Shown: positions 1 through 64,000 of the stretch, one piece after another
How the letters are laid out: each line of letters starts with the position of its first letter
Numbering within the stretch: position 1 is the first letter of the stretch
NCBI GenBank assembly: GCA_964373715.1
Contig: CAYJVR010000001.1
Coordinates: 269,888-333,887, forward strand
Reading direction: 5' to 3'
DNA from: an uncultured Planctomycetia bacterium
GTDB taxonomy: Bacteria > Omnitrophota > Gorgyraeia > 1-14-0-20-64-10
Length of the DNA: 64,000 bases
The notes under the pieces: generated by a model
What the model was told of the DNA's origin: nothing
What the model saw: the letters and a program-made list of their open reading frames with translations, nothing else
The model's database searches: none
Program-made: the position numbers and the translations under genes

Positions 1-91
1 GCGCCAGATGCATCATCCCGAAGCTGATGAGGGTGATGCCGAAAAAGACCGGGATCATCGAGAGGAGCCTCTTCGCGAGATAGAGTCCCAT
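1..91 (-). CDS. ABC transporter permease (DppB/OppB-like), N-terminal fragment; gene continues beyond the window start
   Basis: Minus-strand translation from the ATG at about 91..89 gives MGLYLAKRLLSMIPVFFGITLISFGMMHLA, a typical peptide-ABC permease N-terminus. It starts 2 nt after the stop of the upstream binding-protein gene. Confidence 0.5.
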   Translation of the reverse strand, partial: MGLYLAKRLLSMIPVFFGITLISFGMMHLA

Positions 92-93
92 CG

Positions 94-1599
94 TTATGCC
101 TCGAAACGGTAGCGCTGTTTGTCGGCCGGCACGTACCAGTGGATCAAGTTATGGCCGATCCCGATCGGGGTAACCTCCACCTCCTGAAAACGCCTATGGA
201 CCGCGGGCAGAGCCTGCGGGACATAGAGGAAGCAGACCGGCTGGTCCTCGTGCAGGATCTTGTGGAATTCCCGATAGATCTGGGTTCTCTTCGTTTGGTC
301 AAAGGTTCTCCTCCCCTCCTCGAGCAGTTTGTCCACGCGGGGGTTGGAATAGCTGATGAAGTTGAATTCTCCCGGCCCCGTTTTCGAAGAGTGCCACAAA
401 TCGAATTGGTCCGGGTCCCTGGAGAGGGACCAGCCCATGAGGACCGCCTCGAACCGCTTCTTGTCAATGAATTCATGCAGCAGCGCCGACCATTCGAGTA
501 TCCGGATCTTCATCCGGATGCCGACCTCCGAGAGGCGCCGTTGGATGATCTGCGCGGTCAGTTCCCTCGGGAGATTTCCTTGGTTCGTGATCAGCGTGAA
601 TTCAAACGGCTGCCCCTCCTTGTCCAGGATTCCGTCCCCGTTGGTGTCCCGCCAGCCGGCGGAGGCGAGCAGCCCTTTTGCCTTGGCGGGATTAAGCGGT
701 TCCGGCTGTATGCCGGGGTCGTAGGCCCAGGATTCTTTCGGGAACGGCCCCGTCGCGGGGTCTCCCAGGCCCATGAGGACCCCCCGGATGATCTCCTCTT
801 TGTCGATCGCGCAGTCAATAGCCTGCCGCACGAGAGGATCCTGGAACTTCGGGTCGAGCAGGTTATAGCCCATGTAGGTGAAGCCGAAGCTCGGGTAGTG
901 GAATTTCTGGAAGAAACGGGAGAAGCGGGGGTTGTTTGAACTCCGGTTGAACTGCAAAGGGGTCAGTCCCGCCGAGTCAACCCCCTGCACCTGCAGTTCG
1001 AGGAAGATGGTGCCCTGGTCGGGAATGATCCGGTAGATAGTCCAGCCGATGAGCGGCGCCCCCTCAAAATAATCGGTGTTCGCCTTGAGTTCGATCCGTT
1101 CTCCCCGGATCCAGCGGTGGAAACGGAACGGCCCGGTCCCGACCGGGTTTTCCTTGAAGGGGGTTTTTGTCAGGTCTTCTCCCTGCAGAAGGTGTTTGGG
1201 AAGTATTCCCATTCCCCATGAGGAGAGGGCCGGGGCGAAAGGTTCCTTGTAGAGGACGCGCACCGTGAACAGGTCCACCAGCTCAAGAGATTTTATTCTC
1301 TCGAAGTCCCCCCGGTAAGGGGTCGGAGTAGCGGGGTCTATGAGGCGCTGGTAGGTGAACTCGACGTCCTCCCCGGTAAACGGGGTGCCGTCGTGCCAGC
1401 GGACGGTTTGCCTCAGATGAAAGATGATTTCGAGGCCGCCCGATTTTATCTCCCAGCTTTCCGCCAGATCTCCGATGAGCTGGAGGTTTTTATCGTACTT
1501 CACAAGGCCGTTGAAGAGCAGGCCGCAGACATCCCCCGAAGCCGAATCTGACGCCAGGATTGGGATCAGCGTGCTCGGTTCGCCGATGGAGGCGGACAC
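94..1599 (-). CDS. ABC transporter substrate-binding protein, family 5 (peptide/nickel, DppA/OppA-like)
   Basis: 501-aa ORF with SBP_bac_5-type composition (…VRWHDGTPFTGEDVEFTY…, …DPRFSRFF…). It is followed by the permease start, matching dppA-dppB order. The true start is uncertain: the tool start is GTG, and an in-frame signal-peptide-like segment lies upstream without a canonical start. Confidence 0.8.
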   Translation of the reverse strand: MSASIGEPSTLIPILASDSASGDVCGLLFNGLVKYDKNLQLIGDLAESWEIKSGGLEIIFHLRQTVRWHDGTPFTGEDVEFTYQRLIDPATPTPYRGDFERIKSLELVDLFTVRVLYKEPFAPALSSWGMGILPKHLLQGEDLTKTPFKENPVGTGPFRFHRWIRGERIELKANTDYFEGAPLIGWTIYRIIPDQGTIFLELQVQGVDSAGLTPLQFNRSSNNPRFSRFFQKFHYPSFGFTYMGYNLLDPKFQDPLVRQAIDCAIDKEEIIRGVLMGLGDPATGPFPKESWAYDPGIQPEPLNPAKAKGLLASAGWRDTNGDGILDKEGQPFEFTLITNQGNLPRELTAQIIQRRLSEVGIRMKIRILEWSALLHEFIDKKRFEAVLMGWSLSRDPDQFDLWHSSKTGPGEFNFISYSNPRVDKLLEEGRRTFDQTKRTQIYREFHKILHEDQPVCFLYVPQALPAVHRRFQEVEVTPIGIGHNLIHWYVPADKQRYRFEA

Positions 1600-1665
1600 G
1601 AGAGCGTCTCCGTAAGAAGGAGAGGATGTCTTCTCGGCGCTGGGAAAAACGGGGAGACAATAGCC

Positions 1666-1681
1666 TGCTGATATCAGCAGG
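1666..1681. repeat. perfect 16-bp palindrome ctgctgat|atcagcag between secG and the ABC binding-protein gene (coordinates +/-1)
   Basis: Read directly from the sequence. On the minus strand it is followed about 14 nt later by cccgtttttccc. Confidence 0.55.
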
Positions 1682-1708
1682 AAACCGGCTAGGGAGGCCG
1701 CGAGAACC

Positions 1709-2113
1709 TTACTGTTGGCCGCCGGAGGTCTCCTGAACGGGCTGTGAAGCCTCTGTTTTTGAAACTGTTTGGGTACTGGCCGTTTTTTGTTCAGTTTGCG
1801 CCACCGGTACAGCGGTTTTTTCGGCGAGAGGCGCCGTTTTTACCGCCGACCTTACCTTCACGCTTGTCATCAGGGATTTGCCCCATTCAACGGATAAAAT
1901 CGCCAGCCCGAGAGAAGTCAGCATGAAAATCGTCGCGCAGACTGTGGTCGCCTTCGTCAGGACGGCCGCTCCGCGCGTGCCCAGAATAGACTGCGCCGCG
2001 CCGCCCCCGAAGGCATCGGAGAGGCCTCCTCCGCGGCCTGCCTGCAGAAGGATGACGGCGACCAGCACGACACAGACGAACAGATGAACCGTGAGTATTA
2101 GCCCGTAGAGCAT
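1709..2113 (-). CDS. secG: preprotein translocase subunit SecG
   Basis: 134 aa with an N-terminal TM helix and the LLQAGRGGGLSDAFGGG motif. It sits immediately downstream of tpiA, the conserved tpiA-secG arrangement. Confidence 0.8.
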   Translation of the reverse strand: MLYGLILTVHLFVCVVLVAVILLQAGRGGGLSDAFGGGAAQSILGTRGAAVLTKATTVCATIFMLTSLGLAILSVEWGKSLMTSVKVRSAVKTAPLAEKTAVPVAQTEQKTASTQTVSKTEASQPVQETSGGQQ

Positions 2114-2892
2114 GGGGATCCTTTCCTTTGGTGAATGCCGGTATTGATAATGGAGAAGAATGATTTCGGGTCAAGGCTCGCGCCTCCCACGAGAGAGCCG
2201 TCCACATCCGGTTGGGACAGCAATTCGCCGGCGTTGTCCGGTTTGACCGACCCCCCGTACTGGATGCGGATCATTTGCGCCTCCGTCTTTCCGAACCGCT
2301 GGGCCAGCCAGTCCCGGATCAGCGCGTGAACTTCCTGCGCCTGCGCGGGGGTCGCGTTGCGGCCTGTGCCTATTGCCCACACCGGTTCATAGGCGATCAC
2401 GAGCTGGCCGGCCGCTTCGGAGGAGGTTGTTCCCTCCAGGTTTATTTCCAATTGGCGTTTGATCACGTTCCACGTTTGGTTGGACTCCCGCTGCTGGAGC
2501 GTTTCCCCGACGCACACGATCACGCTTAAACCTTCTTTCACGACTGCGCGGACCTTCTTTTGAATCAGCTCGTCCGTTTCGCCGAATATCTGGCGGCGTT
2601 CGGAATGCCCTAGGATCACATACCGGCAGCCGATCTCTTTCAGCATTGCCGGTGAGATTTCACCGGTGAAAGCCCCTTTTGTTTCGGAGTAGGTGTTCTG
2701 CGCCCCGAGAAGGAGGCGGCTTCCCTTGATCGCCTGCCCGACGCTTGCAAGGGCCGTAAACGGTGGGCACAGCACAACCTCCGCTTCCGAGTCCGCGGGG
2801 AGCTCCTTTAAAAGTTCCTGGACGATCGCGGTTGCCTCCTGCAGAGTGCCGTTCATCTTCCAGTTGCCTGCAACGATCAGTCGCCGTTTCAT
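2098..2892 (-). CDS. tpiA: triosephosphate isomerase
   Basis: 264 aa with AGNWKMN near the N-terminus, VILGHSERR and GGSV motifs. Confidence 0.9.
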   Translation of the reverse strand: MKRRLIVAGNWKMNGTLQEATAIVQELLKELPADSEAEVVLCPPFTALASVGQAIKGSRLLLGAQNTYSETKGAFTGEISPAMLKEIGCRYVILGHSERRQIFGETDELIQKKVRAVVKEGLSVIVCVGETLQQRESNQTWNVIKRQLEINLEGTTSSEAAGQLVIAYEPVWAIGTGRNATPAQAQEVHALIRDWLAQRFGKTEAQMIRIQYGGSVKPDNAGELLSQPDVDGSLVGGASLDPKSFFSIINTGIHQRKGSPCSTG

Positions 2893-4073
2893 GGTTTTAT
2901 TTAACGCCTTGGGCCTCTTTTGTCATCAAAGCGGCCACGCCGGGGAGCACACGTCCTTCCAGGAACTCCAGGCTGGCCCCCCCTCCGGTGGAGACGTGTG
3001 TCACCTTATCGGCGAGCCCGAACTTCACAACCGCCGCGGCGGAATCTCCGCCGCCGATTACGCTGACGGCGCCGGAGGCCGCGACCGCCTCGGCGATTGC
3101 CCTTGTCCCTTTCGAGAAAGGGTCCATTTCAAAAACCCCCATCGGGCCGTTCCAGAGGATTGTTTTGGCTCCCGAGAGTGTTTTCTTATAATCCTCGACT
3201 GTTTTCGGCCCGATGTCAACCCCTTCCCATCCGTCGGGCACGCCCGGTTTCTCGGTGACCCGGACGTTGGCGTCCGCCGCGAAGCGGTCGGCGATCACAT
3301 GGTCCAGCGGTAGCTTCAGCGGGATACCCCGCTGTTTTGCCTTGGCCGTAATTTCTTTCGCGATGTCCAGTTTGTCCTTCTCGACCGGCGAAGATCCGAC
3401 CCCGATCCCCTGCGAGACGAAGAAGGTATACTGCATTCCGCCGCCGATCAGGATCCCATCCACCTTGTCCATCAGGTTGTTGATCAGCTTGATCTTGTCG
3501 GAGACCTTTGCTCCGCCCAGGATCAGCCAGTAGGGCCTTTTCGGGTTGTGGAGCACCTGCGCTAAAGCCTCCAGCTCTTTCTGCATCAGGAAGCCGGCCG
3601 CCGCCGGCAGGTGGTGCGCGACTCCCTCGGTGGAGGCGTGCGCCCGGTGCGCGGTGCCGAAAGCGTCGTTCACGTAGAGATCGCCCAGTTTGGCCAAGGC
3701 TTTCGAGAAGGCCGGATCGTTTGTTTCTTCCTCAGCGTGGAAGCGGAGATTTTCCAGGAGGAGAACGTCGCCCGGTTGGAGGCGGTTGACCATCTCCTCC
3801 ACCTGCGGTCCGACGCAGTCCGTCGCCGTCTGGACCGGTTTTCCGAGCAATTTCCCGAGAGATTCGGCCACCGGGGCGAGCTTGTATTTCTCCACGACCT
3901 GCCCGTCCGGACGGCCGAGGTGGCTCATCAGGATCAGTTTCGCCTTCTTTTCCAGCGTGTAGCGGATCGTCGGCAGCGCCGCTTCGATCCGGGTCGTATC
4001 GGAAACGTGGCCGTCCTTCAGAGGGACGTTGAAGTCCACCCGCATCAGGACTCGCTGGTTTGCGAGGTTTAGG

Positions 4074-5120
<1,047 letters not shown>

Positions 5121-5196
5121 CTTTTTCTCCCTTCCTTTAATCTATTTCAATAAAAATAGCTGTTGTTGTTTTATGGAAAACCTTGCCTGCAGATGA
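5121..5196 (-). promoter_or_regulatory. AT-rich leader/promoter region upstream of gap with Shine-Dalgarno aaggaagggagaaaag just 5' of the gap ATG
   Basis: This 76-bp stretch is the only AT-rich non-coding gap in the first 8 kb. The minus-sense sequence reads …tttattgaaatagattaaaggaagggagaaaagATG. Confidence 0.35.
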
Positions 5197-6192
5197 TTAT
5201 TTTTCTCCGCGAAGGTACTTGGCGGCGACTTCGGGAGGCGTTGGGTTAACGTAGAACCCCGATCCCCATTCAAACCCAGCAACGCGGGTTAACCGGGGCA
5301 TGAGCTCAATATGCCAATGATACCCCTCCGGCGGCGTTGCCGCAAGGGGGGATGTGTGGATCATAAAATTATAGGAGGGGTTACGGAGGACTTCCTTGAT
5401 CCGGATCAGGACCTGGCGCAGCGCTTCACCGGTCTCTTTCAGCAATTTCGGGGGGGAGGCGGCGAAGTCGGCCGCGTGCTTTTTCGGGATGAGCCACAGT
5501 TCGAACGGGAACCGGGAGGCGAACGGGGCGAAACAGAGGATCTCCGGCGTTTCCAGCACCACCCTGGACCGTTCGGAGGTTTCCTGCCGGATCATTTCGC
5601 AGAAGACGCAGCGCTGGTTCTGTTCATAATATCGGTCGGCCCCCCGGATCTCTTCCATTACTCGTTTGGGGACGATCGGCAGCGCGATCAGCTGGCAGTG
5701 ACTGTGGCTTAAAGAGGCGCCTGCCGAGGCTCCGTGGTTTTTAAAAATCAGAAGGTATTTGAACCGTTTGTCTTTGCGCAGATCAATCGACCGCTCCTGA
5801 AACGCGCGCATCAGCAGCTCCATCTGCTCAGGCTGGAGGTCGGCCAGATCTTTCGAATGATCGGGTGTCTCGACGATTACTTCGTGGGCCCCGACGCCGT
5901 TCATCAGGTCGTAGATGCCGGCGCCGGTCCGGTCCAGATCACCTTCTATCCTTAAAGCCGGGAATCTGTTAGGGAATATCCTGAGCGACCAGGAAGGGTC
6001 ATTTGCCTGCCCTCCCTTGGGGCGGACCGCCGCGATCTCAGGCGGGGTCATCTGCTCGCTTCCGGGACAGAAGGGGCATGAGTCGGTCCCTTTTTTACGG
6101 GGTTCCGGTTCGAAGTCGGCGGGAGACATCGGGTTGTCGGTGGAGACGATCACCCATCTGTAAACTGCCGAATCCATACGGATTTCCGCCAT
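5197..6192 (-). CDS. galT: galactose-1-phosphate uridylyltransferase family protein (HIT superfamily, GalT class I), paralog 1
   Basis: Motifs CPFCPG (zinc site), FKNHG, HSHCQ (H-x-H-x-Q) and FPFELWLIPKKH plus C-terminal AGFEWGSGFY. The tool ORF (to 6324) adds an Arg/Ser-rich artefactual extension; the start was moved to MAEIRM at 6192, which has an AGGAGG SD. Confidence 0.75.
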   Translation of the reverse strand: MAEIRMDSAVYRWVIVSTDNPMSPADFEPEPRKKGTDSCPFCPGSEQMTPPEIAAVRPKGGQANDPSWSLRIFPNRFPALRIEGDLDRTGAGIYDLMNGVGAHEVIVETPDHSKDLADLQPEQMELLMRAFQERSIDLRKDKRFKYLLIFKNHGASAGASLSHSHCQLIALPIVPKRVMEEIRGADRYYEQNQRCVFCEMIRQETSERSRVVLETPEILCFAPFASRFPFELWLIPKKHAADFAASPPKLLKETGEALRQVLIRIKEVLRNPSYNFMIHTSPLAATPPEGYHWHIELMPRLTRVAGFEWGSGFYVNPTPPEVAAKYLRGEK

Positions 6193-6211
6193 GCTTTTTA
6201 AGGCCTCCTTT

Positions 6212-7279
6212 TTACGCGAGTCCCGCCGAGGGATGGACGGCGACCGTCTCTTTTGCCTCTCTGAGGAAGTGGGCCGCCTCTTCCGGGGTGAACGGGTTGA
6301 TATAAAAGCCGGATCCCCATTCAAAGCCCGCCACGCGGGTCAGCCTGGGCATTATTTCGATGTGCCAGTGGAAATCCTCGTCAACCGTCCTCCAGTAGCC
6401 GGGTTTCACGGGCCGCCTGAACGGAGCGGTGTGGATGATGTAATTCAGCGGCGGATCGTTTAAAACCTTGGACAGTTTTGAGAAGGCGGTTTTCATCATA
6501 CGGGCCAGGTCATCCCGGTGTTCCGGCGACAAGGTTGTGAAATCGGCGGCGTGGAGTTTAGGAAGTATCCAGAGTTCGAACGGGAACCGGGAAGCGAAAG
6601 GGGTCAGTGCCACGAAGTAGGGGGTTTCGGCCGCGATCCGTTCCTGCGAGTCGAACTCTTGCCGGAGCATGTCGCAGAGAACGCACCGCTCCTTCATCTC
6701 GAAATAGGCCCGCGCTCCCCGGAGTTCTTCCCTGACCCGGATCGGATTGATCGGCAGTGCGATCAGCTGGGACCGGCAGTGCCGGAATTGGCCTTCCCCT
6801 GCCGCCTGGCCGTGGTTTTTGAACAGGAGCACGTATCTGAAACGGGGGTCCTTTTCCAGGTCCGTGATTCTCTCGATGTAGACATTAATGATCTGCCGGA
6901 TCTGCGTTTCCGGCAGATCGGTCAGGGAACTGACATGGGAGGGACTCTCGATCACGATTTCATGGGCGCCGATCCCGCTGGTAATTTCGTAGATCCCCTG
7001 TTTTTCCTGTTTCAGGTCCCCTTCTATCCTGAGGACCGGGGCGATGGAGGGGACGACCCGCACGTTCCAGCCCGGGCTGTTCGGCCTGCTGCCGGCGGGA
7101 CGTATGGCCCTGATCTCAGGAGAGGTTTTTGCCTCATGACCTTCGCAGAACGGGCAGTCCTCCTGGGGCGGTTCCTGTTCCGGAGTTTCCAAGTCGAGGA
7201 ATTCGTCCGGCCGCTTTGCTCTTTCGGTCGAGATAATGACCCATCTGCCGACCAGAGGATCCTTCCGAAGTTCAGGCAT
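6212..7279 (-). CDS. GalT-family (HIT) uridylyltransferase-like protein, paralog 2, with altered H-x-H-x-Q motif
   Basis: About 50% identical to paralog 1 (CPFCEG, FKNHG, FPFELWILPKLH, AGFEWGSGFY), but the catalytic signature reads FRHCRSQ instead of H-x-H-x-Q. The start was chosen at MPELRKDPLVGRW (7279); the tool ORF extends to 7363 and overlaps fmt. Confidence 0.7.
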   Translation of the reverse strand: MPELRKDPLVGRWVIISTERAKRPDEFLDLETPEQEPPQEDCPFCEGHEAKTSPEIRAIRPAGSRPNSPGWNVRVVPSIAPVLRIEGDLKQEKQGIYEITSGIGAHEIVIESPSHVSSLTDLPETQIRQIINVYIERITDLEKDPRFRYVLLFKNHGQAAGEGQFRHCRSQLIALPINPIRVREELRGARAYFEMKERCVLCDMLRQEFDSQERIAAETPYFVALTPFASRFPFELWILPKLHAADFTTLSPEHRDDLARMMKTAFSKLSKVLNDPPLNYIIHTAPFRRPVKPGYWRTVDEDFHWHIEIMPRLTRVAGFEWGSGFYINPFTPEEAAHFLREAKETVAVHPSAGLA

Positions 7280-7286
7280 GGGGGTA

Positions 7287-8243
7287 TTATAGGCTTTGTT
7301 TCGGACGGGTAAAGGATGTTCCGGCCGGCAACCGGTGACCTCGGAGAAAGCTTTCGGTATCAAGAGCTTTCCCTCCTTCCATCTGGAGCCGGTCTATCCT
7401 CAGCTGGCCTGAGCTTGTTTGCACCCAGAGGCCGTGCACTGCGTCCGCCGAAACAATGGCGCCCGGCTTTTTACCGGCAGCGTTGCGGGAGGCGTCCGGA
7501 AATGTCTCGAAGAGTTTCAGGAGCTTTCCTTCCGATTCGGTCATGGCGCCCGGCCATGGTTGGAGGCCGCGGACCCTGTTATGGATCGCCGTGCAATCCT
7601 CCTCCCACCGGATGATGCCGTCCTCTTTTTTGAGCGGCGGCGCGGCCGTGGCGGCGTCGTCATTTTGGGCATGAAGATGGGCCTGGCCGTTATCGAGCAG
7701 TTCTAGGGCGTCCACGAGAGCCCGAGCTCCTACCGTTGAGAGCAGGTGGCTTAAGGTTGCGGCGTTGTCCTGCGGGTCGATTTTGTGATGCATCTGAAGA
7801 AGGATTGGCCCGTGATCGAGCTGGTCGTCGAGACGGAAGATCGTGACCCCGGTTTCCTGCTCTCCGCGGATCAGCGCCCATTGGATCGGGGCCGCCCCCC
7901 TGAATTTCGGGAGGAGGGAGGGGTGGAGGTTGACCGCACCTTTCGGGAAAACCGCCAACAGGGGGGGCGGAAGGATCCGGCCGTAGGCGACCACCACTGC
8001 GCATTCGGGACGCAAGGCGCGTATGGATTGGAGGAAATTTTCATCCCCCGGGTCTTTCGGTTGAAAGACCTGAATCCCGGCCGCACAAGCCGCTTCTTTG
8101 ACCGCCGGATGGACAGGTTCTTTCGCCCGCTTTTTGGGGCGGTCCGGCTGCGTGACCACGGCCGCCACCTCGTGGGCGGCTTCCAGGACCTGCTGCAGGC
8201 TTGGGACCGCAAATTCTGGTGTTCCGAAAAAAATAATGCGCAT
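7287..8243 (-). CDS. fmt: methionyl-tRNA formyltransferase
   Basis: MRIIFFGTPEFAVPSL N-terminus and HPSLLPKFRGAAPIQWA motif; upstream partner def. Confidence 0.9.
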   Translation of the reverse strand: MRIIFFGTPEFAVPSLQQVLEAAHEVAAVVTQPDRPKKRAKEPVHPAVKEAACAAGIQVFQPKDPGDENFLQSIRALRPECAVVVAYGRILPPPLLAVFPKGAVNLHPSLLPKFRGAAPIQWALIRGEQETGVTIFRLDDQLDHGPILLQMHHKIDPQDNAATLSHLLSTVGARALVDALELLDNGQAHLHAQNDDAATAAPPLKKEDGIIRWEEDCTAIHNRVRGLQPWPGAMTESEGKLLKLFETFPDASRNAAGKKPGAIVSADAVHGLWVQTSSGQLRIDRLQMEGGKALDTESFLRGHRLPAGTSFTRPKQSL

Positions 8244-8255
8244 GTTGTGCCTTCT

Positions 8256-8774
8256 TTACAGTTTGATCTGCCGGAGCGTTCGGGCTACAGACTCGTACTC
8301 TTTCAGGAGTTTGAGTTTTTTCCATGGAGAGACCCGGTCCACGAAAAGGCGGCCGCCGAGATGGTCCGTTTCATGCTGGAGAATCTTGGCCAGCAGTTGA
8401 ACCGCTTCCAGGGTGACCGGTTTGCCTTCCCTATTGAGCCCGGAAACGGTCACCTGAGCGGCGCGTGTTACCTCGGAGGATATCCCGGGCAGAGATAAGC
8501 ACCCCTCCGGAGAGGAGGTTTTTCCGGATCTCTTCTCGATGACCGGGTTGATGAGAACGATCTCGTTTCCCCTTTCCCCGTCCGGGTTGGCGACCAGGAT
8601 CGCCCATTCGGACCCGATCTGGTTTGCGGCCAATCCGACCCCGCGTGCCGCATGCATGGTGCGGATCATCACCCCCACAAGGTTTTCGATATCGGGCGTA
8701 ATAGTCTTTACCTGCTTGGCGGAACGGTGCAGGATTGGATCCGGTTCCTTGACAATTTTGGCAATCATCCCCAC
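8256..8774 (-). CDS. def: peptide deformylase
   Basis: Motifs GVGLAANQIG, EGCLSLPG and HETDHLGG. Confidence 0.9.
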   Translation of the reverse strand: MGMIAKIVKEPDPILHRSAKQVKTITPDIENLVGVMIRTMHAARGVGLAANQIGSEWAILVANPDGERGNEIVLINPVIEKRSGKTSSPEGCLSLPGISSEVTRAAQVTVSGLNREGKPVTLEAVQLLAKILQHETDHLGGRLFVDRVSPWKKLKLLKEYESVARTLRQIKL

Positions 8775-8794
8775 GTTCTCTCTTTAAGGTTATT

Positions 8795-10813
8795 TTATAA
8801 GGGATCCACGTCTACGGCCAAATAAGATCCTTTAGGAGGGTGACAATGGCTTAAGACCTCTTCCAGCTTCGGCAGGATGTTCTCGAGCGACTTGGCCTTC
8901 ACAAGGATTTGCCACCGGTATTGCCTCCTCAACCGGGGGATCGCCGCCGGAGAGGGTCCCAGGATCTCGGCAGAGTTCGCTGGGAGGCAGCGGCGGAGTT
9001 CGCCGGAAAGATCCTCCGCCGTCTGAATCGCTTTGCTTTCCTTGGGACTCCGGACCGTCAGCTGGACCAAACGGGTGAACGGGGGAAGGCCGAGCTCCCG
9101 GCGGATCTGGATCTCCTGGCGGTAGAACGATTCATAATCGTGCAGGCTCGCCGCCTGGATGCCGTAATGATGGGGCGTGCAGGTTTGGACGATCACCTTT
9201 CCCGGCAGGCTGCTGCGCCCCGCCCTTCCGGCGACCTGGGTGATCAGGTTGAAGGTCCTTTCCGCCGACCGGAAGTCCGGCAGGTTCAGCGCCGTGTCGG
9301 CTGAAATCACCCCGACTAGCGTGACGCGCGGATAATCGAGCCCTTTGGCCACCATCTGTGTTCCCACAAGGACGTCAATCTCCCCTTTCCGGAACGCGGT
9401 AAGGATTTTTTCATGCGACCCCCTGATCTTGGTGGAGTCCGTGTCCATCCGGGCGATTTTTGCGCCGGGGAAATGGCGTGCCAGCTCGCTTTCAACACGC
9501 TGGGTCCCGGTCCCCTTAAAACGGACATACTCAGAGCGGCAATTGGGGCACAATTTTGGGGCTTCCAACGAGGCGCTGCAGTAATGGCAAATCAGTAGTT
9601 TTGTTTCGATGTGGTAGGTCAAGGAGACCTGGCAGGAGGCGCATTTCATCGTGTGGCCGCATTTCTTGCACTGGACGAAAGTGGAAAATCCCCGGCGGTT
9701 GAGAAACAGGATCGCTTGCTGGCTCTCCTCCAGGGTTTTTGCCAGTGCCTCTTCGAGCGCCCGCGAAAAGATAGAGCTTCGTTTCCCGAGGCTGAATTCT
9801 TCCCGCATGTCCACAATCTCCACTCGAGGAAGAGGGACTGCGTCCACCCGTTTTTTCAGCTGCAAAAAGCGGTACCGGCCGGAGGAGGCCAGGTAGTACG
9901 ACTCTAATGAGGGGGTGGCGCTGCCTAAGATCACCGCCCCGCCGGAGAGTTCCCCTCGACGGATCGCCACTTCGCGAGCATGATAGCGCGGGGCATCGTC
10001 CTGTTTATAAGAAGGTTCGTGTTCTTCATCCACCACGATGAGACCGAGGATCTTGACCGGGGCGAACACGGCAGATCGGGCCCCGACGACAACCCTTGCT
10101 TGGCCGGCTTCGATCCGGCGCCATTCCTGCAGGCGCCTGCTTTCGAGCATCCCGCTGTGCAGCAGAGCCACCTGCTCCCGCCCGAAACGCCCCTGGAACC
10201 GTTCGATGGCCTGCGGGGTCAGAGAGATTTCCGGAACAAGGACGATCGCGGAACGCCCCCTTTCCAAGGTCCGCTGGATTGCCTGCAGGTAGACCTCGGT
10301 TTTTCCGCTGCCGGTGACGCCGTGAAGCAGGAAGATCTGGTGTTTCAAACTGTCAAGTGAGGCGCAGACTGCTTGGTAAGCGGCATTTTGTTCGCCCGTC
10401 AGCGTGTGGGGCGGGTTTGGGAGGATCTCACGGACCGCCTCCTCCTCTCGGGGAGTCATCGAACTGCGGCCGCGCCTTAACGGGCCAGGCAGAGCCGATT
10501 CGAGCGTCTGCCCCCACCCCGCTTGATAGGTGCGCGCCATCCATTTGGTCAGTTCGAGAATGTCCGGCTCGAATACCGGTTTCTCATCCAGAAGGCCGGC
10601 GATCGGTTTGACCGATGGAACCTCCGCTTTCGCGACGAATCCGACAACAATCCCCATGATGTGGCGCCGACCGAACGGGACTCTTACCCGCTGTCCGGCG
10701 GCGATCTGTTTTTTGAATTCGGCAGGGATCCGGTAATGGAATGTCGCTCTTAGCGGCAGCCCGACCACCACTTCGGCAAACCGAGACCGGGCGGCGGTTT
10801 CATCCGCCGGCAT
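8795..10813 (-). CDS. priA: primosomal protein N' (replication restart helicase PriA)
   Basis: 672 aa; Walker A GVTGSGKTEVY, DEEHEPSYKQ, a Cys-rich zinc-binding insert (CKKCGHTMKCASCQ…CHYC…CPNC) and a helicase C-terminal domain. Confidence 0.9.
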   Translation of the reverse strand: MPADETAARSRFAEVVVGLPLRATFHYRIPAEFKKQIAAGQRVRVPFGRRHIMGIVVGFVAKAEVPSVKPIAGLLDEKPVFEPDILELTKWMARTYQAGWGQTLESALPGPLRRGRSSMTPREEEAVREILPNPPHTLTGEQNAAYQAVCASLDSLKHQIFLLHGVTGSGKTEVYLQAIQRTLERGRSAIVLVPEISLTPQAIERFQGRFGREQVALLHSGMLESRRLQEWRRIEAGQARVVVGARSAVFAPVKILGLIVVDEEHEPSYKQDDAPRYHAREVAIRRGELSGGAVILGSATPSLESYYLASSGRYRFLQLKKRVDAVPLPRVEIVDMREEFSLGKRSSIFSRALEEALAKTLEESQQAILFLNRRGFSTFVQCKKCGHTMKCASCQVSLTYHIETKLLICHYCSASLEAPKLCPNCRSEYVRFKGTGTQRVESELARHFPGAKIARMDTDSTKIRGSHEKILTAFRKGEIDVLVGTQMVAKGLDYPRVTLVGVISADTALNLPDFRSAERTFNLITQVAGRAGRSSLPGKVIVQTCTPHHYGIQAASLHDYESFYRQEIQIRRELGLPPFTRLVQLTVRSPKESKAIQTAEDLSGELRRCLPANSAEILGPSPAAIPRLRRQYRWQILVKAKSLENILPKLEEVLSHCHPPKGSYLAVDVDPL

Positions 10814-11558
10814 CGGGCTTGTCCTGAGCTTGCCGAATGGGTCTGCCGAGTATCTTGAGGACCTGTTTCAGGTCTTCCCAGGTCTCCGTCTTCGCTGCGG
10901 GATTCCGCAGCAGGTAGGCGGGATGGAAGGTAGCCACGAGAGAGATTCCCTTCCAATCGAAAACGGTGCCGCGGAGTTTTCCCATCGGCGCGTCGATCCC
11001 CAAGAGATTGGTGATGGCTGTTTTTCCGAGCGCGCAGATCACCTTCGGGCGGATCGTGGTCAGCTGTGCCTCCAGGTAGGGATGGCAGGCGGCCACCTCA
11101 TCCGGTTCGGGGACCCGGTTCATCGGCGGACGGCACTTCACGATGTTGCAGATGTAAACTTGTTCCCGTTCGAAGCCCATCGCTTTGATCATCCGGTTGA
11201 GCAGTTCTCCCGCCCGGCCGACGAACGGCCTTCCCTGCATGTCTTCATCCCTGCCCGGGCCTTCTCCGACGAAGACGATCTCTGCATCCAATGAGCCTTC
11301 CCCCCAGACGACCGAATTCCTGCCCTGCGCCAGCTTGCAAGCTTGGCAGGAGAGGGCTTTCTGCCGCAAAGGTTCGAGGGCGGCCGCTTTGCCGGAGGAG
11401 TCCAGCGCCGTCTCGTTTTGAGCCGCTGTTTTTTCCCGGGAGGAAGGGACCATCGTGATTCCGAAATCCTGGCTGGTTTTCAGCAGCCGACGGGTCTGGC
11501 CGATGACTCCATCGAGTTCTTGACGCGGATCCGATTTTTTTGTCTCTTCTCTGTTCAT
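10800..11558 (-). CDS. uracil-DNA glycosylase, family 4
   Basis: GEGPGRDEDMQGRPFVGRAGELL and HPAYLLR motifs. The start was set at the ATG (11558) that overlaps the upstream stop as ATGA; the longer tool ORF adds a basic extension. Confidence 0.8.
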   Translation of the reverse strand: MNREETKKSDPRQELDGVIGQTRRLLKTSQDFGITMVPSSREKTAAQNETALDSSGKAAALEPLRQKALSCQACKLAQGRNSVVWGEGSLDAEIVFVGEGPGRDEDMQGRPFVGRAGELLNRMIKAMGFEREQVYICNIVKCRPPMNRVPEPDEVAACHPYLEAQLTTIRPKVICALGKTAITNLLGIDAPMGKLRGTVFDWKGISLVATFHPAYLLRNPAAKTETWEDLKQVLKILGRPIRQAQDKPDAGG

Positions 11559-12667
11559 GGGACGACCAGTTTTGTGATCTGTTCGGCCGCGTGAGGGAGG
11601 CCGTGTTCCCGGGCTTTCTGCCGCATCTTGAGGAGTATTTCGGGATCGTTCCTGAGTTGTTGGATGATGCGCGGGATTTCGGGGACGCTTTTTGCCCACA
11701 AGGCGGCTCCCAGCTGCGTGATGATTTCGGCGTTGCGCGTTTCCTGTCCCGGGATTGGGGCGACAAGCACAAGAGGCACCCCCTTGACCAGGGCTTCCGT
11801 GCAGGTGAGCCCCCCCGCTTTTGATATGACGAGATCCGAAACCCCCATCAGCTCGTCCATGTTGTTGACAAAACCGTAAATTCGCATCATGTGCTTGACT
11901 GAAGGCCGCAGGGATTCCAGTTTCCGGAAAAGGCTGTCATTTTTTCCGACTACGATGAGCAGCTGCAGTGAATCAGACAGGGCCGCCAAGGAGTTTACGA
12001 GCGAGACAATCGGGCCTGTGCCGGCTCCCCCAGAGCCGATGAGGACTGTGAATTTTTTCTGGTCCAACCCGAGCCGCTGAATCAGTTCAGGCCTGTTTCC
12101 GTCGCTCTGGAATTTCGGGTCCACGGGGATGCCGAGGAGATGAATCTTTTCTGCCGGAACACGGCGCACGATCAGTTCCTCTTTGGCCTGAGGGGAAGCC
12201 ACCACATAGGCGTCAATACCGGGCGTCATCCACAGTGCGTGGGGCATGTAGTCGGTGACAACGGTGATCAGGCGCGCCCGTATCTTGCCCTCGGACTTCA
12301 GCCGGCCGGCCACCTCCATCGGGAAAAAATGGGTTCCGATGACCACGTCCGGATTTGTTTCCATAAGGTACTTTTCAAAATAGTTCCCATGGAGCCGGTT
12401 GCTCATTCGGTGTATCCAGCCGACGATGCCGCTGAAGGTTTTGATGTCGGTCAGGTGGTATGCCAGCCCCCAGAGGAACGGTGCCTGCTGGATCAGGCGC
12501 AGGTATCCTTTCGTGAAACTCCAGCGGTAAAGAGCGTTTGTCCCCATCAGGGCGTCCCAGACGATGATCTCGGCCGAGGAGCGGCGGTCGTGAAACGACG
12601 CGCCGATTGCCTCCGCCGCCCTTTGGTGGCCCGCTCCGGCGGGTACGTGGACGACGAGGATTTTCAT
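11555..12667 (-). CDS. diacylglycerol glycosyltransferase, MGDG-synthase/UgtP-like (GT28 family)
   Basis: N-terminus MKILVVHVPAGAGHQRAAEAI and C-terminal GT28 region (GGAG…GVPLVLVAPIPGQE). Start taken at MKIL. Confidence 0.65.
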   Translation of the reverse strand: MKILVVHVPAGAGHQRAAEAIGASFHDRRSSAEIIVWDALMGTNALYRWSFTKGYLRLIQQAPFLWGLAYHLTDIKTFSGIVGWIHRMSNRLHGNYFEKYLMETNPDVVIGTHFFPMEVAGRLKSEGKIRARLITVVTDYMPHALWMTPGIDAYVVASPQAKEELIVRRVPAEKIHLLGIPVDPKFQSDGNRPELIQRLGLDQKKFTVLIGSGGAGTGPIVSLVNSLAALSDSLQLLIVVGKNDSLFRKLESLRPSVKHMMRIYGFVNNMDELMGVSDLVISKAGGLTCTEALVKGVPLVLVAPIPGQETRNAEIITQLGAALWAKSVPEIPRIIQQLRNDPEILLKMRQKAREHGLPHAAEQITKLVVP

Positions 12668-13272
12668 GGGAGCTCTCTGAGTATCCATCCTGCGGCCGCC
12701 CGGAGGTCCTTGGCGATCCGGTCCGGCTGGACCGACAGGTGTTTCGCACTGGACCGGTTGTGTCTTCCGGAGAGCACGAGGATCTTCCCGCAGCCTGCCG
12801 AACGGGCCATGAGAATGTCCACTTCGGAATCTCCGATGACGTAAGAGCGCTTGAGGTCAATGCCGAACCGTTTTACGGCTTTCCGGATCATGCCGGTACG
12901 GGGCTTCCGGCAGCTGCAGTTCCGGTCGGGATGATGCGTGCAGTAATAGACGGCGTGGATTTTTCCGCCCACGCGGCGTATCGCTGTAAGCATCCGCCGG
13001 CTGACTTCATTCAGCTGCGGCTTCGACATGACCCCCCGCCCCACGCCCGATTGATTGGAAACGATCACCAGTGTCACCTCATGGCGGCTTAATACCCGGA
13101 TTGCCTGAAGAGATCCCGGAACAAACCGGAATTCCTCCCACCGCGTAATGTAACGGTGTTCGGGCGGTTCATTGATGACGCCGTCCCTGTCGAGAAAAAC
13201 GGCCGGTTTTTTATATCTTCTTTTGGTCGTCAAGAATTTCCCAGACTTTGGCCCATTTAAGGAAATGGACAA
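12664..13272 (-). CDS. gmhB: D-glycero-beta-D-manno-heptose 1,7-bisphosphate 7-phosphatase (HAD-IIIA)
   Basis: FLDRDGVIN motif, SNQSGVGRG, CxH…CxC zinc site (CTHHPDRNCSCRKP) and VIGDS. Confidence 0.75.
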   Translation of the reverse strand: MSISLNGPKSGKFLTTKRRYKKPAVFLDRDGVINEPPEHRYITRWEEFRFVPGSLQAIRVLSRHEVTLVIVSNQSGVGRGVMSKPQLNEVSRRMLTAIRRVGGKIHAVYYCTHHPDRNCSCRKPRTGMIRKAVKRFGIDLKRSYVIGDSEVDILMARSAGCGKILVLSGRHNRSSAKHLSVQPDRIAKDLRAAAGWILRELP

Positions 13273-15001
13273 ATGCGTAGAGGCCGGAAAAGATCAGGCC
13301 GGCCATCCCTTCCCGGAAACCTTGTTTTTTAACGTACATCTTCCAGAAAAGCTTGACCGGTTTCGCCGTGGTCTGCCGCCAGATGGTTTCCATGGAGATG
13401 GCCGGATTGCTTTCCACCAGCTGCCGGGCCTCGAGAGAGGTGTACCGGTTTTGGCGCTCGATGAACTCCTCCAGAGATCGGAACGGGTAATGTTCCACCC
13501 CTGCTTGGAGTGTGCCGATGCGTCCTTCAACAAGCAGTTTCTCGTGGACCCTGCCTTCATATCGGGCCTTCCCCCGGTAGAAAAGGTGGAGCGACTGGTG
13601 GTCCCATCCGCCGAAGCGCATCCACCGCCCTAAGAAATTATTTTTTCGGCGGAACTTATAGGCCGCGTACGGTTCCGGCGCGCGAGGGAGTTTTTCGAGT
13701 GTTTTTCGGAACGCGCCGGTGACCACTTCATCCGCGTCGAGTTGGAGGACCCAGTCTCCGTTGGCCGCGGCAGCGCCAGCATTCCGGAGGCGGCCGAAAT
13801 CATCTTTGGTTTCGTCCGTCAGTATCTTGGCGCCGGCTTTTTTGCAGATTTCCACTGTCGCGTCGGTGGAGCCTCCGTCCACAATGACGATTTCATCCAC
13901 CCATCGGACTGATTCGAGGCAGTTCCCGATCGTTTGCGCGGCGTTCTTCGAGAGGATCACCGCGGATATTCGGGATTTTCCTGCTGCGGGTCTGGTCTGG
14001 GTGTAAGGATCACCCAACCACTTCTTCCGGCCGGTTCCCGGCCACTCCTCGGTTGCTGTCTCTTTGTGCGTTGTTGGCGACTGGGGAGACTGCCCCCCTG
14101 CCACCTGCTCTCCAGCGTCACCCGCAGCTTTTCCGCGAGGCGCTCCGTTGGCGACAGGACCCGCTTCGGAAGAGGCGCTATTCTTCGCGTGCCAGTATTT
14201 GGCGAAACTGAGGAACTGGTAAGCCCCGCCGAACACCGAGATCATGTAACCTAAAAAACCCTCTTCCTTCCCCTTTTTCAGCCAGTAGCTCCGGTAAAAC
14301 CTGTCGATTGTCCTCCAGAGGGCTTTGCCGGTCGGCATCTTCCTGCCGTCCATGACCCATTTTTGCGTTTCAAGGGTGGTTTGCCTGTTCAGTTTGCCTA
14401 TGAAGTCGCCGATGTCCCTGTAGGAGTAGTGGATCAGGTCTCCCTGCAGTTTTCCCCACGGCTTGTCCGATATGGCCCTGGGATGGACGGTGGTCTCCTC
14501 CCACCGGAAGACGGCCGGCTTGAACAATTTCACCTGCGGGCTGGGGTACCACCCTCCGCGCTGGATCCAATGTTTCCCGAGGTAGTTCCGGCGGGGGACG
14601 GTGTAGATTTCGTTTGCCGGGTTTCCCGAAAACAAGCCCTTGATCTCCTGTGCTAGTTCGGGCGTGACCCTTTCGTCGGAATCAAGGCTGAAAACCCACT
14701 CATGTTTTGCCTGGGTGTGCGCCCAGTTCCGGTGGCGGCCCTCAATGTCCATTTTCCGTTTTAAGACCCGCGCCCCGAGTGATTCTGCGATTTCCGCCGT
14801 CCGGTCGGCGCTGTCGTCGTCAATTACGAGCAGTTCATCCGCCCATTCGGCCGATTTCAGGCAGTCCGCGATCCGGGCAGCCTCGTTCTTCGCCAGCACG
14901 ACGACGGAGACAGGGAGCTTTTGAGATATCAGGAGAATTCTCCCAGATTTCTCTCGCGGCTGACCGGAACGCGGCGGAGTTGTTGAGCCCACCGGATCCA
15001 C
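13211..15001 (-). CDS. bidomain glycosyltransferase: two GT2 (GT-A) domains in one polypeptide
   Basis: Domain 1 VSVVVLAKNEA…LLVIDDDSADRT; domain 2 ISAVILSKNAA…IVIVDGGSTDAT. They are separated by a Pro/Ala/Gly-rich linker. Confidence 0.7.
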   Translation of the reverse strand: MDPVGSTTPPRSGQPREKSGRILLISQKLPVSVVVLAKNEAARIADCLKSAEWADELLVIDDDSADRTAEIAESLGARVLKRKMDIEGRHRNWAHTQAKHEWVFSLDSDERVTPELAQEIKGLFSGNPANEIYTVPRRNYLGKHWIQRGGWYPSPQVKLFKPAVFRWEETTVHPRAISDKPWGKLQGDLIHYSYRDIGDFIGKLNRQTTLETQKWVMDGRKMPTGKALWRTIDRFYRSYWLKKGKEEGFLGYMISVFGGAYQFLSFAKYWHAKNSASSEAGPVANGAPRGKAAGDAGEQVAGGQSPQSPTTHKETATEEWPGTGRKKWLGDPYTQTRPAAGKSRISAVILSKNAAQTIGNCLESVRWVDEIVIVDGGSTDATVEICKKAGAKILTDETKDDFGRLRNAGAAAANGDWVLQLDADEVVTGAFRKTLEKLPRAPEPYAAYKFRRKNNFLGRWMRFGGWDHQSLHLFYRGKARYEGRVHEKLLVEGRIGTLQAGVEHYPFRSLEEFIERQNRYTSLEARQLVESNPAISMETIWRQTTAKPVKLFWKMYVKKQGFREGMAGLIFSGLYAFVHFLKWAKVWEILDDQKKI

Positions 15002-15996
15002 CGGCTGTCGTTTTCTTCAAGCGGCAGCACGATTTTCTGGAAGCCTTTTTTCTTGGCGAGTATCTTTAAGGAGGCGATCGGATAAAAGGCCTGTTTCGGA
15101 AGAACGGAACGGAAAACGTTGAGATGTTCGGGCACGGCCGGCGCCGATTCTTTCGTGCAGAAGACCCAGACGAGATGGTCCTGGTTGGCCAGGAAACGGA
15201 TCTGCCGGCTCAGCCGGCCGGCATCCTTGAGGGAACCGTTCGCCCCGGCGATCCAGGCGATCCTTTCCTGGGAGGGCATGGCCCATCTTTCGAGGAACCG
15301 TTTTTTGTTCTGCTCGAACAGTTTCTCTTTTTCGGGGTTTTTGTTCATCGTGGCGCTGCCGAGATGGTAAACGTAGCAGCCTTTCGCGATCGCGCAGATG
15401 AAGCCGGCCTGCCGGACGCGCATGGAATAATCCGCGTCTTCGTAATACATGAACTGGAACTTTTCGTCGAGGAGACCTACCTGTTCGATGACCGCTCTGG
15501 GCAGGAGCATGCAGAAAGCGACGCAGTTCCAGTATTCCATCCAGCGGCCCTGCTGATCCTTCAGCCGTCCGGCGGTCTCGTCCGGCCCTTCGTTCCGGCG
15601 CGGCAGTGTGCCGAACTCGTTGCTCATCGGGTTGAGCAGGCCTATCTGGGGATTTGCTTCGGCGACCCGGAGGAGTTCATCGAGCCAGCTTTCGGTGACG
15701 ATGACGTCGTTGTTCATCACGCAGACCCACGGCGCGGTTGTTCTTGAGAGCCCGTCGTTGATTCCTTTTGAGAAACCGTCGTTCCGGGTCCGGCGCACGA
15801 TCTCGAGACGCACATGGTCCGTCCCCTTCAGGCTGTTGAGGTAGCCGACCGCTTCCGGTTCGGTGCTGGCGTTGTCCACGAGGATCAGGCGGCAGGGTTT
15901 CTTTGTGTGGCGGGTGATGCTCTCGACGCATGGCTTTAAAAGATCCGCCCGATTCCATGTGAGAAGAACGATGTCGCAGAGGGGCGAGGGTGTCAT
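14929..15996 (-). CDS. glycosyltransferase family 2 with C-terminal extension
   Basis: CDIVLLTWNRADLL…LILVDNAST…NDG; paralog of the next gene. Start set at the ATGA overlap (15996). Confidence 0.7.
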   Translation of the reverse strand: MTPSPLCDIVLLTWNRADLLKPCVESITRHTKKPCRLILVDNASTEPEAVGYLNSLKGTDHVRLEIVRRTRNDGFSKGINDGLSRTTAPWVCVMNNDVIVTESWLDELLRVAEANPQIGLLNPMSNEFGTLPRRNEGPDETAGRLKDQQGRWMEYWNCVAFCMLLPRAVIEQVGLLDEKFQFMYYEDADYSMRVRQAGFICAIAKGCYVYHLGSATMNKNPEKEKLFEQNKKRFLERWAMPSQERIAWIAGANGSLKDAGRLSRQIRFLANQDHLVWVFCTKESAPAVPEHLNVFRSVLPKQAFYPIASLKILAKKKGFQKIVLPLEENDSRWIRWAQQLRRVPVSRERNLGEFS

Positions 15997-17075
15997 GTGC
16001 GGGCCAGTTCGGAGCAATGGCGGAGGATCTGGTCCCCTGTCGGAGTTTGGAGGACATCGGCGCCGTGAAGCCAGCGGAAACGGCGCAGCCAGTTTGTCCA
16101 TGCCGGGTCGTAGCTGATGGCCAGATGGAAAGGTTTTTTCCTCTTTGTCAGAAGGCGCCAGATTGCTTTTCGGCGCCAGTTTCGCGTGGAGGCCTCAAGC
16201 TGGACGACCTGTGCGTGGGATGCAAGCGGTTCAGAAAGAGCTCCTTCCGGAGCCATCAGGTAGAGCCAGTGTCCCTGCCCGAGCAGTTCCAGAGCGGTTT
16301 GTTGCGGAAAGGGGGAGCCGTTCAGCGCCGGCCCGAAGTAAGACCAGAGTATCCTCAGCCGTTTCCCCCAGATTTTCTCAAAGCGCTGTTTGTTTTGCTC
16401 GAAAGCCCCTTTATGCCCCTCCAAATGGCGGAAAGAGCCTTTCTCTTCATGGAAAACGTAGGAGGCGCAGGCCCTCACGCAGCGTAAGCCGGCCTGGCGC
16501 ACCCGCCGTGAAAGGTCATCATCGTCAAAATAGCCCATGCCGAACTCCTCATTCAGGAGCCCTATTTTATCGAAGAGGGATCGTTTCGCAAGCAGGCAGA
16601 ACCCCAGCGCGACCGTGAGGTTTGTCACCTGGCCCGACCGGTTTTTAAGGCCGGCCGCATATTCTTCAAGAGGGGTCTTCCCCGCTTGAAAGCCGAGCGA
16701 GTTGCTTGTTGGGTTGACCAGCCCGATATTGTCGTTCTGTTGAGCCGCTTTGATCAGCTCAGCCAGCCATCCCGGGCTTAGGATCGTATCGTTGTTCAGC
16801 AGGCAGATCCATTCGGAGTTTGCCGCCCGGATTCCCTGGTTGACCCCTTTGATGAAGCCAAGGTTCTCTTCGTTTCGGATGATCTGGACCGGAAATGAGG
16901 ATGAGGCTTGGAATTCCGCCAGTAAACGGCGTGTGGGCGTCTCGGACCCGTTATCCACCAGGATGAGCCGCACCTGCTCTTTTGTCGAACGAATGATGCT
17001 TTGCAAGCACCGTTCGGTTAGCTCAGGCTGGTTCCAGATCGGGATGATGATGTCGCAGACGGTGGGGGCGTTCAT
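15993..17075 (-). CDS. glycosyltransferase family 2 with C-terminal extension (paralog)
   Basis: CDIIIPIWNQPELT…LILVDNGSE…LLNNDT; start overlaps the upstream stop (ATGA). Confidence 0.7.
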   Translation of the reverse strand: MNAPTVCDIIIPIWNQPELTERCLQSIIRSTKEQVRLILVDNGSETPTRRLLAEFQASSSFPVQIIRNEENLGFIKGVNQGIRAANSEWICLLNNDTILSPGWLAELIKAAQQNDNIGLVNPTSNSLGFQAGKTPLEEYAAGLKNRSGQVTNLTVALGFCLLAKRSLFDKIGLLNEEFGMGYFDDDDLSRRVRQAGLRCVRACASYVFHEEKGSFRHLEGHKGAFEQNKQRFEKIWGKRLRILWSYFGPALNGSPFPQQTALELLGQGHWLYLMAPEGALSEPLASHAQVVQLEASTRNWRRKAIWRLLTKRKKPFHLAISYDPAWTNWLRRFRWLHGADVLQTPTGDQILRHCSELART

Positions 17076-18193
17076 CCTTGCGTCAGGCCGCGGAGCTCCA
17101 TTTCCTGCGCTGCCTTGTCCACCTGGTCTTTAGCGGATACGTTCTGCCCCCATTCCGCGAGTTCCGAGAGGCCCTTCTCGAGTGCGATTGAGGGGGAGAA
17201 GCCGATGGAGCGGATCGCGCTTATGTCGGCAAAGCAGTGCCGTATGTCGCCGGCCCGGTACTTGTTGGGGATGTCCGGCTGTATCGCTTTTCCGTAGAGG
17301 CGGGCAAGCGTTTTCGCGATATCGAGGATGGAGATGGATTTCCCCGATCCGACGTTGAAAGCCCCGTAATCGGCGTTCGGGGTGGTAAGCGCGAGCAGGT
17401 TCGCCCGCACGATATCGGACACGTGGACGAAATCCCTGGACTGCAAGCCGTCCTCGTAGGTCAGTGGGGGATTCCCGTTCTTAATCCGCGCGGAAAAAAT
17501 GGCGCACACGCCGGTGTAAGGATTTGACAGCGCTTGCCTCGGGCCGTACACGTTGAAGTAGCGCAGCGCCACCGTCGGTATCCGGTAAGCCCTTCCGACA
17601 GTCAGGCAGATCTCCTCCTGGTCCCTTTTAGAAACCGCGTAGACCGATGTCGGGTATAGCGGTTTTCCCTCAGGGGTCGGTTCGGCCTGGATTGGTTTCG
17701 AACAGCGAGGGCAGCGCATCTCCCAGTCGTGGCGTTTTAACTGCGCTTCCTCCCGCACCGTCGGAGTGACCGGGCCGCAGACGGAGCAACGGTAAGCGCC
17801 TTCGCCGTAAATGCTCATCGAGCTGGCCACGACGAGTTTCTTTACGGGGAGTTTTTCATTAACGATCACATCGAGCAGGGTCCCTGTGCCTCCAACGTTG
17901 GCTGAAAGATATTTTTCAATCTGGTACATGGATTGTCCGACTCCGACAACCGCTGCTTCATGGAAGACGGCCTCAACATCCCGCAGGGACTTCTTTAATG
18001 TCTCCCTGTCCCGAACATCGCCCCAGATGTATTCCGCACCGGGGTTAAGGTAATCCGGTTTTTTCCCTTCGTGCACCTGCTCTTCAAGGCAGTCCAGCAC
18101 TCGCACCTGGTGGCCGTCCTTCACTAGCGCGTCTGTCAGGTGCGATCCGATGAATCCGGCCCCGCCGGTAACGAGAACTTTCATCTTGGCCAC
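17072..18193 (-). CDS. NAD-dependent epimerase/dehydratase (extended SDR) carrying a Cys4 zinc-ribbon insertion
   Basis: [12 protein letters not shown]ossmann motif, catalytic SSMSIYG and YAVSK. Inserted between them is CSVCGP…(16 aa)…CPRCSKP. Confidence 0.75.
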   Translation of the reverse strand: MAKMKVLVTGGAGFIGSHLTDALVKDGHQVRVLDCLEEQVHEGKKPDYLNPGAEYIWGDVRDRETLKKSLRDVEAVFHEAAVVGVGQSMYQIEKYLSANVGGTGTLLDVIVNEKLPVKKLVVASSMSIYGEGAYRCSVCGPVTPTVREEAQLKRHDWEMRCPRCSKPIQAEPTPEGKPLYPTSVYAVSKRDQEEICLTVGRAYRIPTVALRYFNVYGPRQALSNPYTGVCAIFSARIKNGNPPLTYEDGLQSRDFVHVSDIVRANLLALTTPNADYGAFNVGSGKSISILDIAKTLARLYGKAIQPDIPNKYRAGDIRHCFADISAIRSIGFSPSIALEKGLSELAEWGQNVSAKDQVDKAAQEMELRGLTQG

Positions 18194-18205
18194 GGGTTTA
18201 TCCTC

Positions 18206-19042
18206 CTAAGGGATGATGTCCAAAGCATAGTAAGGGTGGTTTTTCATCACTGCTGGAAAATCGTTCGGTGCCTGCTCAAGCGCCCGCGGGAACTTTGGAG
18301 GGTCGACCGGATGGATGTTGGCCATTGCCCTGTCGGACGGCCATTTTTCCCACACGTTGCTTACCCAGTCTTCCTTGATTTCGTGGGCGTGACTGAAGGT
18401 CTTGAACTTGTCTTTCATCGCGGCGGCGGACCGGGCGTATGAAAGATGGTAAAAAACGGCTTTCTCGGGCGGAAATTCGTAAACGGGCCCCAGGCTGTTG
18501 GTCTCGTTTTGCCCGGTGAACCGCAGGTCATAGGGGAATTTTATCCCCAGGATGTTCCGGCGCCGTGTCATCTTGAAGATCCGGCGGGGCCGCCAGGACA
18601 TCTCCTGGGCCGGGATCCGGTAGCGGAACGAGCGCCAGAAGATGTGGCATTTGATGATGAACGTGCCGGTGGCCGGCTGCTTCCCGATCTCCTCGCGTAT
18701 GTTTTTTAAATGGTCTTCCCGGTACACCTCGTCGCCGTCCACCAGCCAGTAATAGTCGGTGCCGTCTTCCAGGCAGAGTTTCATGCCGGTATTCCGGTGC
18801 TCCACTTCGGAGCCCCACACTCCTTTGACGACGGTGATCTTGGGGTCCGTTTTGGCGAGGGCGTCAACGATTGCCTCTGTCCCGTCCGGTGTGGATATTT
18901 CCCTGGCGTTGGGGTTGTAGGCGTTGTAAGGGGCCAGCCCGAGCAGAAGGAGGACTCTGTCCACCGCGGGGAGTATTCCCCGCACAGCCCATTCGAGATA
19001 CTCTTTTTCGTTGTAGACGCAGAAAACAGCCGTGATTTTCAT
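18206..19042 (-). CDS. putative GT-A fold glycosyltransferase (GT2-like)
   Basis: N-terminal ITAVFCVYNE and a DxD-like LVDGDE; it sits among GT genes. The family assignment is tentative. Confidence 0.45.
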   Translation of the reverse strand: MKITAVFCVYNEKEYLEWAVRGILPAVDRVLLLLGLAPYNAYNPNAREISTPDGTEAIVDALAKTDPKITVVKGVWGSEVEHRNTGMKLCLEDGTDYYWLVDGDEVYREDHLKNIREEIGKQPATGTFIIKCHIFWRSFRYRIPAQEMSWRPRRIFKMTRRRNILGIKFPYDLRFTGQNETNSLGPVYEFPPEKAVFYHLSYARSAAAMKDKFKTFSHAHEIKEDWVSNVWEKWPSDRAMANIHPVDPPKFPRALEQAPNDFPAVMKNHPYYALDIIP

Positions 19043-19079
19043 TTTTACCGCAGCATGGATTGGTTGGTTCGAGGCGCGG

Positions 19080-20066
19080 TTACCGCACCGCTTCCCCGTT
19101 CGAGAATTCCTCGCGGATGAGGAACAGGGGGCGCGCCTTCAGTTCATCGAAAATGACAGCGATGTATTCGGCGATGATCGCTAGCAGAAGGCCTTGAATG
19201 AAGCCGGTCATGCCCAGCAGCGCTGTTGTGGTTGCCCAACCGGGAATAGCAAGATTAGTGAACAACTTGACTATGATGGCAGACAGGCCGATCATAAACA
19301 AGGTAAATCCGTAAAGGATTGAGAGGATGCTGGCGCACCGTAAAGGAGTCTTGGAGAACGAGATAAGCGCTGTTTTTGCCAGCCGCAGCATCCCGCTGAG
19401 TCCCACGCGGCTTTTTCCCATGGTCCTGCCGGGCCTGTCGTAGGGGATGGTCGCTTGCTTGCCGCCTACCCACGCCCTTAACCCGGCAAAGTAACGCTCC
19501 TTCTCAGGCATGGCGTTTAAGATGTCCACCACCCGCCTGTCCATCAGGCAGAAAGTTCCTGCCTGTTTCGGGATCGGCGTGTCCGAAATCTTATCGAGCA
19601 AGAGATAAAAGAGGGCGATGAAACAGCGCGTGGCGAAAGATTCGCGGCGGGATTTCCGGAGGCCGTAAACCACCTCGGAACCTTTTTGCCACTGTTCGAG
19701 GAATTGCGGGATCAGCTCCGGCGGGTCTTGAAGATCTCCGTCCATGACGATGACCGCCCTTCCCCGGGAGGCCGTTAATCCGGCGCTGAGGGCCGGCATA
19801 TGGCCGAAACGGCGGAACAGGTTGATGACCCGCAGTTCAGGCAGGGTCCTGCTTAAGTTGACGAGCGTCGGGAGGGTTGAGTCGGTGCTCCCGTCGTTGA
19901 CGATGATAATTTCAAAGGGGATCTTCGTCTGCCGGCAGCTTTCTGCCAGGCGCCGGATCAGTTCGGGCGCGAGGGCCTCTTCGTTGAACAAAGGGGCCAC
20001 CACGGAAAGCCCGGGACCTCCCGACGGAGGTTGTTGGCCGGAACGTGGGCTTAGGTTTTGCGTCAT
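19080..20066 (-). CDS. polyprenyl-phosphate glycosyltransferase, ArnC/DPM1-like GT2
   Basis: LSVVAPLFNEE…IIIVNDGSTDST…VMDGDLQDPPE catalytic core plus two C-terminal TM helices. Confidence 0.75.
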   Translation of the reverse strand: MTQNLSPRSGQQPPSGGPGLSVVAPLFNEEALAPELIRRLAESCRQTKIPFEIIIVNDGSTDSTLPTLVNLSRTLPELRVINLFRRFGHMPALSAGLTASRGRAVIVMDGDLQDPPELIPQFLEQWQKGSEVVYGLRKSRRESFATRCFIALFYLLLDKISDTPIPKQAGTFCLMDRRVVDILNAMPEKERYFAGLRAWVGGKQATIPYDRPGRTMGKSRVGLSGMLRLAKTALISFSKTPLRCASILSILYGFTLFMIGLSAIIVKLFTNLAIPGWATTTALLGMTGFIQGLLLAIIAEYIAVIFDELKARPLFLIREEFSNGEAVR

Positions 20067-21632
20067 TCAGTGCTCCTTTTTTAAGACGGTCACCGGCGGC
20101 GCCTGCCCGTCGGTAAGAAACCGGTGATAACCCGGGTCAGGACGATTTTGCCAGGGAATATCGGGTGCGTCAAGGACAAGCTCCTTGTATCGGTGCTTGA
20201 TTTCGGCGTAGTAAGGGCTTTTAAAAAACTCGTTCGGTATCCAGTCCCTGCGCAGGATGATCCAGTCCGGGAATGTCTCATTCCGAAAGTCCCGCTCGTT
20301 GCGGACCTGTTCGACAGCCAGAGAGGTGTAGAAGATCAGCGGGTGTTCTTCATAAGGGGCTTTTATCGTCTGTCCGGCCCGGCTTTCTTTTTGAAGGAGT
20401 TCCACGATTCCGTCGATGGGGCCTCTGTAAGCATGGGTCAGCTCTCCGAGGAATTCCGCCGGGAGCGACCGTATCCGCACCTTCGGCGAAGAGAGTCTCG
20501 AGCGGATCGCTGGAATTTGTGCCCCCAAGAGGGCCAGCCCGGAGTGATGGATTGCGTCGGTGAGCAGCAGCGCGCCGGCCAGAATGATCCCCGTGGCTAT
20601 CTTTGCCCGGATCAGCCGGGCCAGCAGGGCCGCTTGGACCATGAGGAGGAGCGGAACCAGGAAAATGATGTAGCGGAAGTGCCGCTGTTCGGGTACCAGC
20701 ACCAGAAAGGCGAAACCGGCGGCGATAATCAAAGCGGTGAGCCGCCAACCTTGGCGTGTATTCCCGGAGGAATTCTCGGGAAGGGAACGAAAAGGCCCGC
20801 GCCAGGCCAATCGGAGAATAATCCAGAAAAAGATCGGCACCAGGAATTTGTTCGTCTGGCGGATGTAAAACTGGAAATGGTGGCTGATCTCTTTCCAGGA
20901 AAATCCCTTGTGGTGCTGCCCCGGATCCAGGTAAATGATCCAAGGGAGGGTGAGCGCCGCCAAAGGGATCAGGACCGCCAATCCCCTGCTCCACCGGTCC
21001 TTTTCCCTGTTTTTGGCCAGGAAATGGAGAGCGCAACCGGCCAGGAGGGGAACGAAAATTCCGTGATCGGAATGAAAAAGCAGGGTCAACGCCGCCGCAA
21101 ATTCGACGGACGAGAGGCTCTTTTTATGGAGGAAACGCCAGTAAGCGAGGATCGCCCAGAGCGTGAAGAGGGCCGCCGGCGCGTAGTACCTGCACTGCCT
21201 CATGTGGAGAAGGAACGGAACGCAGAGGACCAGGCTTAGGGTTGTCAGCCGGGCGGTCAGGGTGTCCGATGTCAGGCGTTTGCTTAACAGGTAAGCCAGC
21301 CAGATGGAGATGAGTCCCATCAGCGCGAATGGAACCCGGGCGGCCCATGTATCGGTCCCAAAAAGGGCGAAAGAGCCTGCGGCCAGATACATCGGCAGCC
21401 AGCTGTGGTAGGTCCAGGCGTAGTTTTCTTTGACCGTGAGGCTTGGGTTGAGCCGGTTGATTCCGTCGAACGCCCTGGGATAGCCGAAGGTAAGGATATT
21501 CTTCCCTAAAACGGCTGTTTCGGCTTCATCCTGCCAAAGACGCCCGTTGTCCAGCCGGGTAAAAAGAAGGACCGCCGCCGTCAGCAGAAAAAAGAGAATC
21601 CAAGGGTCAAAGGATAAGGAGCGTATTTTCAT
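20067..21632 (-). CDS. ArnT/PMT-like GT-C membrane glycosyltransferase
   Basis: 521 aa, more than 10 TM helices, and an N-terminal loop RLDNGRLWQDEAETAVLGKNIL typical of the GT39/GT83 (ArnT) family. It lies directly downstream of the ArnC-like gene. Confidence 0.7.
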   Translation of the reverse strand: MKIRSLSFDPWILFFLLTAAVLLFTRLDNGRLWQDEAETAVLGKNILTFGYPRAFDGINRLNPSLTVKENYAWTYHSWLPMYLAAGSFALFGTDTWAARVPFALMGLISIWLAYLLSKRLTSDTLTARLTTLSLVLCVPFLLHMRQCRYYAPAALFTLWAILAYWRFLHKKSLSSVEFAAALTLLFHSDHGIFVPLLAGCALHFLAKNREKDRWSRGLAVLIPLAALTLPWIIYLDPGQHHKGFSWKEISHHFQFYIRQTNKFLVPIFFWIILRLAWRGPFRSLPENSSGNTRQGWRLTALIIAAGFAFLVLVPEQRHFRYIIFLVPLLLMVQAALLARLIRAKIATGIILAGALLLTDAIHHSGLALLGAQIPAIRSRLSSPKVRIRSLPAEFLGELTHAYRGPIDGIVELLQKESRAGQTIKAPYEEHPLIFYTSLAVEQVRNERDFRNETFPDWIILRRDWIPNEFFKSPYYAEIKHRYKELVLDAPDIPWQNRPDPGYHRFLTDGQAPPVTVLKKEH

Positions 21633-21645
21633 AATCCGGAATAGG

Positions 21646-22713
21646 TTATGTTACAGCGCTGATGGCCGAAAGAACCTCTTCCGGCATGAGTTTTCTTAAA
21701 CAGGTGTTCTCCCATGGGCACGGCGGGAACCGGAATGTTTGATAGCAGGGACGGCAGGCCAGTCCTTTCGCTACGATCCGGTGGCCCGGCTTTCCTGGGA
21801 GAGGCCCGTAGACGGCGCCGTCCACAGGCCCAAAAATCGTCACTGTTTTTGTCCCCATCGAGGCGGCGAGGTGCATGAGCCCGCCATCGTTGCCTACCAC
21901 GAACGCGCATCTTTTGAGGATGCTTGCGATGGTGATCAAGGAGGGGATATCAGTGAGAGGAACCGGTTTGCTCCGCGATTGCTGCGCGACCGATTCGCAT
22001 AATTGTTGTTCCTGACGGTTGCCCAGCAGAAGGACGCGTGCGTTGTATTTCTCGCGGATTTGATCGGCGAGCTTGGCAAAATGGGGCGCGGGCCACTGTT
22101 TGTACGCGGCGTTGGGTCCCCAACTGGCTCCTCCTCCGGGGATAAGGGCGACCAGTTTCTCTTTTGAAGTGAACCCTTTTTCTCCGAGCATCCGGTCTCT
22201 TATTGTTTCGGTTCCGGAGGGAAGTTCAAAATCATGCCGGGTGGTGGAAGGCTTATGCAGGGCCATGAGCGGCAGGAGATCGAGGTAGTAGTCGTGGACC
22301 GGTTTAGCGTGGAACCCCTGGAGCGAGATCCGGTGTGTGAGAAATCGCCCCCGGTTTTTAAAATTGAAGCCGATCCTTTTCTTGATGCCGGCCAATGCGG
22401 CCGAGAAACCGATCTGCCAGCCGAGCGAGAGATCCACCAGTACGTCGATTTTCTCGCTCCGGATCTGTTCGACCGTCTTTTTGAGCTGGAGAAATCCCCC
22501 CATCTTCGAACGTTTCCACGCGGCGCGGAATTCGTCCTTTTCAAACACGGAGACATGGTCCAAGCTCTTCCATGCACGGACAAGCTCCTCTGTCCTGCGG
22601 TTACAGAGAAAGGAGAGGTAGTCTTTGGGTTTCGACTGGCGCAGAGCGTAAACGAGGGGGAGGCTGAAAAGAATGTCCCCTATCCCGAAAGGGTTGACGA
22701 TCAGTATTCTCAC
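21646..22713 (-). CDS. LPS heptosyltransferase (GT9, RfaF/WaaC/WaaQ family)
   Basis: MRILIVNPFGIGD N-terminus and NDGGLMHLAASMG C-terminal motif. Confidence 0.8.
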   Translation of the reverse strand: MRILIVNPFGIGDILFSLPLVYALRQSKPKDYLSFLCNRRTEELVRAWKSLDHVSVFEKDEFRAAWKRSKMGGFLQLKKTVEQIRSEKIDVLVDLSLGWQIGFSAALAGIKKRIGFNFKNRGRFLTHRISLQGFHAKPVHDYYLDLLPLMALHKPSTTRHDFELPSGTETIRDRMLGEKGFTSKEKLVALIPGGGASWGPNAAYKQWPAPHFAKLADQIREKYNARVLLLGNRQEQQLCESVAQQSRSKPVPLTDIPSLITIASILKRCAFVVGNDGGLMHLAASMGTKTVTIFGPVDGAVYGPLPGKPGHRIVAKGLACRPCYQTFRFPPCPWENTCLRKLMPEEVLSAISAVT

Positions 22714-23759
22714 AGGGCGGGTTCCGTTCTCTCAAGCAGCCGTTCTTCTGCCGCGGTTTCAACTTCCTGTACGGACGGGGAGAGAAGGATGCGGTTTTGG
22801 TGTCCCCACGGTTTCCAGCGGTTGAGCAGAGGCCCGTGGTTCCGCGGCGCAACAACAATCGTGTAAGTGCCGACGGCTGCTGCGACATGGGTCGGCCCGC
22901 TGTCGTTTGAAATAAGCAGGCGGCAGCGTCTTAAGAGGCCGGGGAGGGCGCCCAGCGGTACTCGGTCCACGAGGTCCGTCAATCCTGAAGGGACGGCTTT
23001 TTTCCACGATGCCGCCTGCTCCGCTGTTTGAGCTGCGCCGATAATTAATACCGGGTGCCCTTTTTTGGATAGCCGCCCTCCCAGCTCAAGGAACGATTCC
23101 AGGGGCCAGTTTTTCACCGGGTTGCTGGTCCAGGGGTGGATCGCAATCGGGCGGACCGAATGGGAGATGCCGTGTGAAAGGAGGATCCGGTCCGCGGTCT
23201 CTTCCCAGGCGGTTTGCGGCGGAAGTTCAATGACGGCCGGGCCTGGTTTTGTTTCAAGCAGGCGCGCTAGTTCGAGGTTATACTCCACCTCGTGGAGGGT
23301 GCGCCGGTTTTTGGAATCCTCGATGGAGCGATTTAAAAGGAATCCCCATTTTCTTCTATACCCCACCCGGATTGGAATACGTGCGAGGAACGAAGCGGTG
23401 TGAAAAAACCGGCTGGGGTTGAACACGACCGCCGCGTCGAACCGCTCAGCGCGCAGCGTCCTGCCCCACCGGAAAGAGCTTTTCCAGCCGCTGCCTTCAG
23501 CCGGATCCCACTCGATGATCCTGTCCAGATCCGGATGCCCTTCGAGCAGAGGTTCTTGGCCTTTCTGAAGAAGGAGGGTGATTTCCGACTCCCGGTAGGT
23601 TTCCCTGATCGCGCGAATCGCCGGCAGGCACATCAGGAGATCCCCGATGCGGTCTGTCCGTATCAAAAGGATGCGCCTGAGGGGACGGCTCAGGTTATTC
23701 CTCCGGCCGGCTTTTTCAAAAGGAATTGGCTTGAACCGAAAATAATTCCGGCCAGGCAC
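22710..23759 (-). CDS. LPS heptosyltransferase (GT9), second copy
   Basis: ILLIRTDRIGD and SNDSGPTHVAAAVG motifs. The true start may lie downstream of the tool start, because the ORF overlaps the ligase gene by 70 nt. Confidence 0.75.
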   Translation of the reverse strand: MPGRNYFRFKPIPFEKAGRRNNLSRPLRRILLIRTDRIGDLLMCLPAIRAIRETYRESEITLLLQKGQEPLLEGHPDLDRIIEWDPAEGSGWKSSFRWGRTLRAERFDAAVVFNPSRFFHTASFLARIPIRVGYRRKWGFLLNRSIEDSKNRRTLHEVEYNLELARLLETKPGPAVIELPPQTAWEETADRILLSHGISHSVRPIAIHPWTSNPVKNWPLESFLELGGRLSKKGHPVLIIGAAQTAEQAASWKKAVPSGLTDLVDRVPLGALPGLLRRCRLLISNDSGPTHVAAAVGTYTIVVAPRNHGPLLNRWKPWGHQNRILLSPSVQEVETAAEERLLERTEPAL

Positions 23760-24949
23760 CAGAAAAGAACCGCCTGCCGAAGCGAGTAAAGGTTCGTGTC
23801 GAACGCCGATTGCACCAGGAAGGCGAGCAGGCCTGAGAGCAGCCCCATCAAAGGCAGACCTGTTTCCGTATCAAGGAGGTGTTTGCGCAGGCTTTTTAAA
23901 CACTCGCGGAAAAGCCGCACGAGAAAAAGGAGAAAGCAGAAAAGAGAAATGACCCCTGTCTCCGCAGCGATCTGGAAGAAGCAGTTATGCGCATAGGCCG
24001 GGCCTTGGTTCGGGCCGGAGACGTAAGACATGTAATTGGCCATAAAGGTGTTCAGGCCGTGCCCCGTGATCGGCCGGGCTTTGATCATTTCCAACGCAGC
24101 GGCCCACATAATGATCCTCTCCTGCGACCCGGGGTCCGCAAAACCGATGGTTTTCAGAAGATTTTTCTGTTTGAAAACGACGAACACAAAGAGGCTGACA
24201 ACCAGCGATGTCCCCGCGATGAGCCACATCCGTTTGTTCTTGAAGTTAAGCAGGAGCAGGAACAGAATGCCTGAAGCCAGCCCCAGCATCGCCCCCTTTG
24301 ATTCCGTCCAGGAAATCGAGCCGATAAGCATCAGCCAGAGGGGCCACCCCGCCGCTTGCCGCCGAAGAGGCTGATGCATGAGAGAAGGAATGATCGCTAA
24401 GGAAACGACCATAAGAAATGTAGCCATATCAATGGGGTTGGAATAAGGCCCAACCATCCGCTCATAAATGAGTGGTTTTCCTCTGATGGGGTCCAGAGGG
24501 ACGCCGGGCCCTGAAAAATGGAGGATCGCCCATTCCTGAATCAATCCGTGCGCCACCACGAACAGGCTGGCGACCAGCAGCAGCTGGACGACCCGTTTTG
24601 CCGTTTCCGGGTGGTTTGACACGTCGGCGAGGATCAGGAAGAAGAGGATGTACTCGAATGTTTTGTAGATGAGGCCTTCCAAGCTGGTGAGAGGGTAGTT
24701 GCTGAATGAGACGGACCAGGCGCAGATCGCGGCGAAAGCGAGCAGTGGCCTCAGGATGGGTTGCCCTTCATTGGTTGCCCAAACCGATCGGGAATTGCCT
24801 TTCCACGCCTGCCAGCCTGCGAGCCAGGCAATCAGTGAAATGGGAAAAGCGATTTCGATTGCCGCTATTGAAAAAGGAATAGCGAAACAGAGGATGTAGA
24901 GCATCCCCCGCCCGATCTTTTCCATCAGAATTGTCCGGCTGTTTTTCAT
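23690..24949 (-). CDS. O-antigen ligase/polymerase family membrane protein (Wzy_C-type)
   Basis: 419 aa, about 11 TM helices, and a periplasmic loop with …RPITGHGLNTF…. Confidence 0.7.
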   Translation of the reverse strand: MKNSRTILMEKIGRGMLYILCFAIPFSIAAIEIAFPISLIAWLAGWQAWKGNSRSVWATNEGQPILRPLLAFAAICAWSVSFSNYPLTSLEGLIYKTFEYILFFLILADVSNHPETAKRVVQLLLVASLFVVAHGLIQEWAILHFSGPGVPLDPIRGKPLIYERMVGPYSNPIDMATFLMVVSLAIIPSLMHQPLRRQAAGWPLWLMLIGSISWTESKGAMLGLASGILFLLLLNFKNKRMWLIAGTSLVVSLFVFVVFKQKNLLKTIGFADPGSQERIIMWAAALEMIKARPITGHGLNTFMANYMSYVSGPNQGPAYAHNCFFQIAAETGVISLFCFLLFLVRLFRECLKSLRKHLLDTETGLPLMGLLSGLLAFLVQSAFDTNLYSLRQAVLFWCLAGIIFGSSQFLLKKPAGGIT

Positions 24950-26757
24950 GCCTCCGGGGCCGTGATCCCTTCCCCGGTTGGGATGGAGGTGGCCACCTGC
25001 CAGGTGATGCCGTTTTCTTCGCAGTAGGCTTGTATCTGTTGCAGGAGGTTTGCCGGCGGGCGCGGGATGGCAATAAGGATTTCCCGGATTCCGAATTCCT
25101 GCACGACCCTTCCGAGCTCTTCCCTGGATCCGAAGATCGGGATGCCGTGGATCCGTCTGCCGTGCATCGCCCTGTCGTCATCGAGGAAACCGACAATGCG
25201 TCTTTTTCCCTGCGCCGTCTGTTTGAGTTGGCGCAGCAGCATCTCCCCGGTGTCCCCGGCGCCTACGATAAGAACCGGCACGGCGGTCCGGATGGAGGCG
25301 TTAATCCACTCGTCGAGCAGGCGTTCGGCGACCCTCGCCCCGCTGATCGTCACGAACAGGAGCAGGCTGTCAATCACAAAGACCGCCCTTGAATAACCCT
25401 CGAACCGCCACAGAAACAAGATGGAGAGGGCGGAAAAGACCGATCCAAGTGTGACGGCCCGGAAAGTGTTGACCAGGTCCGGCAGGCTTGTGTATCTCCA
25501 AAGGCCCTTGTAGAGCCCGCAGACGAAAAAGCAAAGCATCTTGATCAGGATGATCAGAGGCAGGGATTTAAGAATCAGCCCGACCAAGTCCGGCGTCAGG
25601 TTGGCCTCGAACCGGAGCGCGTGGGCCATGACGTAAGAGGCGCAGATCAGCAGAAAGTCGATGATCACCTCGGCGATCCGGCGCTTATGCATCAGCATGG
25701 TGTCAATGAAGGTGATTTTTGGTTCGGTTTCCAGCGTTTTAGCCCCGGTGTAGACACGGACCCTGCTGAGATAGACCCCGCCGACCAGCAGCAGGCCGGC
25801 GGATAGAAGCCAAACGCCGGCTATAGCTAAGGCGTTCTGGTTTGCCAGGACAACGCTTAAGAGGCCGAACGCGGCGCTGATCCCGTAAAGAGTGAAGACC
25901 ACTTGACGGGTTGTCAGCCCCAATATCCCCAGCCTGTGGGAGAGGTGGTCCGTCCCTCCCTGAAACGGGTGTCTCCCGTGTATGACGCGGGAGATCGTGA
26001 CAAAAATGGTGTCGAAAATGGGGACGGCTAGAAGCAGTGTGGGCAGCCCTAGTATGCTCAATAAATGGGTGGATGGGTGTGTGCTCCCCATCAGCGTGAG
26101 TGCTCCGAGACCAAGCCCGAGGACCTGGCTCCCGGAGTCTCCCATGAAGATCTTTGCCGGAGGGAGGTTATACCGCAGAAACCCAAGCGTTGCTCCTGCC
26201 AGGCTGGCTGACAGCAGAGCGGTGGACCATACCCCGGCCTGTACCGCGTGCCACGTGCAAAAGAAGGCTGCGATGACGCCGATTCCGCCGGCCAACCCGT
26301 CCATATTGTCCATCAGGTTGAACGCGTTCATGATGAGGACAAGCCACCCGATAGTGATCGGGGTGGAGAGCCAAGGGAAAGTTTCAATCGGGAATTGGAT
26401 GCCGGAGAGCATGACGAGGCACCCGGCGATGATTTGGAGGACCAGCTTTGTAAACGGTTCGAGGCGTTTGACGTCGTCCCACGCGCCGGTGGCCAGCATG
26501 AGTGTTGTGGCGATAAAGAGGCCGATGAACCGGGCGTCCTGATGGATAAGGGATGCCATTGTCGCGAGAAAGCCGGCGGCGATTGCCAGCCCCCCCAAGC
26601 GGCCGATGGCCCTCCTGCCCCACCGGTCATTGGCCGGTTTCGAAACAGAGCCGATGTTTACAGCGAATTTCCGGATTTGCGGGGTCAGCAGCAGGGACAC
26701 GAACCATGCGCCCAGACCAACGAGCAGAACTTGTTCGAGCGGAGATCTATTGAACAT
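24946..26757 (-). CDS. WecA/MraY-family polyprenyl-phosphate N-acetylhexosamine-1-P transferase (GT4) fused to a C-terminal PglF/WbaP-type Rossmann (CoA-binding-like) domain
   Basis: GT4 motifs GAWDDVKRL, NAFNLMDNMDGLAGG and FMGDSGSQVLG. Extra TM helices follow, then VLIVGAGDTGEMLLRQL…RIVGFLDDD…GIPIFG. Confidence 0.75.
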   Translation of the reverse strand: MFNRSPLEQVLLVGLGAWFVSLLLTPQIRKFAVNIGSVSKPANDRWGRRAIGRLGGLAIAAGFLATMASLIHQDARFIGLFIATTLMLATGAWDDVKRLEPFTKLVLQIIAGCLVMLSGIQFPIETFPWLSTPITIGWLVLIMNAFNLMDNMDGLAGGIGVIAAFFCTWHAVQAGVWSTALLSASLAGATLGFLRYNLPPAKIFMGDSGSQVLGLGLGALTLMGSTHPSTHLLSILGLPTLLLAVPIFDTIFVTISRVIHGRHPFQGGTDHLSHRLGILGLTTRQVVFTLYGISAAFGLLSVVLANQNALAIAGVWLLSAGLLLVGGVYLSRVRVYTGAKTLETEPKITFIDTMLMHKRRIAEVIIDFLLICASYVMAHALRFEANLTPDLVGLILKSLPLIILIKMLCFFVCGLYKGLWRYTSLPDLVNTFRAVTLGSVFSALSILFLWRFEGYSRAVFVIDSLLLFVTISGARVAERLLDEWINASIRTAVPVLIVGAGDTGEMLLRQLKQTAQGKRRIVGFLDDDRAMHGRRIHGIPIFGSREELGRVVQEFGIREILIAIPRPPANLLQQIQAYCEENGITWQVATSIPTGEGITAPEA

Positions 26758-26789
26758 CGAGTTGGTTATAACCGGGGATAGCTGCTTTT

Positions 26790-27776
26790 CTAAGAGTTGC
26801 TCGCAACCAGTTTCGGTTCCTTGCGGTAGTATCCGATAACGCTCTCGAGTATCTTTTTCAACCCCATAGTCGGGGTGAAGCCGGCGTAACGGCGGGCCTT
26901 GCTGATGTCAGGCACGCGGCGGAACATGTCTTCGAAGCCCTCTTCGTAAGCCTCGTTGTATGGGACAAACCGGATTTCAGACCTGCTGCCTGTGAGATCG
27001 ATAACCATCTGTGCTAACTGAAGGATAGTGACTTCCTCCTGGCTGCCGAGATTAAAGGCCTCTCCGGCCGATTCAGGAAGCAGCATAAGCCGGGTCATCG
27101 CCCCGACGGCGTCACCGACATGGAGGAAACACCGGGACTGTTTCCCGTTGCCGTAAACGGTGATCATTTCCCCCTTCAGCGCCTGTTGGACAAACCGGGG
27201 GATGACCATCCCGTAGTGGCCGGTTTGCCGCGGTCCCACCGTGTTGAAAAGTCGGACGATAAAGGTGGGAAGCCCCTTCTCTTTCCAGTAGTTGTACGCG
27301 AGGATTTCGTCCACCGCTTTCGAGGTGGAATAGGACCACCGGCTCTTTAATGGGGAGCCCAGTATCCGGTCTTCATCTTCCTTGAGGGAGGAATTGGTAT
27401 TCTTCCCGTAGATTTCGGAGGTGGAGGTGATCATCACCTTCCGTTGGTACCGGTTGGCCATCTCGAGCACGACTTCCGATCCGCGAATGTTAGTCCAAAG
27501 GGACTCCAGCGGTTTTTTAACGATTAGTTCGACTCCGACGGCCGCTGCCAAGTGGAAGATCGCGTCGCACCGCTCGGCGTATTTGTCAACAAGCCGTTCG
27601 TCCAATATTGAGCCGACCACCAACTGGAATTGCGGGCTGTTTCTTAAATGGGCGATGTTGTCCGTCCGTCCGGTGGACAGATTATCTAAGGCGACAATTT
27701 CATGCCCTTCCGAGATAAGGAGATCCGAAAGGTGGGACCCGATAAACCCCGCTCCGCCGGTAATGAGAAATTTCAC
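26790..27776 (-). CDS. NAD-dependent UDP-glucuronate decarboxylase-like extended SDR (UXS/ArnA C-domain type)
   Basis: [20 protein letters not shown] and YSTSK, with a GTG start preceded by an AGGGG SD. It lies in the same locus as ArnB/ArnC/ArnT-like genes. Confidence 0.65.
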
Positions 27777-27853
27777 GTTTTTGCCCCTGGTGTCCGCCTC
27801 TAGTAAAAAATATTCGCGTAACAGAATTTCCAGAGGTTATCTTAGCACGGTTT
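27777..27853 (-). promoter_or_regulatory. 77-bp AT-rich intergenic region, candidate internal promoter
   Basis: One of only three non-coding gaps over 70 bp in the glycan locus; contains runs of A/T (tagtaaaaaatattcgcg). Confidence 0.25.
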
Positions 27854-29056
27854 TTAGCTTGAAACCAGGCTTTCATAAAGCCGGAGGATGTCCCGGATAA
27901 GCCTGTCGGCGCCGTATTTTTCCCGCACGTAAAGACGGCCCCGGCGGCCCATTTCCTGGCGCAAGGAGGCCTCTTTGAGCAGGAATTCCAGGCCTTGTGC
28001 CAACCCTTTGTGGTCTCCTGAGCGGACCAAGAGGCCATGCTCGCAGATGGAAAAGGCCCTCCCTTCCGAGGGGGACGGATCCTTGCCTCCCCTGTTCAAA
28101 ATATCCCTGACTCCGCCGACATCGGTGGAGATCACCGGCTTGGAGGCGGCAAGCGCTTCAATGAGAGAGACGGGGGTCCCTTCGTTGCGGGAGGTCAGGC
28201 AGACGACGTCCATCGATTGGTAGACGGAGGCCAGATCTTGCCGCCAGCCGAGGAATTGGACGCGGCCGGACAGGCCCAAACGCCGGCTTTCCTCTTCAAG
28301 GCTGGGGCGCAGCTCCCCGTCGCCGACGATCACGGTCTCAATCTCGGGCAGCGAAGTTGTGTCAGACAGCTCCCTGACCGCTTTGAGGAAAATGCCCGGT
28401 TCTTTGATCGGGACCAGCCGTCCGACAAAACCGATCCGCAGCGGTTTTCCCGGCAACGAGTGTCCGTTGCTGAGCTCAAAAAGGTTTTCCAGGTTAAGCC
28501 CGAGTGGGATCACCTCGATTTTTTCAGGAGCGGCGGCGCCCAGCCGCAGAAGGTCCTCTTTCACCGCTGTGCTCACGGCGATGAGCTTGTCGGTCCTTTT
28601 TGCCAGGAAGCGTTCGATGCCGAGAAAGAGGCGGTTTGCCCATGGCAGGAAATAGCCCTCCAGCGCATGGCCGTGGAATGTGTGCGCGATTTTCAGCGGG
28701 CGCCTTGTCGTGAGCCTGTAAAGGATCCCGGCCGCGCGGCCCAGCGTGCCGGCTTTTGCGGTGTGGGTGTGGAGTATATCCGGGCGCTCCTGCCGGAGAA
28801 TCCGGAATATTTTCAGGAAGGCGGCGAGGTCTTTAAGCGGGCTGAGGGAACGCTGCAGTTGGGAGATGCGGACCATCCGGCAGGGGTATTTCTCGAGCAG
28901 ATAGCCGGCATCGGCTTCGGAGGCAGACACCCGGCCTGTCACTAAAATTGTTTCCCACCGGGCGTTGTTGAGCGCGTTGGAGAGGATGGCGACGTGGTGC
29001 GCCGGCCCTCCCACGTTCATTCGGGCGATCACGCGGACGATCTTAAGTTTTTGCAT
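27854..29056 (-). CDS. glycosyltransferase family 4 (GT-B fold)
   Basis: C-terminal VGDGELR…FLGWRQD…[27 protein letters not shown], a GT4 signature. Confidence 0.75.
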
Positions 29057-31172
29057 CGCTGTTACGGGAGAAAATGCCCAGAGGGAATAAAAGAAGGCAC
29101 GCCAGGATCATCGGCAGGCGCAGCCTGAAGAGAGTCCCCGCGTTGGGGATGACCAGCCCAAGAAGAAGAGAAGAGAGAAGGATAAACCCCAGGAGAGACC
29201 AACTAACGGTTTCTCCAGCGCGCAGAAGTCGCCACCCGCCCCGTATTATCCAGGGCAGCAGGAGGTAAAACAGCAGGGTTTCAACGCTTCCGAAAATTCG
29301 GAAAATCCCCGTTGTGGCCTCCTGATCAAACCACTGAAGAGGAAAAGGGGCAAACCAAGCCACTAAAAGGGCTCTGGGGGTGAACCGGACCAGGTCCTCC
29401 GGTTTTCGGAAGGTCACCTCAGGATAGAGCACAGAACGCCCTCCTTCGCCGAGGATGCCTCTGCGGACGTTCATCAAGCTTTGGAGAGAAGCCTGTCCGG
29501 CGAAGGATCTGCCGATGGCCTGCAGGTGCGGGAGAAAGAGAGATGAGATGGGCCGCAGCGGAAGCAGGGGCCAGATTTCGGAAGGCAGTATTCCCCATTC
29601 GTAGGTATATCGGTTGTAAAGAGATCTATGGAGTATACGAAGATTTCCCGTTCTGCCCCGCTGCTCGATCATAATTGCTTGCGGGTTGAAAATAGTGATC
29701 GACTCGAGATTCGCCATGCCGCGATGGTTTATTTCCCCATCTATTTGTCCAGTCACCGAGATGTCCCAGACCACATAATCGGTGGAGCGGACGACCAGTT
29801 TATCTGGATGCGCGAAGACCGTGCGGTGTTTCATGCCGCGGAAGGCGCGGACAATTTCCCTCACGCGGTTCATCGGCCAGATTTGCAGGCCGATCCTTTT
29901 CCATGAAAAGGGTTCCTTTGTTGAAGAGAGGACCGCTGATTCGCCGATAAATCGGGCAGACTCCTGACTTTTCGGTTTGCTGAGCTCAATGAACTTAGGG
30001 TTGACGATCCACATCCGGTGCACCCTCTTATCGGTGAGCTCCAGGATTCGCGGATTGGCCGCACCGGCGGAGAGAGCTTCCTCAGGGGATCTTTCAATGA
30101 TGGTTTTGGAAGGCATGGTGGCTAGCAGAAGCTGGCGGAGCTTGAACGGTTTTCTTGCCTTAACGTGTTTTGTCTCTTGTTTGGTTTCTTGTTTTGCCTC
30201 TTCCTGCATCAGTTTTTTCAGCACCATTTCAATCGAAAAAGAATCTTCCGAGAGCAGCCAGTGCTGTTGTTCTAGTCCCTCCTCCTGTTCCTCAAATTCC
30301 AGCAGCGGCGGAGGTTCGTTATAGACGATGATGAACCATCTCTGCGGATAGGGTGTCTGGTAGGCGAAGGCCATGGCGAATGTGGAGATTATGGCGATGC
30401 CTAAGGCGATGCAGGCCGGTCGGAATCGTCTGTGGAGGAGGTTCCAGAGAAACGTGGAGCCGAAGGCCAGGAGCATGGAGAGAGCCATGGCGATGCCCAG
30501 ATAGGACCGGAATTTAGTAATGGCAGCGGCGGATACGAAGAGAATAAGCCACCAGGAAAGCCAGTTCAAAAAAGAAACAGGGCGCTGCGCCGTGATTTGT
30601 CGCCAGAGGGTAATGCCGGAAGCAAGAACCCCGAGCGCCAGCAGACCGCAGGAGGAATCTTTCAGCAATTGCGTGGACCAAAGAATGCTGGAAGGCCATA
30701 GAGCCACCAGCCAAGCGGCCAGCAGTGCGGTACGCTTTCCCGAGAGATGATGAACAATCCGATAGGCGAGCAGTACCTGAACAGAGGAGATAAAAACGTT
30801 GATGAGGATTCCGTTCAAAGGGTTCGGTCCGAACAGCCTGTAAATTCCTGCTAAAAGGATGTAATACTCGATTGCGCCGTGCGTGAAAACGGGATAAGGG
30901 ACGCCCGTTTTCCAGGAAGAAAGGATCCGGATGGCGTAATCATGGGAGGCTACCGAATCCATCGCGAAATACCAGAACCCGGGCACCGGGTGTTGTTGAG
31001 CGGAGAGAATGGGCCATTTGTAGAAGGAGGCGAGATAAAAGAACAGGGCCGCCGCCAGGCGCAGGCCCGCGGCCCACCCCACCAGTTTATAGAGCGAACG
31101 GTCCGCGCCGATCCAGCGGGACAGAAGAACCAGCGCGCAGGATAAGCCGGCAAGGAGAGCCAGAGGAGTCAT
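29043..31172 (-). CDS. large polytopic membrane protein of unknown function (possible GT-C-like)
   Basis: 709 aa with an N-terminal TM bundle, an acidic/lysine low-complexity segment (EQEEGLEQQ…KQETKQETK), a central soluble region and C-terminal TM helices. No confident family match from sequence alone. Confidence 0.4.
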   Translation of the reverse strand: MTPLALLAGLSCALVLLSRWIGADRSLYKLVGWAAGLRLAAALFFYLASFYKWPILSAQQHPVPGFWYFAMDSVASHDYAIRILSSWKTGVPYPVFTHGAIEYYILLAGIYRLFGPNPLNGILINVFISSVQVLLAYRIVHHLSGKRTALLAAWLVALWPSSILWSTQLLKDSSCGLLALGVLASGITLWRQITAQRPVSFLNWLSWWLILFVSAAAITKFRSYLGIAMALSMLLAFGSTFLWNLLHRRFRPACIALGIAIISTFAMAFAYQTPYPQRWFIIVYNEPPPLLEFEEQEEGLEQQHWLLSEDSFSIEMVLKKLMQEEAKQETKQETKHVKARKPFKLRQLLLATMPSKTIIERSPEEALSAGAANPRILELTDKRVHRMWIVNPKFIELSKPKSQESARFIGESAVLSSTKEPFSWKRIGLQIWPMNRVREIVRAFRGMKHRTVFAHPDKLVVRSTDYVVWDISVTGQIDGEINHRGMANLESITIFNPQAIMIEQRGRTGNLRILHRSLYNRYTYEWGILPSEIWPLLPLRPISSLFLPHLQAIGRSFAGQASLQSLMNVRRGILGEGGRSVLYPEVTFRKPEDLVRFTPRALLVAWFAPFPLQWFDQEATTGIFRIFGSVETLLFYLLLPWIIRGGWRLLRAGETVSWSLLGFILLSSLLLGLVIPNAGTLFRLRLPMILACLLLFPLGIFSRNSDAKT

Positions 31173-31178
31173 CTTTTT

Positions 31179-33143
31179 TTACACATTTTCGTGGACCGCG
31201 GTTGTTTCCTTGGCCAGAGGTTTCTCCTGATGCATATAATGCTGAAGCCACAACTCAAGCATAAGCAGAGTCCACAGATGATGGCCGTAATCCTTTTCAC
31301 CCGAAATGTGCCTTGAAACGAGGTTTTTCAGCCGCTCCGGAAGTATGAGTTGATGGATCTGCGCTTGTGAAGAAAGAAGGATCCCCGACATCCACTCCTT
31401 CAGGGGTCCCCGGAACCATCGGCCGACCGGGATCGAAAATCCCTGCTTCGGCCTCTGAAGGTGCTGTTGGGTGAATATCCCTTTTTGCGTCTCTTTCAGC
31501 AGGTGTTTCAGAGACCGTCCCTTCACTTTCATCTGTCCAGGAAGGCTCGCGAGAAATTCCATGAGCTGGTGGTCCAACAGAGGGGCCCTGGCTTCGAGGC
31601 CGTGCGCCATCGTGCAGATGTCCATCTTGACGAGCAGGTCGTTGGGCAGGTAGAAGGAGGTATCCACCGCCAGCGCCGCATCCACCCCGTCCAAATCTTC
31701 CAGCCCGTCGAAAAGCCTGTTGAGCAGCGCCGCCGACTTAGAGTGCTTCGTTTGCGCTGCCATCTGCGGAGTGTAAAGCGCCCGCTTCTCCTCATCGGAA
31801 AAGAGGCCCGTCCAATGGAGCCAGCGCATTCCCCTCGGTATGCCGGCGGCCCGGAAGAATCTCTTTGGGCTCATCCGACCGTTCAACAGGGCCAGGCGGT
31901 CGGGCCAGGCTCCCATCACCGGTTCGATCAGTCCCCGCCGCAGCCAGACAGGGAGATCGTTGTAAGAATCGGCCAGACGCATCGCTAAATGCCGGTAATA
32001 CCCGCCGAACGCCTCATCGCCGCCGTCCCCGTTTAAAACGACGGTGACTTCCCTGCTGGCTATCTGCGCCAGGTAGTAGGTGGGCAGCGCGGAGGAATCG
32101 GCGAAAGGCTCTCCGAACTGCCGGATCAGTTTCGGGATGATCGCGGAGGCGTTCGGCCGGACGATCTGGTCATGGTGGTCGGTGTTGAATTTCTTGGCGA
32201 CCGCCCGGGCGTAAGGCAGCTCGTTGAAGCTTGCCTCCTCGAATCCGATGGAGAATGTCTTCAGCCTTTGCCCGCTCATCAGGCGGCTGGCGACCGAAAC
32301 GACGGCGCTGGAATCGACCCCTCCGCTTAAGAGAACCCCGAGCGGAACATCGGAGCGGAGCCTCAGGCGGACCGATTCCTCCAGCAGCCTGTTGATCTCT
32401 TCGACCGCCTCTTCGGCGCTGATTTTGATCTTTCGGTGGAAATCCAGCTCCCAGTAGCGGGTGAGCTGAAGTTCCTTCCCATCGTACAGCAGGTAATGGG
32501 CCGGCGGGAGTTTCTGCACCCCTTCGAAAGCGGTTCCGGGGGAGGGCACGCACATGAAGGAGAGATAGTGGTGGATTGCCTCCCTGTCGAGCCGCCGTTC
32601 GATCGCCGGGTGCTGCAGCAGAGATTCCAGCTGGGAGGAGAAGACCATCTGTCCGGAGCGGAACGCGTAAACAAGCGGTTTTTTCCCGAGGCGGTCGCGC
32701 GCCAGCATCAGGCGCTGACGGGTTTCATCCCAGAGGGCGAAGGCGAACATCCCTCGGAGATTCCGGACGCATTCGGGACCTTCAGCTGCGTAAGCCTGCA
32801 GGATCACCTCAGTATCGGATTGCGTCCGGAATTTACAGCCTTTGGCAGCGAGCGAGCCGCGGAGTTCCCGGTAGTTGTAGATTTCACCGTTGAAGACGAT
32901 TTGGAGCGCGCCGGTTTCATCGGCCATCGGCTGGGCGCCGCTGGCCAGGTCAATGACCTTCAGCCGCCTGTGCCCTAAACCGCAGGATATCCCTCCGTTC
33001 GGCCGGCCGGCCTGCGCGGCCGGGTTCAGGTAAAACCCTTCCGCGTCCGGTCCACGGTGGTTTAAAGCGGAGGTTATCCGTTTTAAAAGTTCCGGCTCAA
33101 TCGGCCGTCCTTCCCGGTCCACAATCCCTGCGATACCGCACAT
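31179..33143 (-). CDS. asparagine synthetase B-family glutamine amidotransferase
   Basis: MCGIAG Ntn nucleophile and SGGVDSS PP-loop. In a glycan locus this family usually amidates a sugar carboxylate. Confidence 0.85.
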   Translation of the reverse strand: MCGIAGIVDREGRPIEPELLKRITSALNHRGPDAEGFYLNPAAQAGRPNGGISCGLGHRRLKVIDLASGAQPMADETGALQIVFNGEIYNYRELRGSLAAKGCKFRTQSDTEVILQAYAAEGPECVRNLRGMFAFALWDETRQRLMLARDRLGKKPLVYAFRSGQMVFSSQLESLLQHPAIERRLDREAIHHYLSFMCVPSPGTAFEGVQKLPPAHYLLYDGKELQLTRYWELDFHRKIKISAEEAVEEINRLLEESVRLRLRSDVPLGVLLSGGVDSSAVVSVASRLMSGQRLKTFSIGFEEASFNELPYARAVAKKFNTDHHDQIVRPNASAIIPKLIRQFGEPFADSSALPTYYLAQIASREVTVVLNGDGGDEAFGGYYRHLAMRLADSYNDLPVWLRRGLIEPVMGAWPDRLALLNGRMSPKRFFRAAGIPRGMRWLHWTGLFSDEEKRALYTPQMAAQTKHSKSAALLNRLFDGLEDLDGVDAALAVDTSFYLPNDLLVKMDICTMAHGLEARAPLLDHQLMEFLASLPGQMKVKGRSLKHLLKETQKGIFTQQHLQRPKQGFSIPVGRWFRGPLKEWMSGILLSSQAQIHQLILPERLKNLVSRHISGEKDYGHHLWTLLMLELWLQHYMHQEKPLAKETTAVHENV

Positions 33144-33151
33144 GCGCTAGA

Positions 33152-34123
33152 TCATCTCCCAGCCGCGGTGTTTGCGGCAGCTATGTTTTCCCGGTACCAG
33201 GCGATTGTCCGCGTTAGACCCTCTTCGAGGGAGATCTTCGGCTGGTAGCCGAGCGCCGTAGTTTTCGAAATGTCGAGGAGTCTTTTAGGCTGTCCATCCG
33301 GTCTTGAAAGGTCCCATTCCAGCGTTCCTTTAAATCCGGTCAGGTTGGAGACCATTTCGGCCAGCGTTTTAATCGATGTTTCCTTGCCGGATCCGATATT
33401 GATCGGGTTCGGTTTACCCCATTTCTCCGCCACGAGCAGGATCCCCTCGACGGCATCCTCAACAAAAAGAAAATCGCGCGTTGGATTGCCGGACCCCCAG
33501 AGGATTACCTTGGTTATTTTTTTCTCTTCGGCCTCGGAGAATTTCCGGATCATTGCAGGGACCACATGCGATTTTTCCAAATCAAAATTGTCCCCTGGAC
33601 CGTAGAGGTTTGAGGGGATCGGGTTGACGGCCAAGAACTGGTACTGCTCGTAATAAGCTTTGGATTGGATGGCCAGCAGTCTCTTGGCGAAGCCATAAGG
33701 GGCGTTGGTCTCTTCCGGGCTTCCGTTCCATAGGTGTTCCTCTCGAAAGGGGATCGGTGTGATGTTCGGGTAAGAGCAGGTTGTGCCGACCGCCACGAAT
33801 TTCTCTACTCCGGCGCGGCGGCCCCATTCCATCAGTTGGATTCCCATGATGGCGTTTTCGTAAAAAAATGTGCCTGGCAGTTTCTGGTTGATGCCGATGC
33901 CTCCGACCACTGCCGCCAGATGGATTAAAATCTCCGGTTTGCTCACCTCGTAGAGTCTGCGTATCTGGGCCTCTTCCCTGAGATCAAATTCGATCCGGCG
34001 CGGAACGAAAATTTCCCTGCAGCCTTTTTCCCGGAGTTTCGCCACCACGTGGGAGCCGAGGAATCCGGCTCCTCCGGTGACCGTGACCCGTTTCTTTTCC
34101 CAGAAACCCATTGTTATACCCAT
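33152..34123 (-). CDS. GDP-L-fucose synthase family NAD(P)-dependent epimerase/reductase (Fcl-like)
   Basis: VTGGAGFLGSH and the Fcl-type motif NLYGPGDNF…SHVVPAMIRKF. Confidence 0.6.
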   Translation of the reverse strand: MGITMGFWEKKRVTVTGGAGFLGSHVVAKLREKGCREIFVPRRIEFDLREEAQIRRLYEVSKPEILIHLAAVVGGIGINQKLPGTFFYENAIMGIQLMEWGRRAGVEKFVAVGTTCSYPNITPIPFREEHLWNGSPEETNAPYGFAKRLLAIQSKAYYEQYQFLAVNPIPSNLYGPGDNFDLEKSHVVPAMIRKFSEAEEKKITKVILWGSGNPTRDFLFVEDAVEGILLVAEKWGKPNPINIGSGKETSIKTLAEMVSNLTGFKGTLEWDLSRPDGQPKRLLDISKTTALGYQPKISLEEGLTRTIAWYRENIAAANTAAGR

Positions 34124-36000
34124 CCTTTCAGCCGGTAATAGAGGATTGCCATGTATTCGTGCGCAATCCCTTCGATCTGGCTCAGCGTCATGCCGGGCCG
34201 TCTGCGGCTGTAGTAATAGCTTTCCTCAACCGGAGCCGCCACAACCTCAAGCTCAGGAGCTGTCTTTGCGAAAGATAAAAGGGCCCGCCGCATGTGGTAG
34301 GGGGAGCTGACCAGCAGAATCCGTTTCCAGCCGTTTTCCTTAAGTATTTTCGCCGTATAGAGAGCATTTTGCCGGGTGTTCACCGCTTTTGTTTCCAGCA
34401 GGATCGCCTCGGGCGGGATGCCCAGGGATACAGCCAGCGCCTTCATCACCTCCGGCTCTTGAAAGACATAGACATAACCGGAGGAGAAGATGAGCTTATC
34501 GGCATACCCTGATTTATAAAGTTCCACTGCCCGGTTTACCCGTTCTTCATAGCCCTGGCCGGCTTTCCCGGATTCCCCCACCCCGCCTGCCAGCACCACG
34601 ATCGCGTCCGCTTTTCGCAGGGCGTCCGATAGTTTTAACGGCGCGGCAATAAACCAGGGAAGCGGTGAAAAAAACAGAAGTCCTGCGAAGAGGCCGGCCG
34701 CGGCAAGGCTGGTTATGATTTTCCGCTGGGCGTTCCGGTAGAGCCCAAGGAACAGATCCGGCCATTTCAGCGCTTTATTCGCCGCCCGTTCTTTGATCGT
34801 GGTCTCGATCAGCGCCGCCATCCGCCCGATCTTCACCTGCCAGCTGTTCTCCCGCGCGACCTCGATCCGCCTGGAGATTTTTTCTTCGCCCGATCCGAGC
34901 GCTTTTTCGATCCCTTGGGCGAACTCCCCCGGATTGGAGGCGATCGAGATCAGGGGTCCGTGGCGCTGATTGAAAAGAGAAATTTCTTTCAGAGGGGTCG
35001 AGACGACCGGTTTGCCCATGGCCAGATACTCGTTCGTCTTGGTCGGGTAGACGTTATCGGTGTACTCCGTCAGCCGGTAAGGGATGGTGCAGACATCGAA
35101 CGAACGAATGTAATCGGGCAACAGATCGTGCGGTTTTGGCCCCAGGAAGTGGACGTTCGGCAGTCCCCGGAGAAGGCTGACGTCGGTTTGGATCGGGCCG
35201 ACTAAGACGAATTGGTAAGCCCCATTCCGCGAGGCGGTTTCTTTGAGCAGATCCAGGTTCACCCACTTGTGGATTCCCCCCACGTAGCCGATTCGAGGCG
35301 CTGGTATCCCGGCCATATCTTCGGGCAGCGACCGGATATCGCTGTTCCTCGCTCTTTCGAAAATATCGTAATCCACGCCGAACGGAAAAAGATGAACGTT
35401 GGAATTGTGCCGGCAGGCGTACTGCTCAAGCTGATGAGAGGTGACGAAGACCATATCCGCCCGTTCGAACATCTTCTCCTCCGCCCTGAGGATCTTTTTG
35501 GCGGAGGGCGAACTGGCGGCGAAATTGTCTATGCAGTAATAGATGACCAGTTTTGGATCGAGAGAGCGGATCAGGTCCATTGCCAGCGGCGTCGGCAGGA
35601 ACGTCCAGACTACCGGTTTGTTGAATTGGACCGCCTTCATCCACCGGCCCAGGTCCAGTGTGATCAGGAAGCGGTTGATCCATTGAGCGATCCGGGAGTA
35701 AGGGAAAGGCAGTCCCAGCGGGGAATAAACGTACAGGTTCGGCCGTTCCTGCCGGAATCCGCGGACGCTGTGCCACCAGCGGGCGAGTCTTTTCTTGAGC
35801 CGCGGCATATCGGAGAGGCTGACCGAGCGGATCCCCGTGTTTTCTATGAACAGGACACGGTTTCCCTGGGCGGCGAGGGTAGACATGATCTGCTGGTGGC
35901 CCTGCCAGATAAAGTCGAAATCTATGGAGGAAATGCAGACGATGTCCTGCGGCGCGGCAACGCCGAGGGTCCGTGCGGCGCCGGGTTCTCCTGTCATCAT
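34114..36000 (-). CDS. fusion protein: GT4-like glycosyltransferase domain, TM helix, DUF218 (YdcF/ElyC-like) domain
   Basis: GT-B C-terminal signature TNEYLAMGKPVVSTP, a TM segment LAAAGLFAGLLFFSPLPWFIAAPL, then DUF218 motifs AIVVLAGGVGESG…RQNALYT…ILLVSSPYHMRRA. Start set at the ATGA-overlapping ATG (36000). Confidence 0.6.
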   Translation of the reverse strand: MMTGEPGAARTLGVAAPQDIVCISSIDFDFIWQGHQQIMSTLAAQGNRVLFIENTGIRSVSLSDMPRLKKRLARWWHSVRGFRQERPNLYVYSPLGLPFPYSRIAQWINRFLITLDLGRWMKAVQFNKPVVWTFLPTPLAMDLIRSLDPKLVIYYCIDNFAASSPSAKKILRAEEKMFERADMVFVTSHQLEQYACRHNSNVHLFPFGVDYDIFERARNSDIRSLPEDMAGIPAPRIGYVGGIHKWVNLDLLKETASRNGAYQFVLVGPIQTDVSLLRGLPNVHFLGPKPHDLLPDYIRSFDVCTIPYRLTEYTDNVYPTKTNEYLAMGKPVVSTPLKEISLFNQRHGPLISIASNPGEFAQGIEKALGSGEEKISRRIEVARENSWQVKIGRMAALIETTIKERAANKALKWPDLFLGLYRNAQRKIITSLAAAGLFAGLLFFSPLPWFIAAPLKLSDALRKADAIVVLAGGVGESGKAGQGYEERVNRAVELYKSGYADKLIFSSGYVYVFQEPEVMKALAVSLGIPPEAILLETKAVNTRQNALYTAKILKENGWKRILLVSSPYHMRRALLSFAKTAPELEVVAAPVEESYYYSRRRPGMTLSQIEGIAHEYMAILYYRLKGWV

Positions 36001-37103
36001 TGGAGCCTCAGGAGGCCGCGCAGCGATGGGGCCCGCGGGGCCAGCTGGCTTAAGGGCCACGTCCACCGGACGAGCAGGAGAAAGTTGATCAGCTGCCTGG
36101 CTAGGTTTTCCGGGAGCCCTCCCCGGATTGCCCTGAATTGGGCGAGGAGGTCTTTGAATTCCATGTCGCTGAGCCGGTAATCCATCAGTTCGAATACCGT
36201 CCGGTACCGGCGGTCCTCCGCGCCGGATTTTAAGCCCTTGTTGAAATAGAGGCTGATTTCATAAGCCAGCATCCAAAAGAGGTATTTGTGCGTCATCCCA
36301 CGCCAGCGTTGGACGAGCGGGCTGTGTTCGGGCCATCGTTTGAGGTGGGCGTCGCAGTAGCCGAGGATTGCTTCCCGGTAATCTTTTGTGACCGACAGCG
36401 CTGACCGGCGGCTTAATGATTTCGTATGCAGGCGGTAGGAATAAAGCTGTTTCGGAATATGCCCCACCCGCTGCCGTTCGGCGATCTCAAACCAGAGAAC
36501 GAAATCGCCGAACCCAATCGGTCCTTTCTCGTTAAAACGGGAATTTCCCAAGGCCGAGCGCCGGATCATTGTGCCGGAAAGACCGACGCAGGATCGGCCG
36601 GTCTTCATCGTCTGCTCAATGTAGGCGGTCCCTTCCTGGAGTTCCGGCACTGCGTGGTCCCGTGCGCCGAGAGTGCGTCCTTCTTCATCAATCAATGTCC
36701 AATCCGGGGAGACGAAGCCGGCTTCCGGCTGGGCGGTGAGAAAGGAGACCTCTTCACGTATCAAGGAGGGCCTGAATTCGTCGTCGTCATGCAGGAACGC
36801 GATGAATTCCCCTTGGGACTGTTCGATGAGGTCGTTGTGGTTGGGGTAGATGCCAATATTTCTCTCCCGCCGGATATAACGGACGCGGGGATCCGCCGCC
36901 GCGGCGGAACAGCAAAGGGCCCGTGTGTCATCCGTGGAGGCGTTGTCGCCGATAAGGATTTCAAGGGCCGCGTAATCCTGCGTGAGGATGCTTTCCAGGC
37001 TGCGTTTGAGGAAATTTGCCCGGTTGGCGGTCGGCACACAAATCGAGACAAGGGGTCCGTTCACCGGGCGGCCTCGGAAGAAAACCTTTTCCAGAACGCG
37101 CAC
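35997..37103 (-). CDS. glycosyltransferase family 2
   Basis: VSICVPTANRANFL…ILIGDNASTDDT…DDDDE. Confidence 0.7.
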   Translation of the reverse strand: MRVLEKVFFRGRPVNGPLVSICVPTANRANFLKRSLESILTQDYAALEILIGDNASTDDTRALCCSAAAADPRVRYIRRERNIGIYPNHNDLIEQSQGEFIAFLHDDDEFRPSLIREEVSFLTAQPEAGFVSPDWTLIDEEGRTLGARDHAVPELQEGTAYIEQTMKTGRSCVGLSGTMIRRSALGNSRFNEKGPIGFGDFVLWFEIAERQRVGHIPKQLYSYRLHTKSLSRRSALSVTKDYREAILGYCDAHLKRWPEHSPLVQRWRGMTHKYLFWMLAYEISLYFNKGLKSGAEDRRYRTVFELMDYRLSDMEFKDLLAQFRAIRGGLPENLARQLINFLLLVRWTWPLSQLAPRAPSLRGLLRLQ

Positions 37104-38305
37104 AAGCCTACGGCCGCGAAGATGATCATCAGCGGTTCAATCTCCCACCGGTGCCTGCCTTCCACATAAAAGAGGGCTTGGCTGAAAGAGACGGAGAAGG
37201 CGGCCAGAGCAAACAGAAAAGCCCCCTTTCTGGCGGAGGACCGGGGCGAAGTTGCGGAGATCACCAATCCCGCTATCGCGAAAACCAGCAGCGTGCCATA
37301 GTACATGATGTAGATCCTCAGCCACTTCAATGGGTAAAGAAGCCCTGCGTGCGGCGAAAACCACCAAAAGTAAAACAGTTTTTTGAGAAACAGGTAAGAA
37401 ACGGCTTCAGGGTTGGCGCGCATAAAAGCCACGGCCGCCGCCCTGAATTCCCTGTTCTGTTCGAACTCATTCATTTTACCAATTATCGAGGAGAGTTCGG
37501 GCGGCAATTCTGAGATGACAGAAACAGGGTTTGGCGAAAGGGTGTACGAGGTGCCGGAGGCTCCGGGATGGTTGCCGTACCAGAGGTTCACCCCAGTGTC
37601 GGTCCTCAGAGGGACGACCCGTCCGTAAAGGATAAGACCTCGCGCCATAATGGGGGTGAGCACCGCCAGACCGGATAGGCCGATCATGCAGACCGCCCAG
37701 ACGGCGCGGTTTGCTTGCCGGCGGTTGGTTGAAAGGAACCAAGCGGCCCATAACAGGAAGAAAGGGCCGAACGTTGCCCGGGAGAGGACAGTTAAGCCGG
37801 CCGCTGTCCCTACTCCGGCTAATTTCCAGAAGCTCCAGCTTGGTTTGGCCCGTGCGAACAAATAGAAACTCAGCGCGATAAGAAAGACGTCGAGCGTCTG
37901 GGAATGGAGCCTTCCCGCGTAGACCAGGTTGCCGGGGTGGAGCGAGACGAGCAGGCCGCACAGCAGCGCTGTCCGGCGCCCGAAAAAGATCAGTGCTGTC
38001 CTGTAAACCAGCAGGGCCGTCGCCGCGAACAGTACCCCCTGAAGGATAAGGACGATTGCTTCCATTCCGCCGCTGATTTTCAGGATTCCTGCCAAAAGGA
38101 CAGGGTAAAGGGTCGGCCCGTAAAAATGGTAGGGGGTCCCGAGATAATCGTAGACAAAACCCCTTCCCTCAAGGATATTCCGCGCGATCTGTGAGTATTC
38201 CCACCTCTGCGGGGAAGAAAACTGCCCGGTTGCCGCGGCAGCCGCTGCCGCCGCGCAGAACGCGAGGAGAAAAAGGAGGAGCCGCTGTTTTGTCGCCCGG
38301 CTCAT
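37061..38305 (-). CDS. ArnT/PMT-like GT-C membrane glycosyltransferase, paralog A
   Basis: Polytopic protein with conserved blocks shared with the 41728..43065 gene (GVNLWYGNHPGASG, FYFWWFSPHAG, SQALFYVEGRHRWE). Start set at MSRATKQRLLLF, the ATGA overlap at 38305. Confidence 0.6.
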   Translation of the reverse strand: MSRATKQRLLLFLLAFCAAAAAAAATGQFSSPQRWEYSQIARNILEGRGFVYDYLGTPYHFYGPTLYPVLLAGILKISGGMEAIVLILQGVLFAATALLVYRTALIFFGRRTALLCGLLVSLHPGNLVYAGRLHSQTLDVFLIALSFYLFARAKPSWSFWKLAGVGTAAGLTVLSRATFGPFFLLWAAWFLSTNRRQANRAVWAVCMIGLSGLAVLTPIMARGLILYGRVVPLRTDTGVNLWYGNHPGASGTSYTLSPNPVSVISELPPELSSIIGKMNEFEQNREFRAAAVAFMRANPEAVSYLFLKKLFYFWWFSPHAGLLYPLKWLRIYIMYYGTLLVFAIAGLVISATSPRSSARKGAFLFALAAFSVSFSQALFYVEGRHRWEIEPLMIIFAAVGLCAFWKRFSSEAAR

Positions 38306-38931
38306 CCCCTTCCCTCCGGTTTCCGTGCGATGATCCCGATGAAGCAGCCGTAAAAGTAGGTGAACGAATTGTGCGGGGCCAGGCCTCGGGTTTCGGCCAG
38401 ACGGACCAGATCGCGGCGGCCGAATACCGGCCCCAGCCATTTACCGAGCGGGGAGTTTCTTATCAGAGGCTGGAACCCGAGCGGCCCGAAACGGTAAGGG
38501 ACGCCGACGAAAACCCAGCCTCCCCGCCGCGTTACCCGGCACATTTCGCCGAAAGCGGTTTCGATCCGTTCGAGATGTTCCAGAGTGCTGCTGTTCCAAA
38601 CAAGGTCGAAAACGCCGGTCCGGAACGGCAGCCGGTAAAGGTCGGCCGCCACTACCGGCAGTGTTTTATCCCGGCGCCGCGCTTCGCTGAGAGCGGCCGG
38701 ATCTTTGTCGGAGGCGATGCTGAGGCGGACACCAGGTTGCCGCGCGAAACAGGTGGAGGCGTAGCCCGGGCCGGAGCCTCCTTCGAGCACCCGCGCCGAC
38801 TCTCCCAGAGGTATCCTTCGGGTGAGGATCCGGATAAGCCGGCGGTTGAGTTTTTCCCTCCGGCTGTCGAAGAACCGGTAGCTCCACGTCCCCGGCCCTC
38901 CCAGGAAATGCCAAGAACGTTCCAATCCCAT
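38302..38931 (-). CDS. class I SAM-dependent methyltransferase
   Basis: VLEGGSGPGY (motif I) and VFDLVWNSSTLEH (motif II/III). Confidence 0.7.
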   Translation of the reverse strand: MGLERSWHFLGGPGTWSYRFFDSRREKLNRRLIRILTRRIPLGESARVLEGGSGPGYASTCFARQPGVRLSIASDKDPAALSEARRRDKTLPVVAADLYRLPFRTGVFDLVWNSSTLEHLERIETAFGEMCRVTRRGGWVFVGVPYRFGPLGFQPLIRNSPLGKWLGPVFGRRDLVRLAETRGLAPHNSFTYFYGCFIGIIARKPEGRG

Positions 38932-48365: not shown

Positions 48366-49206
48366 AGTTGACCCGTGCGCCGACCCGGTTCAGATGAGAT
48401 GACCAGGGTTCGCGGGACGGCAGCAGCTTGAAGGCGGCGACATCCCGGCGGCCTGAGAGAGGGGGGTTGGCACGGTGAATCAAGTTTGAATCCCAGAAAA
48501 GCACCGTTCCCGCCGGTCCTTCGATCCGTGTCCCGTCATTCTCCAGCTCTTTTCGGAACGGTTCAGCACGGAACCGGTCGAAGAAACCCTTTCTCAGCAG
48601 CCGGCGCGTGCTCTCTTTCGAGTGCAGACCGAGCGCTCCGCTGGTTCTGTCGCACTCGGTGAGGTAGACCATGATTTTGTAAATCCCCGGGGGGTAGTTG
48701 TCCGTGTGCCACAGCCCGGAGAGGTTCGGAGGCGCCGACGTGGGAACGATCCGGTAAAGCTCGCTGGTGTAAATCTTGAAGTGCGACCCAAAACAAGCTT
48801 CGGCCACCGCGGCCACCTTCGGGTTGATCAGCTGCGCGATCTCCGGGACTCGCGCCATGCTTTCGTTAAACTGGAGGAACCAGTCCTCTTCAGGCAGCAC
48901 CCGGAGGTGGCCGGCGTTTGCTAGCTCCTCGCACTTCGAACGGATCGTTTCCAGCAGGCCCGGTTCATAACCGGGGTTGAAAATGACATACCCGTCCCGG
49001 CGGAAGTGTGCCGCGAAATCAGCTGCCTCAGGAGAAAGCGTTTTACCCGCGCGGCGGAAGGCCCGGCGGCATTCCGCGTGGTGCCGCAGGTACCGGAAGT
49101 TCTTGCCCCATGGGGTCCGGTTTCCGAAAATCGCTTGGTCCGGACGCAGGCCTTCCAGGCCGGGATACTGGTTCCGCAGGTTCCGGTAAATTGTTTTTAC
49201 GGTCAT
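48319..49206 (-). CDS. Fe(II)/2-oxoglutarate-dependent dioxygenase, PhyH-like
   Basis: H-x-D…H triad in LWHTDNYP and SNLIHRANPP, with an Arg in SGRRD. Confidence 0.6.
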   Translation of the reverse strand: MTVKTIYRNLRNQYPGLEGLRPDQAIFGNRTPWGKNFRYLRHHAECRRAFRRAGKTLSPEAADFAAHFRRDGYVIFNPGYEPGLLETIRSKCEELANAGHLRVLPEEDWFLQFNESMARVPEIAQLINPKVAAVAEACFGSHFKIYTSELYRIVPTSAPPNLSGLWHTDNYPPGIYKIMVYLTECDRTSGALGLHSKESTRRLLRKGFFDRFRAEPFRKELENDGTRIEGPAGTVLFWDSNLIHRANPPLSGRRDVAAFKLLPSREPWSSHLNRVGARVNYESRPEQTPADPSAD

Positions 49207-50423
49207 TTTGATTGCGTTCCGTTGACCGGCGGTTTCCCGTTCTTCTGCAGGCCTGCCAGGTACTGCGCCGCCGTTTCCCTGCGCCGGGGCCGCTTGATGA
49301 ACGCGGCCATATGATAGTTCGACATGAGGTCCGACATACCGACATCCGGCCGGAACTTGCGCACGTCCTCCAGGATGCCGCTCAGCCGCGTCTCCTCAAA
49401 CTGGTTCAGCAGCCGCGGTGTCATCGCGGCCCGGAAGTGTGTCAGGTGCGGCGGGTATAGCCGCCTGGACCCGATGAGTTCCATGTCGCAGCGGTCCGCC
49501 ATCCGGATATAGTCGTCCAGCGTCGGGCGCTGTTTGCCGAAATGGAAGTAGTTGTACCGGCCGAGCCAGTCCTCCTGGTCCTCCGGATGAAATTCCCGGA
49601 TGTAGCGCCGGAAATCCTCCGAGCTCAGCCGCTGGCTCACGTAGGGAAATTTCCCGATCACCAGTGAGGAATTGACCGGGAACCACCAGTTGTCGCTCAG
49701 GAAGACAAACATCCCCCCGTCAGGCAGCAGTTCGCTCACCTTCGCGATCTTCCGTTCAGCGTCAAAGCAGGGCATCGAGCAGATGGAGGTGATCAGGTCG
49801 AACTTCTGGTTTTCCACCGTGTAGAGATCCTGCACGAGGAACTTGTCGATCGCCGGCACCGCGCGCAGCCGCATGTTCCAGAAAACGGAGCCGGGCGGAG
49901 GCATATAGCCGAAGACGGCGAAGGTCCGGGTCAGCCGTTTCCCTCCCCAGGTATCTTCTCCGACCAGGAACCGCTTCATCCGCGGCGAGAACCGGGCCAC
50001 GTCACACGCGGTCTTGTAGCGGATCCAGTGCTTCAGGAAGCGTCCCGTGGACAGCCGCTTGCCGAAATCGGCCAGCTCCAGGTTGGCCGCCCACCCGGCC
50101 CGCCCTTCCCCGCGCAGGAACCGGGAGACGGTCCCTTCCGCCCCGCCGATGTCGAGGGACCTGTCCCATCTCTTTTTCACGCCGAGGCTCTCAAGGAAAT
50201 CGATCACGATCGAATATTCGTACGCGTCCTTGATGAACCCGTCGATCCCGAACGGGGTCATCCCCTCATACCCTTCCGGCGGAGGTGTGGTGTCCGACTT
50301 CCTCGCGTGGATGTGGGCTTCCTGGTAGCCTGGAATGCACGCGATGTTCTTCCCGAACGATGTTGTAAAATCTGTTTTCACCGTCTGTCCATTTGTTTTT
50401 TCCTCAGAAAGGCTGTTATGCAT
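49203..50423 (-). CDS. class I SAM-dependent methyltransferase
   Basis: LDIGGAEGTVSRFL motif I and FDLITSICSM. Confidence 0.6.
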   Translation of the reverse strand: MHNSLSEEKTNGQTVKTDFTTSFGKNIACIPGYQEAHIHARKSDTTPPPEGYEGMTPFGIDGFIKDAYEYSIVIDFLESLGVKKRWDRSLDIGGAEGTVSRFLRGEGRAGWAANLELADFGKRLSTGRFLKHWIRYKTACDVARFSPRMKRFLVGEDTWGGKRLTRTFAVFGYMPPPGSVFWNMRLRAVPAIDKFLVQDLYTVENQKFDLITSICSMPCFDAERKIAKVSELLPDGGMFVFLSDNWWFPVNSSLVIGKFPYVSQRLSSEDFRRYIREFHPEDQEDWLGRYNYFHFGKQRPTLDDYIRMADRCDMELIGSRRLYPPHLTHFRAAMTPRLLNQFEETRLSGILEDVRKFRPDVGMSDLMSNYHMAAFIKRPRRRETAAQYLAGLQKNGKPPVNGTQSK

Positions 50424-51225
50424 GGAGCGGCATCTCCACCGGAGCCCGCATGATTTTCACCATCCGGTCTATTTCGGAAAGCTCGTGAGGGTGGATGTTC
50501 TGCCAGTCCGGCGGGAATTCGCACCGGAGGCCGTATTTTCGGCACAGCCGCTCGAAAACCGAGCGGTTGAAGAAGAAGTGGCGCAGCGTGGCCATCTTGA
50601 CTTCCCCCTTGGCCAGCTCGGTGTAGTTGCCGAGAAAGATCCCGTTCTCGTCGAGGAGTTCCGGCAGGTTCTTGATCAGCAGCTCGATATCGTCGACCGG
50701 CATATGGCTGAGCACTCCGTGCAACCAGATGTAGTCGAATTCCCTGCCGTTGAGCTTACCCAAGTCCATCGTCGGAGAAGCGACCAGTGCCGGCTGTTTG
50801 GCGGTGAGCTCGAATTTTTCGATGAAGCGCTGTCCCTGCGCGAGCCGTCCCCGGGAGATGTCCATGCCGGTGTATTTGCCGGGCTCCAGGTACCGGACGA
50901 AATGGATGCCTGCTCTCAGGTACCCGCAGCCGTAGTCGAGCAGAGAGTGGCGGGGTTCCAACCCGTGCTTTTTCACGTACTCGAGCTGGTTGTTCCCCAT
51001 CTCCACCTCGAACCCCTCGATGTAGGGCAAATCGGGAGTGTCGGCGAGGCTGTCCAGGGTTTTGGCGTACCACTCCTTGTAGCTCATGCCCCGCATCCGG
51101 TGGAACGCGTATGAGATGTAGTTGTAATGGTAGTTCCACCGCAAGAATGCCGCCACCTTGCGGATTCCGGGAAAACGGTTTGCCGCACGGCGGTAGGCGC
51201 TCTTTAAACTGTGCTTAAGGTTCAC
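50416..51225 (-). CDS. class I SAM-dependent methyltransferase
   Basis: LLDYGCGYLRAGIHF and FDYIWLHGVLSHM. Confidence 0.65.
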   Translation of the reverse strand: MNLKHSLKSAYRRAANRFPGIRKVAAFLRWNYHYNYISYAFHRMRGMSYKEWYAKTLDSLADTPDLPYIEGFEVEMGNNQLEYVKKHGLEPRHSLLDYGCGYLRAGIHFVRYLEPGKYTGMDISRGRLAQGQRFIEKFELTAKQPALVASPTMDLGKLNGREFDYIWLHGVLSHMPVDDIELLIKNLPELLDENGIFLGNYTELAKGEVKMATLRHFFFNRSVFERLCRKYGLRCEFPPDWQNIHPHELSEIDRMVKIMRAPVEMPLHA

Positions 51226-52406
51226 GATCTTTTCTCCTTTTGTTTAATCAACTCGGCGTACCACCGCTCGTAGGATACCGCCATGGTTTTTGCGTCAAAG
51301 TGGTTTTGAACGGTTTGTTTCGCCGCGGGTGTAAGTTGTCTGCCGAACGAAGGGTTCAGCAGTATCTTTTTGATTCCGCCCGCGAGCGCCGATGGGTTCC
51401 CGGGCGGAACCAGAAGCCCGTTCTTCCCGTTCAGGATGATCTCCGGTATCCCTCCCGAAGAGCAGGCGACCACCGGCACGCCGAGAGTCATCGCTTCAAG
51501 GACAGCGATGCCGAACGGTTCCCAGAGAGAGGGAAAGACGAACAGATCGCTTCCGTTCACCAGCGCTGGAGCGTCGTTCCTGGCGCCGAGGAAGCGGATC
51601 TGCTCCGACAGCCCCAATGCGCGGCTCTTTTTCTCGAGATGTTTTCGCTCGGGGCCTTCTCCCACTAGCAGGCATTCCAGGGGCAGATCCGGCTGGAGCT
51701 CTTTGATCGCTTCCAGCAAGACGCTATGCCCCTTGAACGGGACGAAGTTGGCCACTGTGACGATCCTCTTGCGGGCGGCCGTCTTCTGTTCCGGGCCGTT
51801 TGCCCCATTCGGAGAACCGTTGACTTGGGCTCGGACCTCTGCAACGTCCACGCTGTTGTGAATGACTCGGACCTTTGCCGGATCGATTTTCAGCCCCGGC
51901 CTGGAGCAAACCGCTTTTTTGACCGCTTGTGAGCAGGCGGCCAGGCCGTCGAAAGAGCGGTAGAGAGAGCGGTAAAACCCCGAGACCGCTTTCCACCGGA
52001 TGCGCCGGGCACCGTGCTCTGTTTCCCAGAGGAAATTGATCCCCTGGATCGTCGAGACGAGATGGGGCACCGGCGCCAGCCGGGTGGCGAAATAACCGTA
52101 CAGGTCCCCATGAAACAGGTGGGTGTGAACGATCTGCGGGTTCTCCCTCCGGATCAGTTTAGCGAGCCGTTTAACCGTCTTCAGCGTCGGAATTTTAGGG
52201 AAACTGAAGGCGATCCGCTTGACGCCCGGGATCCCGCCCAGCCGCCTGAAAAGCGGCGACGCCGGGCATACCACCGTGAGATCAAAATGGTTTTTGTCCA
52301 GGTGAAGCGCCAGAAGGCGAACCGTCGCCTCTCCTCCTCCCAGTGATCCGCTGGAAACGATGAACATGAGCCGGCTCTTTCGCGCCGCTGCGGCGTCAGC
52401 GCCCAT
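51222..52406 (-). CDS. glycosyltransferase family 4 (GT-B fold)
   Basis: VGEGPERKHLE…FVFPSLWEPFGIAVLEAMTLGVPVVACSSGGIPE. Confidence 0.75.
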   Translation of the reverse strand: MGADAAAARKSRLMFIVSSGSLGGGEATVRLLALHLDKNHFDLTVVCPASPLFRRLGGIPGVKRIAFSFPKIPTLKTVKRLAKLIRRENPQIVHTHLFHGDLYGYFATRLAPVPHLVSTIQGINFLWETEHGARRIRWKAVSGFYRSLYRSFDGLAACSQAVKKAVCSRPGLKIDPAKVRVIHNSVDVAEVRAQVNGSPNGANGPEQKTAARKRIVTVANFVPFKGHSVLLEAIKELQPDLPLECLLVGEGPERKHLEKKSRALGLSEQIRFLGARNDAPALVNGSDLFVFPSLWEPFGIAVLEAMTLGVPVVACSSGGIPEIILNGKNGLLVPPGNPSALAGGIKKILLNPSFGRQLTPAAKQTVQNHFDAKTMAVSYERWYAELIKQKEKRS

Positions 52407-53304
52407 CTTTTTTCTGCGCCAAAATATAAAGGGTCATCCCTGTTTCTCCGATCAGGCCAAGTCCGATATTCACCGGGACGGCGAGGCACCGGATGGCCGC
52501 CGATTTAAGCCGGTAAGCCCCGGAGGCCAGAGTTACGGAGGACTGTCTACCCGCCGCTGTTTCCTGTTTCTTCCCTCCGTGCAGCAGCCGGGTCACCAGG
52601 CCGAATTGGAGATGCTGGTGAAGGAAGCTCTCTCCCTGTTTCCAGCCGTTCGCTGTCCGCCGGATCTGAAAACCGTTCTTTTCAAGAAGGCAGGTTAAAG
52701 AGGTCCGGTTCCATTGGGTCACGTGGTTCGGCGGAAAATCCCAATCGTACCGGAACCGGGGCCACCGCTCCCTGTTCGGGACGCTCAAAACAAGGTAACC
52801 GTCCGGCTTTACTGCCGCGGCCGCCGCTTCCAGAAATTCTTTTGGAGCGGGGCTGTGCTCTAGCACCTCGAACGCGGTCACCACGTCGAACCGCCCGGTT
52901 TGTTTAAGCTCCCGGAGATCGCCGGTGAAGACCTCTTCCAGCCCGAATCGCTGCTTCGCGCTTTGGACCGCTTCGGCGTCAAAGTCAAAACCGGCAATCT
53001 CGTATCCGGCGGCTCCCGCGGCCGCGAGGAACTCTCCGGTGCCGCAGCCGACATCCAGCAGTTTCCCCCCTAAGGAGGGTGAATCCTTAAAAAATTCCCT
53101 GTGGTTCCACTGGAGTTTCGGCTTGGCGACCCTGTCACGCACGAGGTACATCTCCTGCCGGCGGTACCACTCCCCGTCCACCGAGGGCATCGGATCGGTG
53201 AAGACCAAGTCGCACGCGCTGCACCTCAAGAAATGGTACGGCGGCCGAGCTTCCTCTATCGGAGGACCCGAGACCGGCTCGGAGCAGGCCGGACAGTTGG
53301 GCAT
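52396..53304 (-). CDS. class I SAM-dependent methyltransferase with N-terminal zinc ribbon
   Basis: CPAC…(19 aa)…CSAC, followed by LLDVGCGTGEFL and FDVVTAFEVLEH. Confidence 0.65.
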   Translation of the reverse strand: MPNCPACSEPVSGPPIEEARPPYHFLRCSACDLVFTDPMPSVDGEWYRRQEMYLVRDRVAKPKLQWNHREFFKDSPSLGGKLLDVGCGTGEFLAAAGAAGYEIAGFDFDAEAVQSAKQRFGLEEVFTGDLRELKQTGRFDVVTAFEVLEHSPAPKEFLEAAAAAVKPDGYLVLSVPNRERWPRFRYDWDFPPNHVTQWNRTSLTCLLEKNGFQIRRTANGWKQGESFLHQHLQFGLVTRLLHGGKKQETAAGRQSSVTLASGAYRLKSAAIRCLAVPVNIGLGLIGETGMTLYILAQKKDGR

Positions 53305-54626
53305 CAGTGGACGATGAATCCCTCTTCTTTTGGCGCGCCGTGGCTTTTCCCGTTGCCTGGATGACCGTTCCCGGCACCGGAAGATGCCGGGACAGGCGGG
53401 AATTTCGGGTTGTAGTAGAGCCTTCGGTTCTTTTCCGAGAAGGTCCGGTCGTCCGATTGCGGCACTTGCGCTTCTTTCGCGCCGGGGTCCTGGATGTGGT
53501 GGATGATCGAATCAGTCACCCGCCACTTCCCGTTGGCCTCTTTTTTCCAGATCGAATGGTCCTTCATCGGTTCGACCGCCCCCTCGAACTCCGCCTCGGT
53601 CATCCCGAGGAACTTCAGGTAGAAATCGAGGCTCTTCGGCCTCACATGGTCGTACTCCCGGACCACCTCGATCCCCTCTTCGCGGGTCATTCGGCCGTAT
53701 CGGATTTCGGTGGAGGCGTCATCCGTTGACCGGCCGTAGCCGAACTTCAGGTACTTCATGTAGTCGTGCACCTCGTTCGCGTGGTCGTCGGTTTTCGCGC
53801 AGAGGTGGAATGTCTTGTCCCTCTTGCGGGCCAGCGGCTCGAATCCGCACTTCTCGAGCACCAACTCCGACTGGGCCTTCGGGTCCCAGTAAATGTAGTT
53901 GGTCAGGTAGATTCCCCGCACCCCGACCGATTCGATCTCTTCGTCGGTCGGATAGATGTAGGGGGCCAAATCCCGCATCGTGATGCCGCTTGCCGGGTCG
54001 TTCACGATGTCTTCCGGCTCGATCCCCCGCATGTCGTGTTCCTGGCGGACCCACTTCGTGAATTCCACCATGTCGTCCAGCGTGAAGACGCCGGTCAGCT
54101 CACCGTAATGCTCGGGCCAGACGATCAGAGGAACCTTGTACTTCACCGAGATCTGGAACGGCACCGTCATGATGCCGGCATGGTAGTGCCAGGTGATGTC
54201 GCCGACCCTCTTCACCATGTAGCGGGCGATTTTGCGGACAGATTCGGGGCTCGCGGTGAACCGGACCAGGTCCACGCCGAACCGGCTGACCAGGTTGTTC
54301 AGGTTCCGCAAGCCCAGCTCGGTGTTGAAGCAGTGGTTGAACGTGACGCACAGCGGGTTCAGCCCGTAGACCTCTTTGACCAGGTAGACCTGGAAATGGC
54401 TGTCCTTGCCGCCGCTGACCGGCACGATGCAGTCGTAGATCGCTCCCTGCCCCCTCTGCTTATCCCGGTATTCGGTCAACAGCTTCTCCAGCTTTTTCTC
54501 CCGGTCAGCCCAGTCTATCCGGTGGCGTGACTCGTGGTGACGGCAGCCGCTGCAGACCCCCTGCTCGTCGAAGAGGATAGTCGGTCTTGCGTTTTCCGGG
54601 TACAAACAACGCGCGCAGTATCTCAT
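53304..54626 (-). CDS. N-acetyl sugar amidotransferase (WbpG/WbuX/PseA family, PP-loop ATPase)
   Basis: N-terminal CARC…CSGC zinc ribbon and PP-loop VPVSGGKDS; adjacent to HisH/HisF homologs. Confidence 0.75.
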   Translation of the reverse strand: MRYCARCLYPENARPTILFDEQGVCSGCRHHESRHRIDWADREKKLEKLLTEYRDKQRGQGAIYDCIVPVSGGKDSHFQVYLVKEVYGLNPLCVTFNHCFNTELGLRNLNNLVSRFGVDLVRFTASPESVRKIARYMVKRVGDITWHYHAGIMTVPFQISVKYKVPLIVWPEHYGELTGVFTLDDMVEFTKWVRQEHDMRGIEPEDIVNDPASGITMRDLAPYIYPTDEEIESVGVRGIYLTNYIYWDPKAQSELVLEKCGFEPLARKRDKTFHLCAKTDDHANEVHDYMKYLKFGYGRSTDDASTEIRYGRMTREEGIEVVREYDHVRPKSLDFYLKFLGMTEAEFEGAVEPMKDHSIWKKEANGKWRVTDSIIHHIQDPGAKEAQVPQSDDRTFSEKNRRLYYNPKFPPVPASSGAGNGHPGNGKSHGAPKEEGFIVH

Positions 54627-55396
54627 CGGACCTCAATGCCTGCCTTTCGCAAATGTTCTTTCGCTTTTTTTGTGCTGTGTTCCGTGAAGTGGAAAACGTT
54701 CGCCGCCGAGACCGCTTCTACACCGGTCGAAATTCCTTCGGCCAGGTGTTCCCATTCAAACGCCCCGCCGAAAGCGATGACCGGGATGGATACCGCGTGC
54801 GCCACCTCGCGCATCAGTTCCAGGTCGTAGCCGTTCCGGGAGCCGTCATGGTCGATCGAGGTGAGGAAGATTTCCCCCGCCCCCCGGGCTTCGGCCTTTT
54901 TTGCCCACTCGACCGGCGTCATGGGCGTCGCTTCCCGGCCCCGGTCGATATAAACCCGCAGTCCGCCGGTCTCTCTCCGCACATCAATCGAGACCACGAT
55001 GCATTGACTGCCGAAAATTTTCGCGCAGTCGGTGATAAATTCCGGCCGGCGGACCGCTTCGGTGTTGACCGCCACCTTATCCGCTCCAAGCCTCAGCAGG
55101 TTCTTTACCTCCTCCGGCGATGTGACCCAGCCTCCCGCGGTCAGCGGAACAGTGCATTTCTTTGAAATTGCAGATATTGCGTCATAAAATTTCTGCCGGT
55201 TCTCTGTGGTGCGACTCACATCGAGCAGGACGATCTCATCCACCGCCCACTTGTTGAAGAAGTCAACTGCGGTTTCCGGCTTCCAATGGAGCACATTGGT
55301 ATGCCGGAATCCGACGCTCTGGACCACTTGGCCGTTACGCAGGATAAGGACAGGAATCAGCCGTTTTTTCAGCATAGTTTCGCGCAATTGACGCAA
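54623..55396 (-). CDS. hisF: imidazole glycerol phosphate synthase cyclase subunit homolog (HisF-like; LPS-type)
   Basis: KRLIPVLILRNGQVV…AGGWV…GADKVAVNT…[10 protein letters not shown]…IAFGGA. Confidence 0.85.
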   Translation of the reverse strand: MRQLRETMLKKRLIPVLILRNGQVVQSVGFRHTNVLHWKPETAVDFFNKWAVDEIVLLDVSRTTENRQKFYDAISAISKKCTVPLTAGGWVTSPEEVKNLLRLGADKVAVNTEAVRRPEFITDCAKIFGSQCIVVSIDVRRETGGLRVYIDRGREATPMTPVEWAKKAEARGAGEIFLTSIDHDGSRNGYDLELMREVAHAVSIPVIAFGGAFEWEHLAEGISTGVEAVSAANVFHFTEHSTKKAKEHLRKAGIEVR

Positions 55397-56006
55397 AGTT
55401 TTCCAGGAGTTTTAAGCCTACCCTCTGGCTTTTCTCCGGATGAAACTGAAGGCCATAAATGTTTTCTTTTTGGACGCTCGCTACAATTTCTGTCCCATGC
55501 CAGCATGTGGAAGTGATAACGGAATATTCTTCTGGCGCCACGACCATCTGGAAGCTATGAACGAAATAAAAAACAGGATCTTCCGGTAGTGCTTCAAATA
55601 AACCGCCGGTTTTTTTTATATCGAGATCGTTCCAGCCCATATGAGGAATCTTAAACTTCACGTCTGCAGGACGGATCCTTTTGACGCCGCTCTTAATCCA
55701 GCCAAATCCTGAATCAAGGCCGCCTTCTTCGCTGACTCCCTCGGCTAAAAACTGCATGCCCAAACAAATGCCTAGGTAGGGTTTTTTCTTTTCCTGCACT
55801 TCTTCGAAGAGGGGCTTAATTAATCCGGAGCGAGATAGATTCCTTATGCCGTCACTAAAAGCACCAACTCCGGGCACAACAATTGCTGATGCGTTTTGTA
55901 AATCAGCCGCTTTTCTCGCGATCTGCACTTTCTCGCCGATCGCCTCGAACGCGTTGGCGACCGACCGCAGATTCCCCATCCCGTAATCCACCAGCGCGAG
56001 CCGCAT
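55335..56006 (-). CDS. hisH: glutamine amidotransferase subunit homolog (HisH-like; LPS-type)
   Basis: [16 protein letters not shown]…PGVGAF…GICLGMQ…HSF…QFHPEKS (Cys-His-Glu triad context). Confidence 0.85.
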   Translation of the reverse strand: MRLALVDYGMGNLRSVANAFEAIGEKVQIARKAADLQNASAIVVPGVGAFSDGIRNLSRSGLIKPLFEEVQEKKKPYLGICLGMQFLAEGVSEEGGLDSGFGWIKSGVKRIRPADVKFKIPHMGWNDLDIKKTGGLFEALPEDPVFYFVHSFQMVVAPEEYSVITSTCWHGTEIVASVQKENIYGLQFHPEKSQRVGLKLLENFASIARNYAEKTADSCPYPA

Positions 56007-56650
56007 TAGTTTCTCACCGGGTAACCGCCCCTGCGATTCAGGAACGCTTTTGCTTTAATGGGGCTGATGTCGCGAAAATGGAATATAGATGCAGCGGCAG
56101 CGCCGGTAGCCAATCCCTGGCTAAATGCGAGCGCGAGATCTTCTAATTTACCTGCTCCGCCCGAGATGATTACCGGGATCTTCACTGCTTTGCAGATTGA
56201 TTGGGCAAGCTCAAGATCATACCCTTCCATGGTTCCGTCTCTATCTATCGAAGTGAGTAAGATTTCTCCGGCCCCTAACGCCTCAATCTTTTTCGCCCAA
56301 TCCAAAGGGTTCATTCCGGTCCCGTTGCTGCCGCTATGAGTCATGACTTCATATGAATTGCCATTCTTTTTTGCATCAATTGAAACCACAATGCACTGGC
56401 TGCCAAAGATCTTGGCCGCTTCTCTTATAAACTCCGGATTTTGAACCGCAGCGGTGTTAACAACAACCTTGTCAGCGCCAACAAGTAAAAGCTTTCGAAT
56501 ATCTTCGACGGTCCGAATGCCTCCGCCAACAGTCAGCGGCATAAAAACCCGCCCAGAAATTTCAGAAACGGCATTTGCTAATTGGTCAATGCCGCGCTCT
56601 TCTGTGGTTGCGCGAAAATCAAGAAAGACGAGTTCATCTGCTAGCTGGGC
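55380..56650. other. local GC dip (about 45-50% against about 60% in flanks), covering the standalone hisH and the HisF-domain half of the hisHF fusion
   Basis: 60-nt windows inside this patch count 35-50% GC, for example 55561-55620 about 35% and 56461-56520 about 42%. Flanking windows at 54721-54780 and 56881-57000 count about 60%. Confidence 0.55.
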
Positions 56651-57451
56651 GTCGTAGACCATCGGGGCCTTGACCGGGTGGCCGACGTCATGGCGGATGC
56701 CGTTTTCCTGGATCTGGAACCGGACCGTCTTCGTGAGCCGCCCTTTGTTGTACAAGAGGGTCGGGATCAGCCGGATGTTTGGCGTCTTTTTCTCGTTGGT
56801 TTTAAGGGTCCCCAAGGGTTCGGTTTCTTCAGTTGTTGGATCCCAGGTAAGAAAATTCTTTAACAGGCCGAGGCCGGCTTCCTGGCTCTTCTCCGGGTGG
56901 AACTGGACCCCGGCGATGTTCTCCTTGACGATCGCCGAGTGGAACGTTTCCCCGTATGCGGTGGTGGCGGCGACAGCCGCCAGGTTATCGGACACGACAT
57001 GGTAGCCGTGCACGAAATAGAAATAAGGGACCCGCTTCAATCCTTTAAAGAGGAAACTGGGCCGGGCCGGGACCGCTTCGTCCCACCCAATGTGGAGCGT
57101 TTTCAGAGAGCCGTTTCTTTTGAAAGGTTTAACGCCGGCGGACACCCATCCGAGGCCCGGATGCCGCCCCTGTTCCAAGCTCTCTTTCGCGAGCAACTGC
57201 ATGCCGAGGCAGATGCCGAGAAACGGGGTTTTCCTGACCCGCACTGTTTTTGTCAGCGGCCCGATCAGCCCAAGTTTGTCCAGGTTCTGCATCCCCTGGC
57301 CGAACGCGCCGACCCCCGGCAGAACGATCTTTTCCGCGTTCTCTATGTCGGCCGGACGGCTGGTCACCTGGACTTCGGCGTTCAGCGTTTCGAACGCCCG
57401 GGCGACCGAACTCAAGTTCCCCATCCCGTAGTCGATAATGGTAACCTTCAT
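56006..57451 (-). CDS. fused HisH-HisF homolog (glutamine amidotransferase domain + cyclase domain in one polypeptide)
   Basis: The N-terminal domain [16 protein letters not shown]…GICLGMQ…QFHPEKS and the C-terminal domain [18 protein letters not shown]…GGGI…GADKVVVNT…[10 protein letters not shown]…ISGGAG are joined by the linker [22 protein letters not shown]. Start set at MKVTI (ATGA overlap). Confidence 0.8.
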
Positions 57452-58647
57452 TCTTTCGCTCCCGGAGAGACCCATTTCTCCTGGTCCCAGAGGGGCGCCC
57501 CTTTTTCCACGTGGCGTAGGTCCGGTTTGTGGGGGTAGACCGCGTGCTCAAGCGCGATCTTATTGAACTCCTCTTCGGTCATGCCGACCAGCTTCAGGAA
57601 GACGTCGAGCGAGGCGGGCCGCTTGCCGTCGAATTCCGCCATCAGTTTCTCCCCCTGCTCGCGGGTCATCCGGCTGTTCCGGATATCAATGCTGGCCAAA
57701 TGGTTCGTCCGGCCCATCCCCCGCTTGATGAAGCGCAGGTAGTCCCGCACCCCCTGCAGATAGCATTCGATCTTTTCGTAGCCGTAGCCATCCGGGACCC
57801 CTTCGACCGCTTCCTCTTTCCAGCCCAGCTCCCGCTTGATCACCTCGACTTGGGCCTTGACGTCCCACGGAATGTAGGTCCCCAGGCAGATTGACCGGTA
57901 GCCGAGTTTTTTCAGCTCCTCCTTGGGCGGGTACCGGAACGGCTCCAGGTCCCGCTCGTCGATCCCTTGCCCGAGCATGCCGGCCATGTCCTCCGCGGTG
58001 ATCCCGAGGTTGATGTAACGGTTGAACCGCTTCTCGTCCACGAGTTCCTGCTCGTCCTGGCGGAAGTAGGCGTTGTACTCGGTATTCGGCTCCCCCCAGA
58101 TCACCAAAGGCACCTGGAACCGGATCGCCATCTGCATCGGGAAGGAGAAGATGCCGGTGTGGCAGTGCCAGCAGAAGTCTCCCTTCCTCTTGAGGCTTTC
58201 CACCATGAGCCGGCGCACCACCTTCCAGCCGGCCCGGAACTTGAGGAAGTCAACGCCGAGCGCCCGGATCGTCCGCTCGGTGTTCTCGATCACGGTCGGG
58301 CGCAGGAACCCGTGGTCGAAGCAGACCACCAGCGGTTTGAGCCTGAACTGTTTCACGAGCGTGTAGGCGGTGTAGGTGCTGTCCTTGCCTCCGGAGAACG
58401 GAATGATGCAGTCGTAGGCATACTTGCCGCGGTAGCTGTCGAGCAATCCTTCAAACTCACGCTTTTTGGCGGCCCAGTCGATCACCTGCTGTTTGTGCTC
58501 GATGTTCCGGCAGACGTTGCAGACCCCTTCGGCGTCGAACACGATCGTGTCGTGCGTTTCGGCGAGCAGGCAGCGGACACAGCGCCTCAGTTTCGAGGCG
58601 CTCTCCTGCAATGAGGAGCTTTCTTTATCGAGCGACGGGTTCGGCAT
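57448..58647 (-). CDS. N-acetyl sugar amidotransferase (WbpG/PseA family), second copy
   Basis: CVRCLL…CNVC zinc ribbon and PP-loop IPFSGGKDS; paralog of the 53304..54626 gene. Confidence 0.75.
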   Translation of the reverse strand: MPNPSLDKESSSLQESASKLRRCVRCLLAETHDTIVFDAEGVCNVCRNIEHKQQVIDWAAKKREFEGLLDSYRGKYAYDCIIPFSGGKDSTYTAYTLVKQFRLKPLVVCFDHGFLRPTVIENTERTIRALGVDFLKFRAGWKVVRRLMVESLKRKGDFCWHCHTGIFSFPMQMAIRFQVPLVIWGEPNTEYNAYFRQDEQELVDEKRFNRYINLGITAEDMAGMLGQGIDERDLEPFRYPPKEELKKLGYRSICLGTYIPWDVKAQVEVIKRELGWKEEAVEGVPDGYGYEKIECYLQGVRDYLRFIKRGMGRTNHLASIDIRNSRMTREQGEKLMAEFDGKRPASLDVFLKLVGMTEEEFNKIALEHAVYPHKPDLRHVEKGAPLWDQEKWVSPGAKE

Positions 58648-59734
58648 GCACCTTTTTCTCCGATCGGCTGACGACCATATCCCATGAGAGGGGCGTCCCC
58701 TTAGCGATGTCCCGCGCCGCCTTCTTTCCCAGGACCACCGGCAGTTCCTTCGGCGGAAGCCCGTGCGCGGGCCGGATCGAGCGGACGTTCCGCTCCGTGA
58801 AGATTTCCCCCTCTTTGATGTCGGCCACCACGAAGAGAGAGCGCCGGAACACCCTGTTCTTTTCCTCTTCCGGTGTTGCTTTGTAGTCGGGTGAGCCGAT
58901 CGCCTGCTCCACCATACGGATACCCTTCACCATCGCGGCGAACTCCTGCGGCTCGAGAGAGAAACCGGCGTCTGGCCCACCCTTCGCGCGGGAGAGGATC
59001 AGATGTTTCTCCACGATGCAGGCTCCGAGTGCCACTGCGGCCAGCGCCACCTCGGTTCCGAGCGTGTGGTCCGAAAGCCCGGCCGGCGCATGGAATGTTT
59101 TGGCCAGGTGCGCGATCGTCAAAAGATTCATGTCGGATGGTGTCGCCGGGTAGCCGCTGGTGCATTTCAAGAGCGCGATCTGTTTCGCGCCCGATTCCCG
59201 AGCCGTTTTCACCGCCTCGGCAATTTCACGGAGATTGGCCAGGCCGGTGGATAGGATCATCGGTTTCCCGGTTTTGGCAATCCGCTGAATGAGCGGGATA
59301 TCCACGATCTCAAACGAGGAAACCTTGTAGGCCGGCACCCCCATTTTCTCGAGGAAATCGACCGCGGTCGGGTCGAACGGTGAGCAAAAAAGATCGATCC
59401 CGGCCTCTGCGGCGACCTTTTTCAGCTTCGGCTGCCATTCCCACGGGGTGTGCGCTTCCTTATAGAGGTCGTGGAGCGTCCGGCCGGCCCAGGGGCTCCC
59501 CTTGCCGATCTTGAACTCCGGCCTGTCCGAATCGAGCGTGATCGTGTCCGGCGTGTAGGTCTGCAGTTTCGCCGCGTCGGCCCCCGCCTTTTTCGCGGCC
59601 CGGATCAGCTCCGCCGCCTGCTCGAAAGAGCCGCCGTGGTTGCAGGAGATCTCCGCCACCAGGTAAGCCGGGTGCCCCGCGCCGATCTTCCTGCCGTTGA
59701 TTTCGATAAAAGTTTTTTGTTCCCGCATCGTCAC
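58625..59734 (-). CDS. NeuB-family nonulosonic acid synthase (PseI/LegI/NeuB-like) with C-terminal SAF domain
   Basis: EISCNHGGS, metal-binding GLSDHTLG and VEKHLIL, and a C-terminal SAF/antifreeze-like domain (…GEIFTERNVRSIRPAHGLP). Confidence 0.8.
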   Translation of the reverse strand: MTMREQKTFIEINGRKIGAGHPAYLVAEISCNHGGSFEQAAELIRAAKKAGADAAKLQTYTPDTITLDSDRPEFKIGKGSPWAGRTLHDLYKEAHTPWEWQPKLKKVAAEAGIDLFCSPFDPTAVDFLEKMGVPAYKVSSFEIVDIPLIQRIAKTGKPMILSTGLANLREIAEAVKTARESGAKQIALLKCTSGYPATPSDMNLLTIAHLAKTFHAPAGLSDHTLGTEVALAAVALGACIVEKHLILSRAKGGPDAGFSLEPQEFAAMVKGIRMVEQAIGSPDYKATPEEEKNRVFRRSLFVVADIKEGEIFTERNVRSIRPAHGLPPKELPVVLGKKAARDIAKGTPLSWDMVVSRSEKKVHAEPVAR

Positions 59735-61089
59735 ATTTTCCTGAAAACGGGTTGAATGACAGGCCCTTCGAGCGACTGAAGCAGTTTCCCCTCTTTGAGG
59801 ATCTGCGACAGCAGTTCCAGCACGCTTCGGTAGACCATCAGCACTGATTCCACAGCCGTCTCGTCATGGGCGGCGCAGAGGTTGTGGGCCCCCGTGAACA
59901 GATAGCCACGCTTGATGCATTCCTGCTGGACGAAGGTCTTCATCGCCATTGCCTCCGGGTCCGGGTGGAATCCGATCCCGGTCCTCGGCGGCAGACCGGA
60001 GCACTCGGTCCTTTCTTTCAGGCAGTAGGCTTCGGCCAGCAGGTTGTACCCTTCTTTGATCTGCCGGCCCCGCGCCCAGATCCCTTCCAAGGTGCCCGGT
60101 TCCTCCATCGCCTGAATTGTGGCCAGCGCCGCCGCGATCGATGCGGTCTCACCTGCGAAGGTGAACGAGAAAAATATTTCGTCGAACAGCGCCATTACGT
60201 CGCGCCGGCCGACGATCGCCGAGACCGGCATCCCGTTGGCCATCCCCTTGCCGAAGCAGGCCAGGTCCGGTGTTACCCCGAAATGTCCCTGCGCGCCGCC
60301 TAAGCCCAGCCGGAAGCCGGTCACCATCTCATCGAAGACGAGCAGGGCCCCGTTCTTTTGGGCCAGCTCCTTCACCCCTTCGAGGAAGCCCTGTTTCGGC
60401 TCCGCGAGCCCGACCGGCTCCATGATCACCGCGGCGATTTTCCCCGGGTGCTGTTCAAACAGAGACTTCAAAGACTCAAGGTCGTTATAGCGGAATGTCT
60501 TTGTCAGCTCGGCAACCGCTTTCGGGACCCCCTTGTTCCGGGTGGTCGTGCCGACGTACCAGTCCTGCCAGCCGTGGTAGCCGCAGCAGGCGATCAGATC
60601 GCGGCCAGTGAAGGCGCGTGCCGCCCGGACCGCGGCTGACGTCACGTCGGAACCGTTCTTGCCGAACCGGACCATCTTGGCGCAGGGGATCAGCCGGGTC
60701 AGTATTTCGGAAAGCTCCACCTCGAGCGGGTGGCTGAGCGTGAAGACAGTTCCCTGTTTTGCCTGCGCCGCCACCGCTTGAGCGACGCGCGCGTCTCCGT
60801 AGCCGAGCATGAGCGCTCCCAGCGCCATCGAGAAATCGAGGTATTTGTTGCCGTCGATATCCCAGACAAAACAGCCGGAGCCCCGCTCCAGATAGACTGG
60901 CGCAACCCCCTGCACGAACTGGGAGGGGCCTTTGCTGAAGGTCTGCGAGCAGGCGGGGATTACCTTCTCGGCTCGTTTCTTCAACTGGCGGGATTTTTCC
61001 AGCGTCCGAGCGCGTGCCGCCAGTGCCGGCTTCTCGATCAGCGATTGGCAGAGTTCCTGGATTGACGTTGTTTCAGCTGTTTTTGGCAT
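59731..61089 (-). CDS. class III PLP aminotransferase, glutamate-1-semialdehyde 2,1-aminomutase (HemL)-like
   Basis: FDEMVTGFRLGLGGAQGHFGVTPDLACFGKGMANGMPVSA hallmark of the GSA-AM family, here inside a sugar-biosynthesis cassette. Confidence 0.8.
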   Translation of the reverse strand: MPKTAETTSIQELCQSLIEKPALAARARTLEKSRQLKKRAEKVIPACSQTFSKGPSQFVQGVAPVYLERGSGCFVWDIDGNKYLDFSMALGALMLGYGDARVAQAVAAQAKQGTVFTLSHPLEVELSEILTRLIPCAKMVRFGKNGSDVTSAAVRAARAFTGRDLIACCGYHGWQDWYVGTTTRNKGVPKAVAELTKTFRYNDLESLKSLFEQHPGKIAAVIMEPVGLAEPKQGFLEGVKELAQKNGALLVFDEMVTGFRLGLGGAQGHFGVTPDLACFGKGMANGMPVSAIVGRRDVMALFDEIFFSFTFAGETASIAAALATIQAMEEPGTLEGIWARGRQIKEGYNLLAEAYCLKERTECSGLPPRTGIGFHPDPEAMAMKTFVQQECIKRGYLFTGAHNLCAAHDETAVESVLMVYRSVLELLSQILKEGKLLQSLEGPVIQPVFRKM

Positions 61090-61687
61090 GGTTCGCAGAC
61101 CTGGACTTCAGATAGTCCGATTTCAGAATACCCATCACCGTTTTGTCCCGGAATGCCCCGTCCCGGAACAGCTGTTCCTTGAGGGTCCCTTCCACTGTGA
61201 AGCCGAGTTTTTTGTACGACCGGACAGCTCCCTCATGGTCGGCGTAAACGCCGAGTGTGATCTTATGCAGGTTCAGCCTCTTGAAGCCGTACTCCAGCAG
61301 CAGCTCCATCGCCTCGGAGCCGTACCCCTTCCCCCAGACCCTTTTGTCCCCCACCATGATCCCGATGTCGGCGTTCCGGTGCAGAGGGTGGATGTTCCCC
61401 AGCTTCACGTTGCCGACGTGGCGGTTGGCCTTCTTCTCGATAATCGCCAGCATGACGTTGTTCGGGTGCTTGGCGATGTTCTCCAGGTAGTTGCGCAGAG
61501 TGGCGGTTGTGGTCGGGAAAGAGCCGGTTTCCAGGAACCGGGTCACCTCGTAATTATTGAGCCAGTCAAAGTAGGGCCCGTCCAGGTCGGTCATCTCCAT
61601 CGGACGCAGGTAGATCCTGGCGCCGGTGAGAAATGGGTGGCGGAGTTCCCCCTCTTTCTTCTGTTGCCGAATGGCTGTTTTTGTCAC
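61073..61687 (-). CDS. GNAT-family N-acetyltransferase (RimL-like)
   Basis: GARIYLRPMEMTDL…HVGNVKLG…VWGKGYGSEAM acetyl-CoA binding motif. Confidence 0.75.
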   Translation of the reverse strand: MTKTAIRQQKKEGELRHPFLTGARIYLRPMEMTDLDGPYFDWLNNYEVTRFLETGSFPTTTATLRNYLENIAKHPNNVMLAIIEKKANRHVGNVKLGNIHPLHRNADIGIMVGDKRVWGKGYGSEAMELLLEYGFKRLNLHKITLGVYADHEGAVRSYKKLGFTVEGTLKEQLFRDGAFRDKTVMGILKSDYLKSRSANHAKNS

Positions 61688-61697
61688 GGTTTTTCCC

Positions 61698-62708
61698 CTA
61701 TTCCGGCCGGGTGGTCTGTACCGTTTCCCGGAAAGTCCCTTTTTCCCTCGCGGAGAGGGCCAGCTCCAGCGTGCGGCATCCTGTTTCGAGGTCAGCGGCC
61801 GGTTTTTCCCTGTTCGCGATGCAGTCGAGGAGATGGTTCATTTCCAGCAGGTACATCATGTTGCCGTCGTAAGATTTCTTGTCGAGCAGGGTTTCCCAGC
61901 TTTTCCGGGAGGCGTCGTAGCGCCGCACCAGGATTTTTTCGGGAGATTTCCCCTCGCTTTCCCAAACAAGCGTGCCGCGCGTGCCGATGATTTCGCAGCC
62001 CCTGAGCTTCACCTGGTTCAGGTAATCGGCCTCGATAACGCCGACAGCGCCCGAATCGAATTTGAGGACCATCAGAGCGGTGTCTTCCGTCTCGATTTCC
62101 AGGTTGCTCACCTTGTCCGCGAAGGCGTCGGCCACGGCCGCCTCCCCTCCGATCCAGCGGAGATAATCAATCTCGTGGAGACATTCCAGGATGATTCCCC
62201 CGCCTTGATTCGCCCTGGCGCTGTAGGTCGCCCGGTAATCGGTGCCCGGTCTCCAGTTTGGAAGGTAGTGGCTGAACCGGGATTTGAAGAAAAGAGGTTT
62301 CCCTATCTCTCCGGCGGCCAGCGACCGCTGCAGCGTTTCGACACCGGGATGAAACCTCATGTTGCAGCCGGTCAGCACCGCCTGCCCTTTGACCTCAGCG
62401 ACGATTCGCCAGGCTTCCTCCAGAGAGTCGGCCACCGGTTTCTCGATAAAAAGAGCGCATCCGGCCTTCAGGCATTCGATGGCCGGGTCGGCATGCTCGT
62501 GCGTCGGCGTGCAGATCAGAGCCGCGTCCGGTTTTTCCCGGAGAGCCTCTGTGAGCGAAGAGAAGCTCCGGACGCCGTGTGTTTTTGCTGTTTCTTCGAC
62601 CCGGGCCGGGTCGGTGTCAAAAACAATCACTTCCCCCGCTTTAAGCGTTAACAGGTTGGCGATGTGCCGTTTGCCGATTGAGCCGCAGCCGACAACGAGA
62701 AATTTCAT
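61698..62708 (-). CDS. Gfo/Idh/MocA-family NAD(P)-dependent sugar oxidoreductase
   Basis: MKFLVVGCGSIGKRH Rossmann N-terminus and EKP motif (ALFIEKPVA). Confidence 0.8.
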   Translation of the reverse strand: MKFLVVGCGSIGKRHIANLLTLKAGEVIVFDTDPARVEETAKTHGVRSFSSLTEALREKPDAALICTPTHEHADPAIECLKAGCALFIEKPVADSLEEAWRIVAEVKGQAVLTGCNMRFHPGVETLQRSLAAGEIGKPLFFKSRFSHYLPNWRPGTDYRATYSARANQGGGIILECLHEIDYLRWIGGEAAVADAFADKVSNLEIETEDTALMVLKFDSGAVGVIEADYLNQVKLRGCEIIGTRGTLVWESEGKSPEKILVRRYDASRKSWETLLDKKSYDGNMMYLLEMNHLLDCIANREKPAADLETGCRTLELALSAREKGTFRETVQTTRPE

Positions 62709-63415
62709 CTCTTGACCTCCTCCGGCGAACGCTCCAGAGCTTCCATCAGAGCTTCCGCGATCACCAAGTGCCCAGGTTCGTCAATGTCCACCGACCTCTC
62801 GCGCGGGATCTTCCAGCCGATTGTTTTATCGCTGAAAAGCCGTTTCTCCCGCCGGAGTGCATCCAGCTTCATAAAATAGAAATAGCCGGAGTCCACCCAG
62901 ACGGGGGGGAGTTTCTGCGAGGCCACCAGGTACTGTTCTCCGAAGAAAAGCTTCAGGAAGCCGTTTTCCTCCTGCAGCGCCCAGAACGGGGGCTCCAGGA
63001 AAGTGGTGATTGCCTGGCAGATCTCCGCGTTCCGTTCCTTTATCAGCGCGTAGCCGCCGCGCAGATCCTCCGGCCGCATCAACACCGCGGTCGGCAGGAT
63101 CAGGCAGAGAGTGTCCACCGGTTTTCCCTGTTCCTCCAGCCAGCCGGCGAAGTTGAGGCAGACGTCGGCAAGCCGGGCGGTATCGCCGGCCAGTTCCGGG
63201 GACCGCTCATGCACCCGGGCGCCGAACCGGGCGGCTGTTTCGGAGATCTCCTTGTCATCGGTGGAGACCCAGATTTCCGGAAAGAGCCCGCTAGCGGCCG
63301 CCGCTTCGATGGTCCAGCCGATCACCGGCTTCCCCTTCAAGGAGGCGATGTTCTTTCGGGGGAACCTCTTCGACCCGCCGCGCGCCGGTATCAAACACGC
63401 CAAATTCTCAGACAT
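62705..63415 (-). CDS. CMP-nonulosonic acid synthetase (acylneuraminate cytidylyltransferase, NeuA/PseF/LegF family)
   Basis: LIPARGGSKRFPRKN N-terminal signature. Confidence 0.8.
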   Translation of the reverse strand: MSENLACLIPARGGSKRFPRKNIASLKGKPVIGWTIEAAAASGLFPEIWVSTDDKEISETAARFGARVHERSPELAGDTARLADVCLNFAGWLEEQGKPVDTLCLILPTAVLMRPEDLRGGYALIKERNAEICQAITTFLEPPFWALQEENGFLKLFFGEQYLVASQKLPPVWVDSGYFYFMKLDALRREKRLFSDKTIGWKIPRERSVDIDEPGHLVIAEALMEALERSPEEVKR

Positions 63416-64000
63416 GGTCCCAGGTGATCCCCTCGTTTTCGGCGATCTCCTTGAGCGCCGGTTTGCCCAGGAAATAGCCGAGGTACTCCGGCGATATCCC
63501 GTTCTCCGGGCGCATCCCGATGAGGTGCTCTTCGGTCAGAACCGTCCCCTTTTTGATCGGGGTCCGGGCCGCCAGGTGCCGGAACCACTTCTTCCTCTCG
63601 GCCTGGTCGGCCTGGCTTGGGATCAGGTCGGGAACGCCGACGCCGTCCTGCACCTGCCGTAAAACCTTCACATGCTCGGCGAACTCTTTCGGTTCGAGCG
63701 ACAGCACGTGATGGTGGCCCGGCAGAGTCCGGCTCATCGTGAGCCTCTTCTCCAGCACCGAGGAGCCGAGCGTCACCGCCATGATGTCCGGCGCCGGGTC
63801 CCGGTCGCGCGACGAATAGCCGGCCACCGTTTGGAATGTTTCCTTCAGGTAGGGGATCGTTGCCATGTTCAGCTCGCCGTAGGTGTCGGCGTGGCAGCAG
63901 TGGACAAGGACCGACTGGTCGTTGCCCTGCTCGATCATCAGTTCGATCACCTTGGCCGCGTCCGTTACATCCACCGGCCCGGTGTCTATCAGCATCGGCT
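63408..64000 (-). CDS. second NeuB-family paralog (C-terminal part only; gene continues past window end), with both conserved metal-binding His replaced
   Basis: It aligns to the first NeuB-like protein: GYSSRDRDPAPDIMAVTLGSSVLEKRLTMSR against GLSDHTLGTEVALAAVALGACIVEKHLILSR. The SAF-like C-terminus is retained (TPIKKGTVLTEEHLIGMRPENGISP). Confidence 0.5.
   Translation of the reverse strand, partial: PMLIDTGPVDVTDAAKVIELMIEQGNDQSVLVHCCHADTYGELNMATIPYLKETFQTVAGYSSRDRDPAPDIMAVTLGSSVLEKRLTMSRTLPGHHHVLSLEPKEFAEHVKVLRQVQDGVGVPDLIPSQADQAERKKWFRHLAARTPIKKGTVLTEEHLIGMRPENGISPEYLGYFLGKPALKEIAENEGITWDHV

Follow-up and report, generated by a model that had tools for sequence, protein, structure and literature searches.

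Complementary losses of active-site elements in adjacent GalT-like paralogues of Omnitrophota suggest a heterodimer with one active site

We describe two adjacent genes whose products belong to the GalT branch and have lost different parts of the active site. Judged from their sequences, they probably encode the two subunits of an obligate heterodimeric nucleotidyl-transferase/phosphorylase, nearest to the At5g18200 ADP-glucose phosphorylase type, with one active site. The genes lie on the minus strand of a 64,000-nucleotide stretch of Omnitrophota DNA, analysed as a whole and hereafter called the window. We refer to the predicted catalytic paralogue as A and to the predicted non-catalytic one as B (copy 1 and copy 2, respectively, of an earlier note on this DNA). 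Our argument starts from the observed sequence states of A and B and their conservation, from synteny, from natural fusions and from the glycogen context of relatives; a physical heterodimer, a single live site and a substrate are what we infer.

Results

Two GalT-like paralogues precede gap-pgk-tpiA-secG

Gene B runs from 7279 to 6215 on the minus strand (TAA stop at 6214-6212) and encodes a GalT/At5g18200-like protein of 355 amino acids; gene A runs from 6192 to 5200 on the same strand (stop at 5199-5197) and encodes 331 amino acids. The proteins are 48% identical over 343 columns (BLASTP, E = 2e-120), in agreement with the earlier description of two GalT-like genes of about 50% identity. 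The 19-nt spacer between them that was also described there, AAAGGAGGCCTTAAAAAGC (6193..6211, minus strand), contains AGGAGG, the ribosome-binding site for A. The co-directional genes def (8774-8256) and fmt (8243-7287) lie upstream of B, with 7 nt between the fmt stop and the B start and a sigma-70-like sequence, a consensus match only, at 7313-7286. Downstream of A, also co-directional, are gap (5120-4074), pgk (4105-2897), tpiA (2892-2098) and secG (2113-1709), with a terminator-like hairpin 3' of secG (1681-1664). We found no minus-strand terminator-like site within the B-A or A-gap intergenic spacers, and the sole other minus-strand match (5092-5076) is internal to the gap coding region. 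The earlier note had placed the pair after the glycolytic operon; on the minus strand the pair instead precedes it, and the transcriptional order is def, fmt, B, A, gap, pgk, tpiA, secG.

The 3' ends of A and B had also been noted to retain nucleotide similarity, and we measured 67-69% identity there vs 57% gene-wide, a consequence of the 77-80% amino-acid identity in this region. Recent gene conversion was considered as a source of this similarity and rejected, as third-codon-position identity among identical residues is no higher at the 3' ends (0.43-0.50) than gene-wide (0.55).

The nucleophile histidine is replaced by arginine in B

The nucleophile motif of A is H163-S-H165-C-Q167 (CAC AGT CAC TGC CAG; 5692..5706, minus strand; context SLSHSHCQLIALP), in which His165 is the predicted nucleotidyl-accepting nucleophile. 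The corresponding motif of B is H167-C-R169-S-Q171 (CAC TGC CGG TCC CAG; 6767..6781, minus strand; context GQFRHCRSQLIALP). In this motif His167 aligns with the zinc-ligand histidine (E. coli GalT H164, At5g18200 H184), and Arg169, encoded at 6773-6775, occupies the position of the nucleophile (E. coli H166, At5g18200 H186). BLASTP, HMMER against At5g18200 and the archaeal GalT 6K5Z, and a 140-sequence MAFFT alignment including E. coli GalT all agreed on this placement, and none put a histidine at the nucleophile position of B. The suggestion that the second histidine of copy 2 has been replaced is thus borne out.

This difference extends across the family. H-x-H-x-Q is kept in all 56 A-lineage sequences, and the nucleophile histidine is present in 56/56 A and 18/18 single-copy outgroup sequences vs 4/56 of the B lineage, where the position is otherwise Arg (51) or Lys (1). 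Histidine was likewise absent from 114 of the 120 closest homologues, nearly all of which have Arg or Lys instead, and the Ser-Gln that follows the B arginine is almost invariant. The 355-residue B protein is identical in independent assemblies of ERR4904390, ERR4904392 and ERR4904393, and neither alternative reading frame at the motif contains HxHxQ. Together with the family-wide conservation of the change, these results exclude a sequencing error or frameshift at this site.

B could be thought catalytically active if its actual nucleophile were His167 and two residues had been inserted ahead of the glutamine, or if the sequence were in error. Both genes do share CAC TGC C, and an alignment HC--Q / HCRSQ can be drawn. 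Beyond the agreement of assemblies, frames and homologues, however, the family-wide spacing H-x-[RK]-S-Q-L-I-A equals that of the canonical H-x-H-x-Q-L-I-A, the one extra B residue is located upstream of the motif, and using His167 as the nucleophile would also remove the zinc-ligand histidine. As B also lacks the alpha-phosphate serine and the nucleotide loop (below), we regard an active B as already contradicted and very improbable.

Four B genes (L008, L009, L019 and L054) do carry histidine at the nucleophile position; they are nested inside the Arg clade of a plain neighbour-joining tree that was built without support values. A fifth, L033, combines histidine at this position with a Gln-to-Glu change. 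All five retain the degenerate nucleotide loop. We count these His-bearing genes, along with a B-like gene that has no A neighbour (P0132, L090), as points against the heterodimer.

A and B have lost different elements of the active site

We compared the remaining active-site positions in 56 A, 56 B and 18 single-copy outgroup genes. The N-terminal arm of B, R20-A-K-R-P24 (7208..7222, minus strand; R28..R31 in E. coli GalT, R48..R51 in the human enzyme), is intact and is predicted to act in trans on the A site. The equivalent region of A, S17-T-D-N-P-M-S-P24 (6121..6144, minus strand), is a degenerate form of S-T-E-R-A-K-R-P. The first arm arginine (E. coli R28) is present in 55/56 B and 18/18 outgroup sequences, and is also kept by At5g18200 and E. 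coli GalT; only 3/56 A sequences have it. H-x-H-x-Q is retained in copy 1 as the earlier note stated, but without the conserved trans-acting R-A-K-R-P arm this protein is not fully canonical. The second arm position is Lys or Arg in about half of the A sequences, so A homodimers might retain activity.

The losses of B lie elsewhere and go beyond the nucleophile, to which the earlier note had confined them. Its nucleotide loop, P77-S-I-A-P-V-L83 (7031..7051, minus strand), is degenerate relative to the canonical P-N-K-F-P-A-L (T-N-D-F-A-A-L in E. coli), and the loop of A, P74-N-R-F-P-A-L80 (5953..5973, minus strand), is an intact example of the P-N-[KR]-F-P-A-L found in that lineage. The loop asparagine (E. 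coli N77) occurs in 56/56 A and 2/56 B sequences, the loop aromatic residue (E. coli F79) in 56/56 and 1/56, and the alpha-phosphate serine (E. coli S161) in 56/56 and 7/56. At the serine position B has Gly163 and an inserted residue, an insertion found only in B.

Other elements are shared. The C-terminal loop, which binds hexose and acts in trans in GalT, reads T-R-V-A-G-F-E-W-G-S-G-F-Y in both B (T314 to Y326; 6302..6340, minus strand) and A (T302 to Y314; 5251..5289, minus strand). The zinc-ligand histidine, the asparagine of FKN and the motif glutamine are retained in A, B and the outgroup, and the predicted structural zinc site (C39, C42, H103 and H163 in A; C42, C45, H106 and H167 in B) is invariant or nearly so in both lineages.

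The lost elements would meet in one site of an A:B dimer

We took residue roles from human GALT papers and a 2026 preprint. In human GALT, Arg48 is a residue of "the opposite chain" and the hexose site is shared, Gln188 and Asn173 coming from one chain and the C-terminal loop from its partner; in the E. coli enzyme, R28, R31, G159 and S161 contact UDP-glucose (PMC5081055). Simulated intersubunit contacts (R48A-F99B, H47A-P100B, S45A-A101B and D98A-R51B, where the last letter gives the chain; PMC8513031) indicate that each arm packs against the nucleotide loop of the partner chain. By this geometry the lost arm of A and the lost loop of B would come together in the same site. An A:B dimer would then hold all lost elements in one site and all retained ones in the other.

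Each of the two active sites of the family dimer is built from both chains, with the nucleotide loop, alpha-phosphate serine and H-x-H-x-Q of one chain contributed in cis and the N-terminal R-x-x-R arm and C-terminal hexose loop of its partner in trans. We propose that an old duplication in Omnitrophota was followed by complementary decay: the arm would have disappeared from A, where the cis elements persisted, and B would have retained its arm and C-terminal loop while its cis elements decayed, with the nucleophile replaced by Arg, Ser by Gly plus one inserted residue, and P-N-K-F-P-A-L by P-S-I-A-P-x-L. The A:B dimer would have one complete site, formed by A in cis and B in trans, where His165 of A would accept a nucleotidyl group from an NDP-glucose, probably ADP-glucose. 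This group would then be passed to phosphate or a sugar phosphate, or the reaction may run in reverse. The other site, of B in cis and A in trans, would be a dead one with a lining of basic residues.

A and B are coupled in Omnitrophota and fused in three proteins

The order fmt-B-A-gap was found at every Omnitrophota locus with enough flanking sequence (about 56 genomes). The median distance from the B stop to the A start is 1 nt, and 41 of 59 distances fall between -8 and +3. Both genes are under strong purifying selection (dN/dS 0.03-0.09, similar to gap), and mean pairwise identity is higher for B (0.64) than for A (0.59). These values exclude B as a decaying pseudogene.

We also found three natural B-A fusion proteins in three assemblies, with mutual identities of 52-56%; the two whose loci we looked up lie directly upstream of gap-pgk-tpi-secG. 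Their B module retains an invariant ERAKRPNDF arm and the loop AGFEWGTG.YINPT, and its CxxC, nucleotide loop and HxHxQ are all gone. Their A module begins at CPFC without an arm and keeps PNKFPAL and AGASLEHPHTQ. MAFFT aligned single-module homologues to the N-terminal arm and second module of the fusions only. An AF2 model of the fusion P0121, made as a heterodimer proxy from a three-sequence alignment, had a mean pLDDT of 32 and was not used as evidence.

These data bear on two other readings. One is that A and B act separately, A as an ordinary homodimeric enzyme and B as a neofunctionalised homodimer (a binding protein or a non-covalent enzyme). Such a role for B would fit its strong purifying selection and its retention of the zinc site, the FKN asparagine, the glutamine and the C-terminal half; other family members also lack the nucleophile, with Y, V, I, S, C or L in its place, and the B-like gene mentioned above has no adjacent A. 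An ordinary A enzyme, however, would have to work without an arm arginine kept by all 18 single-copy relatives, At5g18200 and E. coli GalT. The losses of the two proteins are moreover complementary and map to one interface, and the tight coupling of the genes and the fusion proteins also speak for joint action. We consider separate function unlikely. The earlier note had offered a heteromeric or a neofunctionalised enzyme, and it is the heteromeric option that is favoured by synteny, complementary losses and fusions, with a stand-alone copy 2 the less likely of the two.

In the other reading a heterodimer forms and B is mainly regulatory: the dead site, now a basic pocket, would bind some phosphorylated effector (phosphate, for example, or an intermediate of glycolysis) and so adjust the activity of the live one, much as GlgD acts with GlgC or the large subunit in plant ADP-glucose pyrophosphorylase. 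Basic residues specific to B are strongly conserved. The inserted position is Arg in 28/56 B sequences (Arg or Lys in 32/56), the position before the zinc histidine is Lys or Arg in 41/56 B vs Glu in 51/56 A sequences, and the nucleophile position is Arg or Lys in 52/56; the nearly invariant Ser-Gln and the fixed location of the pair directly upstream of gap-pgk-tpi point the same way. Against this, the entire cis half of B, including the motif, has been erased in the fusion lineage with the gene still in place, which makes the basic pocket dispensable at least there, and the ligand of the pocket cannot be inferred from sequence. A chiefly regulatory B seems doubtful to us. Within the site-completing heterodimer that we prefer, B may still do more than complete the site of A: its H-x-[RK]-S-Q and its basic loop show far more conservation than a site that is simply empty would call for.

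Family placement and genomic context point to ADP-glucose

A matched PF01087 with 58 bits, above the cutoff, and PF02744 with 28.7 bits, just below the 29.2-bit cutoff; B exceeded the cutoff for both (49 and 38 bits, respectively). These profiles, together with the fold match of an AF2 model of B, give the pair the two-half HIT-like fold of the GalT branch of the HIT superfamily. The best sequence match in the PDB was At5g18200 (1Z84; E = 3e-72 for B and 8e-69 for A), far ahead of E. coli GalT (about 1e-24 for B and 3e-21 for A). The AF2 model of B alone, of moderate confidence (pLDDT 68) and used for fold assignment only, also matched 1Z84/2H39 best (E = 3e-26, Foldseek TM 0.78 on the target). 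Its low-pLDDT regions (the N-terminal arm, 80-103, 156-163, 291-300, 314-327 and the C-terminal tail 345-355) are mostly interface or active-site elements. Over the whole protein, the GalT equivalog NF008724 scored 125 and 135 bits, far under its cutoff of 448, and TIGR00209 scored 110.7 and 111.3 bits, just over its cutoff of 102.1. The closest characterised homologue, At5g18200, is not a UDP-hexose GalT. Public annotation of B genes varies among GalT, DUF4921 and DUF4931.

GlgA genes, GH57 genes or both are found next to single-copy relatives or a short distance away, and some of these relatives are fused to GlgA (P0157) or to GH57 (P0166, P0216). This context, with the At5g18200 match, supports the ADP-glucose-phosphorylase-like affinity that the earlier note had proposed by way of example, as far as sequence comparison can. 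Two observations count against it. The glycogen cluster of one relative also encodes an NTP-transferase/PGM fusion, so that any direction and role given for the reaction are tentative, and no glycogen gene (GlgA, GH57 or PGM) was found in the window by a targeted search and a Pfam scan of 40 of the larger ORFs. galK, galE and galM are also absent from the vicinity of the pair, whose neighbours are fmt and gap. The scanned ORFs at 11.5-62 kb are surface-glycan biosynthesis genes, except for two without a Pfam match.

A more speculative extension, to which we give little weight, is that the family supplies glycogen synthase with ADP-glucose independently of GlgC (glucose-1-phosphate + ADP -> ADP-glucose + phosphate) and that in Omnitrophota it became an asymmetric heterodimer. 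Its dead, Arg-lined site would sense some phosphorylated metabolite of glycolysis and in this way link the flux of storage glucan to the lower part of that pathway. Such coupling, if true, would explain why the pair is fixed before gap-pgk-tpi.

Discussion

If the proposed heterodimer is correct, A and B would be a clean, phylum-wide bacterial example of complementary degeneration after duplication, in which a homodimer gave rise to an obligate heterodimer that has a live and a dead site. An independent natural control would be available in the fusion proteins, and the pair would give a direct handle on the cis and trans elements of GalT-type sites. The glycogen clusters and the GlgA and GH57 fusions also point to an alpha-glucan role for bacterial At5g18200-like enzymes; the available portion of a recent comprehensive review of prokaryotic alpha-glucan enzymes makes no mention of one. 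In the literature on DUF4921/DUF4931, HIT pseudoenzymes and GalT-like genes in glycogen clusters we found no such pair.

To our knowledge, every GalT-branch member described so far is a homodimer in which both chains are identical and carry the full set of elements; this holds also for human GALT, which is defective in galactosaemia. At5g18200 (PDB 1Z84, 2H39) shares with A and B the two-half HIT fold, the Cys-x-x-Cys/His/His zinc site and the FKNxG...HxHxQ region, at a family identity of about 37% for A and 40% for B. Each chain of the At5g18200 homodimer carries the arm (R41..R44), the loop and the nucleophile, whereas here, as known from sequence, these are split over two genes. The class I enzymes (E. 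coli GalT and human GALT) share the fold, the logic of the motif, sites that span the dimer interface, and a trans arginine arm and C-terminal loop, but are only about 26% identical, and there is no gal operon context here.

The catalytic and non-catalytic paralogues GlgC and GlgD, encoded by adjacent genes in Firmicutes, and the small and large subunits of plant ADP-glucose pyrophosphorylase also act in ADP-glucose and glycogen metabolism. They differ from A and B in having another fold, in catalysing a pyrophosphorylase reaction without a covalent intermediate, and in that the non-catalytic subunit is regulatory rather than site-completing. In the avian pair Hint and Asw (HINTW), Asw is a HIT-superfamily paralogue without the catalytic motif that is proposed to form a heterodimer with active Hint; this pair is eukaryotic and of the Hint rather than the GalT branch, and Asw is proposed to be a dominant-negative inhibitor, not a site-completing subunit.

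The evolutionary logic that we propose for A and B is that of the trypanosomatid enzymes deoxyhypusine synthase and AdoMetDC/prozyme, in which, according to the available parts of the reports, an impaired catalytic paralogue has a catalytically dead partner and the hetero-oligomer is needed for activity (PMC3663545, PMC5201418). Those pairs differ from A and B in having unrelated folds and in being eukaryotic and encoded by non-adjacent genes, and their interaction and activation have been shown experimentally.

Gene order and family assignment

The two GalT-like paralogs lie in a co-directional minus-strand run that is transcribed in the order def (8774-8256), fmt (8243-7287), gene B (7279-6212, 355 aa), gene A (6192-5197, 331 aa), gap (5120-4074), pgk, tpiA and secG, the last of which ends at 1709. 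A terminator-like hairpin is present 3' of secG, and we found no minus-strand terminator-like site in either the B-A or the A-gap spacer. An earlier note had placed the pair after the glycolytic operon; in transcription order, B-A instead precedes gap-pgk-tpiA-secG. That note correctly described two GalT-like genes of about 50% identity (48% by BLASTP, E = 2e-120) separated by a 19-nt spacer containing AGGAGG. A sigma-70-like match (TTTACC, 16 nt, TATAAT; 7286-7313, minus strand) lies within the fmt 3' end, a short distance 5' of the B start. The region contains 4 such matches versus 2.0 ± 1.4 in shuffled sequence, an excess that is not clear.

Both A and B matched the Pfam GalT N- and C-terminal domains and DUF4921/DUF4931, with the C-terminal match of A just under the cutoff, and both scored far under the cutoff for the Leloir GalT equivalog NF008724. 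The best solved relative, by far, is the Arabidopsis ADP-glucose phosphorylase At5g18200 (E = 3e-72 for B and 8e-69 for A, compared with about 1e-24 and 3e-21, respectively, for E. coli GalT), and its structures 1Z84/2H39 are the best match to the predicted structure of B (pLDDT 68). Fold and zinc site place A and B in the GalT branch. The host phylum is Omnitrophota, whose MAGs are the source of all of the closest homologues and syntenic loci. Residues 294-300 of B (6380-6400) belong to an approximately 8-residue segment, G-Y-W-x-T-[IV], that precedes an H-W-H motif; this segment is common to B and single-copy relatives and absent from the A lineage, At5g18200 and E. coli GalT.

Nucleophile substitution in B

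Within the HxHxQ motif, B His167 aligns with the zinc-ligand His (E. coli GalT H164) and B Arg169 aligns with the nucleophile (E. coli GalT H166, At5g18200 H186). BLASTP, HMMER against At5g18200 and 6K5Z, and a 140-sequence alignment including E. coli GalT were concordant in this placement, confirming the proposal that the second His is replaced in this copy; the single extra residue of B lies upstream of the motif. A sequencing error or frameshift masking an intact motif, also raised previously, is rejected: three sequencing runs yielded the identical B protein on assembly, and none of the alternative reading frames restored HxHxQ. The nucleophile His is absent in 114 of the 120 closest B homologues (59-75% identical), which nearly always contain H-x-[RK]-S-Q. 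The dN/dS of B is 0.03-0.09, with A and gap in the same range, and B shows greater conservation than A (mean pairwise identity 0.64 vs 0.59) and is closer to single-copy relatives (0.55 vs 0.51). We conclude that the nucleophile substitution in B is real and old.

A small Omnitrophota subclade (loci L008, L009, L019 and L054; B gene at about 6001-7032) has His at this position (H-A-H-S-Q). Its B genes nevertheless carry the inserted residue, and their loop is the degenerate P-S-[VI]-S-P. This subclade is nested within the Arg clade in a neighbor-joining tree without support values, and its His may represent a reversion. The B motif of another locus, L033, is H-A-H-S-E.

Complementary losses in A and B

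We compared alignment columns across 56 A genes, 56 B genes and, as outgroups, 18 single-copy genes representing Anaerolineae, Nitrospirota, Margulisiibacteriota/WOR-1, Aerophobetes and Auribacterota, among other groups. The single-copy genes contain an N-terminal arm, S-T-E-R-x-[KR]-R-P (first Arg in 18/18), a nucleotide loop, P-N-K-[FY]-P-A-L (14/18; P-S-K-[FY]-P-V-L in four Nitrospirota genes), and the motif region A-G-A-S-L-x-H-x-H-S-Q. The B lineage keeps the arm (first Arg in 55/56), its nucleotide loop reads P-S-I-A-P-x-L (Asn in 2/56, an aromatic residue in 1/56), and its motif region has Gly in place of Ser (Ser in 7/56), a B-specific inserted residue that is often Arg, and Arg or Lys as the nucleophile replacement in 52/56. 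The A lineage keeps the nucleotide loop, the Ser and both His residues in 56/56 genes and has lost the arm (first Arg in 3/56; S-T-D-N-P-M-S-P in the window), the equivalents of which are conserved in At5g18200 (R41..R44), E. coli GalT (R28..R31) and human GALT (R48..R51). A and B have in common their zinc ligands, the FKN Asn, the Gln and, toward the C-terminus, the AGFEWG[ST]GFY loop. The earlier view of A as the intact copy holds for HxHxQ, Ser and the nucleotide loop and fails for the arm, so A is itself defective, at another place than B. Judged from sequence, one defining feature set has failed in each copy: the nucleophile, nucleotide loop and Ser in B, and the arm, which acts in trans, in A.

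Both active sites of a GalT-family dimer are built from both chains. In human GALT, one chain contributes its C-terminal loop (K334...Q346) to the hexose-phosphate site and the other chain contributes Gln188 and Asn173, and Arg48 is on "the opposite chain" relative to Gln188; in E. coli GalT, R28, R31, G159 and S161 contact UDP-glucose (PMC5081055). Simulations identified stable intersubunit contacts (R48A-F99B, H47A-P100B, S45A-A101B) and a salt bridge (D98A-R51B) (PMC8513031), indicating direct packing of each arm against the nucleotide loop (N97-D98-F99-P100-A101) of the partner chain. By homology, the intact arm and C-terminal loop of B would complete the intact cis elements of A, and the degenerate arm of A would face the degenerate loop and Arg-substituted motif of B. 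An A:B dimer would then carry all of the damage in one site and none in the other, an A:A dimer would miss the arm at both sites, and a B:B dimer would miss the nucleophile at both. This complementarity points to a heterodimer. Conservation of the basic H-x-R-S-Q loop in B suggests more than an empty site, and B could be a regulatory subunit of this heterodimer, a role that we consider unlikely.

Synteny, coupling and natural fusions

All Omnitrophota loci with sufficient flanking sequence, from about 56 species-level genomes, show the order fmt-B-A-gap, which is usually preceded by priA and def and followed by pgk-tpi-secG. In other phyla, the single-copy genes are neighbored by neither A nor gap. 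The distance from B stop to A start has a median of 1 nt and is -8 to +3 in 41/59 cases, a near-zero spacing that is typical of co-translated subunits.

Three natural fusions (596-599 aa, mutually 52-56% identical, from three assemblies) each contain a B module and an A module. The two fusion loci examined are both directly upstream of gap-pgk-tpi-secG, and this lineage has phosphoglucomutase three genes upstream. In the B module, the arm M-S-E-L-R-K...V-E-R-A-K-R-P-N-D-F and the loop A-G-F-E-W-G-T-G-x-Y-I-N-P-T are both invariant; Cys-x-x-Cys, the nucleotide loop and the HxHxQ region in its entirety have been lost. The A module starts at C-P-F-C, entirely without an arm, and keeps P-N-K-F-P-A-L and A-G-A-S-L-E-H-[PS]-H-T-Q; its C-terminal loop varies among the three. 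This pattern matches the prediction if B were needed only for trans elements and A only for cis elements. As genomic evidence, the fusions, synteny and B-A coupling are independent support for a probable heterodimer. The earlier suggestion of a heteromeric or neofunctionalised, ADP-glucose-phosphorylase-like enzyme is thus supported as to heteromery by complementary losses, synteny and fusions, and At5g18200 is the best match.

A more degenerate B (P0144) occurs in the same synteny and is again followed by an A gene, whose C-terminal loop has decayed. At locus L090, a B-like gene after fmt (1704-2708, P0132) has a kept arm, a degenerate loop and the motif H-C-S-S-R; no A gene was found in the 6.7 kb of this locus that the analysis covered, and the downstream genes are on the opposite strand. 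L090 is either an exception to B-A pairing or a rearranged locus. P0126 (871 aa) has a long N-terminal low-complexity stretch followed by two canonical GalT-like modules in tandem, both with H-x-H-S-Q. Of the best 150 representatives (P0121-P0270), about a third deviate at one or more of three signatures: the arm, the nucleotide loop and the nucleophile (with Y, V, I, S, C, L or R among the replacements of the last). A number of these entries are partial matches or truncated proteins. Degenerate paralogs may be more widespread than the A-B pair and seem to have arisen repeatedly in the wider family.

Probable function and alpha-glucan context

By analogy with At5g18200, A-B would catalyze ping-pong nucleotidyl transfer via His-NMP, and the acceptor would be either phosphate or a sugar phosphate. 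A Margulisiibacteriota cluster (L087) encodes GH57, GH57 glucanotransferase-like, GalT-like, CBM48, DUF4912, GH57 branching enzyme, NTP-transferase/PGM fusion and GlgA proteins. The 820-aa fusion of a sugar-phosphate NTP-transferase to phosphoglucomutase (10869-13331), in a cluster with three GH57 genes, indicates that a pyrophosphorylase and a HIT-type enzyme coexist there. GlgA comes directly after a Syntrophomonadaceae GalT-like gene, and an Auribacterota locus has the order glgA, GalT-like, GH57. Canonical GalT-like/At5g18200-like domains are also fused to GlgA (P0157, 814 aa) and to GH57 (P0166, 875 aa; P0216, 858 aa); P0179 (436 aa) has a truncated GH57 remnant. The context of single-copy relatives and these fusions tie the bacterial At5g18200-like family to alpha-glucan metabolism.

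Glycogen synthesis is reported as encoded by Omnitrophota MAGs (PMC8542988). We found no glycogen genes in the window, and the A-B pair is fixed in front of lower glycolysis genes. The window also contains an almost unbroken co-directional surface-glycan block of about 50 kb (11555-61687, minus strand), with many GT2/GT4/GT9 glycosyltransferases, an O-antigen ligase (Wzy_C), three PMT_2 proteins, several epimerases/dehydratases, asparagine synthase, capsule-synthesis proteins and five SAM methyltransferases. A nonulosonic-acid-like set at 54.6-61.7 kb comprises NeuB, a class-III aminotransferase, GNAT and HisH/HisF-like genes, one pair separate and one fused.

No GalT-branch enzyme that is heteromeric or contains a pseudoenzyme was described in the available portions of the literature searched. 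GlgC/GlgD is an arrangement similar to A-B. Trypanosomatid deoxyhypusine synthase and AdoMetDC/prozyme likewise pair an impaired enzyme with a dead paralog (PMC3663545, PMC5201418). The folds of the trypanosomatid pairs and of GlgC/GlgD differ from that of A-B.

Follow-up and report, generated by a model that had tools for sequence, protein, structure and literature searches.

What does a run of more than 51 kb of envelope-glycan genes, all read in one direction, encode: one elaborate surface glycoconjugate, or several products whose genes merely lie side by side? The question concerns a 64,000-nucleotide stretch of DNA, here called the window, for which an earlier note had argued from the single direction of transcription to a single product.

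Organization of the locus

A total of 45 consecutive minus-strand genes tile positions 12664-64000, as determined from six-frame open reading frames (ORFs) and Pfam scans of every minus-strand ORF, and the same tiling was given by independent gene calls on identical metagenome contigs. The coding fraction is 99.1%, and 29 of the 44 gene junctions overlap, 12 of these by the 4-bp ATGA/GTGA type. Thus, the very dense same-strand glycan locus of more than 51 kb and about 45 genes described in the earlier note is genuine, and its gene content is that of envelope-glycan synthesis. Three gaps longer than 70 bp had been counted, whereas we find two, followed in size by gaps of 56, 49 and 46 bp:

27777-27853, no strand: non-coding gap, 77 bp
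43779-43880, no strand: non-coding gap, 102 bp, longest in the locus and bordering the variable centre

A putative sigma-70-like hexamer pair at 43884-43857, a consensus match only, lies mostly in the 102-bp gap, its first hexamer beginning 4 nt inside the adjoining gene. The locus is cut by the window end; glycan genes continue for at least 10 kb beyond, giving a total length of at least 61 kb.

The absence of opposite-strand genes and mobile elements also holds. Six-frame ORFs, Pfam and the independent gene calls yield no credible plus-strand gene: the three longest plus-strand ORFs have no Pfam match, and every long one is nested in a minus-strand gene with domain matches. Pfam scans of minus-strand ORFs detected no transposase or integrase domains, and no inverted or IS-like repeats, tRNAs or Rfam families were found in the locus. 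Terminator-like sites numbered 38 at 10-30 kb against 25.5 ± 5.2 expected from shuffles and were close to expectation in the other two scans, so that neither terminator-like nor promoter-like sites are clearly enriched. No intergenic gap holds a strong terminator; strong internal terminators, like opposite-strand genes, had been listed in the earlier note as contrary evidence.

One candidate gene was rejected. An apparent 871-aa ORF at 45331-47946 is an artefact, with a GC3 phase switch at ~46800, and resolves into two genes, one for a Capsule_synth protein of 487 aa and the other for a membrane protein of 493 aa.

Nor is gmhB the start of the run, as had been supposed: all 57 genes in the window are on the minus strand, including those of a block outside the glycan pathway:

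94-11558, minus: housekeeping block of SBP_bac_5, secG, tpiA, pgk, gap, two GalT/HIT-like paralogues, fmt, def, priA and UDG (Pfam)

Over at least 80 kb in all, the same-strand run takes in UDG-priA-def-fmt-gap-pgk-tpiA-secG and an ABC transporter at one end and ~10 kb of additional glycan genes at the other. Tight overlapping packing passes uninterrupted from the glycan genes into UDG, priA, def, fmt, gap, pgk, tpiA, secG and the ABC transporter, and in non-syntenic stretches of the Omnitrophota contigs L102 and L103, 37 of 38 called genes (~97%) lie on one strand. The argument from one direction to one glycoconjugate therefore fails: the single-strand layout reflects genome-wide co-orientation in this lineage, is not special to the locus and is no evidence for a single operon. 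The order UDG-priA-def-fmt(-galT-galT-gap) is itself kept in Omnitrophota contigs down to 50% PriA identity.

Gene content of the core side

The locus contains 19 glycosyl/phosphoglycosyl transferases, above the 'at least 12' first reported. They include one WecA-type initiating enzyme and 17 further glycosyltransferases, four of which are GT-C and two KpsC-like ulosonic-acid transferases. Assignments scoring above cut-off are GmhB, WbuX (twice), PseI, Wzy_C, GT9 and Glycos_transf_4. The genes nearest the housekeeping block are as follows:

11555-12667, minus: MGDG_synth/GT28-type glycolipid glycosyltransferase (Pfam MGDG_synth 98.6 bits)
12664-13233, minus: GmhB, D-glycero-beta-D-manno-heptose 1,7-bisphosphate 7-phosphatase, HAD-IIIA (NCBIfam NF006506 180.3 bits, cut-off 178)
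13211-15001, minus: two tandem GT2 domains (Pfam Glycos_transf_2, two stretches, 128 bits; 65% identity to the relative in L005)
14929-15996, minus: GT2 glycosyltransferase (Pfam; L005, 59%)
15993-17075, minus: GT2 glycosyltransferase, paralogue of the preceding gene (37% identity)
17072-18193, minus: SDR sugar-nucleotide epimerase/dehydratase (Pfam Epimerase 184 bits; best NCBIfam GalE and LegB, both under cut-off)
18206-19042, minus: GT2-like, weak domain match (Pfam 36.9 bits; L005, 82%)
19080-20066, minus: PgfS/ArnC-like polyprenyl-phosphate GT2 with two C-terminal TM helices (NCBIfam PgfS 193, ArnC 121 bits)
20067-21632, minus: GT-C (PMT_2/ArnT-like) membrane glycosyltransferase (Pfam PMT_2 39.8 bits; at least 7 TM helices)
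21646-22713, minus: GT9, heptosyltransferase family (Pfam Glyco_transf_9 80 bits; heptosyltransferase II model 107 bits, cut-off 134.6)
22710-23633, minus: second GT9 (Pfam 85 bits; heptosyltransferase II model 91 bits, cut-off 134.6)
23690-24949, minus: Wzy_C-family membrane protein, a WaaL-type ligase, O-oligosaccharyltransferase or polymerase (Pfam Wzy_C 84.8 bits, cut-off 31.7)
24946-26757, minus: initiating polyprenyl-phosphate HexNAc-1-P transferase (WecA/MraY family) fused to a WbaP-N-terminal-like 4-TM and CoA_binding_3 module (Pfam Glycos_transf_4 122 bits, CoA_binding_3 46 bits)
26790-27776, minus: SDR 4,6-dehydratase/decarboxylase-like (profile match; L005, 88%)

The MGDG_synth/GT28-type gene overlaps gmhB by 4 bp, stays beside the HAD gene and UDG in L101 and L102, and scores 199 bits with the NCBIfam diglucosyl-DAG synthase model (cut-off 500). 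Both GT9 proteins are under heptosyltransferase equivalog cut-offs. The Wzy_C protein has ~10 TM helices and no match in a PDB sequence search; its best NCBIfam matches are IctB-like and exosortase-associated 'putative O-glycosylation ligase' (52 bits), with TfpM at 21 bits. In the initiating transferase, NCBIfam WecA covers residues 21-303 and the N-terminal half of EPS_sugtrans residues 365-591, and identity to L005 is 75% over 602 aa.

The GT2 at 19080-20066 aligns full-length to both PgfS and ArnC, under cut-off in each case. With the adjacent GT-C gene it forms the polyprenyl-phosphate pair behind the 'Arn-like module' of the earlier note, but Arn equivalog scores are far under cut-off and neither an ArnD-type deformylase nor an Arn-associated formyltransferase was found in the locus. 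The sole formyltransferase (7287-8243) adjoins def and is read as fmt.

Middle and decoration genes

Further transferases and sugar-modifying genes follow:

27854-29056, minus: GT4 (Glycos_transf_1) glycosyltransferase (Pfam)
29043-31172, minus: 709-aa membrane protein, weakly PMT_2 (GT-C)-like (20.3 bits, under cut-off; 8 TM segments; L005, 47%)
31179-33143, minus: AsnB-type glutamine amidotransferase (Pfam Asn_synthase 318 bits; L005, 70%)
33152-34111, minus: SDR, GDP-L-fucose-synthase-like (NCBIfam 282 bits, under the 500 cut-off)
34114-36000, minus: GT4 fused to a C-terminal DUF218 (ElyC/SanA-like) domain (Pfam DUF218 105, Glyco_trans_1_4 53 bits)
35997-37103, minus: GT2 glycosyltransferase (profile match; L013, 60%)
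37061-38305, minus: GT-C (PMT_2) glycosyltransferase (Pfam, TM prediction, gene calls)
38302-38931, minus: SAM methyltransferase (Pfam)
38931-39686, minus: SAM methyltransferase (Pfam, gene calls)
39686-40528, minus: GT2, weakly similar to polyprenyl-phosphate hexose transferases (Pfam/NCBIfam)
40521-41678, minus: DegT/PseC/LegC-family sugar aminotransferase (Pfam 398 bits)
41728-43065, minus: GT-C (PMT_2) glycosyltransferase, paralogue of 37061-38305 (35% identity), low GC3 (0.592, z = -1.9)
43008-43778, minus: SAM methyltransferase, compositional outlier (GC3 0.537, z = -2.8)
43881-45344, minus: Capsule_synth (KpsC/KpsS superfamily) (Pfam 47 bits; PDB KpsC E = 5e-8)
45331-46794, minus: second Capsule_synth protein, 32% identical to the first, with a weak match to the BFO_1060-family glycosyltransferase model
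46791-48272, minus: divergent Wzx-type (MOP superfamily) lipid-linked oligosaccharide flippase (12 TM helices, AF2/Foldseek)
48319-49206, minus: PhyH-family Fe(II)/2-oxoglutarate dioxygenase (Pfam 31.8 bits, cut-off 22)
49203-50423, minus: 406-aa soluble protein (no family at E <= 0.001; Methyltransf_23 E = 0.077)
50416-51225, minus: SAM methyltransferase (Pfam)
51222-52406, minus: GT4 glycosyltransferase (Pfam/NCBIfam)
52396-53304, minus: SAM methyltransferase (Pfam)

For the AsnB-type protein we infer a role in uronic acid amidation. The DegT-family enzyme falls below both the LegC-family (334 bits, cut-off 420) and PseC (265, cut-off 423) models. The GT4-DUF218 fusion is conserved in L013, L015, L006 and L007. 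Six methyltransferases had been claimed; five are clear, and the sixth, the 406-aa protein, is possibly a divergent methyltransferase, its L015 orthologue also matching Methyltransf_23 weakly.

The two genes previously called 'KpsS/KpsC-like' do belong to the Capsule_synth superfamily, but they encode single-domain proteins of ~487 aa with no Kps exporter nearby and are more plausibly nonulosonic-acid transferases. We infer that the first, whose 77 homologues are mostly from uncultured bacteria, is a CMP-ulosonic-acid (nonulosonic acid) transferase; the BFO_1060-family match of the second scores 26 bits against a cut-off of 200.

The protein at 46791-48272 has no Pfam or NCBIfam match of its own. 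Its AF2 model (pLDDT 72.6, pTM 0.73) finds MurJ (TM-score 0.66-0.73) and WzxE as top Foldseek matches, and 30 of 33 remote relatives match Pfam Polysacc_synt. Judged by this predicted fold, it is a divergent Wzx flippase. The gene had been overlooked in the first reading.

Acetamidino sets and pseudaminic-acid cassette

The remainder of the window holds two amidotransferase sets and a nonulosonic-acid cassette:

53304-54626, minus: WbuX-type N-acetyl sugar amidotransferase, set 1 (TIGR03573 358.6 bits, cut-off 203; L013, 84%)
54623-55375, minus: HisF-like WbuZ-type subunit, set 1 (WbuZ model the best match at 238 bits, under the 299.7 cut-off)
55335-56006, minus: HisH-like glutaminase subunit, set 1 (TIGR01855 215 bits)
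56006-57451, minus: fused HisH-HisF (WbuY-WbuZ-like), set 2 (Pfam/NCBIfam)
57448-58647, minus: WbuX-type N-acetyl sugar amidotransferase, set 2 (TIGR03573 352.3 bits, cut-off 203; 38% identical to set 1)
58625-59728, minus: PseI, pseudaminic acid synthase, NeuB family (TIGR03586 480 bits, cut-off 340)
59731-61089, minus: class-III (GSA-aminomutase-like) aminotransferase (profile match)
61073-61687, minus: GNAT N-acetyltransferase, weakly PseH-like (Pfam/NCBIfam)
61698-62708, minus: GFO/IDH/MocA oxidoreductase (Pfam/NCBIfam)
62705-63415, minus: PseF-like CMP-nonulosonate cytidylyltransferase (TIGR03584 182.7 bits, under the 205.7 cut-off)
63408-64000, minus: second NeuB-family synthase, incomplete at the window end (347 aa when complete, on contig L008)

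Just past the window end lie PseB-like and PseG-like genes; a carbamoyltransferase gene and two further GT-C-like genes, one PMT_2 and one weakly PMT-like (17 bits, under cut-off), are also found beyond it. In 40-45 of 80 metagenome loci, the class-III aminotransferase gene again has NeuB, GFO and DegT genes as neighbours.

Conservation and composition

Contig JAMWCF010000001.1, from the closest sequenced relative, keeps the gene order of the window across 52 kb, from HisH-HisF to SBP_bac_5 (306463-358732; 43-88% amino-acid identity), housekeeping flank included and with a variable centre. The halves of the locus, whose separation in relatives the earlier note had named as a possible objection, thus stay together there. 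In more distant relatives the glycan part is replaced or missing. The CapS-CapS-Wzx-WbuX side is kept in two further lineages (L015/L016) and the GT9-ligase-PNPT side in L006/L007, and the nonulosonic-acid cassette is joined to WbuX sets in L023. The centre, at ~37-52 kb, is not the same from one relative to the next, which makes the cluster a mosaic. Its composition is likewise heterogeneous, with low-GC3 outliers at 41.7-43.8 kb and 55.3-56.0 kb, the latter including the window's strongest (the HisH-like gene, GC3 0.496, z = -3.4), and with higher GC3 and opposite coding-strand GC skew from ~49 kb on.

Such shifts in composition favour the view that there is no single system, and that lineage co-orientation and accumulation in one variable region have placed several independent glycan pathways side by side, the candidates being pathways that assemble and modify lipid A/core, make an O-antigen or capsule with nonulosonic acid, or synthesize glycolipids. 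So do the packing shared with housekeeping genes and non-syntenic Omnitrophota DNA, the DegT-GNAT-GFO-aminotransferase-NeuB cassette standing alone in dozens of unrelated metagenome contigs, the different glycan genes upstream of gmhB in L102 and their absence in L103, and the reported hypervariability of Omnitrophota polysaccharide cassettes (bioRxiv 10.64898/2026.06.07.730766). However, for its 19 transferases the locus has only a single initiating transferase, a single flippase and a single ligase-family gene. At least three genomes retain the macro-order at 43-88% identity, an indication that selection acts on the ensemble. We consider independent pathways unlikely.

Proposed pathway

Over 51 kb there are exactly one initiating transferase, one MOP flippase and one Wzy_C protein, which fits one lipid-linked pathway. 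The bacterium is an uncultured member of the Omnitrophota, and we think it somewhat probable that the region is its main supercluster for the biosynthesis of cell-envelope glycans, and that it would make an LPS core and a nonulosonic-acid-capped O-unit by a Wzx-dependent route, every step being assigned from protein families.

Activated sugars would come from the SDR enzymes, the DegT aminotransferase, the AsnB-type amidotransferase and the pseudaminic-acid cassette, the last comprising PseI, the second NeuB, the PseF-like cytidylyltransferase, GNAT, the GFO oxidoreductase and the class-III aminotransferase. The two WbuX/HisH/HisF sets would convert N-acetyl to acetamidino groups, and methyltransferases, the PhyH dioxygenase and the carbamoyltransferase past the window would add decorations. 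The WecA-type transferase (24946-26757) would begin the chain on polyprenyl phosphate, ten cytoplasmic GT2/GT4 enzymes would extend it, and the two KpsC-like transferases would add ulosonic acids. After flipping by the divergent Wzx (46791-48272), periplasmic GT-C enzymes may attach further sugars from polyprenyl-phosphate sugars made by the PgfS/ArnC-like GT2, and the Wzy_C protein (23690-24949) would move the glycan onto its acceptor. That GT9 genes and GmhB flank the Wzy_C gene suggests heptosylated lipid A-core as this acceptor. Genes for lipid A, Kdo or Lpt do not appear in the region, so LPS is an assumption, and a polymeric O-antigen is not supported, the locus having no recognisable Wzy polymerase, Wzz or ABC exporter. 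Also counting against this reading are the sub-cut-off heptosyltransferase scores of both GT9 proteins, the mixed family matches of the Wzy_C protein, the heterogeneous composition and the mosaic centre.

The lack of Wzy, Wzz and an ABC exporter would also suit general protein O-glycosylation, in which the Wzy_C protein acts as a PglL/TfpM-like O-oligosaccharyltransferase and/or PMT_2 GT-C enzymes glycosylate proteins directly. Surface proteins, pili or an S-layer would then bear a glycan capped with acetamidino-pseudaminic acid, as happens in Tannerella forsythia or on Campylobacter flagellin. Wzy_C is common to WaaL and O-oligosaccharyltransferases, and the O-glycosylation ligase and TfpM matches, the BFO_1060 match, the closeness of the GT2 at 19080-20066 to PgfS of the S. 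mutans protein-glycosylation system, and four PMT_2 GT-C genes in the window with two more GT-C-like genes beyond all point this way. The supporting scores, though, are all weak and under cut-off. The Wzy_C gene has the initiating transferase as its immediate neighbour on one side and the two GT9 genes on the other, and GmhB belongs to this conserved block, an arrangement typical of a core/WaaL region. Protein glycosylation thus seems improbable to us, though the earlier note's hedge between LPS and glycoprotein was fair.

Comparison with known glycan loci

The Legionella O-antigen cluster is ~30 kb long and makes a homopolymer. The window locus differs in having two WbuX sets, two NeuB genes, 4-6 GT-C and many more GT2/GT4 genes, and a length of at least 61 kb. 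The likeness lies in gene content: in the Legionella pneumophila LPS O-antigen cluster, of serogroup 1 and of the Sg6/Sg12 type, WecA stands together with GNAT, PseG, HisH/HisF paralogues, a GSA-aminomutase-like class-III aminotransferase and both a synthase and a cytidylyltransferase for nonulosonic acid. L. pneumophila non-Sg1 clusters contain WecA, GNAT, PseG, a GSA-aminomutase-like aminotransferase, a cytidylyltransferase and HisF/HisH, and their product is an acetamidino nonulosonic-acid polymer (PMC3694923). The product bears an acetamidino group, which in Sg1 is N-methylated (PMC3694923; PMC13306086). The Legionella cluster includes an O-antigen ABC transporter (PMC3694923); the window has Wzx, and an ABC exporter is not recognisable in it. 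One Legionella Capsule_synth protein (P0075) is distantly homologous to the window gene.

In the Campylobacter jejuni flagellin island, genes for a PseA/WbuX-type amidotransferase, HisH-like and HisF-like proteins and PseI are adjacent (pseA-hisH-hisF-pseI) and lead to acetamidino-pseudaminic acid, which Maf-type proteins put on flagellin. WbuX-type, HisH/HisF-like and PseI genes are likewise neighbours in the window, which contains no flagellin or Maf genes; present instead are GT9 genes, a Wzy_C gene, an initiating transferase of WecA type and Wzx. The Leptospira rfb (LPS) locus is also very long, with tens of genes nearly all on one strand, and so resembles the window in length and layout; phylum and gene set differ, rfb being rhamnose-rich and Wzy-dependent. 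We know of no HisH/HisF acetamidino sets in it.

The general protein O-glycosylation locus of T. forsythia likewise has Wzx, methyltransferases and a Pse/Leg cassette, along with a transferase dedicated to nonulosonic acids and sugars that are amidated or carbamoylated (PMC5420450). Deletion of Tanf_01245 and TFUB4_00887, the homologues of BFO_1060 in other strains of this species, showed that they are needed to add the Pse/Leg derivative to the protein O-glycan (PMC5420450). The Tannerella locus lacks GT9 and GmhB, and its targets are S-layer proteins.

Work on complete Omnitrophota genomes describes as variable chromosome regions a polysaccharide cassette of 25 kb that changes from strain to strain, along with glycosyltransferase genes for LPS/capsule (bioRxiv 10.64898/2026.06.07.730766). 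The window's centre at ~37-52 kb is variable too, and the likeness is one of variability only, as that account has no gene-level description. Overall, the locus is a large example of a familiar kind, resembling the nonulosonic-acid glycan loci of Legionella, Campylobacter and Tannerella.

Strand layout and gene packing

The 64-kb window is covered end to end by 57 genes, all on the minus strand, as judged from a six-frame ORF listing with Pfam scans of all minus-strand ORFs; independent gene calls on identical metagenome contigs agree. The earlier note had described a single-strand run of envelope-glycan genes from gmhB to the window end. Such a run does exist, with 45 minus-strand genes in 12664-64000 at a coding density of 99.1%, but it is not confined to that interval. 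Within it, 29 of the 44 gene junctions overlap (12 by 4 bp), and there are just two gaps longer than 70 bp (27777-27853 and 43779-43880), where three had been counted.

The absence of opposite-strand genes and mobile elements, also claimed, was borne out. Pfam gave no match for the three longest ORFs on the plus strand (40362-41570, 45343-46425 and 60932-61990), which were dismissed as shadow ORFs, and scans of the window returned no tRNA, Rfam family, riboswitch, IS-like repeat, or transposase or integrase domain. Strong internal terminators, which the note had named as evidence against a single unit, were not found inside any intergenic gap. Terminator-like sites numbered 38 in a first scan (25.5 +/- 5.2 in shuffles), and the terminator and promoter scans, which use an E. 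coli-type consensus that may not suit this phylum, gave counts not clearly above shuffles. A promoter-like site, a consensus match only, lies in the longest of the intergenic gaps, which borders a variable low-GC segment:

43857-43884, minus strand: sigma-70-like hexamer pair GTGAAA-16-TATAGT

The same packing extends well beyond the glycan genes. The junctions linking gmhB, an MGDG-synthase-like gene, UDG and priA are as tight as the locus interior, with 4-bp and 14-bp overlaps, and the run goes on at both ends, past position 1 into an ABC transporter operon (contig L001) and past 64000 (contig L008), so that it covers at least ~80 kb and at least ~75 genes. In stretches of two more distant Omnitrophota contigs that are non-syntenic with the window, L102 (PriA 63% identical) and L103 (PriA 50%), 37 genes lie on the same strand and one on the opposite strand, and these genes are unrelated in function (DNA ligase, integrase, cytochromes, pyruvate kinase and a two-component system). 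Because equally tight packing runs into UDG and priA and the non-syntenic genes are also co-oriented, co-orientation is a trait of the genomes themselves and the strandedness of the locus is not informative. The use of one transcriptional direction as functional evidence therefore falls.

Gene content

The source-genome sequence covered here comprises the 64 kb and ~17 kb of flanks. Gene content, order, conservation and composition are read from it directly, whereas every functional step is inferred from homology. The inventory includes five clear methyltransferases; the sixth of those claimed earlier is a weak candidate.

Genes counted in the interval from gmhB to the window end
12664-64000, minus strand: seven GT2, three GT4, two GT9, four PMT_2-type GT-C, two Capsule_synth and one WecA-type transferase
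12664-64000, minus strand: five clear methyltransferases and one weak candidate, three SDR enzymes, AsnB and a PhyH dioxygenase

Curated cut-offs are exceeded by GmhB, the two GT9 domains, Wzy_C, Glycos_transf_4, two WbuX proteins and PseI. Best matches that fall under cut-off are heptosyltransferase II (both GT9 proteins), PgfS/ArnC, WbuZ (the HisF-like proteins), PseF, PseH and LegC/PseC. GmhB passes marginally (NF006506, 180.3 bits vs a cut-off of 178). The GT9 proteins have clear Pfam domains (80 and 85 bits vs 22) and reach 107 and 91 bits vs a heptosyltransferase cut-off of 134.6, with the heptosyltransferase I, II and III equivalogs all under cut-off.

Predicted initiation, flipping and ligation

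One gene has the features of a polyprenyl-phosphate initiating phosphoglycosyltransferase, with a Pfam Glycos_transf_4 score of 122 bits (cut-off 27) and a WecA model that aligns over residues 21-303. It is a fusion:

24946-26757, minus strand: WecA/MraY-type domain (residues 1-303) joined to a C-terminal module of four TM helices and CoA_binding_3

The only part of WbaP/WcaJ-type transferases that the C-terminal module matches is their non-catalytic N-terminal half, and the fusion is kept in three relatives at 65-75% identity.

Sequence searches of Pfam, NCBIfam and PDB found no match to the 12-TM protein encoded at 46791-48272 itself. With TM-scores of 0.59-0.73, its AF2 model (pLDDT 72.6) can be superposed on MurJ and WzxE, and an exhaustive profile search collected 1534 relatives; 30 of 33 sampled remote relatives belong to Pfam Polysacc_synt. 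On the strength of the superposition, the profile relatives and their Polysacc_synt assignments, we identify it as a predicted divergent Wzx, a flippase of the MOP superfamily.

A single protein carries a Pfam Wzy_C domain, and model scores do not place it among the WaaL, PglL or Wzy types. Pfam finds no Wzz domain among the 57 window genes, and Wzy or Wzz could sit elsewhere in the genome. PDB sequence searches gave nothing usable for the putative Wzx, the Wzy_C protein, one GT-C gene or a 406-aa soluble protein. The last of these matches only Methyltransf_23 (E = 0.077) among Pfam, NCBIfam and PDB, and has an orthologue in the related loci L015/L016 and none in L013, a stretch of the closest relative's contig:

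49203-50423, minus strand: 406-aa soluble protein

Arn-like and Kps-like genes

An Arn-like module had been proposed. What holds is a mechanistic analogy, in which a GT2 that would make a polyprenyl-phosphate sugar is paired with GT-C enzymes; the GT2 at 19080-20066 has PgfS/ArnC as its best match and two C-terminal TM helices. Membership of an Arn operon does not hold, as scores lie far under the cut-offs (ArnC 121 bits vs 529, ArnT 30 vs 567, ArnA 130 vs 777 and ArnB 223 vs 631), and Pfam detects neither an ArnD-type deformylase nor the Arn-associated formyltransferase domain in 12664-64000. The sole formyltransferase of the window, at 7287-8243, adjoins def and is read as fmt.

The supposed KpsS/KpsC-like genes do encode the Capsule_synth (GT107) domain (Pfam PF05159, 47 and 49 bits vs 20; PDB KpsC, E = 5e-8), but each protein, of ~487 aa, has a single C-terminal match to KpsC instead of the two-domain KpsC architecture. 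Nor is there a KpsMTED exporter, with no ABC2_membrane, ABC_tran or Poly_export domain in 12664-64000. A giant or frameshifted KpsC, suggested by an 871-aa ORF that overlaps a 524-aa ORF at 45.3-48.4 kb, was rejected, since a GC3 phase switch at ~46800 and independent gene calls resolve the region into genes of 487 and 493 aa.

One Capsule_synth protein touches the BFO_1060 family model. Deletion of BFO_1060 homologues in other Tannerella strains shows that they are needed for adding a pseudaminic or legionaminic acid derivative (PMC5420450). Given the two NeuB genes, we read both Capsule_synth proteins as probable nonulosonic-acid transferases rather than Kps capsule proteins. Their genes overlap by 14 bp in the window with no radical SAM/SPASM gene between them; such a gene, on the opposite strand, separates the pair in three related loci:

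L013 8895-9974, opposite strand: radical SAM/SPASM gene
L015 8887-9918, opposite strand: radical SAM/SPASM gene
L016 8841-9872, opposite strand: radical SAM/SPASM gene

Nonulosonic acid and acetamidino genes

The PseI synthase is well supported (TIGR03586, 480 bits vs 340). PseF (183 bits, cut-off 206), PseC (265, 423) and PseH (57, 93) are best or near-best matches, all under cut-off, and neither a PseB dehydratase nor a PseG hydrolase lies within the window. Just upstream, on the metagenome contig that extends past 64000 (L008), are a PseB-like Polysacc_synt_2 protein (303 bits) and a weak, PseG-like Glyco_tran_28_C protein (22.9 bits). The DegT-GNAT-GFO-aminotransferase-NeuB cassette is found widely among environmental contigs.

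The WbuX N-acetyl sugar amidotransferase is present in two copies (358.6 and 352.3 bits vs 203), each adjoined by HisH-like and HisF-like partners. The former score 215 and 210 bits vs 105 with a HisH model that cannot tell WbuY from true HisH; the latter have WbuZ as best match at 238 and 277 bits, under its 299.7 cut-off. One set is fused:

56006-57451, minus strand: fused HisH-HisF, adjoining a separate hisH/hisF pair that is 45-48% identical to the fusion halves

The fusion and the separate pair are each matched with their own WbuX, and the fusion also occurs in L013 and in a further related locus, L023.

The locus continues upstream of 64000 on L008, which has the second NeuB in full length and, besides it, a carbamoyltransferase, an RmlD-like reductase, the PseG-like protein, an HTH regulator and the PseB-like dehydratase, together with two more GT-C-like genes, one weakly PMT-like. 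An opposite-strand 218-aa ORF called ~5.7 kb past the window end (L008 3600-4660, ~68.8-69.8 kb) was judged spurious, because its GC1 exceeds its GC3, its sequence is Arg-rich and same-strand frames are coding instead. The regulator, HTH_24, follows this stretch, and its 94-bp upstream gap contains TTGACA.

L008 3600-4660, locus strand: cupin/WxcM-like ORF and frameshift-split GT2 (pseudogene or assembly error)

Conservation and composition

Over 306463-358732 (L013, L005 and L101), the contig of the closest relative, JAMWCF010000001.1, is colinear with the window; the shared stretch reaches from SBP_bac_5 up to the HisH-HisF fusion, with amino-acid identities of 43-88%. The relative has no orthologues of 48319-51225 (PhyH, the 406-aa protein and one methyltransferase) or of part of 38302-43778, and its Capsule_synth pair is the one split by a radical-SAM/SPASM gene in L013. 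L015/L016 keep the order WbuX-MT-MT-unknown-PhyH-Wzx-CapS-CapS-GT4-GT4/DUF218 and then diverge, L006/L007 keep the block from the initiating transferase through ligase, GT9, GT-C and GT2 with small rearrangements, and in L023 the nonulosonic-acid cassette is joined to both WbuX sets. Farther out, different glycan genes lie upstream of gmhB in L102, and none do in L103. What is conserved in the locus is therefore a frame at ~13-36 kb and 52-64+ kb, around a variable center. A second fusion gene is kept in all relatives examined (L005/L013, L006, L007 and L015):

34114-36000, minus strand: GT4 glycosyltransferase fused to C-terminal DUF218 (ElyC/SanA-like envelope factor)

Composition agrees with this arrangement. 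Against a window mean GC3 of 0.72, the outliers are the hisH-like gene 55335-56006 (0.496, z = -3.4), the methyltransferase 43008-43778 (0.537, z = -2.8) and the GT-C gene 41728-43065 (0.592), which suggests recent replacement or acquisition at 55335-56006 and 41728-43778. Cumulative GC skew flips sign at ~48000-49500: below ~49 kb the coding strand is mostly C-rich, and above it G predominates and GC3 is higher. This switch falls where the amidotransferase and nonulosonic-acid block starts, and it could reflect gene content, different origin or expression level.

The genes flanking gmhB include two groups that recur among relatives:

5197-7279, minus strand: tandem GalT/HIT-family (DUF4921/DUF4931-like) paralogues, 47.5% identical
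7287-12667, minus strand: UDG-priA-def-fmt, a string conserved in Omnitrophota contigs with PriA at 50-68% (also L101-L103)

The GalT-like pair shares the sole repeat detected in the window (83 nt, 5446-5528 and 6521-6603, 75% identity) and is kept beside fmt and gap even in relatives whose PriA identity is as low as 50%. Only in closer relatives (PriA 63-68%) is the UDG string joined by GmhB and the MGDG-synthase-like gene. Named PriA homologues among the matches listed are all Candidatus Omnitrophica/Omnitrophota except 'Candidatus Makaraimicrobium thalassicum' (P0347), and of the three MAG loci found with the ligase-family gene, two are from Omnitrophota and the third carries the label Planctomycetia. 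On these homologues, the window is assigned to an uncultured Omnitrophota bacterium. Proteins identical to those of the window turned up only in metagenome assemblies and in one NCBI contig of 487,612 bp.

A proposed pathway

The most economical reading of these homologies is one Wzx-dependent, lipid-linked pathway. Synthesis would start with the single WecA-type enzyme, and the chain would be extended in the cytoplasm and capped with acetamidino-pseudaminic-type sugars before being flipped by Wzx. Periplasmic trimming or extension by GT-C enzymes could then follow, with polyprenyl-phosphate sugars as donors, and the Wzy_C protein would transfer the product to an acceptor. The interval yielded no match to a polymerase, Wzz or an ABC exporter, and therefore a long polymer is not supported.

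We favor lipid A-core as the probable acceptor because of the neighboring GT9 and GmhB genes. The same genes count against protein glycosylation, a rival that stays alive through weak O-oligosaccharyltransferase-like matches of the locus and its abundance of GT-C enzymes.

Comparison and significance

Omnitrophota are uncultured and mostly ultra-small, and their cell surface is essentially undescribed. The Campylobacter pseA-hisH-hisF-pseI neighborhood is among the nearest described systems, and the genes of the Leptospira rfb locus lie nearly all on one strand. The Tannerella O-glycosylation locus (PMC5420450) also ranks among the nearest, and the Legionella pneumophila O-antigen cluster has a class-III aminotransferase, HisH/HisF, WecA, PseG and GNAT in common with the locus here (PMC3694923). 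For Omnitrophota genomes, an earlier study reported polysaccharide cassettes among the variable regions (bioRxiv 10.64898/2026.06.07.730766), and the main phylum-wide study (Nature Microbiology) makes no mention of LPS, O-antigen, glycosyltransferases or pseudaminic acid.

We rate the locus as an unusually large example of a familiar type, and its value as descriptive more than conceptual. It provides a gene-level map of a conserved envelope-glycan supercluster of >60 kb, with the divergent Wzx, two candidate nonulosonic-acid transferases and two acetamidino systems as targets. Possible uses lie in glycan chemistry, serotype-like strain typing in metagenomes and testing host contact of these cells. 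For genome scanning, the lesson is that long same-strand runs are normal in this lineage and should not be taken as operons or functional units.

A bolder reading, to which we give little credence, is that the conserved supercluster (at least 60 kb) makes a lineage-specific Omnitrophota surface glycoconjugate rather than a classical O-antigen. It might be, for example, a single, heavily tailored oligosaccharide on proteins or pili, bearing two nonulosonic acids with different modifications (doubly acetamidino, N-methylated or carbamoylated) and completed by as many as six GT-C enzymes in the periplasm, with the WecA-WbaP-N-terminal and GT4-DUF218 fusions as parts of non-canonical initiation and control. 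If true, such a non-classical glycoconjugate could bear on how these nanobacteria live, for which an attachment-dependent mode (host-associated or predatory) has been proposed.

Follow-up and report, generated by a model that had tools for sequence, protein, structure and literature searches.

A single gene of the window (the whole 64 000-nucleotide stretch of DNA analysed here) encodes a polytopic phosphoglycosyl transferase (PNPT) of the WecA/MraY superfamily fused to a C-terminal module of four transmembrane (TM) helices and a Rossmann-like domain. The protein is most likely membrane-bound and initiates the synthesis of a sugar chain for the cell surface. Our reading, to which a probability of roughly 0.6 is assigned, is that it is a WecA/WbpL-like initiating PNPT with a non-catalytic nucleotide-binding module that would act in feedback by UMP, as a dimerization or partner platform, or as both.

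The module has been studied in other proteins. In WbaP, its Rossmann-like domain (DUF) mediates dimerization and binds UMP, UDP and UTP, the only compounds in a screen of 20 nucleotides that stabilized it; the dimer interface is mostly made by a domain-swapped β6/β7 hairpin, and UMP inhibits the enzyme (PMC10942596). The same 2024 structure paper described the presence of the module in both large monotopic PGTs and PglF-like dehydratases as 'puzzling' and proposed that it senses UMP (PMC10942596). In Myxococcus xanthus EpsZ, a large monotopic PGT activated by the response regulator EpsW, a hairpin-less DUF serves as a platform for regulated dimerization and partners (PMC12802240). No published description of a polytopic PGT with a four-TM and Rossmann module was found in a literature search that mostly excluded subscription journals.

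Architecture and occurrence of the fusion

The gene is one ATG-started open reading frame (ORF) of 603 residues, which is divided as follows.

24946..26757, minus strand: PNPT::4TM-Rossmann fusion, complete CDS (603 residues plus stop); ORF list, identical protein in independent assemblies, full-length homologues
25753..26757, minus strand: PNPT of the WecA/MraY superfamily, residues 1–335, 11 TM helices; PF00953, motifs, Foldseek, AF2
25693..25752, minus strand: cytoplasmic linker, residues 336–355, after the conserved ..VRVY.. junction; alignment, pLDDT, K/R-rich
25294..25692, minus strand: four-TM-helix bundle of the module, residues 356–488; AF2, model and WbaP alignments, invariant residues
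24985..25293, minus strand: cytoplasmic Rossmann-like DUF (CoA_binding_3 core), residues 489–591; PF13727, 3nkl, Foldseek, AF2, invariants
24946..24984, minus strand: unconserved, disordered tail, residues 592–603 and stop; alignment, pLDDT <50, sequence

The AF2 model (pLDDT 75.7, pTM 0.73) places 11 TM helices, a low-confidence linker, four TM helices and a Rossmann-like domain of five strands and three helices in this order; confidence is low for the linker and for the placement of the domains relative to each other. Foldseek matched the N-terminal half of the model to MraY and GPT, and the C-terminal half to WbaP (8t53), 3nkl and Rex. The initial annotation had described a WecA/MraY-type core followed by extra TM helices and a Rossmann element, and this was borne out by PF00953, PF13727 and the four additional TM helices: both domains scored above threshold in the domain search, and the predicted topology comprises 11 + 4 helices. 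Since these helices are combined with K/R-rich cytoplasmic loops and a K/R-rich linker, the Rossmann domain is placed in the cytoplasm. The segments that had first drawn attention lie in both halves, namely NAFNLMDNMDGLAGG (residues 144–158), VLIVGAGDTGEMLLRQL (495–511), RIVGFLDDD (520–528) and GIPIFG (538–543).

The fusion is genuine and widespread among uncultured bacteria. The concern that a sequencing or assembly error had fused two adjacent genes has practically no probability left and was ruled out: two independent assemblies and runs yielded the identical ORF in the same gene context, both halves share one frame in 80 of 80 GTDB loci, whose genomes carry the labels of about eight phyla, and GC3 is uniform throughout the ORF. 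Furthermore, both domains are present in each of the 240 nr90 homologues listed, including the best 120 matches, which are all about 600 residues long, and the VRVY junction motif and the linker are conserved, the latter with variable length and sequence (residues 336–355; pLDDT <50 at residues 331–357). The architecture had been called atypical, which holds relative to model organisms but not in view of its spread: it occurs in at least 80 genomes at the species level, assigned by label to about eight phyla, with homologues of ∼600 residues in thousands of 90 %-identity clusters. In public databases these homologues are named 'hypothetical protein' (NCBI) or plain 'WecA' (JGI).

The transferase half

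Glycos_transf_4 (PF00953) was matched at residues 78–224 with an E value of 2.4e-35 (122 bits against a cut-off of 27), and the 11 helices of the AF2 model span residues 6–331. The model matched MraY (5jnq/6oyh) with a TM-score of 0.72–0.74 on the target, and GPT was also matched. The motifs D94-D95, N144..N147..D150-N151-M152-D153-G154-L155, FMGD207SGS and D270-H271-x-S273-H274-R275 align with the DD, NxxNxxDxxDGL, FMGD and His-cluster motifs of MraY and do not vary among 31 homologues with identities as low as 48 %. The PNPT half is thus predicted from its intact motifs to be most likely catalytically competent.

Residues 21–303 match the WecA model of NCBIfam, with a score of 98 bits, while the cut-off of the WecA equivalog TIGR02380 (UDP-GlcNAc:Und-P GlcNAc-1-P transferase) is 326. 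With a score so far below the cut-off, specificity for GlcNAc cannot be assumed, and the protein is best classed by sequence as WecA-like, with no demonstrable WecA orthology.

The C-terminal module

The TM helices of the module (residues 356–382, 389–412, 425–450 and 457–488 in the AF2 model) are joined by loops with the conserved motifs LRFE, GLYRGxWRY and WRFEGYSR, and the bundle aligns with positions 1 to ∼130 of the WbaP/WcaJ/EPS_sugtrans models and with residues 16 to ∼140 of WbaP. CoA_binding_3 (PF13727) was matched at residues 420–583 with an E value of 6.3e-12 (46.3 bits against a cut-off of 25). The DUF consists of strands E493, E519, E539, E559 and E585 and three helices, with G499-A-G501-x-x-G504 and L525-D526-D527 as its invariants; G499, A500, G501, G504 and D526 are invariant over about eight phyla. 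These residues, together with the conserved TM-loop motifs, indicate that the module is under purifying selection. The β6/β7 hairpin is absent from the DUF in both the alignment and the AF2 model, and the protein ends 15 residues past β5. The DNA of the tail carries a Shine–Dalgarno-like GGAGG, and the stop codon overlaps the start of the following Wzy_C gene (ATGA).

The initial annotation saw the hallmarks of two initiating enzymes in one protein. Residues 365–591 match positions 1–223 of the WbaP/WcaJ/EPS_sugtrans models, that is, their non-catalytic N-terminal half, and the scores for TIGR03022/03023/03025 are 45–75 bits against cut-offs of 295–411. Searches with Pfam, NCBIfam and tblastn revealed neither a Bac_transf (PF02397) nor a Polysacc_synt_2 (PF02719) domain in the fusion. 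As judged from this domain content, the C-terminal part is a non-catalytic accessory module of a four-TM bundle and DUF rather than a second initiating enzyme, which leaves a single predicted initiating activity. The candidate of two initiating enzymes in one protein was therefore rejected, as no Bac_transf domain occurs in the ORF or in the window.

Relatives and plausible origin of the module

It had also been stated that this element otherwise stands at the N-terminus of WbaP-class transferases and of PglF/WbpM/CapD, and the NCBIfam, Foldseek and profile matches agree. The domains of 150 representatives were assigned by phmmer against Pfam-verified reference domains. In a search of 1.84 billion representatives, the best relatives outside the own family were proteins with CoA_binding_3 and Polysacc_synt_2, matching at E values of 1e-37 to 1e-45, and none of the top 150 was of the WbaP type. 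The family profile matched the WbpM-like fragment 3nkl with 57 bits over 91 positions (E = 2e-14; 1e-5 with the single sequence of the fusion), and 3nkl was superposed on the DUF by Foldseek with an r.m.s.d. of 2.0 Å. WbaP was matched with 40 bits over 207 positions, a match that extends over TM bundle and DUF alike (profile 18–224 to WbaP 16–221, E = 2e-9). By sequence, the module is clearly nearer to the dehydratase class than to the WbaP class.

A different ligand would follow if the Rossmann domain were a Rex-like NAD(H) sensor that couples glycan initiation to the cellular redox state. Rex was matched by NCBIfam (E = 5e-7), by Foldseek and through PDB entry 5zz5 (E = 2e-6 for the family profile, 0.007 for the fusion sequence alone), and the canonical GxGxxG with an acidic residue at the end of β2 is typical of NAD binding. 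However, this likeness is confined to the generic Rossmann core, with scores far below those of 3nkl or WbaP, and the homologous DUF of WbaP was stabilized by only the three uridine nucleotides among the 20 nucleotides screened (PMC10942596). Redox sensing is thus considered to be very unlikely.

In some less common relatives, the module is followed by a complete dehydratase or by a GT4. Triple fusions of ∼950 residues with Polysacc_synt_2 (P0124, P0129 and P0134) are intermediate in distance between the double fusions and PglF-type proteins. The double fusion may most plausibly have arisen by fusion of a PNPT with an entire PglF-type dehydratase, the state seen in these triple fusions, and subsequent loss of the dehydratase domain; the neighbour-joining tree of the module is saturated, with the split between PNPT-linked and PglF-type modules in two of 200 bootstraps. 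A separate class of 47 'module-only' representatives was discarded, as most of them start with the last PNPT helix and ..VRVY.., which marks them as truncated fusion fragments. A few others begin with the module itself and may represent either stand-alone genes or PglF-like proteins that were cut short.

Such an origin raises the question of whether the module is a mere leftover, serving now as membrane anchor or structural ballast with neither ligand nor regulation. The existence of triple fusions with a complete dehydratase at an intermediate distance to PglF-type proteins would fit, as would the end of the protein just behind the DUF core, which resembles a truncation. However, lineages of 32–50 % overall identity share GAGxxG, DD and several TM-loop motifs without change, and an invariant nucleotide-binding signature with conserved loop motifs is not expected of a functionless relic. 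In addition, the architecture has been kept in thousands of lineages, and a leftover is regarded as improbable.

Genomic neighbourhood

A cassette of GT4, UXS-like SDR, fusion and Wzy_C is conserved across phyla. The neighbouring genes in the window are as follows.

23690..24949, minus strand: Wzy_C (O-antigen ligase/polymerase-like) membrane protein, 419 residues, translationally coupled, downstream; PF04932, E = 6.7e-24
26790..27776, minus strand: UXS-like extended SDR, 328 residues, upstream of the fusion; Pfam Epimerase/GDP_Man_Dehyd, PDB match, synteny
27854..29056, minus strand: GT4 glycosyltransferase, 400 residues, upstream cassette member; Pfam, synteny
31179..33143, minus strand: AsnB-like glutamine amidotransferase, 654 residues, recurrent upstream neighbour; Pfam

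GT4 was found within 3 kb upstream of the fusion in 58 of the 80 loci. Downstream of the fusion, Omnitrophota loci and about 40 acidobacterial loci have a gene of the Wzy_C family, and 40 of 81 loci contain a member of the AsnB-like family, mostly upstream and in the same orientation. The fusion is the sole PNPT of the window, where tblastn revealed no Bac_transf domain and no second four-TM and Rossmann module; on this gene content, it appears to be the only initiating transferase of the window. An Rfam scan of the window returned no RNA families.

The adjacent SDR suggests another role for the module, as a docking site through which a soluble sugar-nucleotide enzyme of the SDR type is recruited to the transferase. 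The membrane-tethered SDR of PglF/WbpM would thereby be recreated in trans and a modified UDP-sugar channelled into the pathway, with the upstream UXS-like SDR as the candidate. In the closest relatives (PglF-type proteins and triple fusions), the module is covalently joined to an SDR domain. Furthermore, SDR homologues (52–72 % identity, more conserved than the fusion) are the immediate upstream neighbours, in the same orientation, in about 45 of the 80 loci across phyla, and lie directly downstream in two Chloroflexota loci. However, the best PDB match of the SDR is the UDP-glucuronate decarboxylase UXS1 (E = 1.5e-61), so that it is of the UXS/ArnA type and not of the Polysacc_synt_2 type, and the SDR genes of the window are only ∼25 % identical to the PglF-type catalytic domain. 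In about a third of the loci GT4 is directly upstream of the fusion and no SDR is adjacent, and the adjacency is equally explained by an SDR that makes the donor sugar for GT4 or the PNPT. Docking of the SDR is consequently judged to be unlikely. The SDR was also rejected as the detached dehydratase of a split PglF, given its UXS/ArnA-like type, the ∼25 % identity and its position upstream instead of downstream.

Proposed function

In the preferred reading of an initiating PNPT with a regulatory module, the PNPT probably transfers a HexNAc-type sugar 1-phosphate from a UDP-sugar to undecaprenyl phosphate with release of UMP, a step that would start the glycan made by the surrounding cluster of at least 36 kb. 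The 11th TM helix would bring the chain back to the cytoplasm, where the linker leads to the module, and the Rossmann domain would bind a nucleotide through the invariant GAGxxG...DD site. By analogy with the DUF of WbaP, we infer that this ligand is a uridine nucleotide or a UDP-sugar. The module may tune the activity of the transferase through product feedback by UMP and/or provide a dimerization or partner-docking platform at the membrane. As both WbaP and polytopic PGTs release UMP, the feedback logic proposed for WbaP is transferable to the fusion.

[quoted passage not shown] The thousands of sequences and the dehydratase-bearing intermediates support the idea that the module is a general regulator or assembler of UDP-sugar-consuming membrane enzymes and not the property of a single enzyme family. 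It is tentatively suggested, as a possibility held with less confidence than the reading above, that the module is a portable control unit, independent of superfamily, on monotopic PGTs, polytopic PGTs and SDR dehydratases, three mechanistically unrelated chassis, and on combinations of them, which in the fusion would sense the product or nucleate a complex. If this is true, the module would make the PGT allosterically sensitive to UMP, or would gather the co-conserved SDR and GT4 into a complex at the membrane; the limiting pool of undecaprenyl phosphate would be gated for a glycan pathway conserved in Omnitrophota, Acidobacteriota and other phyla. The fusion offers a clean test system, in which UMP is released and the module is a terminal, deletable domain. 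Moreover, the cassette of GT4, UXS-like SDR, fusion and Wzy_C serves as a marker of a so far unstudied surface-glycan pathway of uncultured bacteria that are abundant in soil and groundwater.

Comparison with known systems

Rex shares the generic Rossmann core with its GxGxxG loop, with weak matches in sequence and fold; in contrast to Rex, the fusion is membrane-embedded and has no DNA-binding domain, and the likeness is far weaker than that to 3nkl or WbaP.

The large monotopic PGTs WbaP (Salmonella enterica, 8t53), WcaJ and CpsE contain a homologous module, in both the TM bundle and the DUF, with the same placement relative to the membrane. Their catalytic superfamily is unrelated, the fusion being polytopic and devoid of Bac_transf, and the domain order is reversed. 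Compared with WbaP, the fusion lacks the hairpin, and its glycine loop is the canonical GAGDTG instead of the degenerate GNGKNA of WbaP, so that the ligand of the DUF may not be the same. EpsZ, although a monotopic PGT, has a DUF with the same core of five strands and three helices without the dimerizing hairpin. This common hairpin-less core suggests, by analogy, that dimerization or activation may need a partner; no EpsW-like receiver protein adjoining the fusion was seen in the conserved neighbourhood.

PglF (Campylobacter jejuni), WbpM (Pseudomonas aeruginosa) and Cap5D/CapD are the closest sequence class for the module, and 3nkl is its best PDB match, sharing the conserved GAGxAG and F(I/L)DDD. 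In these proteins the module is N-terminal to the dehydratase, whereas in the fusion it is C-terminal to the transferase, and the Polysacc_synt_2 catalytic domain that is retained in the triple-fusion relatives is missing.

With PNPTs of the WecA/WbpL/TagO type (PF00953), the N-terminal 335 residues share the 11-TM topology, the predicted MraY-like fold and all of the cytoplasmic motifs (DD, NxxNxxDxxDGL, FMGD and PFxxxxDHxxHRL), and the genomic role is likewise initiation, within a glycan cluster that includes Wzy_C. The scores nevertheless lie far below the equivalog cut-offs of both WecA and MraY and, compared with the solved polytopic PGTs that were matched (MraY and GPT/DPAGT1), only the fusion has the 268-residue C-terminal extension of four TM helices and a Rossmann domain.

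Domain composition and topology of the fusion

The minus-strand gene at 24946–26757 is one ATG-started open reading frame (ORF) of 603 amino acids that contains every motif quoted in the initial annotation, which had proposed a WecA/MraY-type transferase core fused to a PglF/WbaP-type Rossmann domain. In Pfam, PF00953 (Glycos_transf_4) matches residues 78–224 (E = 2.4e-35) and PF13727 (CoA_binding_3) matches residues 420–583 (E = 6.3e-12), both above the curated cut-offs, as that proposal requires. In NCBIfam, the WecA model covers residues 21–303, and residues 365–591 correspond to positions 1–223 of the WbaP, WcaJ and EPS_sugtrans models, which is only their N-terminal noncatalytic half. Both halves had been regarded as hallmarks of initiating enzymes; for the C-terminal half this has to be given up, since neither Bac_transf nor Polysacc_synt_2 was found in the ORF using Pfam. 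Furthermore, no Bac_transf, second polytopic phosphoglycosyl transferase (PNPT) or second module occurs anywhere within the 64 kb window. The C-terminal half corresponds to the '4-TM bundle + DUF' accessory module, which was defined for large monotopic phosphoglycosyl transferases (PGTs) and noted in PglF-like dehydratases, the only two hosts named in that work (PMC10942596).

A structure of the fusion was predicted with AlphaFold2 using 31 homologues as input (pLDDT 75.7, pTM 0.73). The model contains 11 TM helices in the PNPT half (residues 6–331), a low-confidence linker (331–357), four further TM helices in the module (356–488), a five-stranded, three-helix βα domain (493–588) and a disordered 12-residue C-terminal tail. 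In Foldseek searches of the PDB, the first half superposes on MraY and human GPT (TM-score 0.72–0.74 on target), and the second half matches Salmonella enterica WbaP (8t53, 244 columns), the WbpM-like fragment 3nkl (r.m.s.d. 2.0 Å) and also Rex. Hydropathy and charge analysis also fits a topology of 11 + 4 helices with the N-terminus outside, in which the linker, the Rossmann domain and every catalytic loop of the PNPT are predicted to be cytoplasmic. The Rossmann-like domain, with its invariant nucleotide-binding signature, is carried on its own 4-TM bundle. That this domain is a Rex-like NAD(H) sensor is highly improbable, as the nucleotide screen of WbaP speaks against such sensing.

Two conserved motifs, LRFE (residues 381–384) and WRFEGYSR (residues 450–457), map to the side of the bundle that is predicted to face the periplasm, and the FSR part of this 'RFE' region is also aligned in WbaP.

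25294–25692, minus strand: LRFE/WRFEGYSR motif region of the 4-TM bundle

Because of these motifs the bundle may do more than anchor the protein, for example by binding a lipid or a lipid-linked head group.

By its motifs and family match, the N-terminal half is a bona fide PNPT with one intact active site. The family-invariant residues in the alignment are D94/D95, N144-x-x-N147-x-x-D150-N-M-D153-G-L155, D207 (FMGDSGS) and D270-H271-x-S273-H274-R275, and the motifs align with the corresponding ones of MraY. Although the fusion is WecA-like, it scores 98 bits against an equivalog cut-off of 326 (NCBIfam), and the donor sugar therefore cannot be assigned as that of WecA. At the level of sequence, both the PNPT active site and the module are evidently under strong purifying selection. 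It is unlikely that the module is a functionless relic, a reading against which its conservation pattern speaks.

Authenticity and distribution

Two independent read-set assemblies contain the identical protein and the same neighbouring genes, and the possibility of two genes joined by a sequencing error, raised in the initial annotation, is not borne out. The best 120 clusters at 90% identity (100 to 48% identity to the fusion) all contain proteins of ∼600 amino acids with both Pfam domains, the named members being Candidatus Omnitrophica MAGs. A scan of GTDB species-representative genomes with the fusion gave at least 599 candidates. Alignments of the 80 best all span about residues 20–585, with both halves in the same reading frame (80/80 loci). 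The submitter labels of these 80 genomes comprise Omnitrophota, Planctomycetia, Nitrospinota, Desulfobacterota, Chloroflexota, Heliomicrobium, Miltoncostaea and Acidobacteriota (Pyrinomonadaceae, Blastocatellia and Chloracidobacterium). When a Chloracidobacterium-type protein was used as the query, 7961 of the 8000 scored candidates had E ≤ 1e-30, and both domains were present in all 120 matches listed. The architecture is abundant in metagenomes.

The VRVY junction motif between the PNPT and the module is conserved, the linker residues T353, L355, K358, R360, E363, D367 and F368 are kept in the family alignment, and GC3 is flat along the ORF (0.71–0.79). An artefactual fusion is ruled out by the independent assemblies, the 80 in-frame loci, the conserved junction and the flat GC3. 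Homologues are named 'hypothetical protein' (NCBI) or WecA (JGI), whereas no name is attached to the exact protein of the window.

Genomic context

The gene lies inside a minus-strand glycan-biosynthesis cluster that extends from at least 11.5 kb to about 48 kb of the window. The cluster encodes several GT2s, a GT28-like protein, a GT4, a GT1 + DUF218 protein, two GT9 heptosyltransferase-like proteins, Wzy_C, three SDRs, an AsnB-like amidotransferase, a DegT aminotransferase and methyltransferases, together with the membrane and capsule proteins included below.

17072–21632, 26790–27776 and 37061–43065, minus strand: Arn-pathway-like ingredients
20067–21632, 37061–38440 and 41728–43065, minus strand: three PMT_2-type GT-C membrane proteins
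24946–24975, minus strand: ATGA overlap between the TGA stop of the fusion and the start codon (ATG) of the Wzy_C gene downstream
29043–31172, minus strand: 709-amino-acid ORF between the AsnB-like gene and the GT4
34114–36066, minus strand: 650-amino-acid protein, GT1-type glycosyltransferase domain (residues 257–399) and C-terminal DUF218 (residues 487–639)
43881–47946: two Capsule_synth (KpsC/KpsS-like) proteins, after the GC-dip genes

Within the unconserved tail of the fusion, a GGAGG precedes the Wzy_C start by a few bases; together with the ATGA overlap, this suggests that the putative initiating transferase and the Wzy_C protein are translationally coupled.

Gene order was compared by clustering ORFs from the 80 loci and the window. 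The recurrent order is [carbamoyltransferase], [PMT-like], AsnB-like, [RmlA-like], [RmlC-like], GT4, SDR, fusion, [TPR + CBM protein], Wzy_C, in which the order from AsnB-like through GT4, UXS-like SDR and fusion to Wzy_C is kept across phyla (window 22710–33143, minus strand; GTDB loci L002–L080), with a TPR + CBM_4_9 protein between the fusion and Wzy_C in Acidobacteriota. The GT4 is upstream of the fusion in 58 of the 80 loci and the SDR directly upstream in about 45; at 35–50% identity, the fusion is less conserved than this SDR (52–72% across phyla). The SDR, encoded at 26790–27776 in the window, is closest to the UDP-glucuronate decarboxylase UXS1 (E = 1.5e-61), followed by ArnA and dTDP-glucose dehydratases, and we infer that its product is a modified UDP-sugar for use by the GT4 or the PNPT. 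From this conserved neighbourhood, the fusion is the predicted initiating enzyme of a conserved pathway. The module might alternatively be a docking site for an SDR, which is improbable.

The Arn-pathway-like ingredients (UXS/ArnA-like SDRs, a DegT aminotransferase at 40521–41678, several GT2s and PMT_2s) hint at Und-P-sugar-dependent periplasmic glycosylation beside the Und-PP pathway. The 709-amino-acid ORF has no Pfam match and contains a large charged central region flanked by about six N-terminal and two C-terminal hydrophobic helices; an unclustered ORF occupies its position in several Omnitrophota loci. The GC content dips at 42001–44000 (0.507 versus ∼0.58 elsewhere in the window), coinciding with a PMT_2 membrane protein (41728–43065) and a methyltransferase (43008–43778). 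An Rfam scan of window positions 1–64000 gave no family at the gathering threshold.

Relatives of the module

A phmmer search with residues 335–603 against 1.84 billion representative proteins gave 11 790 matches at E ≤ 1e-3, 355 of them at E ≤ 1e-30. Architectures were assigned to the best 150 using Pfam-verified reference domains.

Architectures among the best 150 of the 11 790 module matches
PNPT + module: 80
Module only: 47
Module + Polysacc_synt_2 (PglF type): 15
Bac_transf + module + Polysacc_synt_2: 4 (∼830 amino acids; P0230, P0231, P0244, P0225)
PNPT + module + complete Polysacc_synt_2: 3 (936–975 amino acids; P0124, P0129, P0134)
PNPT + module + GT4: 1 (1042 amino acids; P0258)
Module + Bac_transf (WbaP type): 0

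The majority of the 47 proteins with the module alone begin at the last PNPT helix and the VRVY junction, and so represent pieces of the fusion that lack its N-terminal part. The Bac_transf of the ∼830-residue proteins is a small monotopic PGT. Since dehydratase fusions headed by PNPT and by Bac_transf were both seen, either PGT superfamily can sit N-terminal to a PglF-type protein.

The profile of the cross-phylum module alignment scored 57 bits over 91 positions against 3nkl, whose GAGSAG...FIDDD matches the GAGDxG...FLDDD of the fusion family, and 40 bits over 207 positions against WbaP, in which the glycine loop is degenerate (GNGKNA). Judged by these scores and the best 150 architectures, the module is homologous to both the dehydratase and the WbaP classes and is nearer to the former. 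PNPT-linked and PglF-type modules were not separated in a neighbour-joining tree of 104 modules (2/200 bootstraps). The modules of the triple fusions (PNPT + module + dehydratase) group together at an intermediate position, with a mean distance to PglF-type modules of 1.25, compared with 1.48 for those of the double fusions. A PNPT that joined a whole PglF-type dehydratase and later lost the SDR domain would fit this pattern, which does not prove such an order.

Discussion

Both parts of the fusion are well known, and their combination is trivially detectable with Pfam. A full-text literature search, with most subscription-journal papers outside its coverage, returned no description of a polytopic PGT with this module. 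The fusion represents no new enzymology, and its role is one that we infer. What it contributes is a third class of host for the accessory module, together with intermediate architectures, and it draws attention to a conserved glycan cassette that is as yet unstudied.

The WbaP dimer is held together by its DUF, which UMP, UDP and UTP stabilize (PMC10942596). The PNPT reaction of the fusion would also release UMP, and the module would most likely provide feedback from the product or nucleotide status and/or serve as a dimerization or partner platform, which would limit the drain on Und-P. The DUF of the fusion has exactly the five-strand, three-helix core reported for WbaP and EpsZ (PMC12802240). 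The β6/β7 hairpin that forms the domain-swapped dimer of WbaP is absent from the fusion; in EpsZ, the DUF of which is also hairpin-less, a response regulator is apparently needed for the active dimer (PMC12802240).

Follow-up and report, generated by a model that had tools for sequence, protein, structure and literature searches.

A widespread glycosyltransferase-DUF218 fusion and its probable place in a lipid-linked glycan pathway

What can a covalent link to a glycosyltransferase (GT) tell about the function of a DUF218 domain? The question is raised by a gene in a 64,000-nucleotide stretch of DNA from an uncultured bacterium (the whole stretch analysed, hereafter the window), in which a GT domain, a transmembrane (TM) helix and a DUF218 domain share one reading frame. 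In the literature to 2026, DUF218 proteins still have no defined activity, and their link to the envelope and to undecaprenyl phosphate (Und-P) is documented for ElyC, connected to ECA and Und-P, and for SanA, connected to lipid II (PMC3879167, PMC12212991, PMC12176290, PMC13251401); on both points, the preliminary description of the locus was in agreement with these reports. The features of the locus are collected in Table 1. Residue numbers refer to the 629-codon translation of 34114-36003, from which 1 is to be subtracted for numbering from Met-1.

Table 1. Features of the fusion gene and its surroundings (window coordinates)
Feature	Coordinates	Strand	Extent, basis or context
GT-TM-DUF218 fusion CDS, complete	34114..36000	-	628 aa + stop; ORF analysis
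GT-B glycosyltransferase domain, GT4-like/TuaH-like, predicted cytoplasmic	34849..35946	-	aa 20-385; Pfam, NCBIfam, AF2, Foldseek
Cytoplasmic part of the long helix (predicted)	34723..34842	-	aa 388-427, GT to membrane; AF2 secondary structure, column conservation
Hydrophobic membrane segment	34636..34722	-	aa 428-456; hydropathy, family columns, positive-inside statistics
DUF218 (ElyC/SanA/YdcF-type) alpha/beta domain, predicted periplasmic	34117..34611	-	aa 465-629; Pfam, domain model, Foldseek
Span of conserved pocket residues	34156..34590	-	invariant or nearly so in 79 family members
Upstream GT2 glycosyltransferase	35997..37103	-	best NCBIfam match TuaG; stop overlaps fusion start codon
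Downstream SDR enzyme, GDP-L-fucose-synthase-like	33152..34111	-	begins 2 nt after fusion stop codon
AsnB-type glutamine amidotransferase, recurrent neighbour	31179..33143	-	downstream in 19/51 loci, upstream in 12/49
GT4 glycosyltransferase of conserved module	27854..29056	-	downstream of fusion in 23/51 loci
SDR epimerase/dehydratase, highly conserved	26790..27776	-	median 65%, up to 88% identity across loci
WecA/MraY-type polyprenyl-phosphate sugar-phosphate transferase	24946..26757	-	C-terminal CoA_binding_3 region
O-antigen-ligase-type (Wzy_C) gene and two GT9 heptosyltransferase-family genes, module end	21646..24949	-	

The fusion gene and its relatives

The preliminary description had placed the fusion at 34114-36000, which matches our coordinates exactly, and had named a frameshift or stop between the halves as what would speak against it; no such interruption was found. 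The minus-strand reading frame is uninterrupted over 34114..36066 and encodes 650 aa if counted from an upstream GTG. This start was dropped for the ATG at 36000, which is likely the real one because it forms an ATGA overlap with the TGA that ends the upstream GT2 gene, gene callers picked the same 628-aa model on other contigs, the N-terminus is poorly conserved, and residues 1-12 have pLDDT values below 50 in the AF2 model. The motifs AIVVLAGGVGESG and SSPYHMRRA were both found in the translation. That two separate genes were joined by an assembly or frameshift artefact has a negligible probability, and we rejected this reading: two separate sequencing runs (ERR4904390 and ERR3478687) each yielded the identical 628-aa protein, thousands of full-length homologues exist, no fewer than 368 species genomes from Omnitrophota, Acidobacteriota and other groups contain full-length relatives, and in the AF2 model one continuous helix crosses the junction.

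All 80 listed carriers of the fusion are uncultured and represented by MAGs or SAGs. The best 120 homologues are without exception full-length, contain both domains and share 51-68% identity. Databases automatically name the fusion 'YdcF family protein' or 'ElyC/SanA/YdcF family protein'; the architecture is widespread, already catalogued there, and in this sense neither rare nor new. In the literature searched, we found no published description of a GT-DUF218 fusion. The 'DUF218' text matches in PMC3482391 are actually DUF2185 and DUF2314. The DUF218 family as such is a very large bacterial one, with 13,411 cluster representatives matching this single domain at E<=0.001.

Mean column conservation reached 0.73 and 0.67 in the two GT subdomains and 0.71 in DUF218, and was lowest (0.55) in the connecting helix and TM segment; by this measure, the GT and DUF218 halves are under equal constraint. 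Some relatives carry extra fused domains (GT2, CE4 or methyltransferase), all of them N-terminal, on the GT side. Protein P0003 and two proteins of 995 aa, P0133 and P0144, for example, have a GT2 domain fused N-terminally to GT-DUF218.

Folds and conserved residues of the two halves

The AF2 model of the fusion (mean pLDDT 92.3) consists of a GT-B fold, a long helix that includes the membrane segment, and an alpha/beta domain. This prediction and a Pfam scan had been suggested as checks on the reading of the protein as a GT-B (GT4-like) domain joined through a TM helix to DUF218, and each part of that reading held. The GT-B domain is complete and confidently modelled, and its fold is closest to GT4 retaining enzymes such as MshA, BshA, PimA, PglA and WaaG (Foldseek E 1e-18 to 1e-12, TM-score on target 0.65-0.74). 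The linking hydrophobic helix is present by both hydropathy and AF2. The C-terminal domain is a genuine DUF218, matching PF02698 over profile positions 1-132 of 133 with E=3.9e-30 and 104.9 bits, well over the gathering score of 27.6, and YdcF of E. coli ranks first among its structural matches by TM-score. Sequence searches of PDB chains with each half returned nothing useful (best E=0.054, uracil phosphoribosyltransferase, and 0.098, sucrose-phosphate synthase); for the likeness of both halves to PDB entries, fold comparison alone was informative.

In the GT half, Pfam detected Glyco_trans_1_4 (PF13692; E=6e-14, 53 bits, cut-off 27), and Glyco_transf_4 matched the N-terminal part weakly, under its cut-off (E=6.7e-4). 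The canonical motif of GT4 retaining enzymes is E-X7-E. Its second glutamate (E325) is invariant among 79 family proteins, whereas at the position of the first (317) N was found in 54, H in 22 and E in none of the 79; the domain was therefore filed as GT4-like and not as canonical GT4. Dozens of polar residues are invariant in this half, including E325, K322, H245 and an ENTG motif. The two-Rossmann GT-B fold and E325 are thus what the fusion has in common with MshA, BshA, PimA, PglA and WaaG, while identity to them is just 11-17%, the first EX7E glutamate is replaced, the motifs WQGHQ, ENTG and PTKxNEY are the fusion family's own, and none of these solved relatives possesses a TM helix and an extracytoplasmic domain. 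Several of the matched GT4 enzymes, for example PglA, PimA and WaaG, use lipid-linked acceptors.

The best NCBIfam match of the GT half is TuaH of Bacillus subtilis (NF047676), at 111.3 bits. Since this is far under the cut-off of 550 for an equivalog model, identity as a TuaH orthologue was rejected. The tuaG-tuaH adjacency is nevertheless mirrored at our locus by the upstream GT2 gene, and the module GT4 also matches TuaC. Unlike the fusion, TuaH, encoded in the teichuronic-acid operon, lacks both a TM helix and DUF218, and is itself of putative activity, with none demonstrated (PMC6265299).

As for the DUF218 half, modelled as a single domain with a pLDDT of 89.4, Foldseek placed E. coli YdcF (3ca8_A) at TMq 0.65 and E=1.2e-4, and the remaining matches were PP-loop ATPases and other HUP folds. 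Proteins of this HUP/PP-loop-like class normally bind nucleotides, which counts against a lipid-linked glycan as ligand. YdcF (PDB 3CA8) is the only solved DUF218 structure and shares the Rossmann/HUP-like fold with the fusion's C-terminal domain at 14% identity in the Foldseek alignment. It is soluble, cytoplasmic and a reported SAM binder, which also counts against a periplasmic role on lipid-linked glycans; it lacks an equivalent of SanA H149 (PTMQRR in YdcF versus PYHMRR in the fusion).

The conserved pocket comprises a glycine-rich beta1-alpha1 loop (AGGVGESG, residues 472-479), R488, E516, T543, N546, H570, R572/R573 and E616. By profile alignment, SanA residues R69, T125, H149 and R152 correspond to R488, T543, H570 and R573, each of which is present in 77-79 of the 79 members; the correspondence of SanA E182, likewise an essential residue, to the invariant E616 is positional only, as the profile alignment ends at SanA residue 174. 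Loss-of-function mutants of SanA R69, T125, H149 and R152 have been reported, SanA that is exported to the periplasm in anchor-free form is functional, and the SanA pocket has been suggested to bind an inner-membrane molecule or to alter one (PMC12176290, PMC13251401).

E. coli ElyC (YcbC) and SanA, both inner-membrane-anchored periplasmic proteins, share with the fusion the Pfam domain and fold and the position of DUF218 after a membrane helix, and SanA also the four functional residues. All three are linked to pathways in which glycans are carried on undecaprenyl phosphate: for ElyC this is the ECA pathway, which WecA initiates, for SanA it is lipid II, and for the fusion it is the module with the WecA-like gene. 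However, identity to the E. coli DUF218 paralogues is only 19-27%, and ElyC and SanA, at about 240-260 aa, stand alone and are encoded outside glycan operons, whereas the fusion has a covalent 400-aa glycosyltransferase, a family-specific AGGVGESG loop and a place inside a glycan cluster. Orthology to either was rejected on the NCBIfam equivalog cut-offs (ElyC model NF007794, 32.5 bits versus 205; SanA model NF008092, 22 versus 363), leaving the fusion as a family member only.

Membrane topology and gene neighbourhood

Hydropathy gave one sole hydrophobic stretch between the GT and DUF218 domains. In the AF2 model, a continuous helix of 58 residues (388-445) joins the GT C-terminus straight to this membrane segment; the part of it before the membrane ends in a conserved Arg-rich cluster, A-R-R-R in most members. 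The segment itself is made of a 16-residue hydrophobic core followed by a conserved (Q/H)-(T/S)-P-L-x-W belt, in which W450, P455 and L456 are invariant and E454 is frequent. We predict that the GT domain is cytoplasmic and DUF218 periplasmic because i) K+R residues average 5.0 on the N-terminal and 1.8 on the C-terminal side of the helix, with the N-terminal side richer in 66 of 72 proteins, ii) cysteine is depleted in DUF218 (0.07 per 100 aa, versus 0.90 in GT), and iii) extra domains are added at the N-terminus only.

The glycan-operon setting named in the preliminary description was recovered: the surrounding genes run in one direction and form a glycan cluster of some 50 kb, in which the fusion gene overlaps or abuts both its neighbours. 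When loci of fusion relatives were compared, 215 of 217 neighbour matches were co-directional with the fusion. The WecA-like gene, presumed to encode the initiating enzyme of the pathway, lies downstream in 31 of 51 loci; of 49 loci, none has it upstream of the fusion, and at least one of the WecA-like, GT4 and AsnB genes was found downstream in 46 of 51. The order of the module is fixed: the fusion, often AsnB, then GT4, epimerase and WecA-like genes, sometimes followed by the O-antigen ligase and GT9 genes, an order of Wzy_C and GT9 that also occurs in loci L007, L011, L012, L065 and L088. By Pfam, neither a Wzx/Wzy flippase-polymerase pair nor an ABC exporter was found in the window, apart from the Wzy_C gene at 23690-24949. 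Several ORFs of the membrane cluster in the window have no Pfam match.

Standalone relatives of the C-terminal half were also encountered. One of them, in locus L088, is 42% identical across TM and DUF218 and occupies the slot of the fusion, ahead of GT4, epimerase, WecA-like and GT9 genes; the first three of these products are 47%, 74% and 60% identical, respectively, to their counterparts in the window. Another sits between GT2 genes. P0177, a close standalone relative, lies outside any glycan context, which counts against a glycan-pathway reading. The GT beside the L088 protein was rejected as a detached GT half (BLASTP E=0.85), and a GT near P0168 is at best a very distant one (22% identity, E=0.9). 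The support provided by standalone relatives is the same slot in the same module; it includes no clean fused-versus-split pair.

Proposed function and its alternatives

From what was observed, namely the conserved architecture, the folds of both halves, the preserved SanA residues and the fixed gene neighbourhood, we infer a topology, a substrate and a chemistry for the fusion, which we consider to be, with fair probability, a bitopic, two-sided enzyme of an LPS/O-antigen-type pathway of polyprenyl-diphosphate-linked glycans. According to this model, the WecA-like transferase would start an oligosaccharide on undecaprenyl phosphate, to which the GT-B domain would add a sugar from a nucleotide-sugar donor at the cytoplasmic face. 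The long helix is predicted to take the chain once through the inner membrane, so that DUF218 comes to lie at the periplasmic face and turns its conserved pocket and the aromatic helix at its C-terminus towards the membrane. There, DUF218 would bind, and probably chemically process, the same lipid-linked glycan after flipping, with hydrolysis at the diphosphate-sugar end, or transfer there, as the likeliest chemistry, and carrier-lipid use on the two membrane faces would thereby be coupled. Being located in one cluster is no proof that both domains act on the same molecule.

Alternatively, the periplasmic DUF218 domain might be a non-catalytic sensor of a periplasmic product or intermediate, switching the cytoplasmic GT through the long rigid helix. 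ElyC, for which binding of cyclic ECA has been proposed, is reported to feed back on ECA-PG post-transcriptionally, depending on periplasmic cyclic ECA (PMC12212991), lipid II sequestration has also been considered for SanA (PMC13251401), and the geometry of the continuous 58-residue helix would suit signal transmission. We nevertheless regard such a regulator as unlikely: the invariant polar and charged pocket (R488, E516, T543, N546, H570, R573, E616) looks more like a catalytic than a binding site, both PMC12176290 and PMC13251401 favour a possible enzymatic activity of SanA, the standalone relatives in the same slot have no covalent output domain, and the helix and TM segment that would carry the signal are the least conserved parts of the protein.

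In a second alternative, both domains would be cytoplasmic, with the hydrophobic stretch as a re-entrant, monotopic anchor of helix-break-helix form, presumably resembling that of PglC, and jointly with this DUF218 would be a YdcF-like tailoring enzyme using a nucleotide or SAM beside the GT on the inner leaflet. The short core with its conserved (T/S)-Pro break, the structural matches to nucleotide-binding HUP/PP-loop proteins and to cytoplasmic YdcF, and the glycine-rich loop at the canonical phosphate-binding position are in line with both the anchor and the tailoring enzyme. Both are, however, improbable given that the C-terminal flank has few positive residues and often acidic ones, an aromatic/charged interfacial belt (W450, E454) follows the break in place of a second hydrophobic arm, DUF218 is nearly free of cysteine while GT is not, and the conserved residues are those of SanA, which is functional in the periplasm. 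In a third, the GT-like half would have lost GT4 catalysis and serve as a scaffold or acceptor-binding module, DUF218 alone being enzymatic. This could account for the loss of the first EX7E glutamate across the family, the weak Pfam match of the N-terminal GT subdomain and a nearest named family, TuaH, of only putative activity. It is very improbable in view of the complete, confident GT-B model and of the dozens of invariant polar residues in what is the most conserved part of the protein; moreover, a strict EX7E is absent from many GT-B families.

The suggestion that the fusion hints at the function of DUF218 stands in part, since the likely substrate class and compartment are narrowed while the chemistry is not. 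The fusion adds weight to the view that envelope sugars linked to a lipid carrier are what DUF218 domains act on. This bears on ElyC and SanA, which affect envelope integrity, antibiotic permeability and shared use of the lipid carrier: the conserved GT fusion and its fixed order with a WecA-type enzyme are independent comparative evidence for a polyprenyl-diphosphate-linked glycan pathway as the partner, and for the preservation of just those pocket residues that are important in SanA. The significance is limited in that the link of DUF218 to the envelope was known before, the architecture was already in databases, and the listed carriers are all uncultured. The initiating transferase, GT4, epimerase and fusion form a compact candidate gene set for building a defined lipid-linked DUF218 substrate in vitro.

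We can also speculate, at a low probability, that DUF218 proteins are periplasmic enzymes cleaving or transferring at the diphosphate-sugar end of undecaprenyl-diphosphate-linked glycans, and that they act as a release valve for the carrier lipid, hard-wired in the fusion to a cytoplasmic GT that commits the carrier. If so, one activity would explain both the Und-P trapped in the ECA pathway on loss of ElyC and the higher availability of lipid II on loss of SanA, and the fusion with its WecA-like, GT4 and epimerase module would be a self-contained reconstitution system.

Gene model, folds and conservation of the fused protein

The fusion is encoded in an uninterrupted minus-strand ORF running from 36066 to 34114, which amounts to 650 aa if counted from a GTG. 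We dropped this longer reading and set the CDS at 34114..36000, since the 36000 ATG and the TGA stop codon of the upstream GT2 gene overlap by 4 nt (ATGA), gene callers on other contigs choose the same 628-aa start, and the residues ahead of it show no conservation and have pLDDT <50 in the AlphaFold2 model. The CDS is identical to that of the preliminary description, and the single-gene fusion claimed there proved real: one unbroken frame carries DUF218 (PF02698, 104.9 bits against a cut-off of 27.6) and Glyco_trans_1_4 (53 bits against 27), with one hydrophobic stretch between them in the hydropathy profile; the N-terminal subdomain of the glycosyltransferase (GT) gave only a weak Pfam match. 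As for a frameshift or stop separating the halves, the identical 628-aa protein was present on contigs from two different sequencing runs, and among 3,287 homologues (E<=1e-5) the best 120 were all full-length (at least 94% query coverage, 51-68% identity) with both Pfam domains. These observations leave practically no room for an assembly or frameshift artefact. For the GT half, TuaH was the best named family; as its score of 111 bits is far below the cut-off of 550, we regard this half as TuaH-like and not as TuaH.

The AlphaFold2 model, based on a 79-sequence alignment, is confident (mean pLDDT 92.3, pTM 0.78) and comprises a GT-B domain, a long helix leading into the membrane segment and an alpha/beta domain (see table). 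The solved structures nearest to the GT-B domain were MshA, BshA, PimA, PglA and WaaG (E 1e-18 to 1e-12, TM-score on target up to 0.74), all of them retaining GT4 enzymes with the same fold. For the DUF218 domain modelled by itself (pLDDT 89.4), the top TM-score match was E. coli YdcF (3ca8, TMq 0.65), the sole DUF218 protein with a solved structure; similarity also extended to PP-loop ATPases and further nucleotide-binding folds of the HUP class. Sequence searches of either half against PDB chains found nothing.

Across the family, the mean majority-residue frequency was 0.73 and 0.67 in the GT subdomains, 0.71 in DUF218 and 0.55 in the linker helix and membrane segment; with GT and DUF218 equally constrained, neither half can be regarded as a decaying passenger. 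Of the two Glu positions in the GT4 EX7E region, the second (E325) is invariant, whereas the first is occupied by N or H, in no case by E. Invariant GT motifs particular to the family are WQGHQ, ENTG, GYxGGxHxW and PTKxNEY. In the DUF218 half, an AGGVGESG loop after strand 1, R488, E516, T543, N546, SSPYHMRR (H570, R572, R573) and E616 are invariant or nearly so.

Domains of the fusion and features of the surrounding region. Residue numbers refer to the 629-codon translation of 34114-36003 and are one higher than numbers counted from Met-1; other positions are those of the window.
Feature	Position	Strand	Remarks
GT-B domain	residues 20-385		AlphaFold2 model
Long helix	residues 388-445		AlphaFold2 model; single helix out of the GT domain, turning into the membrane segment
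Short helix	residues 448-456		after a conserved (T/S)-Pro break
Alpha/beta (DUF218) domain	residues 467-626		AlphaFold2 model
DUF4921, galactose-1-phosphate-uridylyltransferase-like, two adjacent paralogues	5197-6324, 6212-7363	-	just outside the glycan cluster
PMT_2 (GT-C, ArnT-like) membrane glycosyltransferases, three	20067-21632, 37061-38440, 41728-43065	-
WecA/MraY-type transferase	24946-26757	-	603 aa; PF00953 at aa 78-224
Four ORFs of the glycan cluster	29043-31172, 49203-50423, 53304-54626, 57448-58647	-	399-709 aa
KpsC/KpsS-like Capsule_synth (PF05159) ORFs, two	43881-45365, 45331-47946	-	one of 871 aa
HisF-like, HisH/HisF-fusion-like, NeuB and class-III aminotransferase block	54623-61089	-

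Relation to SanA and predicted topology

E. coli SanA, ElyC, YdcF and YgjQ are 19-27% identical to the DUF218 domain, and each matched the DUF218-region profile of the family (E 1e-9 to 1e-12). In the profile alignment, SanA R69, T125, H149 and R152, whose substitution kills function while protein stability is kept (PMC12176290, PMC13251401), correspond to R488, T543, H570 and R573, these four functional residues being retained. The alignment does not reach SanA E182, which, judging by position, might be equivalent to the invariant E616 of the C-terminal aromatic helix. Orthology to ElyC or SanA was rejected, as the scores fell below the NCBIfam cut-offs.

The GT is predicted to be cytoplasmic and DUF218 periplasmic, based on charge bias, cysteine depletion, the position of extra domains and the function of SanA, which is still functional as a periplasmic protein when the anchor is absent (PMC12176290). 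Across the family, the 16-residue hydrophobic core of the membrane segment is preceded by an Arg-rich cluster (A-R-R-R) and followed by (Q/H)-(T/S)-P-L-x-W, where the Trp is invariant and a Glu is frequent, and then by P-L-(R/K). Lys and Arg within 15 residues of it average 5.0 on the N-terminal against 1.8 on the C-terminal side, the former being higher in 66 of 72 proteins. Cysteine occurs at 0.07 per 100 aa in DUF218 (none in 71 of 79 proteins) and at 0.90 in the GT domain, where every protein has it; where longer relatives have extra domains (GT2, CE4 deacetylase, methyltransferase), these are always N-terminal, i.e. on the GT side. The short core followed by the S/T-Pro break would suit a re-entrant anchor with both domains in the cytoplasm, and is reminiscent of the re-entrant helices found in monotopic enzymes, for instance PglC; we nevertheless consider this arrangement improbable and prefer the two-sided one.

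Among these longer relatives, P0003 carries a GT2 domain equivalent to the upstream GT2 gene of the window ahead of its GT-TM-DUF218 core, and a GT2 is presumed, from length alone, in the 995-aa P0133 and P0144. In P0012, P0042 and P0056 the core is preceded by a CE4 polysaccharide deacetylase, which is notable on the predicted cytoplasmic side, and in P0050 by a class-I methyltransferase.

Distribution, conserved module and unfused relatives

Relatives of the fusion were detected in 368 genomes when a single genome was scanned for each species. The best 80, all MAGs or single-cell genomes, were labelled Omnitrophota (29), Acidobacteriota (34, mostly Vicinamibacterales) and Rokubacteriota, Methylomirabilota, Nitrospinota, Desulfobacterales and others (17); some labels among these 17 look unreliable. 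The closest species representative was the Omnitrophota MAG L001 (66% identity), which makes Omnitrophota the probable phylum of the window as well.

When the window proteins were compared with 80 related loci, a module of fixed order emerged: the fusion, often AsnB, a GT4, an epimerase that is strongly conserved (median identity 65%), a WecA-like transferase and, in some loci, Wzy_C and a pair of GT9 genes. Among loci with 7 kb or more of sequence on the side in question, 31 of 51 had the WecA-like gene downstream of the fusion and none of 49 had it upstream; at least one of WecA-like, GT4 and AsnB was downstream in 46 of the 51. Nearly all neighbour matches (215/217) were on the strand of the fusion.

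When the DUF218 domain by itself was the query of an exhaustive search, 13,411 cluster representatives matched at E<=0.001, 50 of them at E<=1e-30. The best 150 listed included GT fusions (about 600-630 aa), 995-aa proteins, many proteins of ~200-215 aa composed of a TM helix and DUF218 (34-51% identity), and shorter proteins, maybe fragments. Context was looked up for five relatives of ~210 aa. P0162, 42% identical to the fusion across helix and domain, occupies its slot (locus L088) and is followed by GT4, epimerase, WecA-like and GT9 genes 47, 74, 60 and 49% identical to those of the window; this DUF218 clade thus belongs to the module fused or unfused. A GT-B gene overlaps P0162 by 4 nt, which is no clean split of the fusion, since that GT is not homologous to the fused one (E=0.85). 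P0166 has a GT2 gene on either side and shares 4 nt with the first, P0168 is preceded by a GT and a methyltransferase, and the 726-bp contig of P0140 offers no context. P0177, a close standalone relative (212 aa, L093:3583-4221), adjoins an ATPase_2/DUF234 gene and a restriction-enzyme-like gene outside any glycan context, so not every member of the clade is tied to a glycan operon.

Possible role and the surrounding glycan cluster

We consider it reasonably probable that the fusion acts as a two-sided enzyme in a pathway of polyprenyl-diphosphate-linked glycans. According to this model, the cytoplasmic GT would extend an oligosaccharide begun by the WecA-like enzyme, and the periplasmic ElyC/SanA-type pocket would bind, and probably process, the same lipid-linked glycan once flipped. 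Our preferred chemistry for DUF218, hydrolysis or transfer at the diphosphate-sugar end, is a tentative suggestion, drawn from a Gly-rich loop placed where this fold canonically binds phosphate, from invariant Arg, His, Thr and Glu residues, and from the published phenotypes (carrier trapped in ECA synthesis upon ElyC loss, increased lipid II availability upon SanA loss). We give a similarly low chance to DUF218 serving as a transmembrane sensor that lacks catalysis and regulates the GT, and a far lower one to the GT-like half being a non-catalytic scaffold.

The link of DUF218 to envelope glycans and Und-P is already established, and the fused architecture is present in public databases under automatic names; a literature search for a paper describing or exploiting it found none. 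The preliminary description took the fusion as a hint at DUF218 function. It is useful comparative support for current ideas on SanA and ElyC, unsurprising to a specialist, but does not reveal the DUF218 activity; together with the module, it provides a practical means of obtaining a defined substrate.

The co-directional glycan cluster starts at about 13 kb and extends past 63 kb; within it, an SDR gene follows 2 nt after the fusion. It encodes GT2, GT4, GT9, WecA/MraY-type and three PMT_2 transferases, an O-antigen-ligase-type protein, AsnB, SDR enzymes, aminotransferases, methyltransferases, KpsC/S-like proteins and a NeuB block. Three PMT_2 genes in one cluster point to several periplasmic glycosylation steps from polyprenyl-phosphate sugars within the pathway to which the DUF218 domain, predicted to be periplasmic, would belong. 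The WecA/MraY-type transferase is an unusual chimera of two initiating-enzyme superfamilies, its C-terminal part (aa ~365-591) matching the N-terminal TM and CoA_binding_3 region of WbaP/WcaJ-type phosphoglycosyl transferases (TIGR03025, TIGR03023, PF13727). The four ORFs of 399-709 aa, which lack Pfam matches (the 709-aa one also an NCBIfam match), might encode the missing flippase, polymerase or exporter; a counterpart of the 709-aa ORF exists in L001 only (47% identity). Among the 80 related loci, the KpsC/KpsS-like ORFs are common only to L001, the closest. The NeuB block has the usual make-up of gene sets for nonulosonic acids (pseudaminic or legionaminic-type) that are modified with amidino or amino groups.
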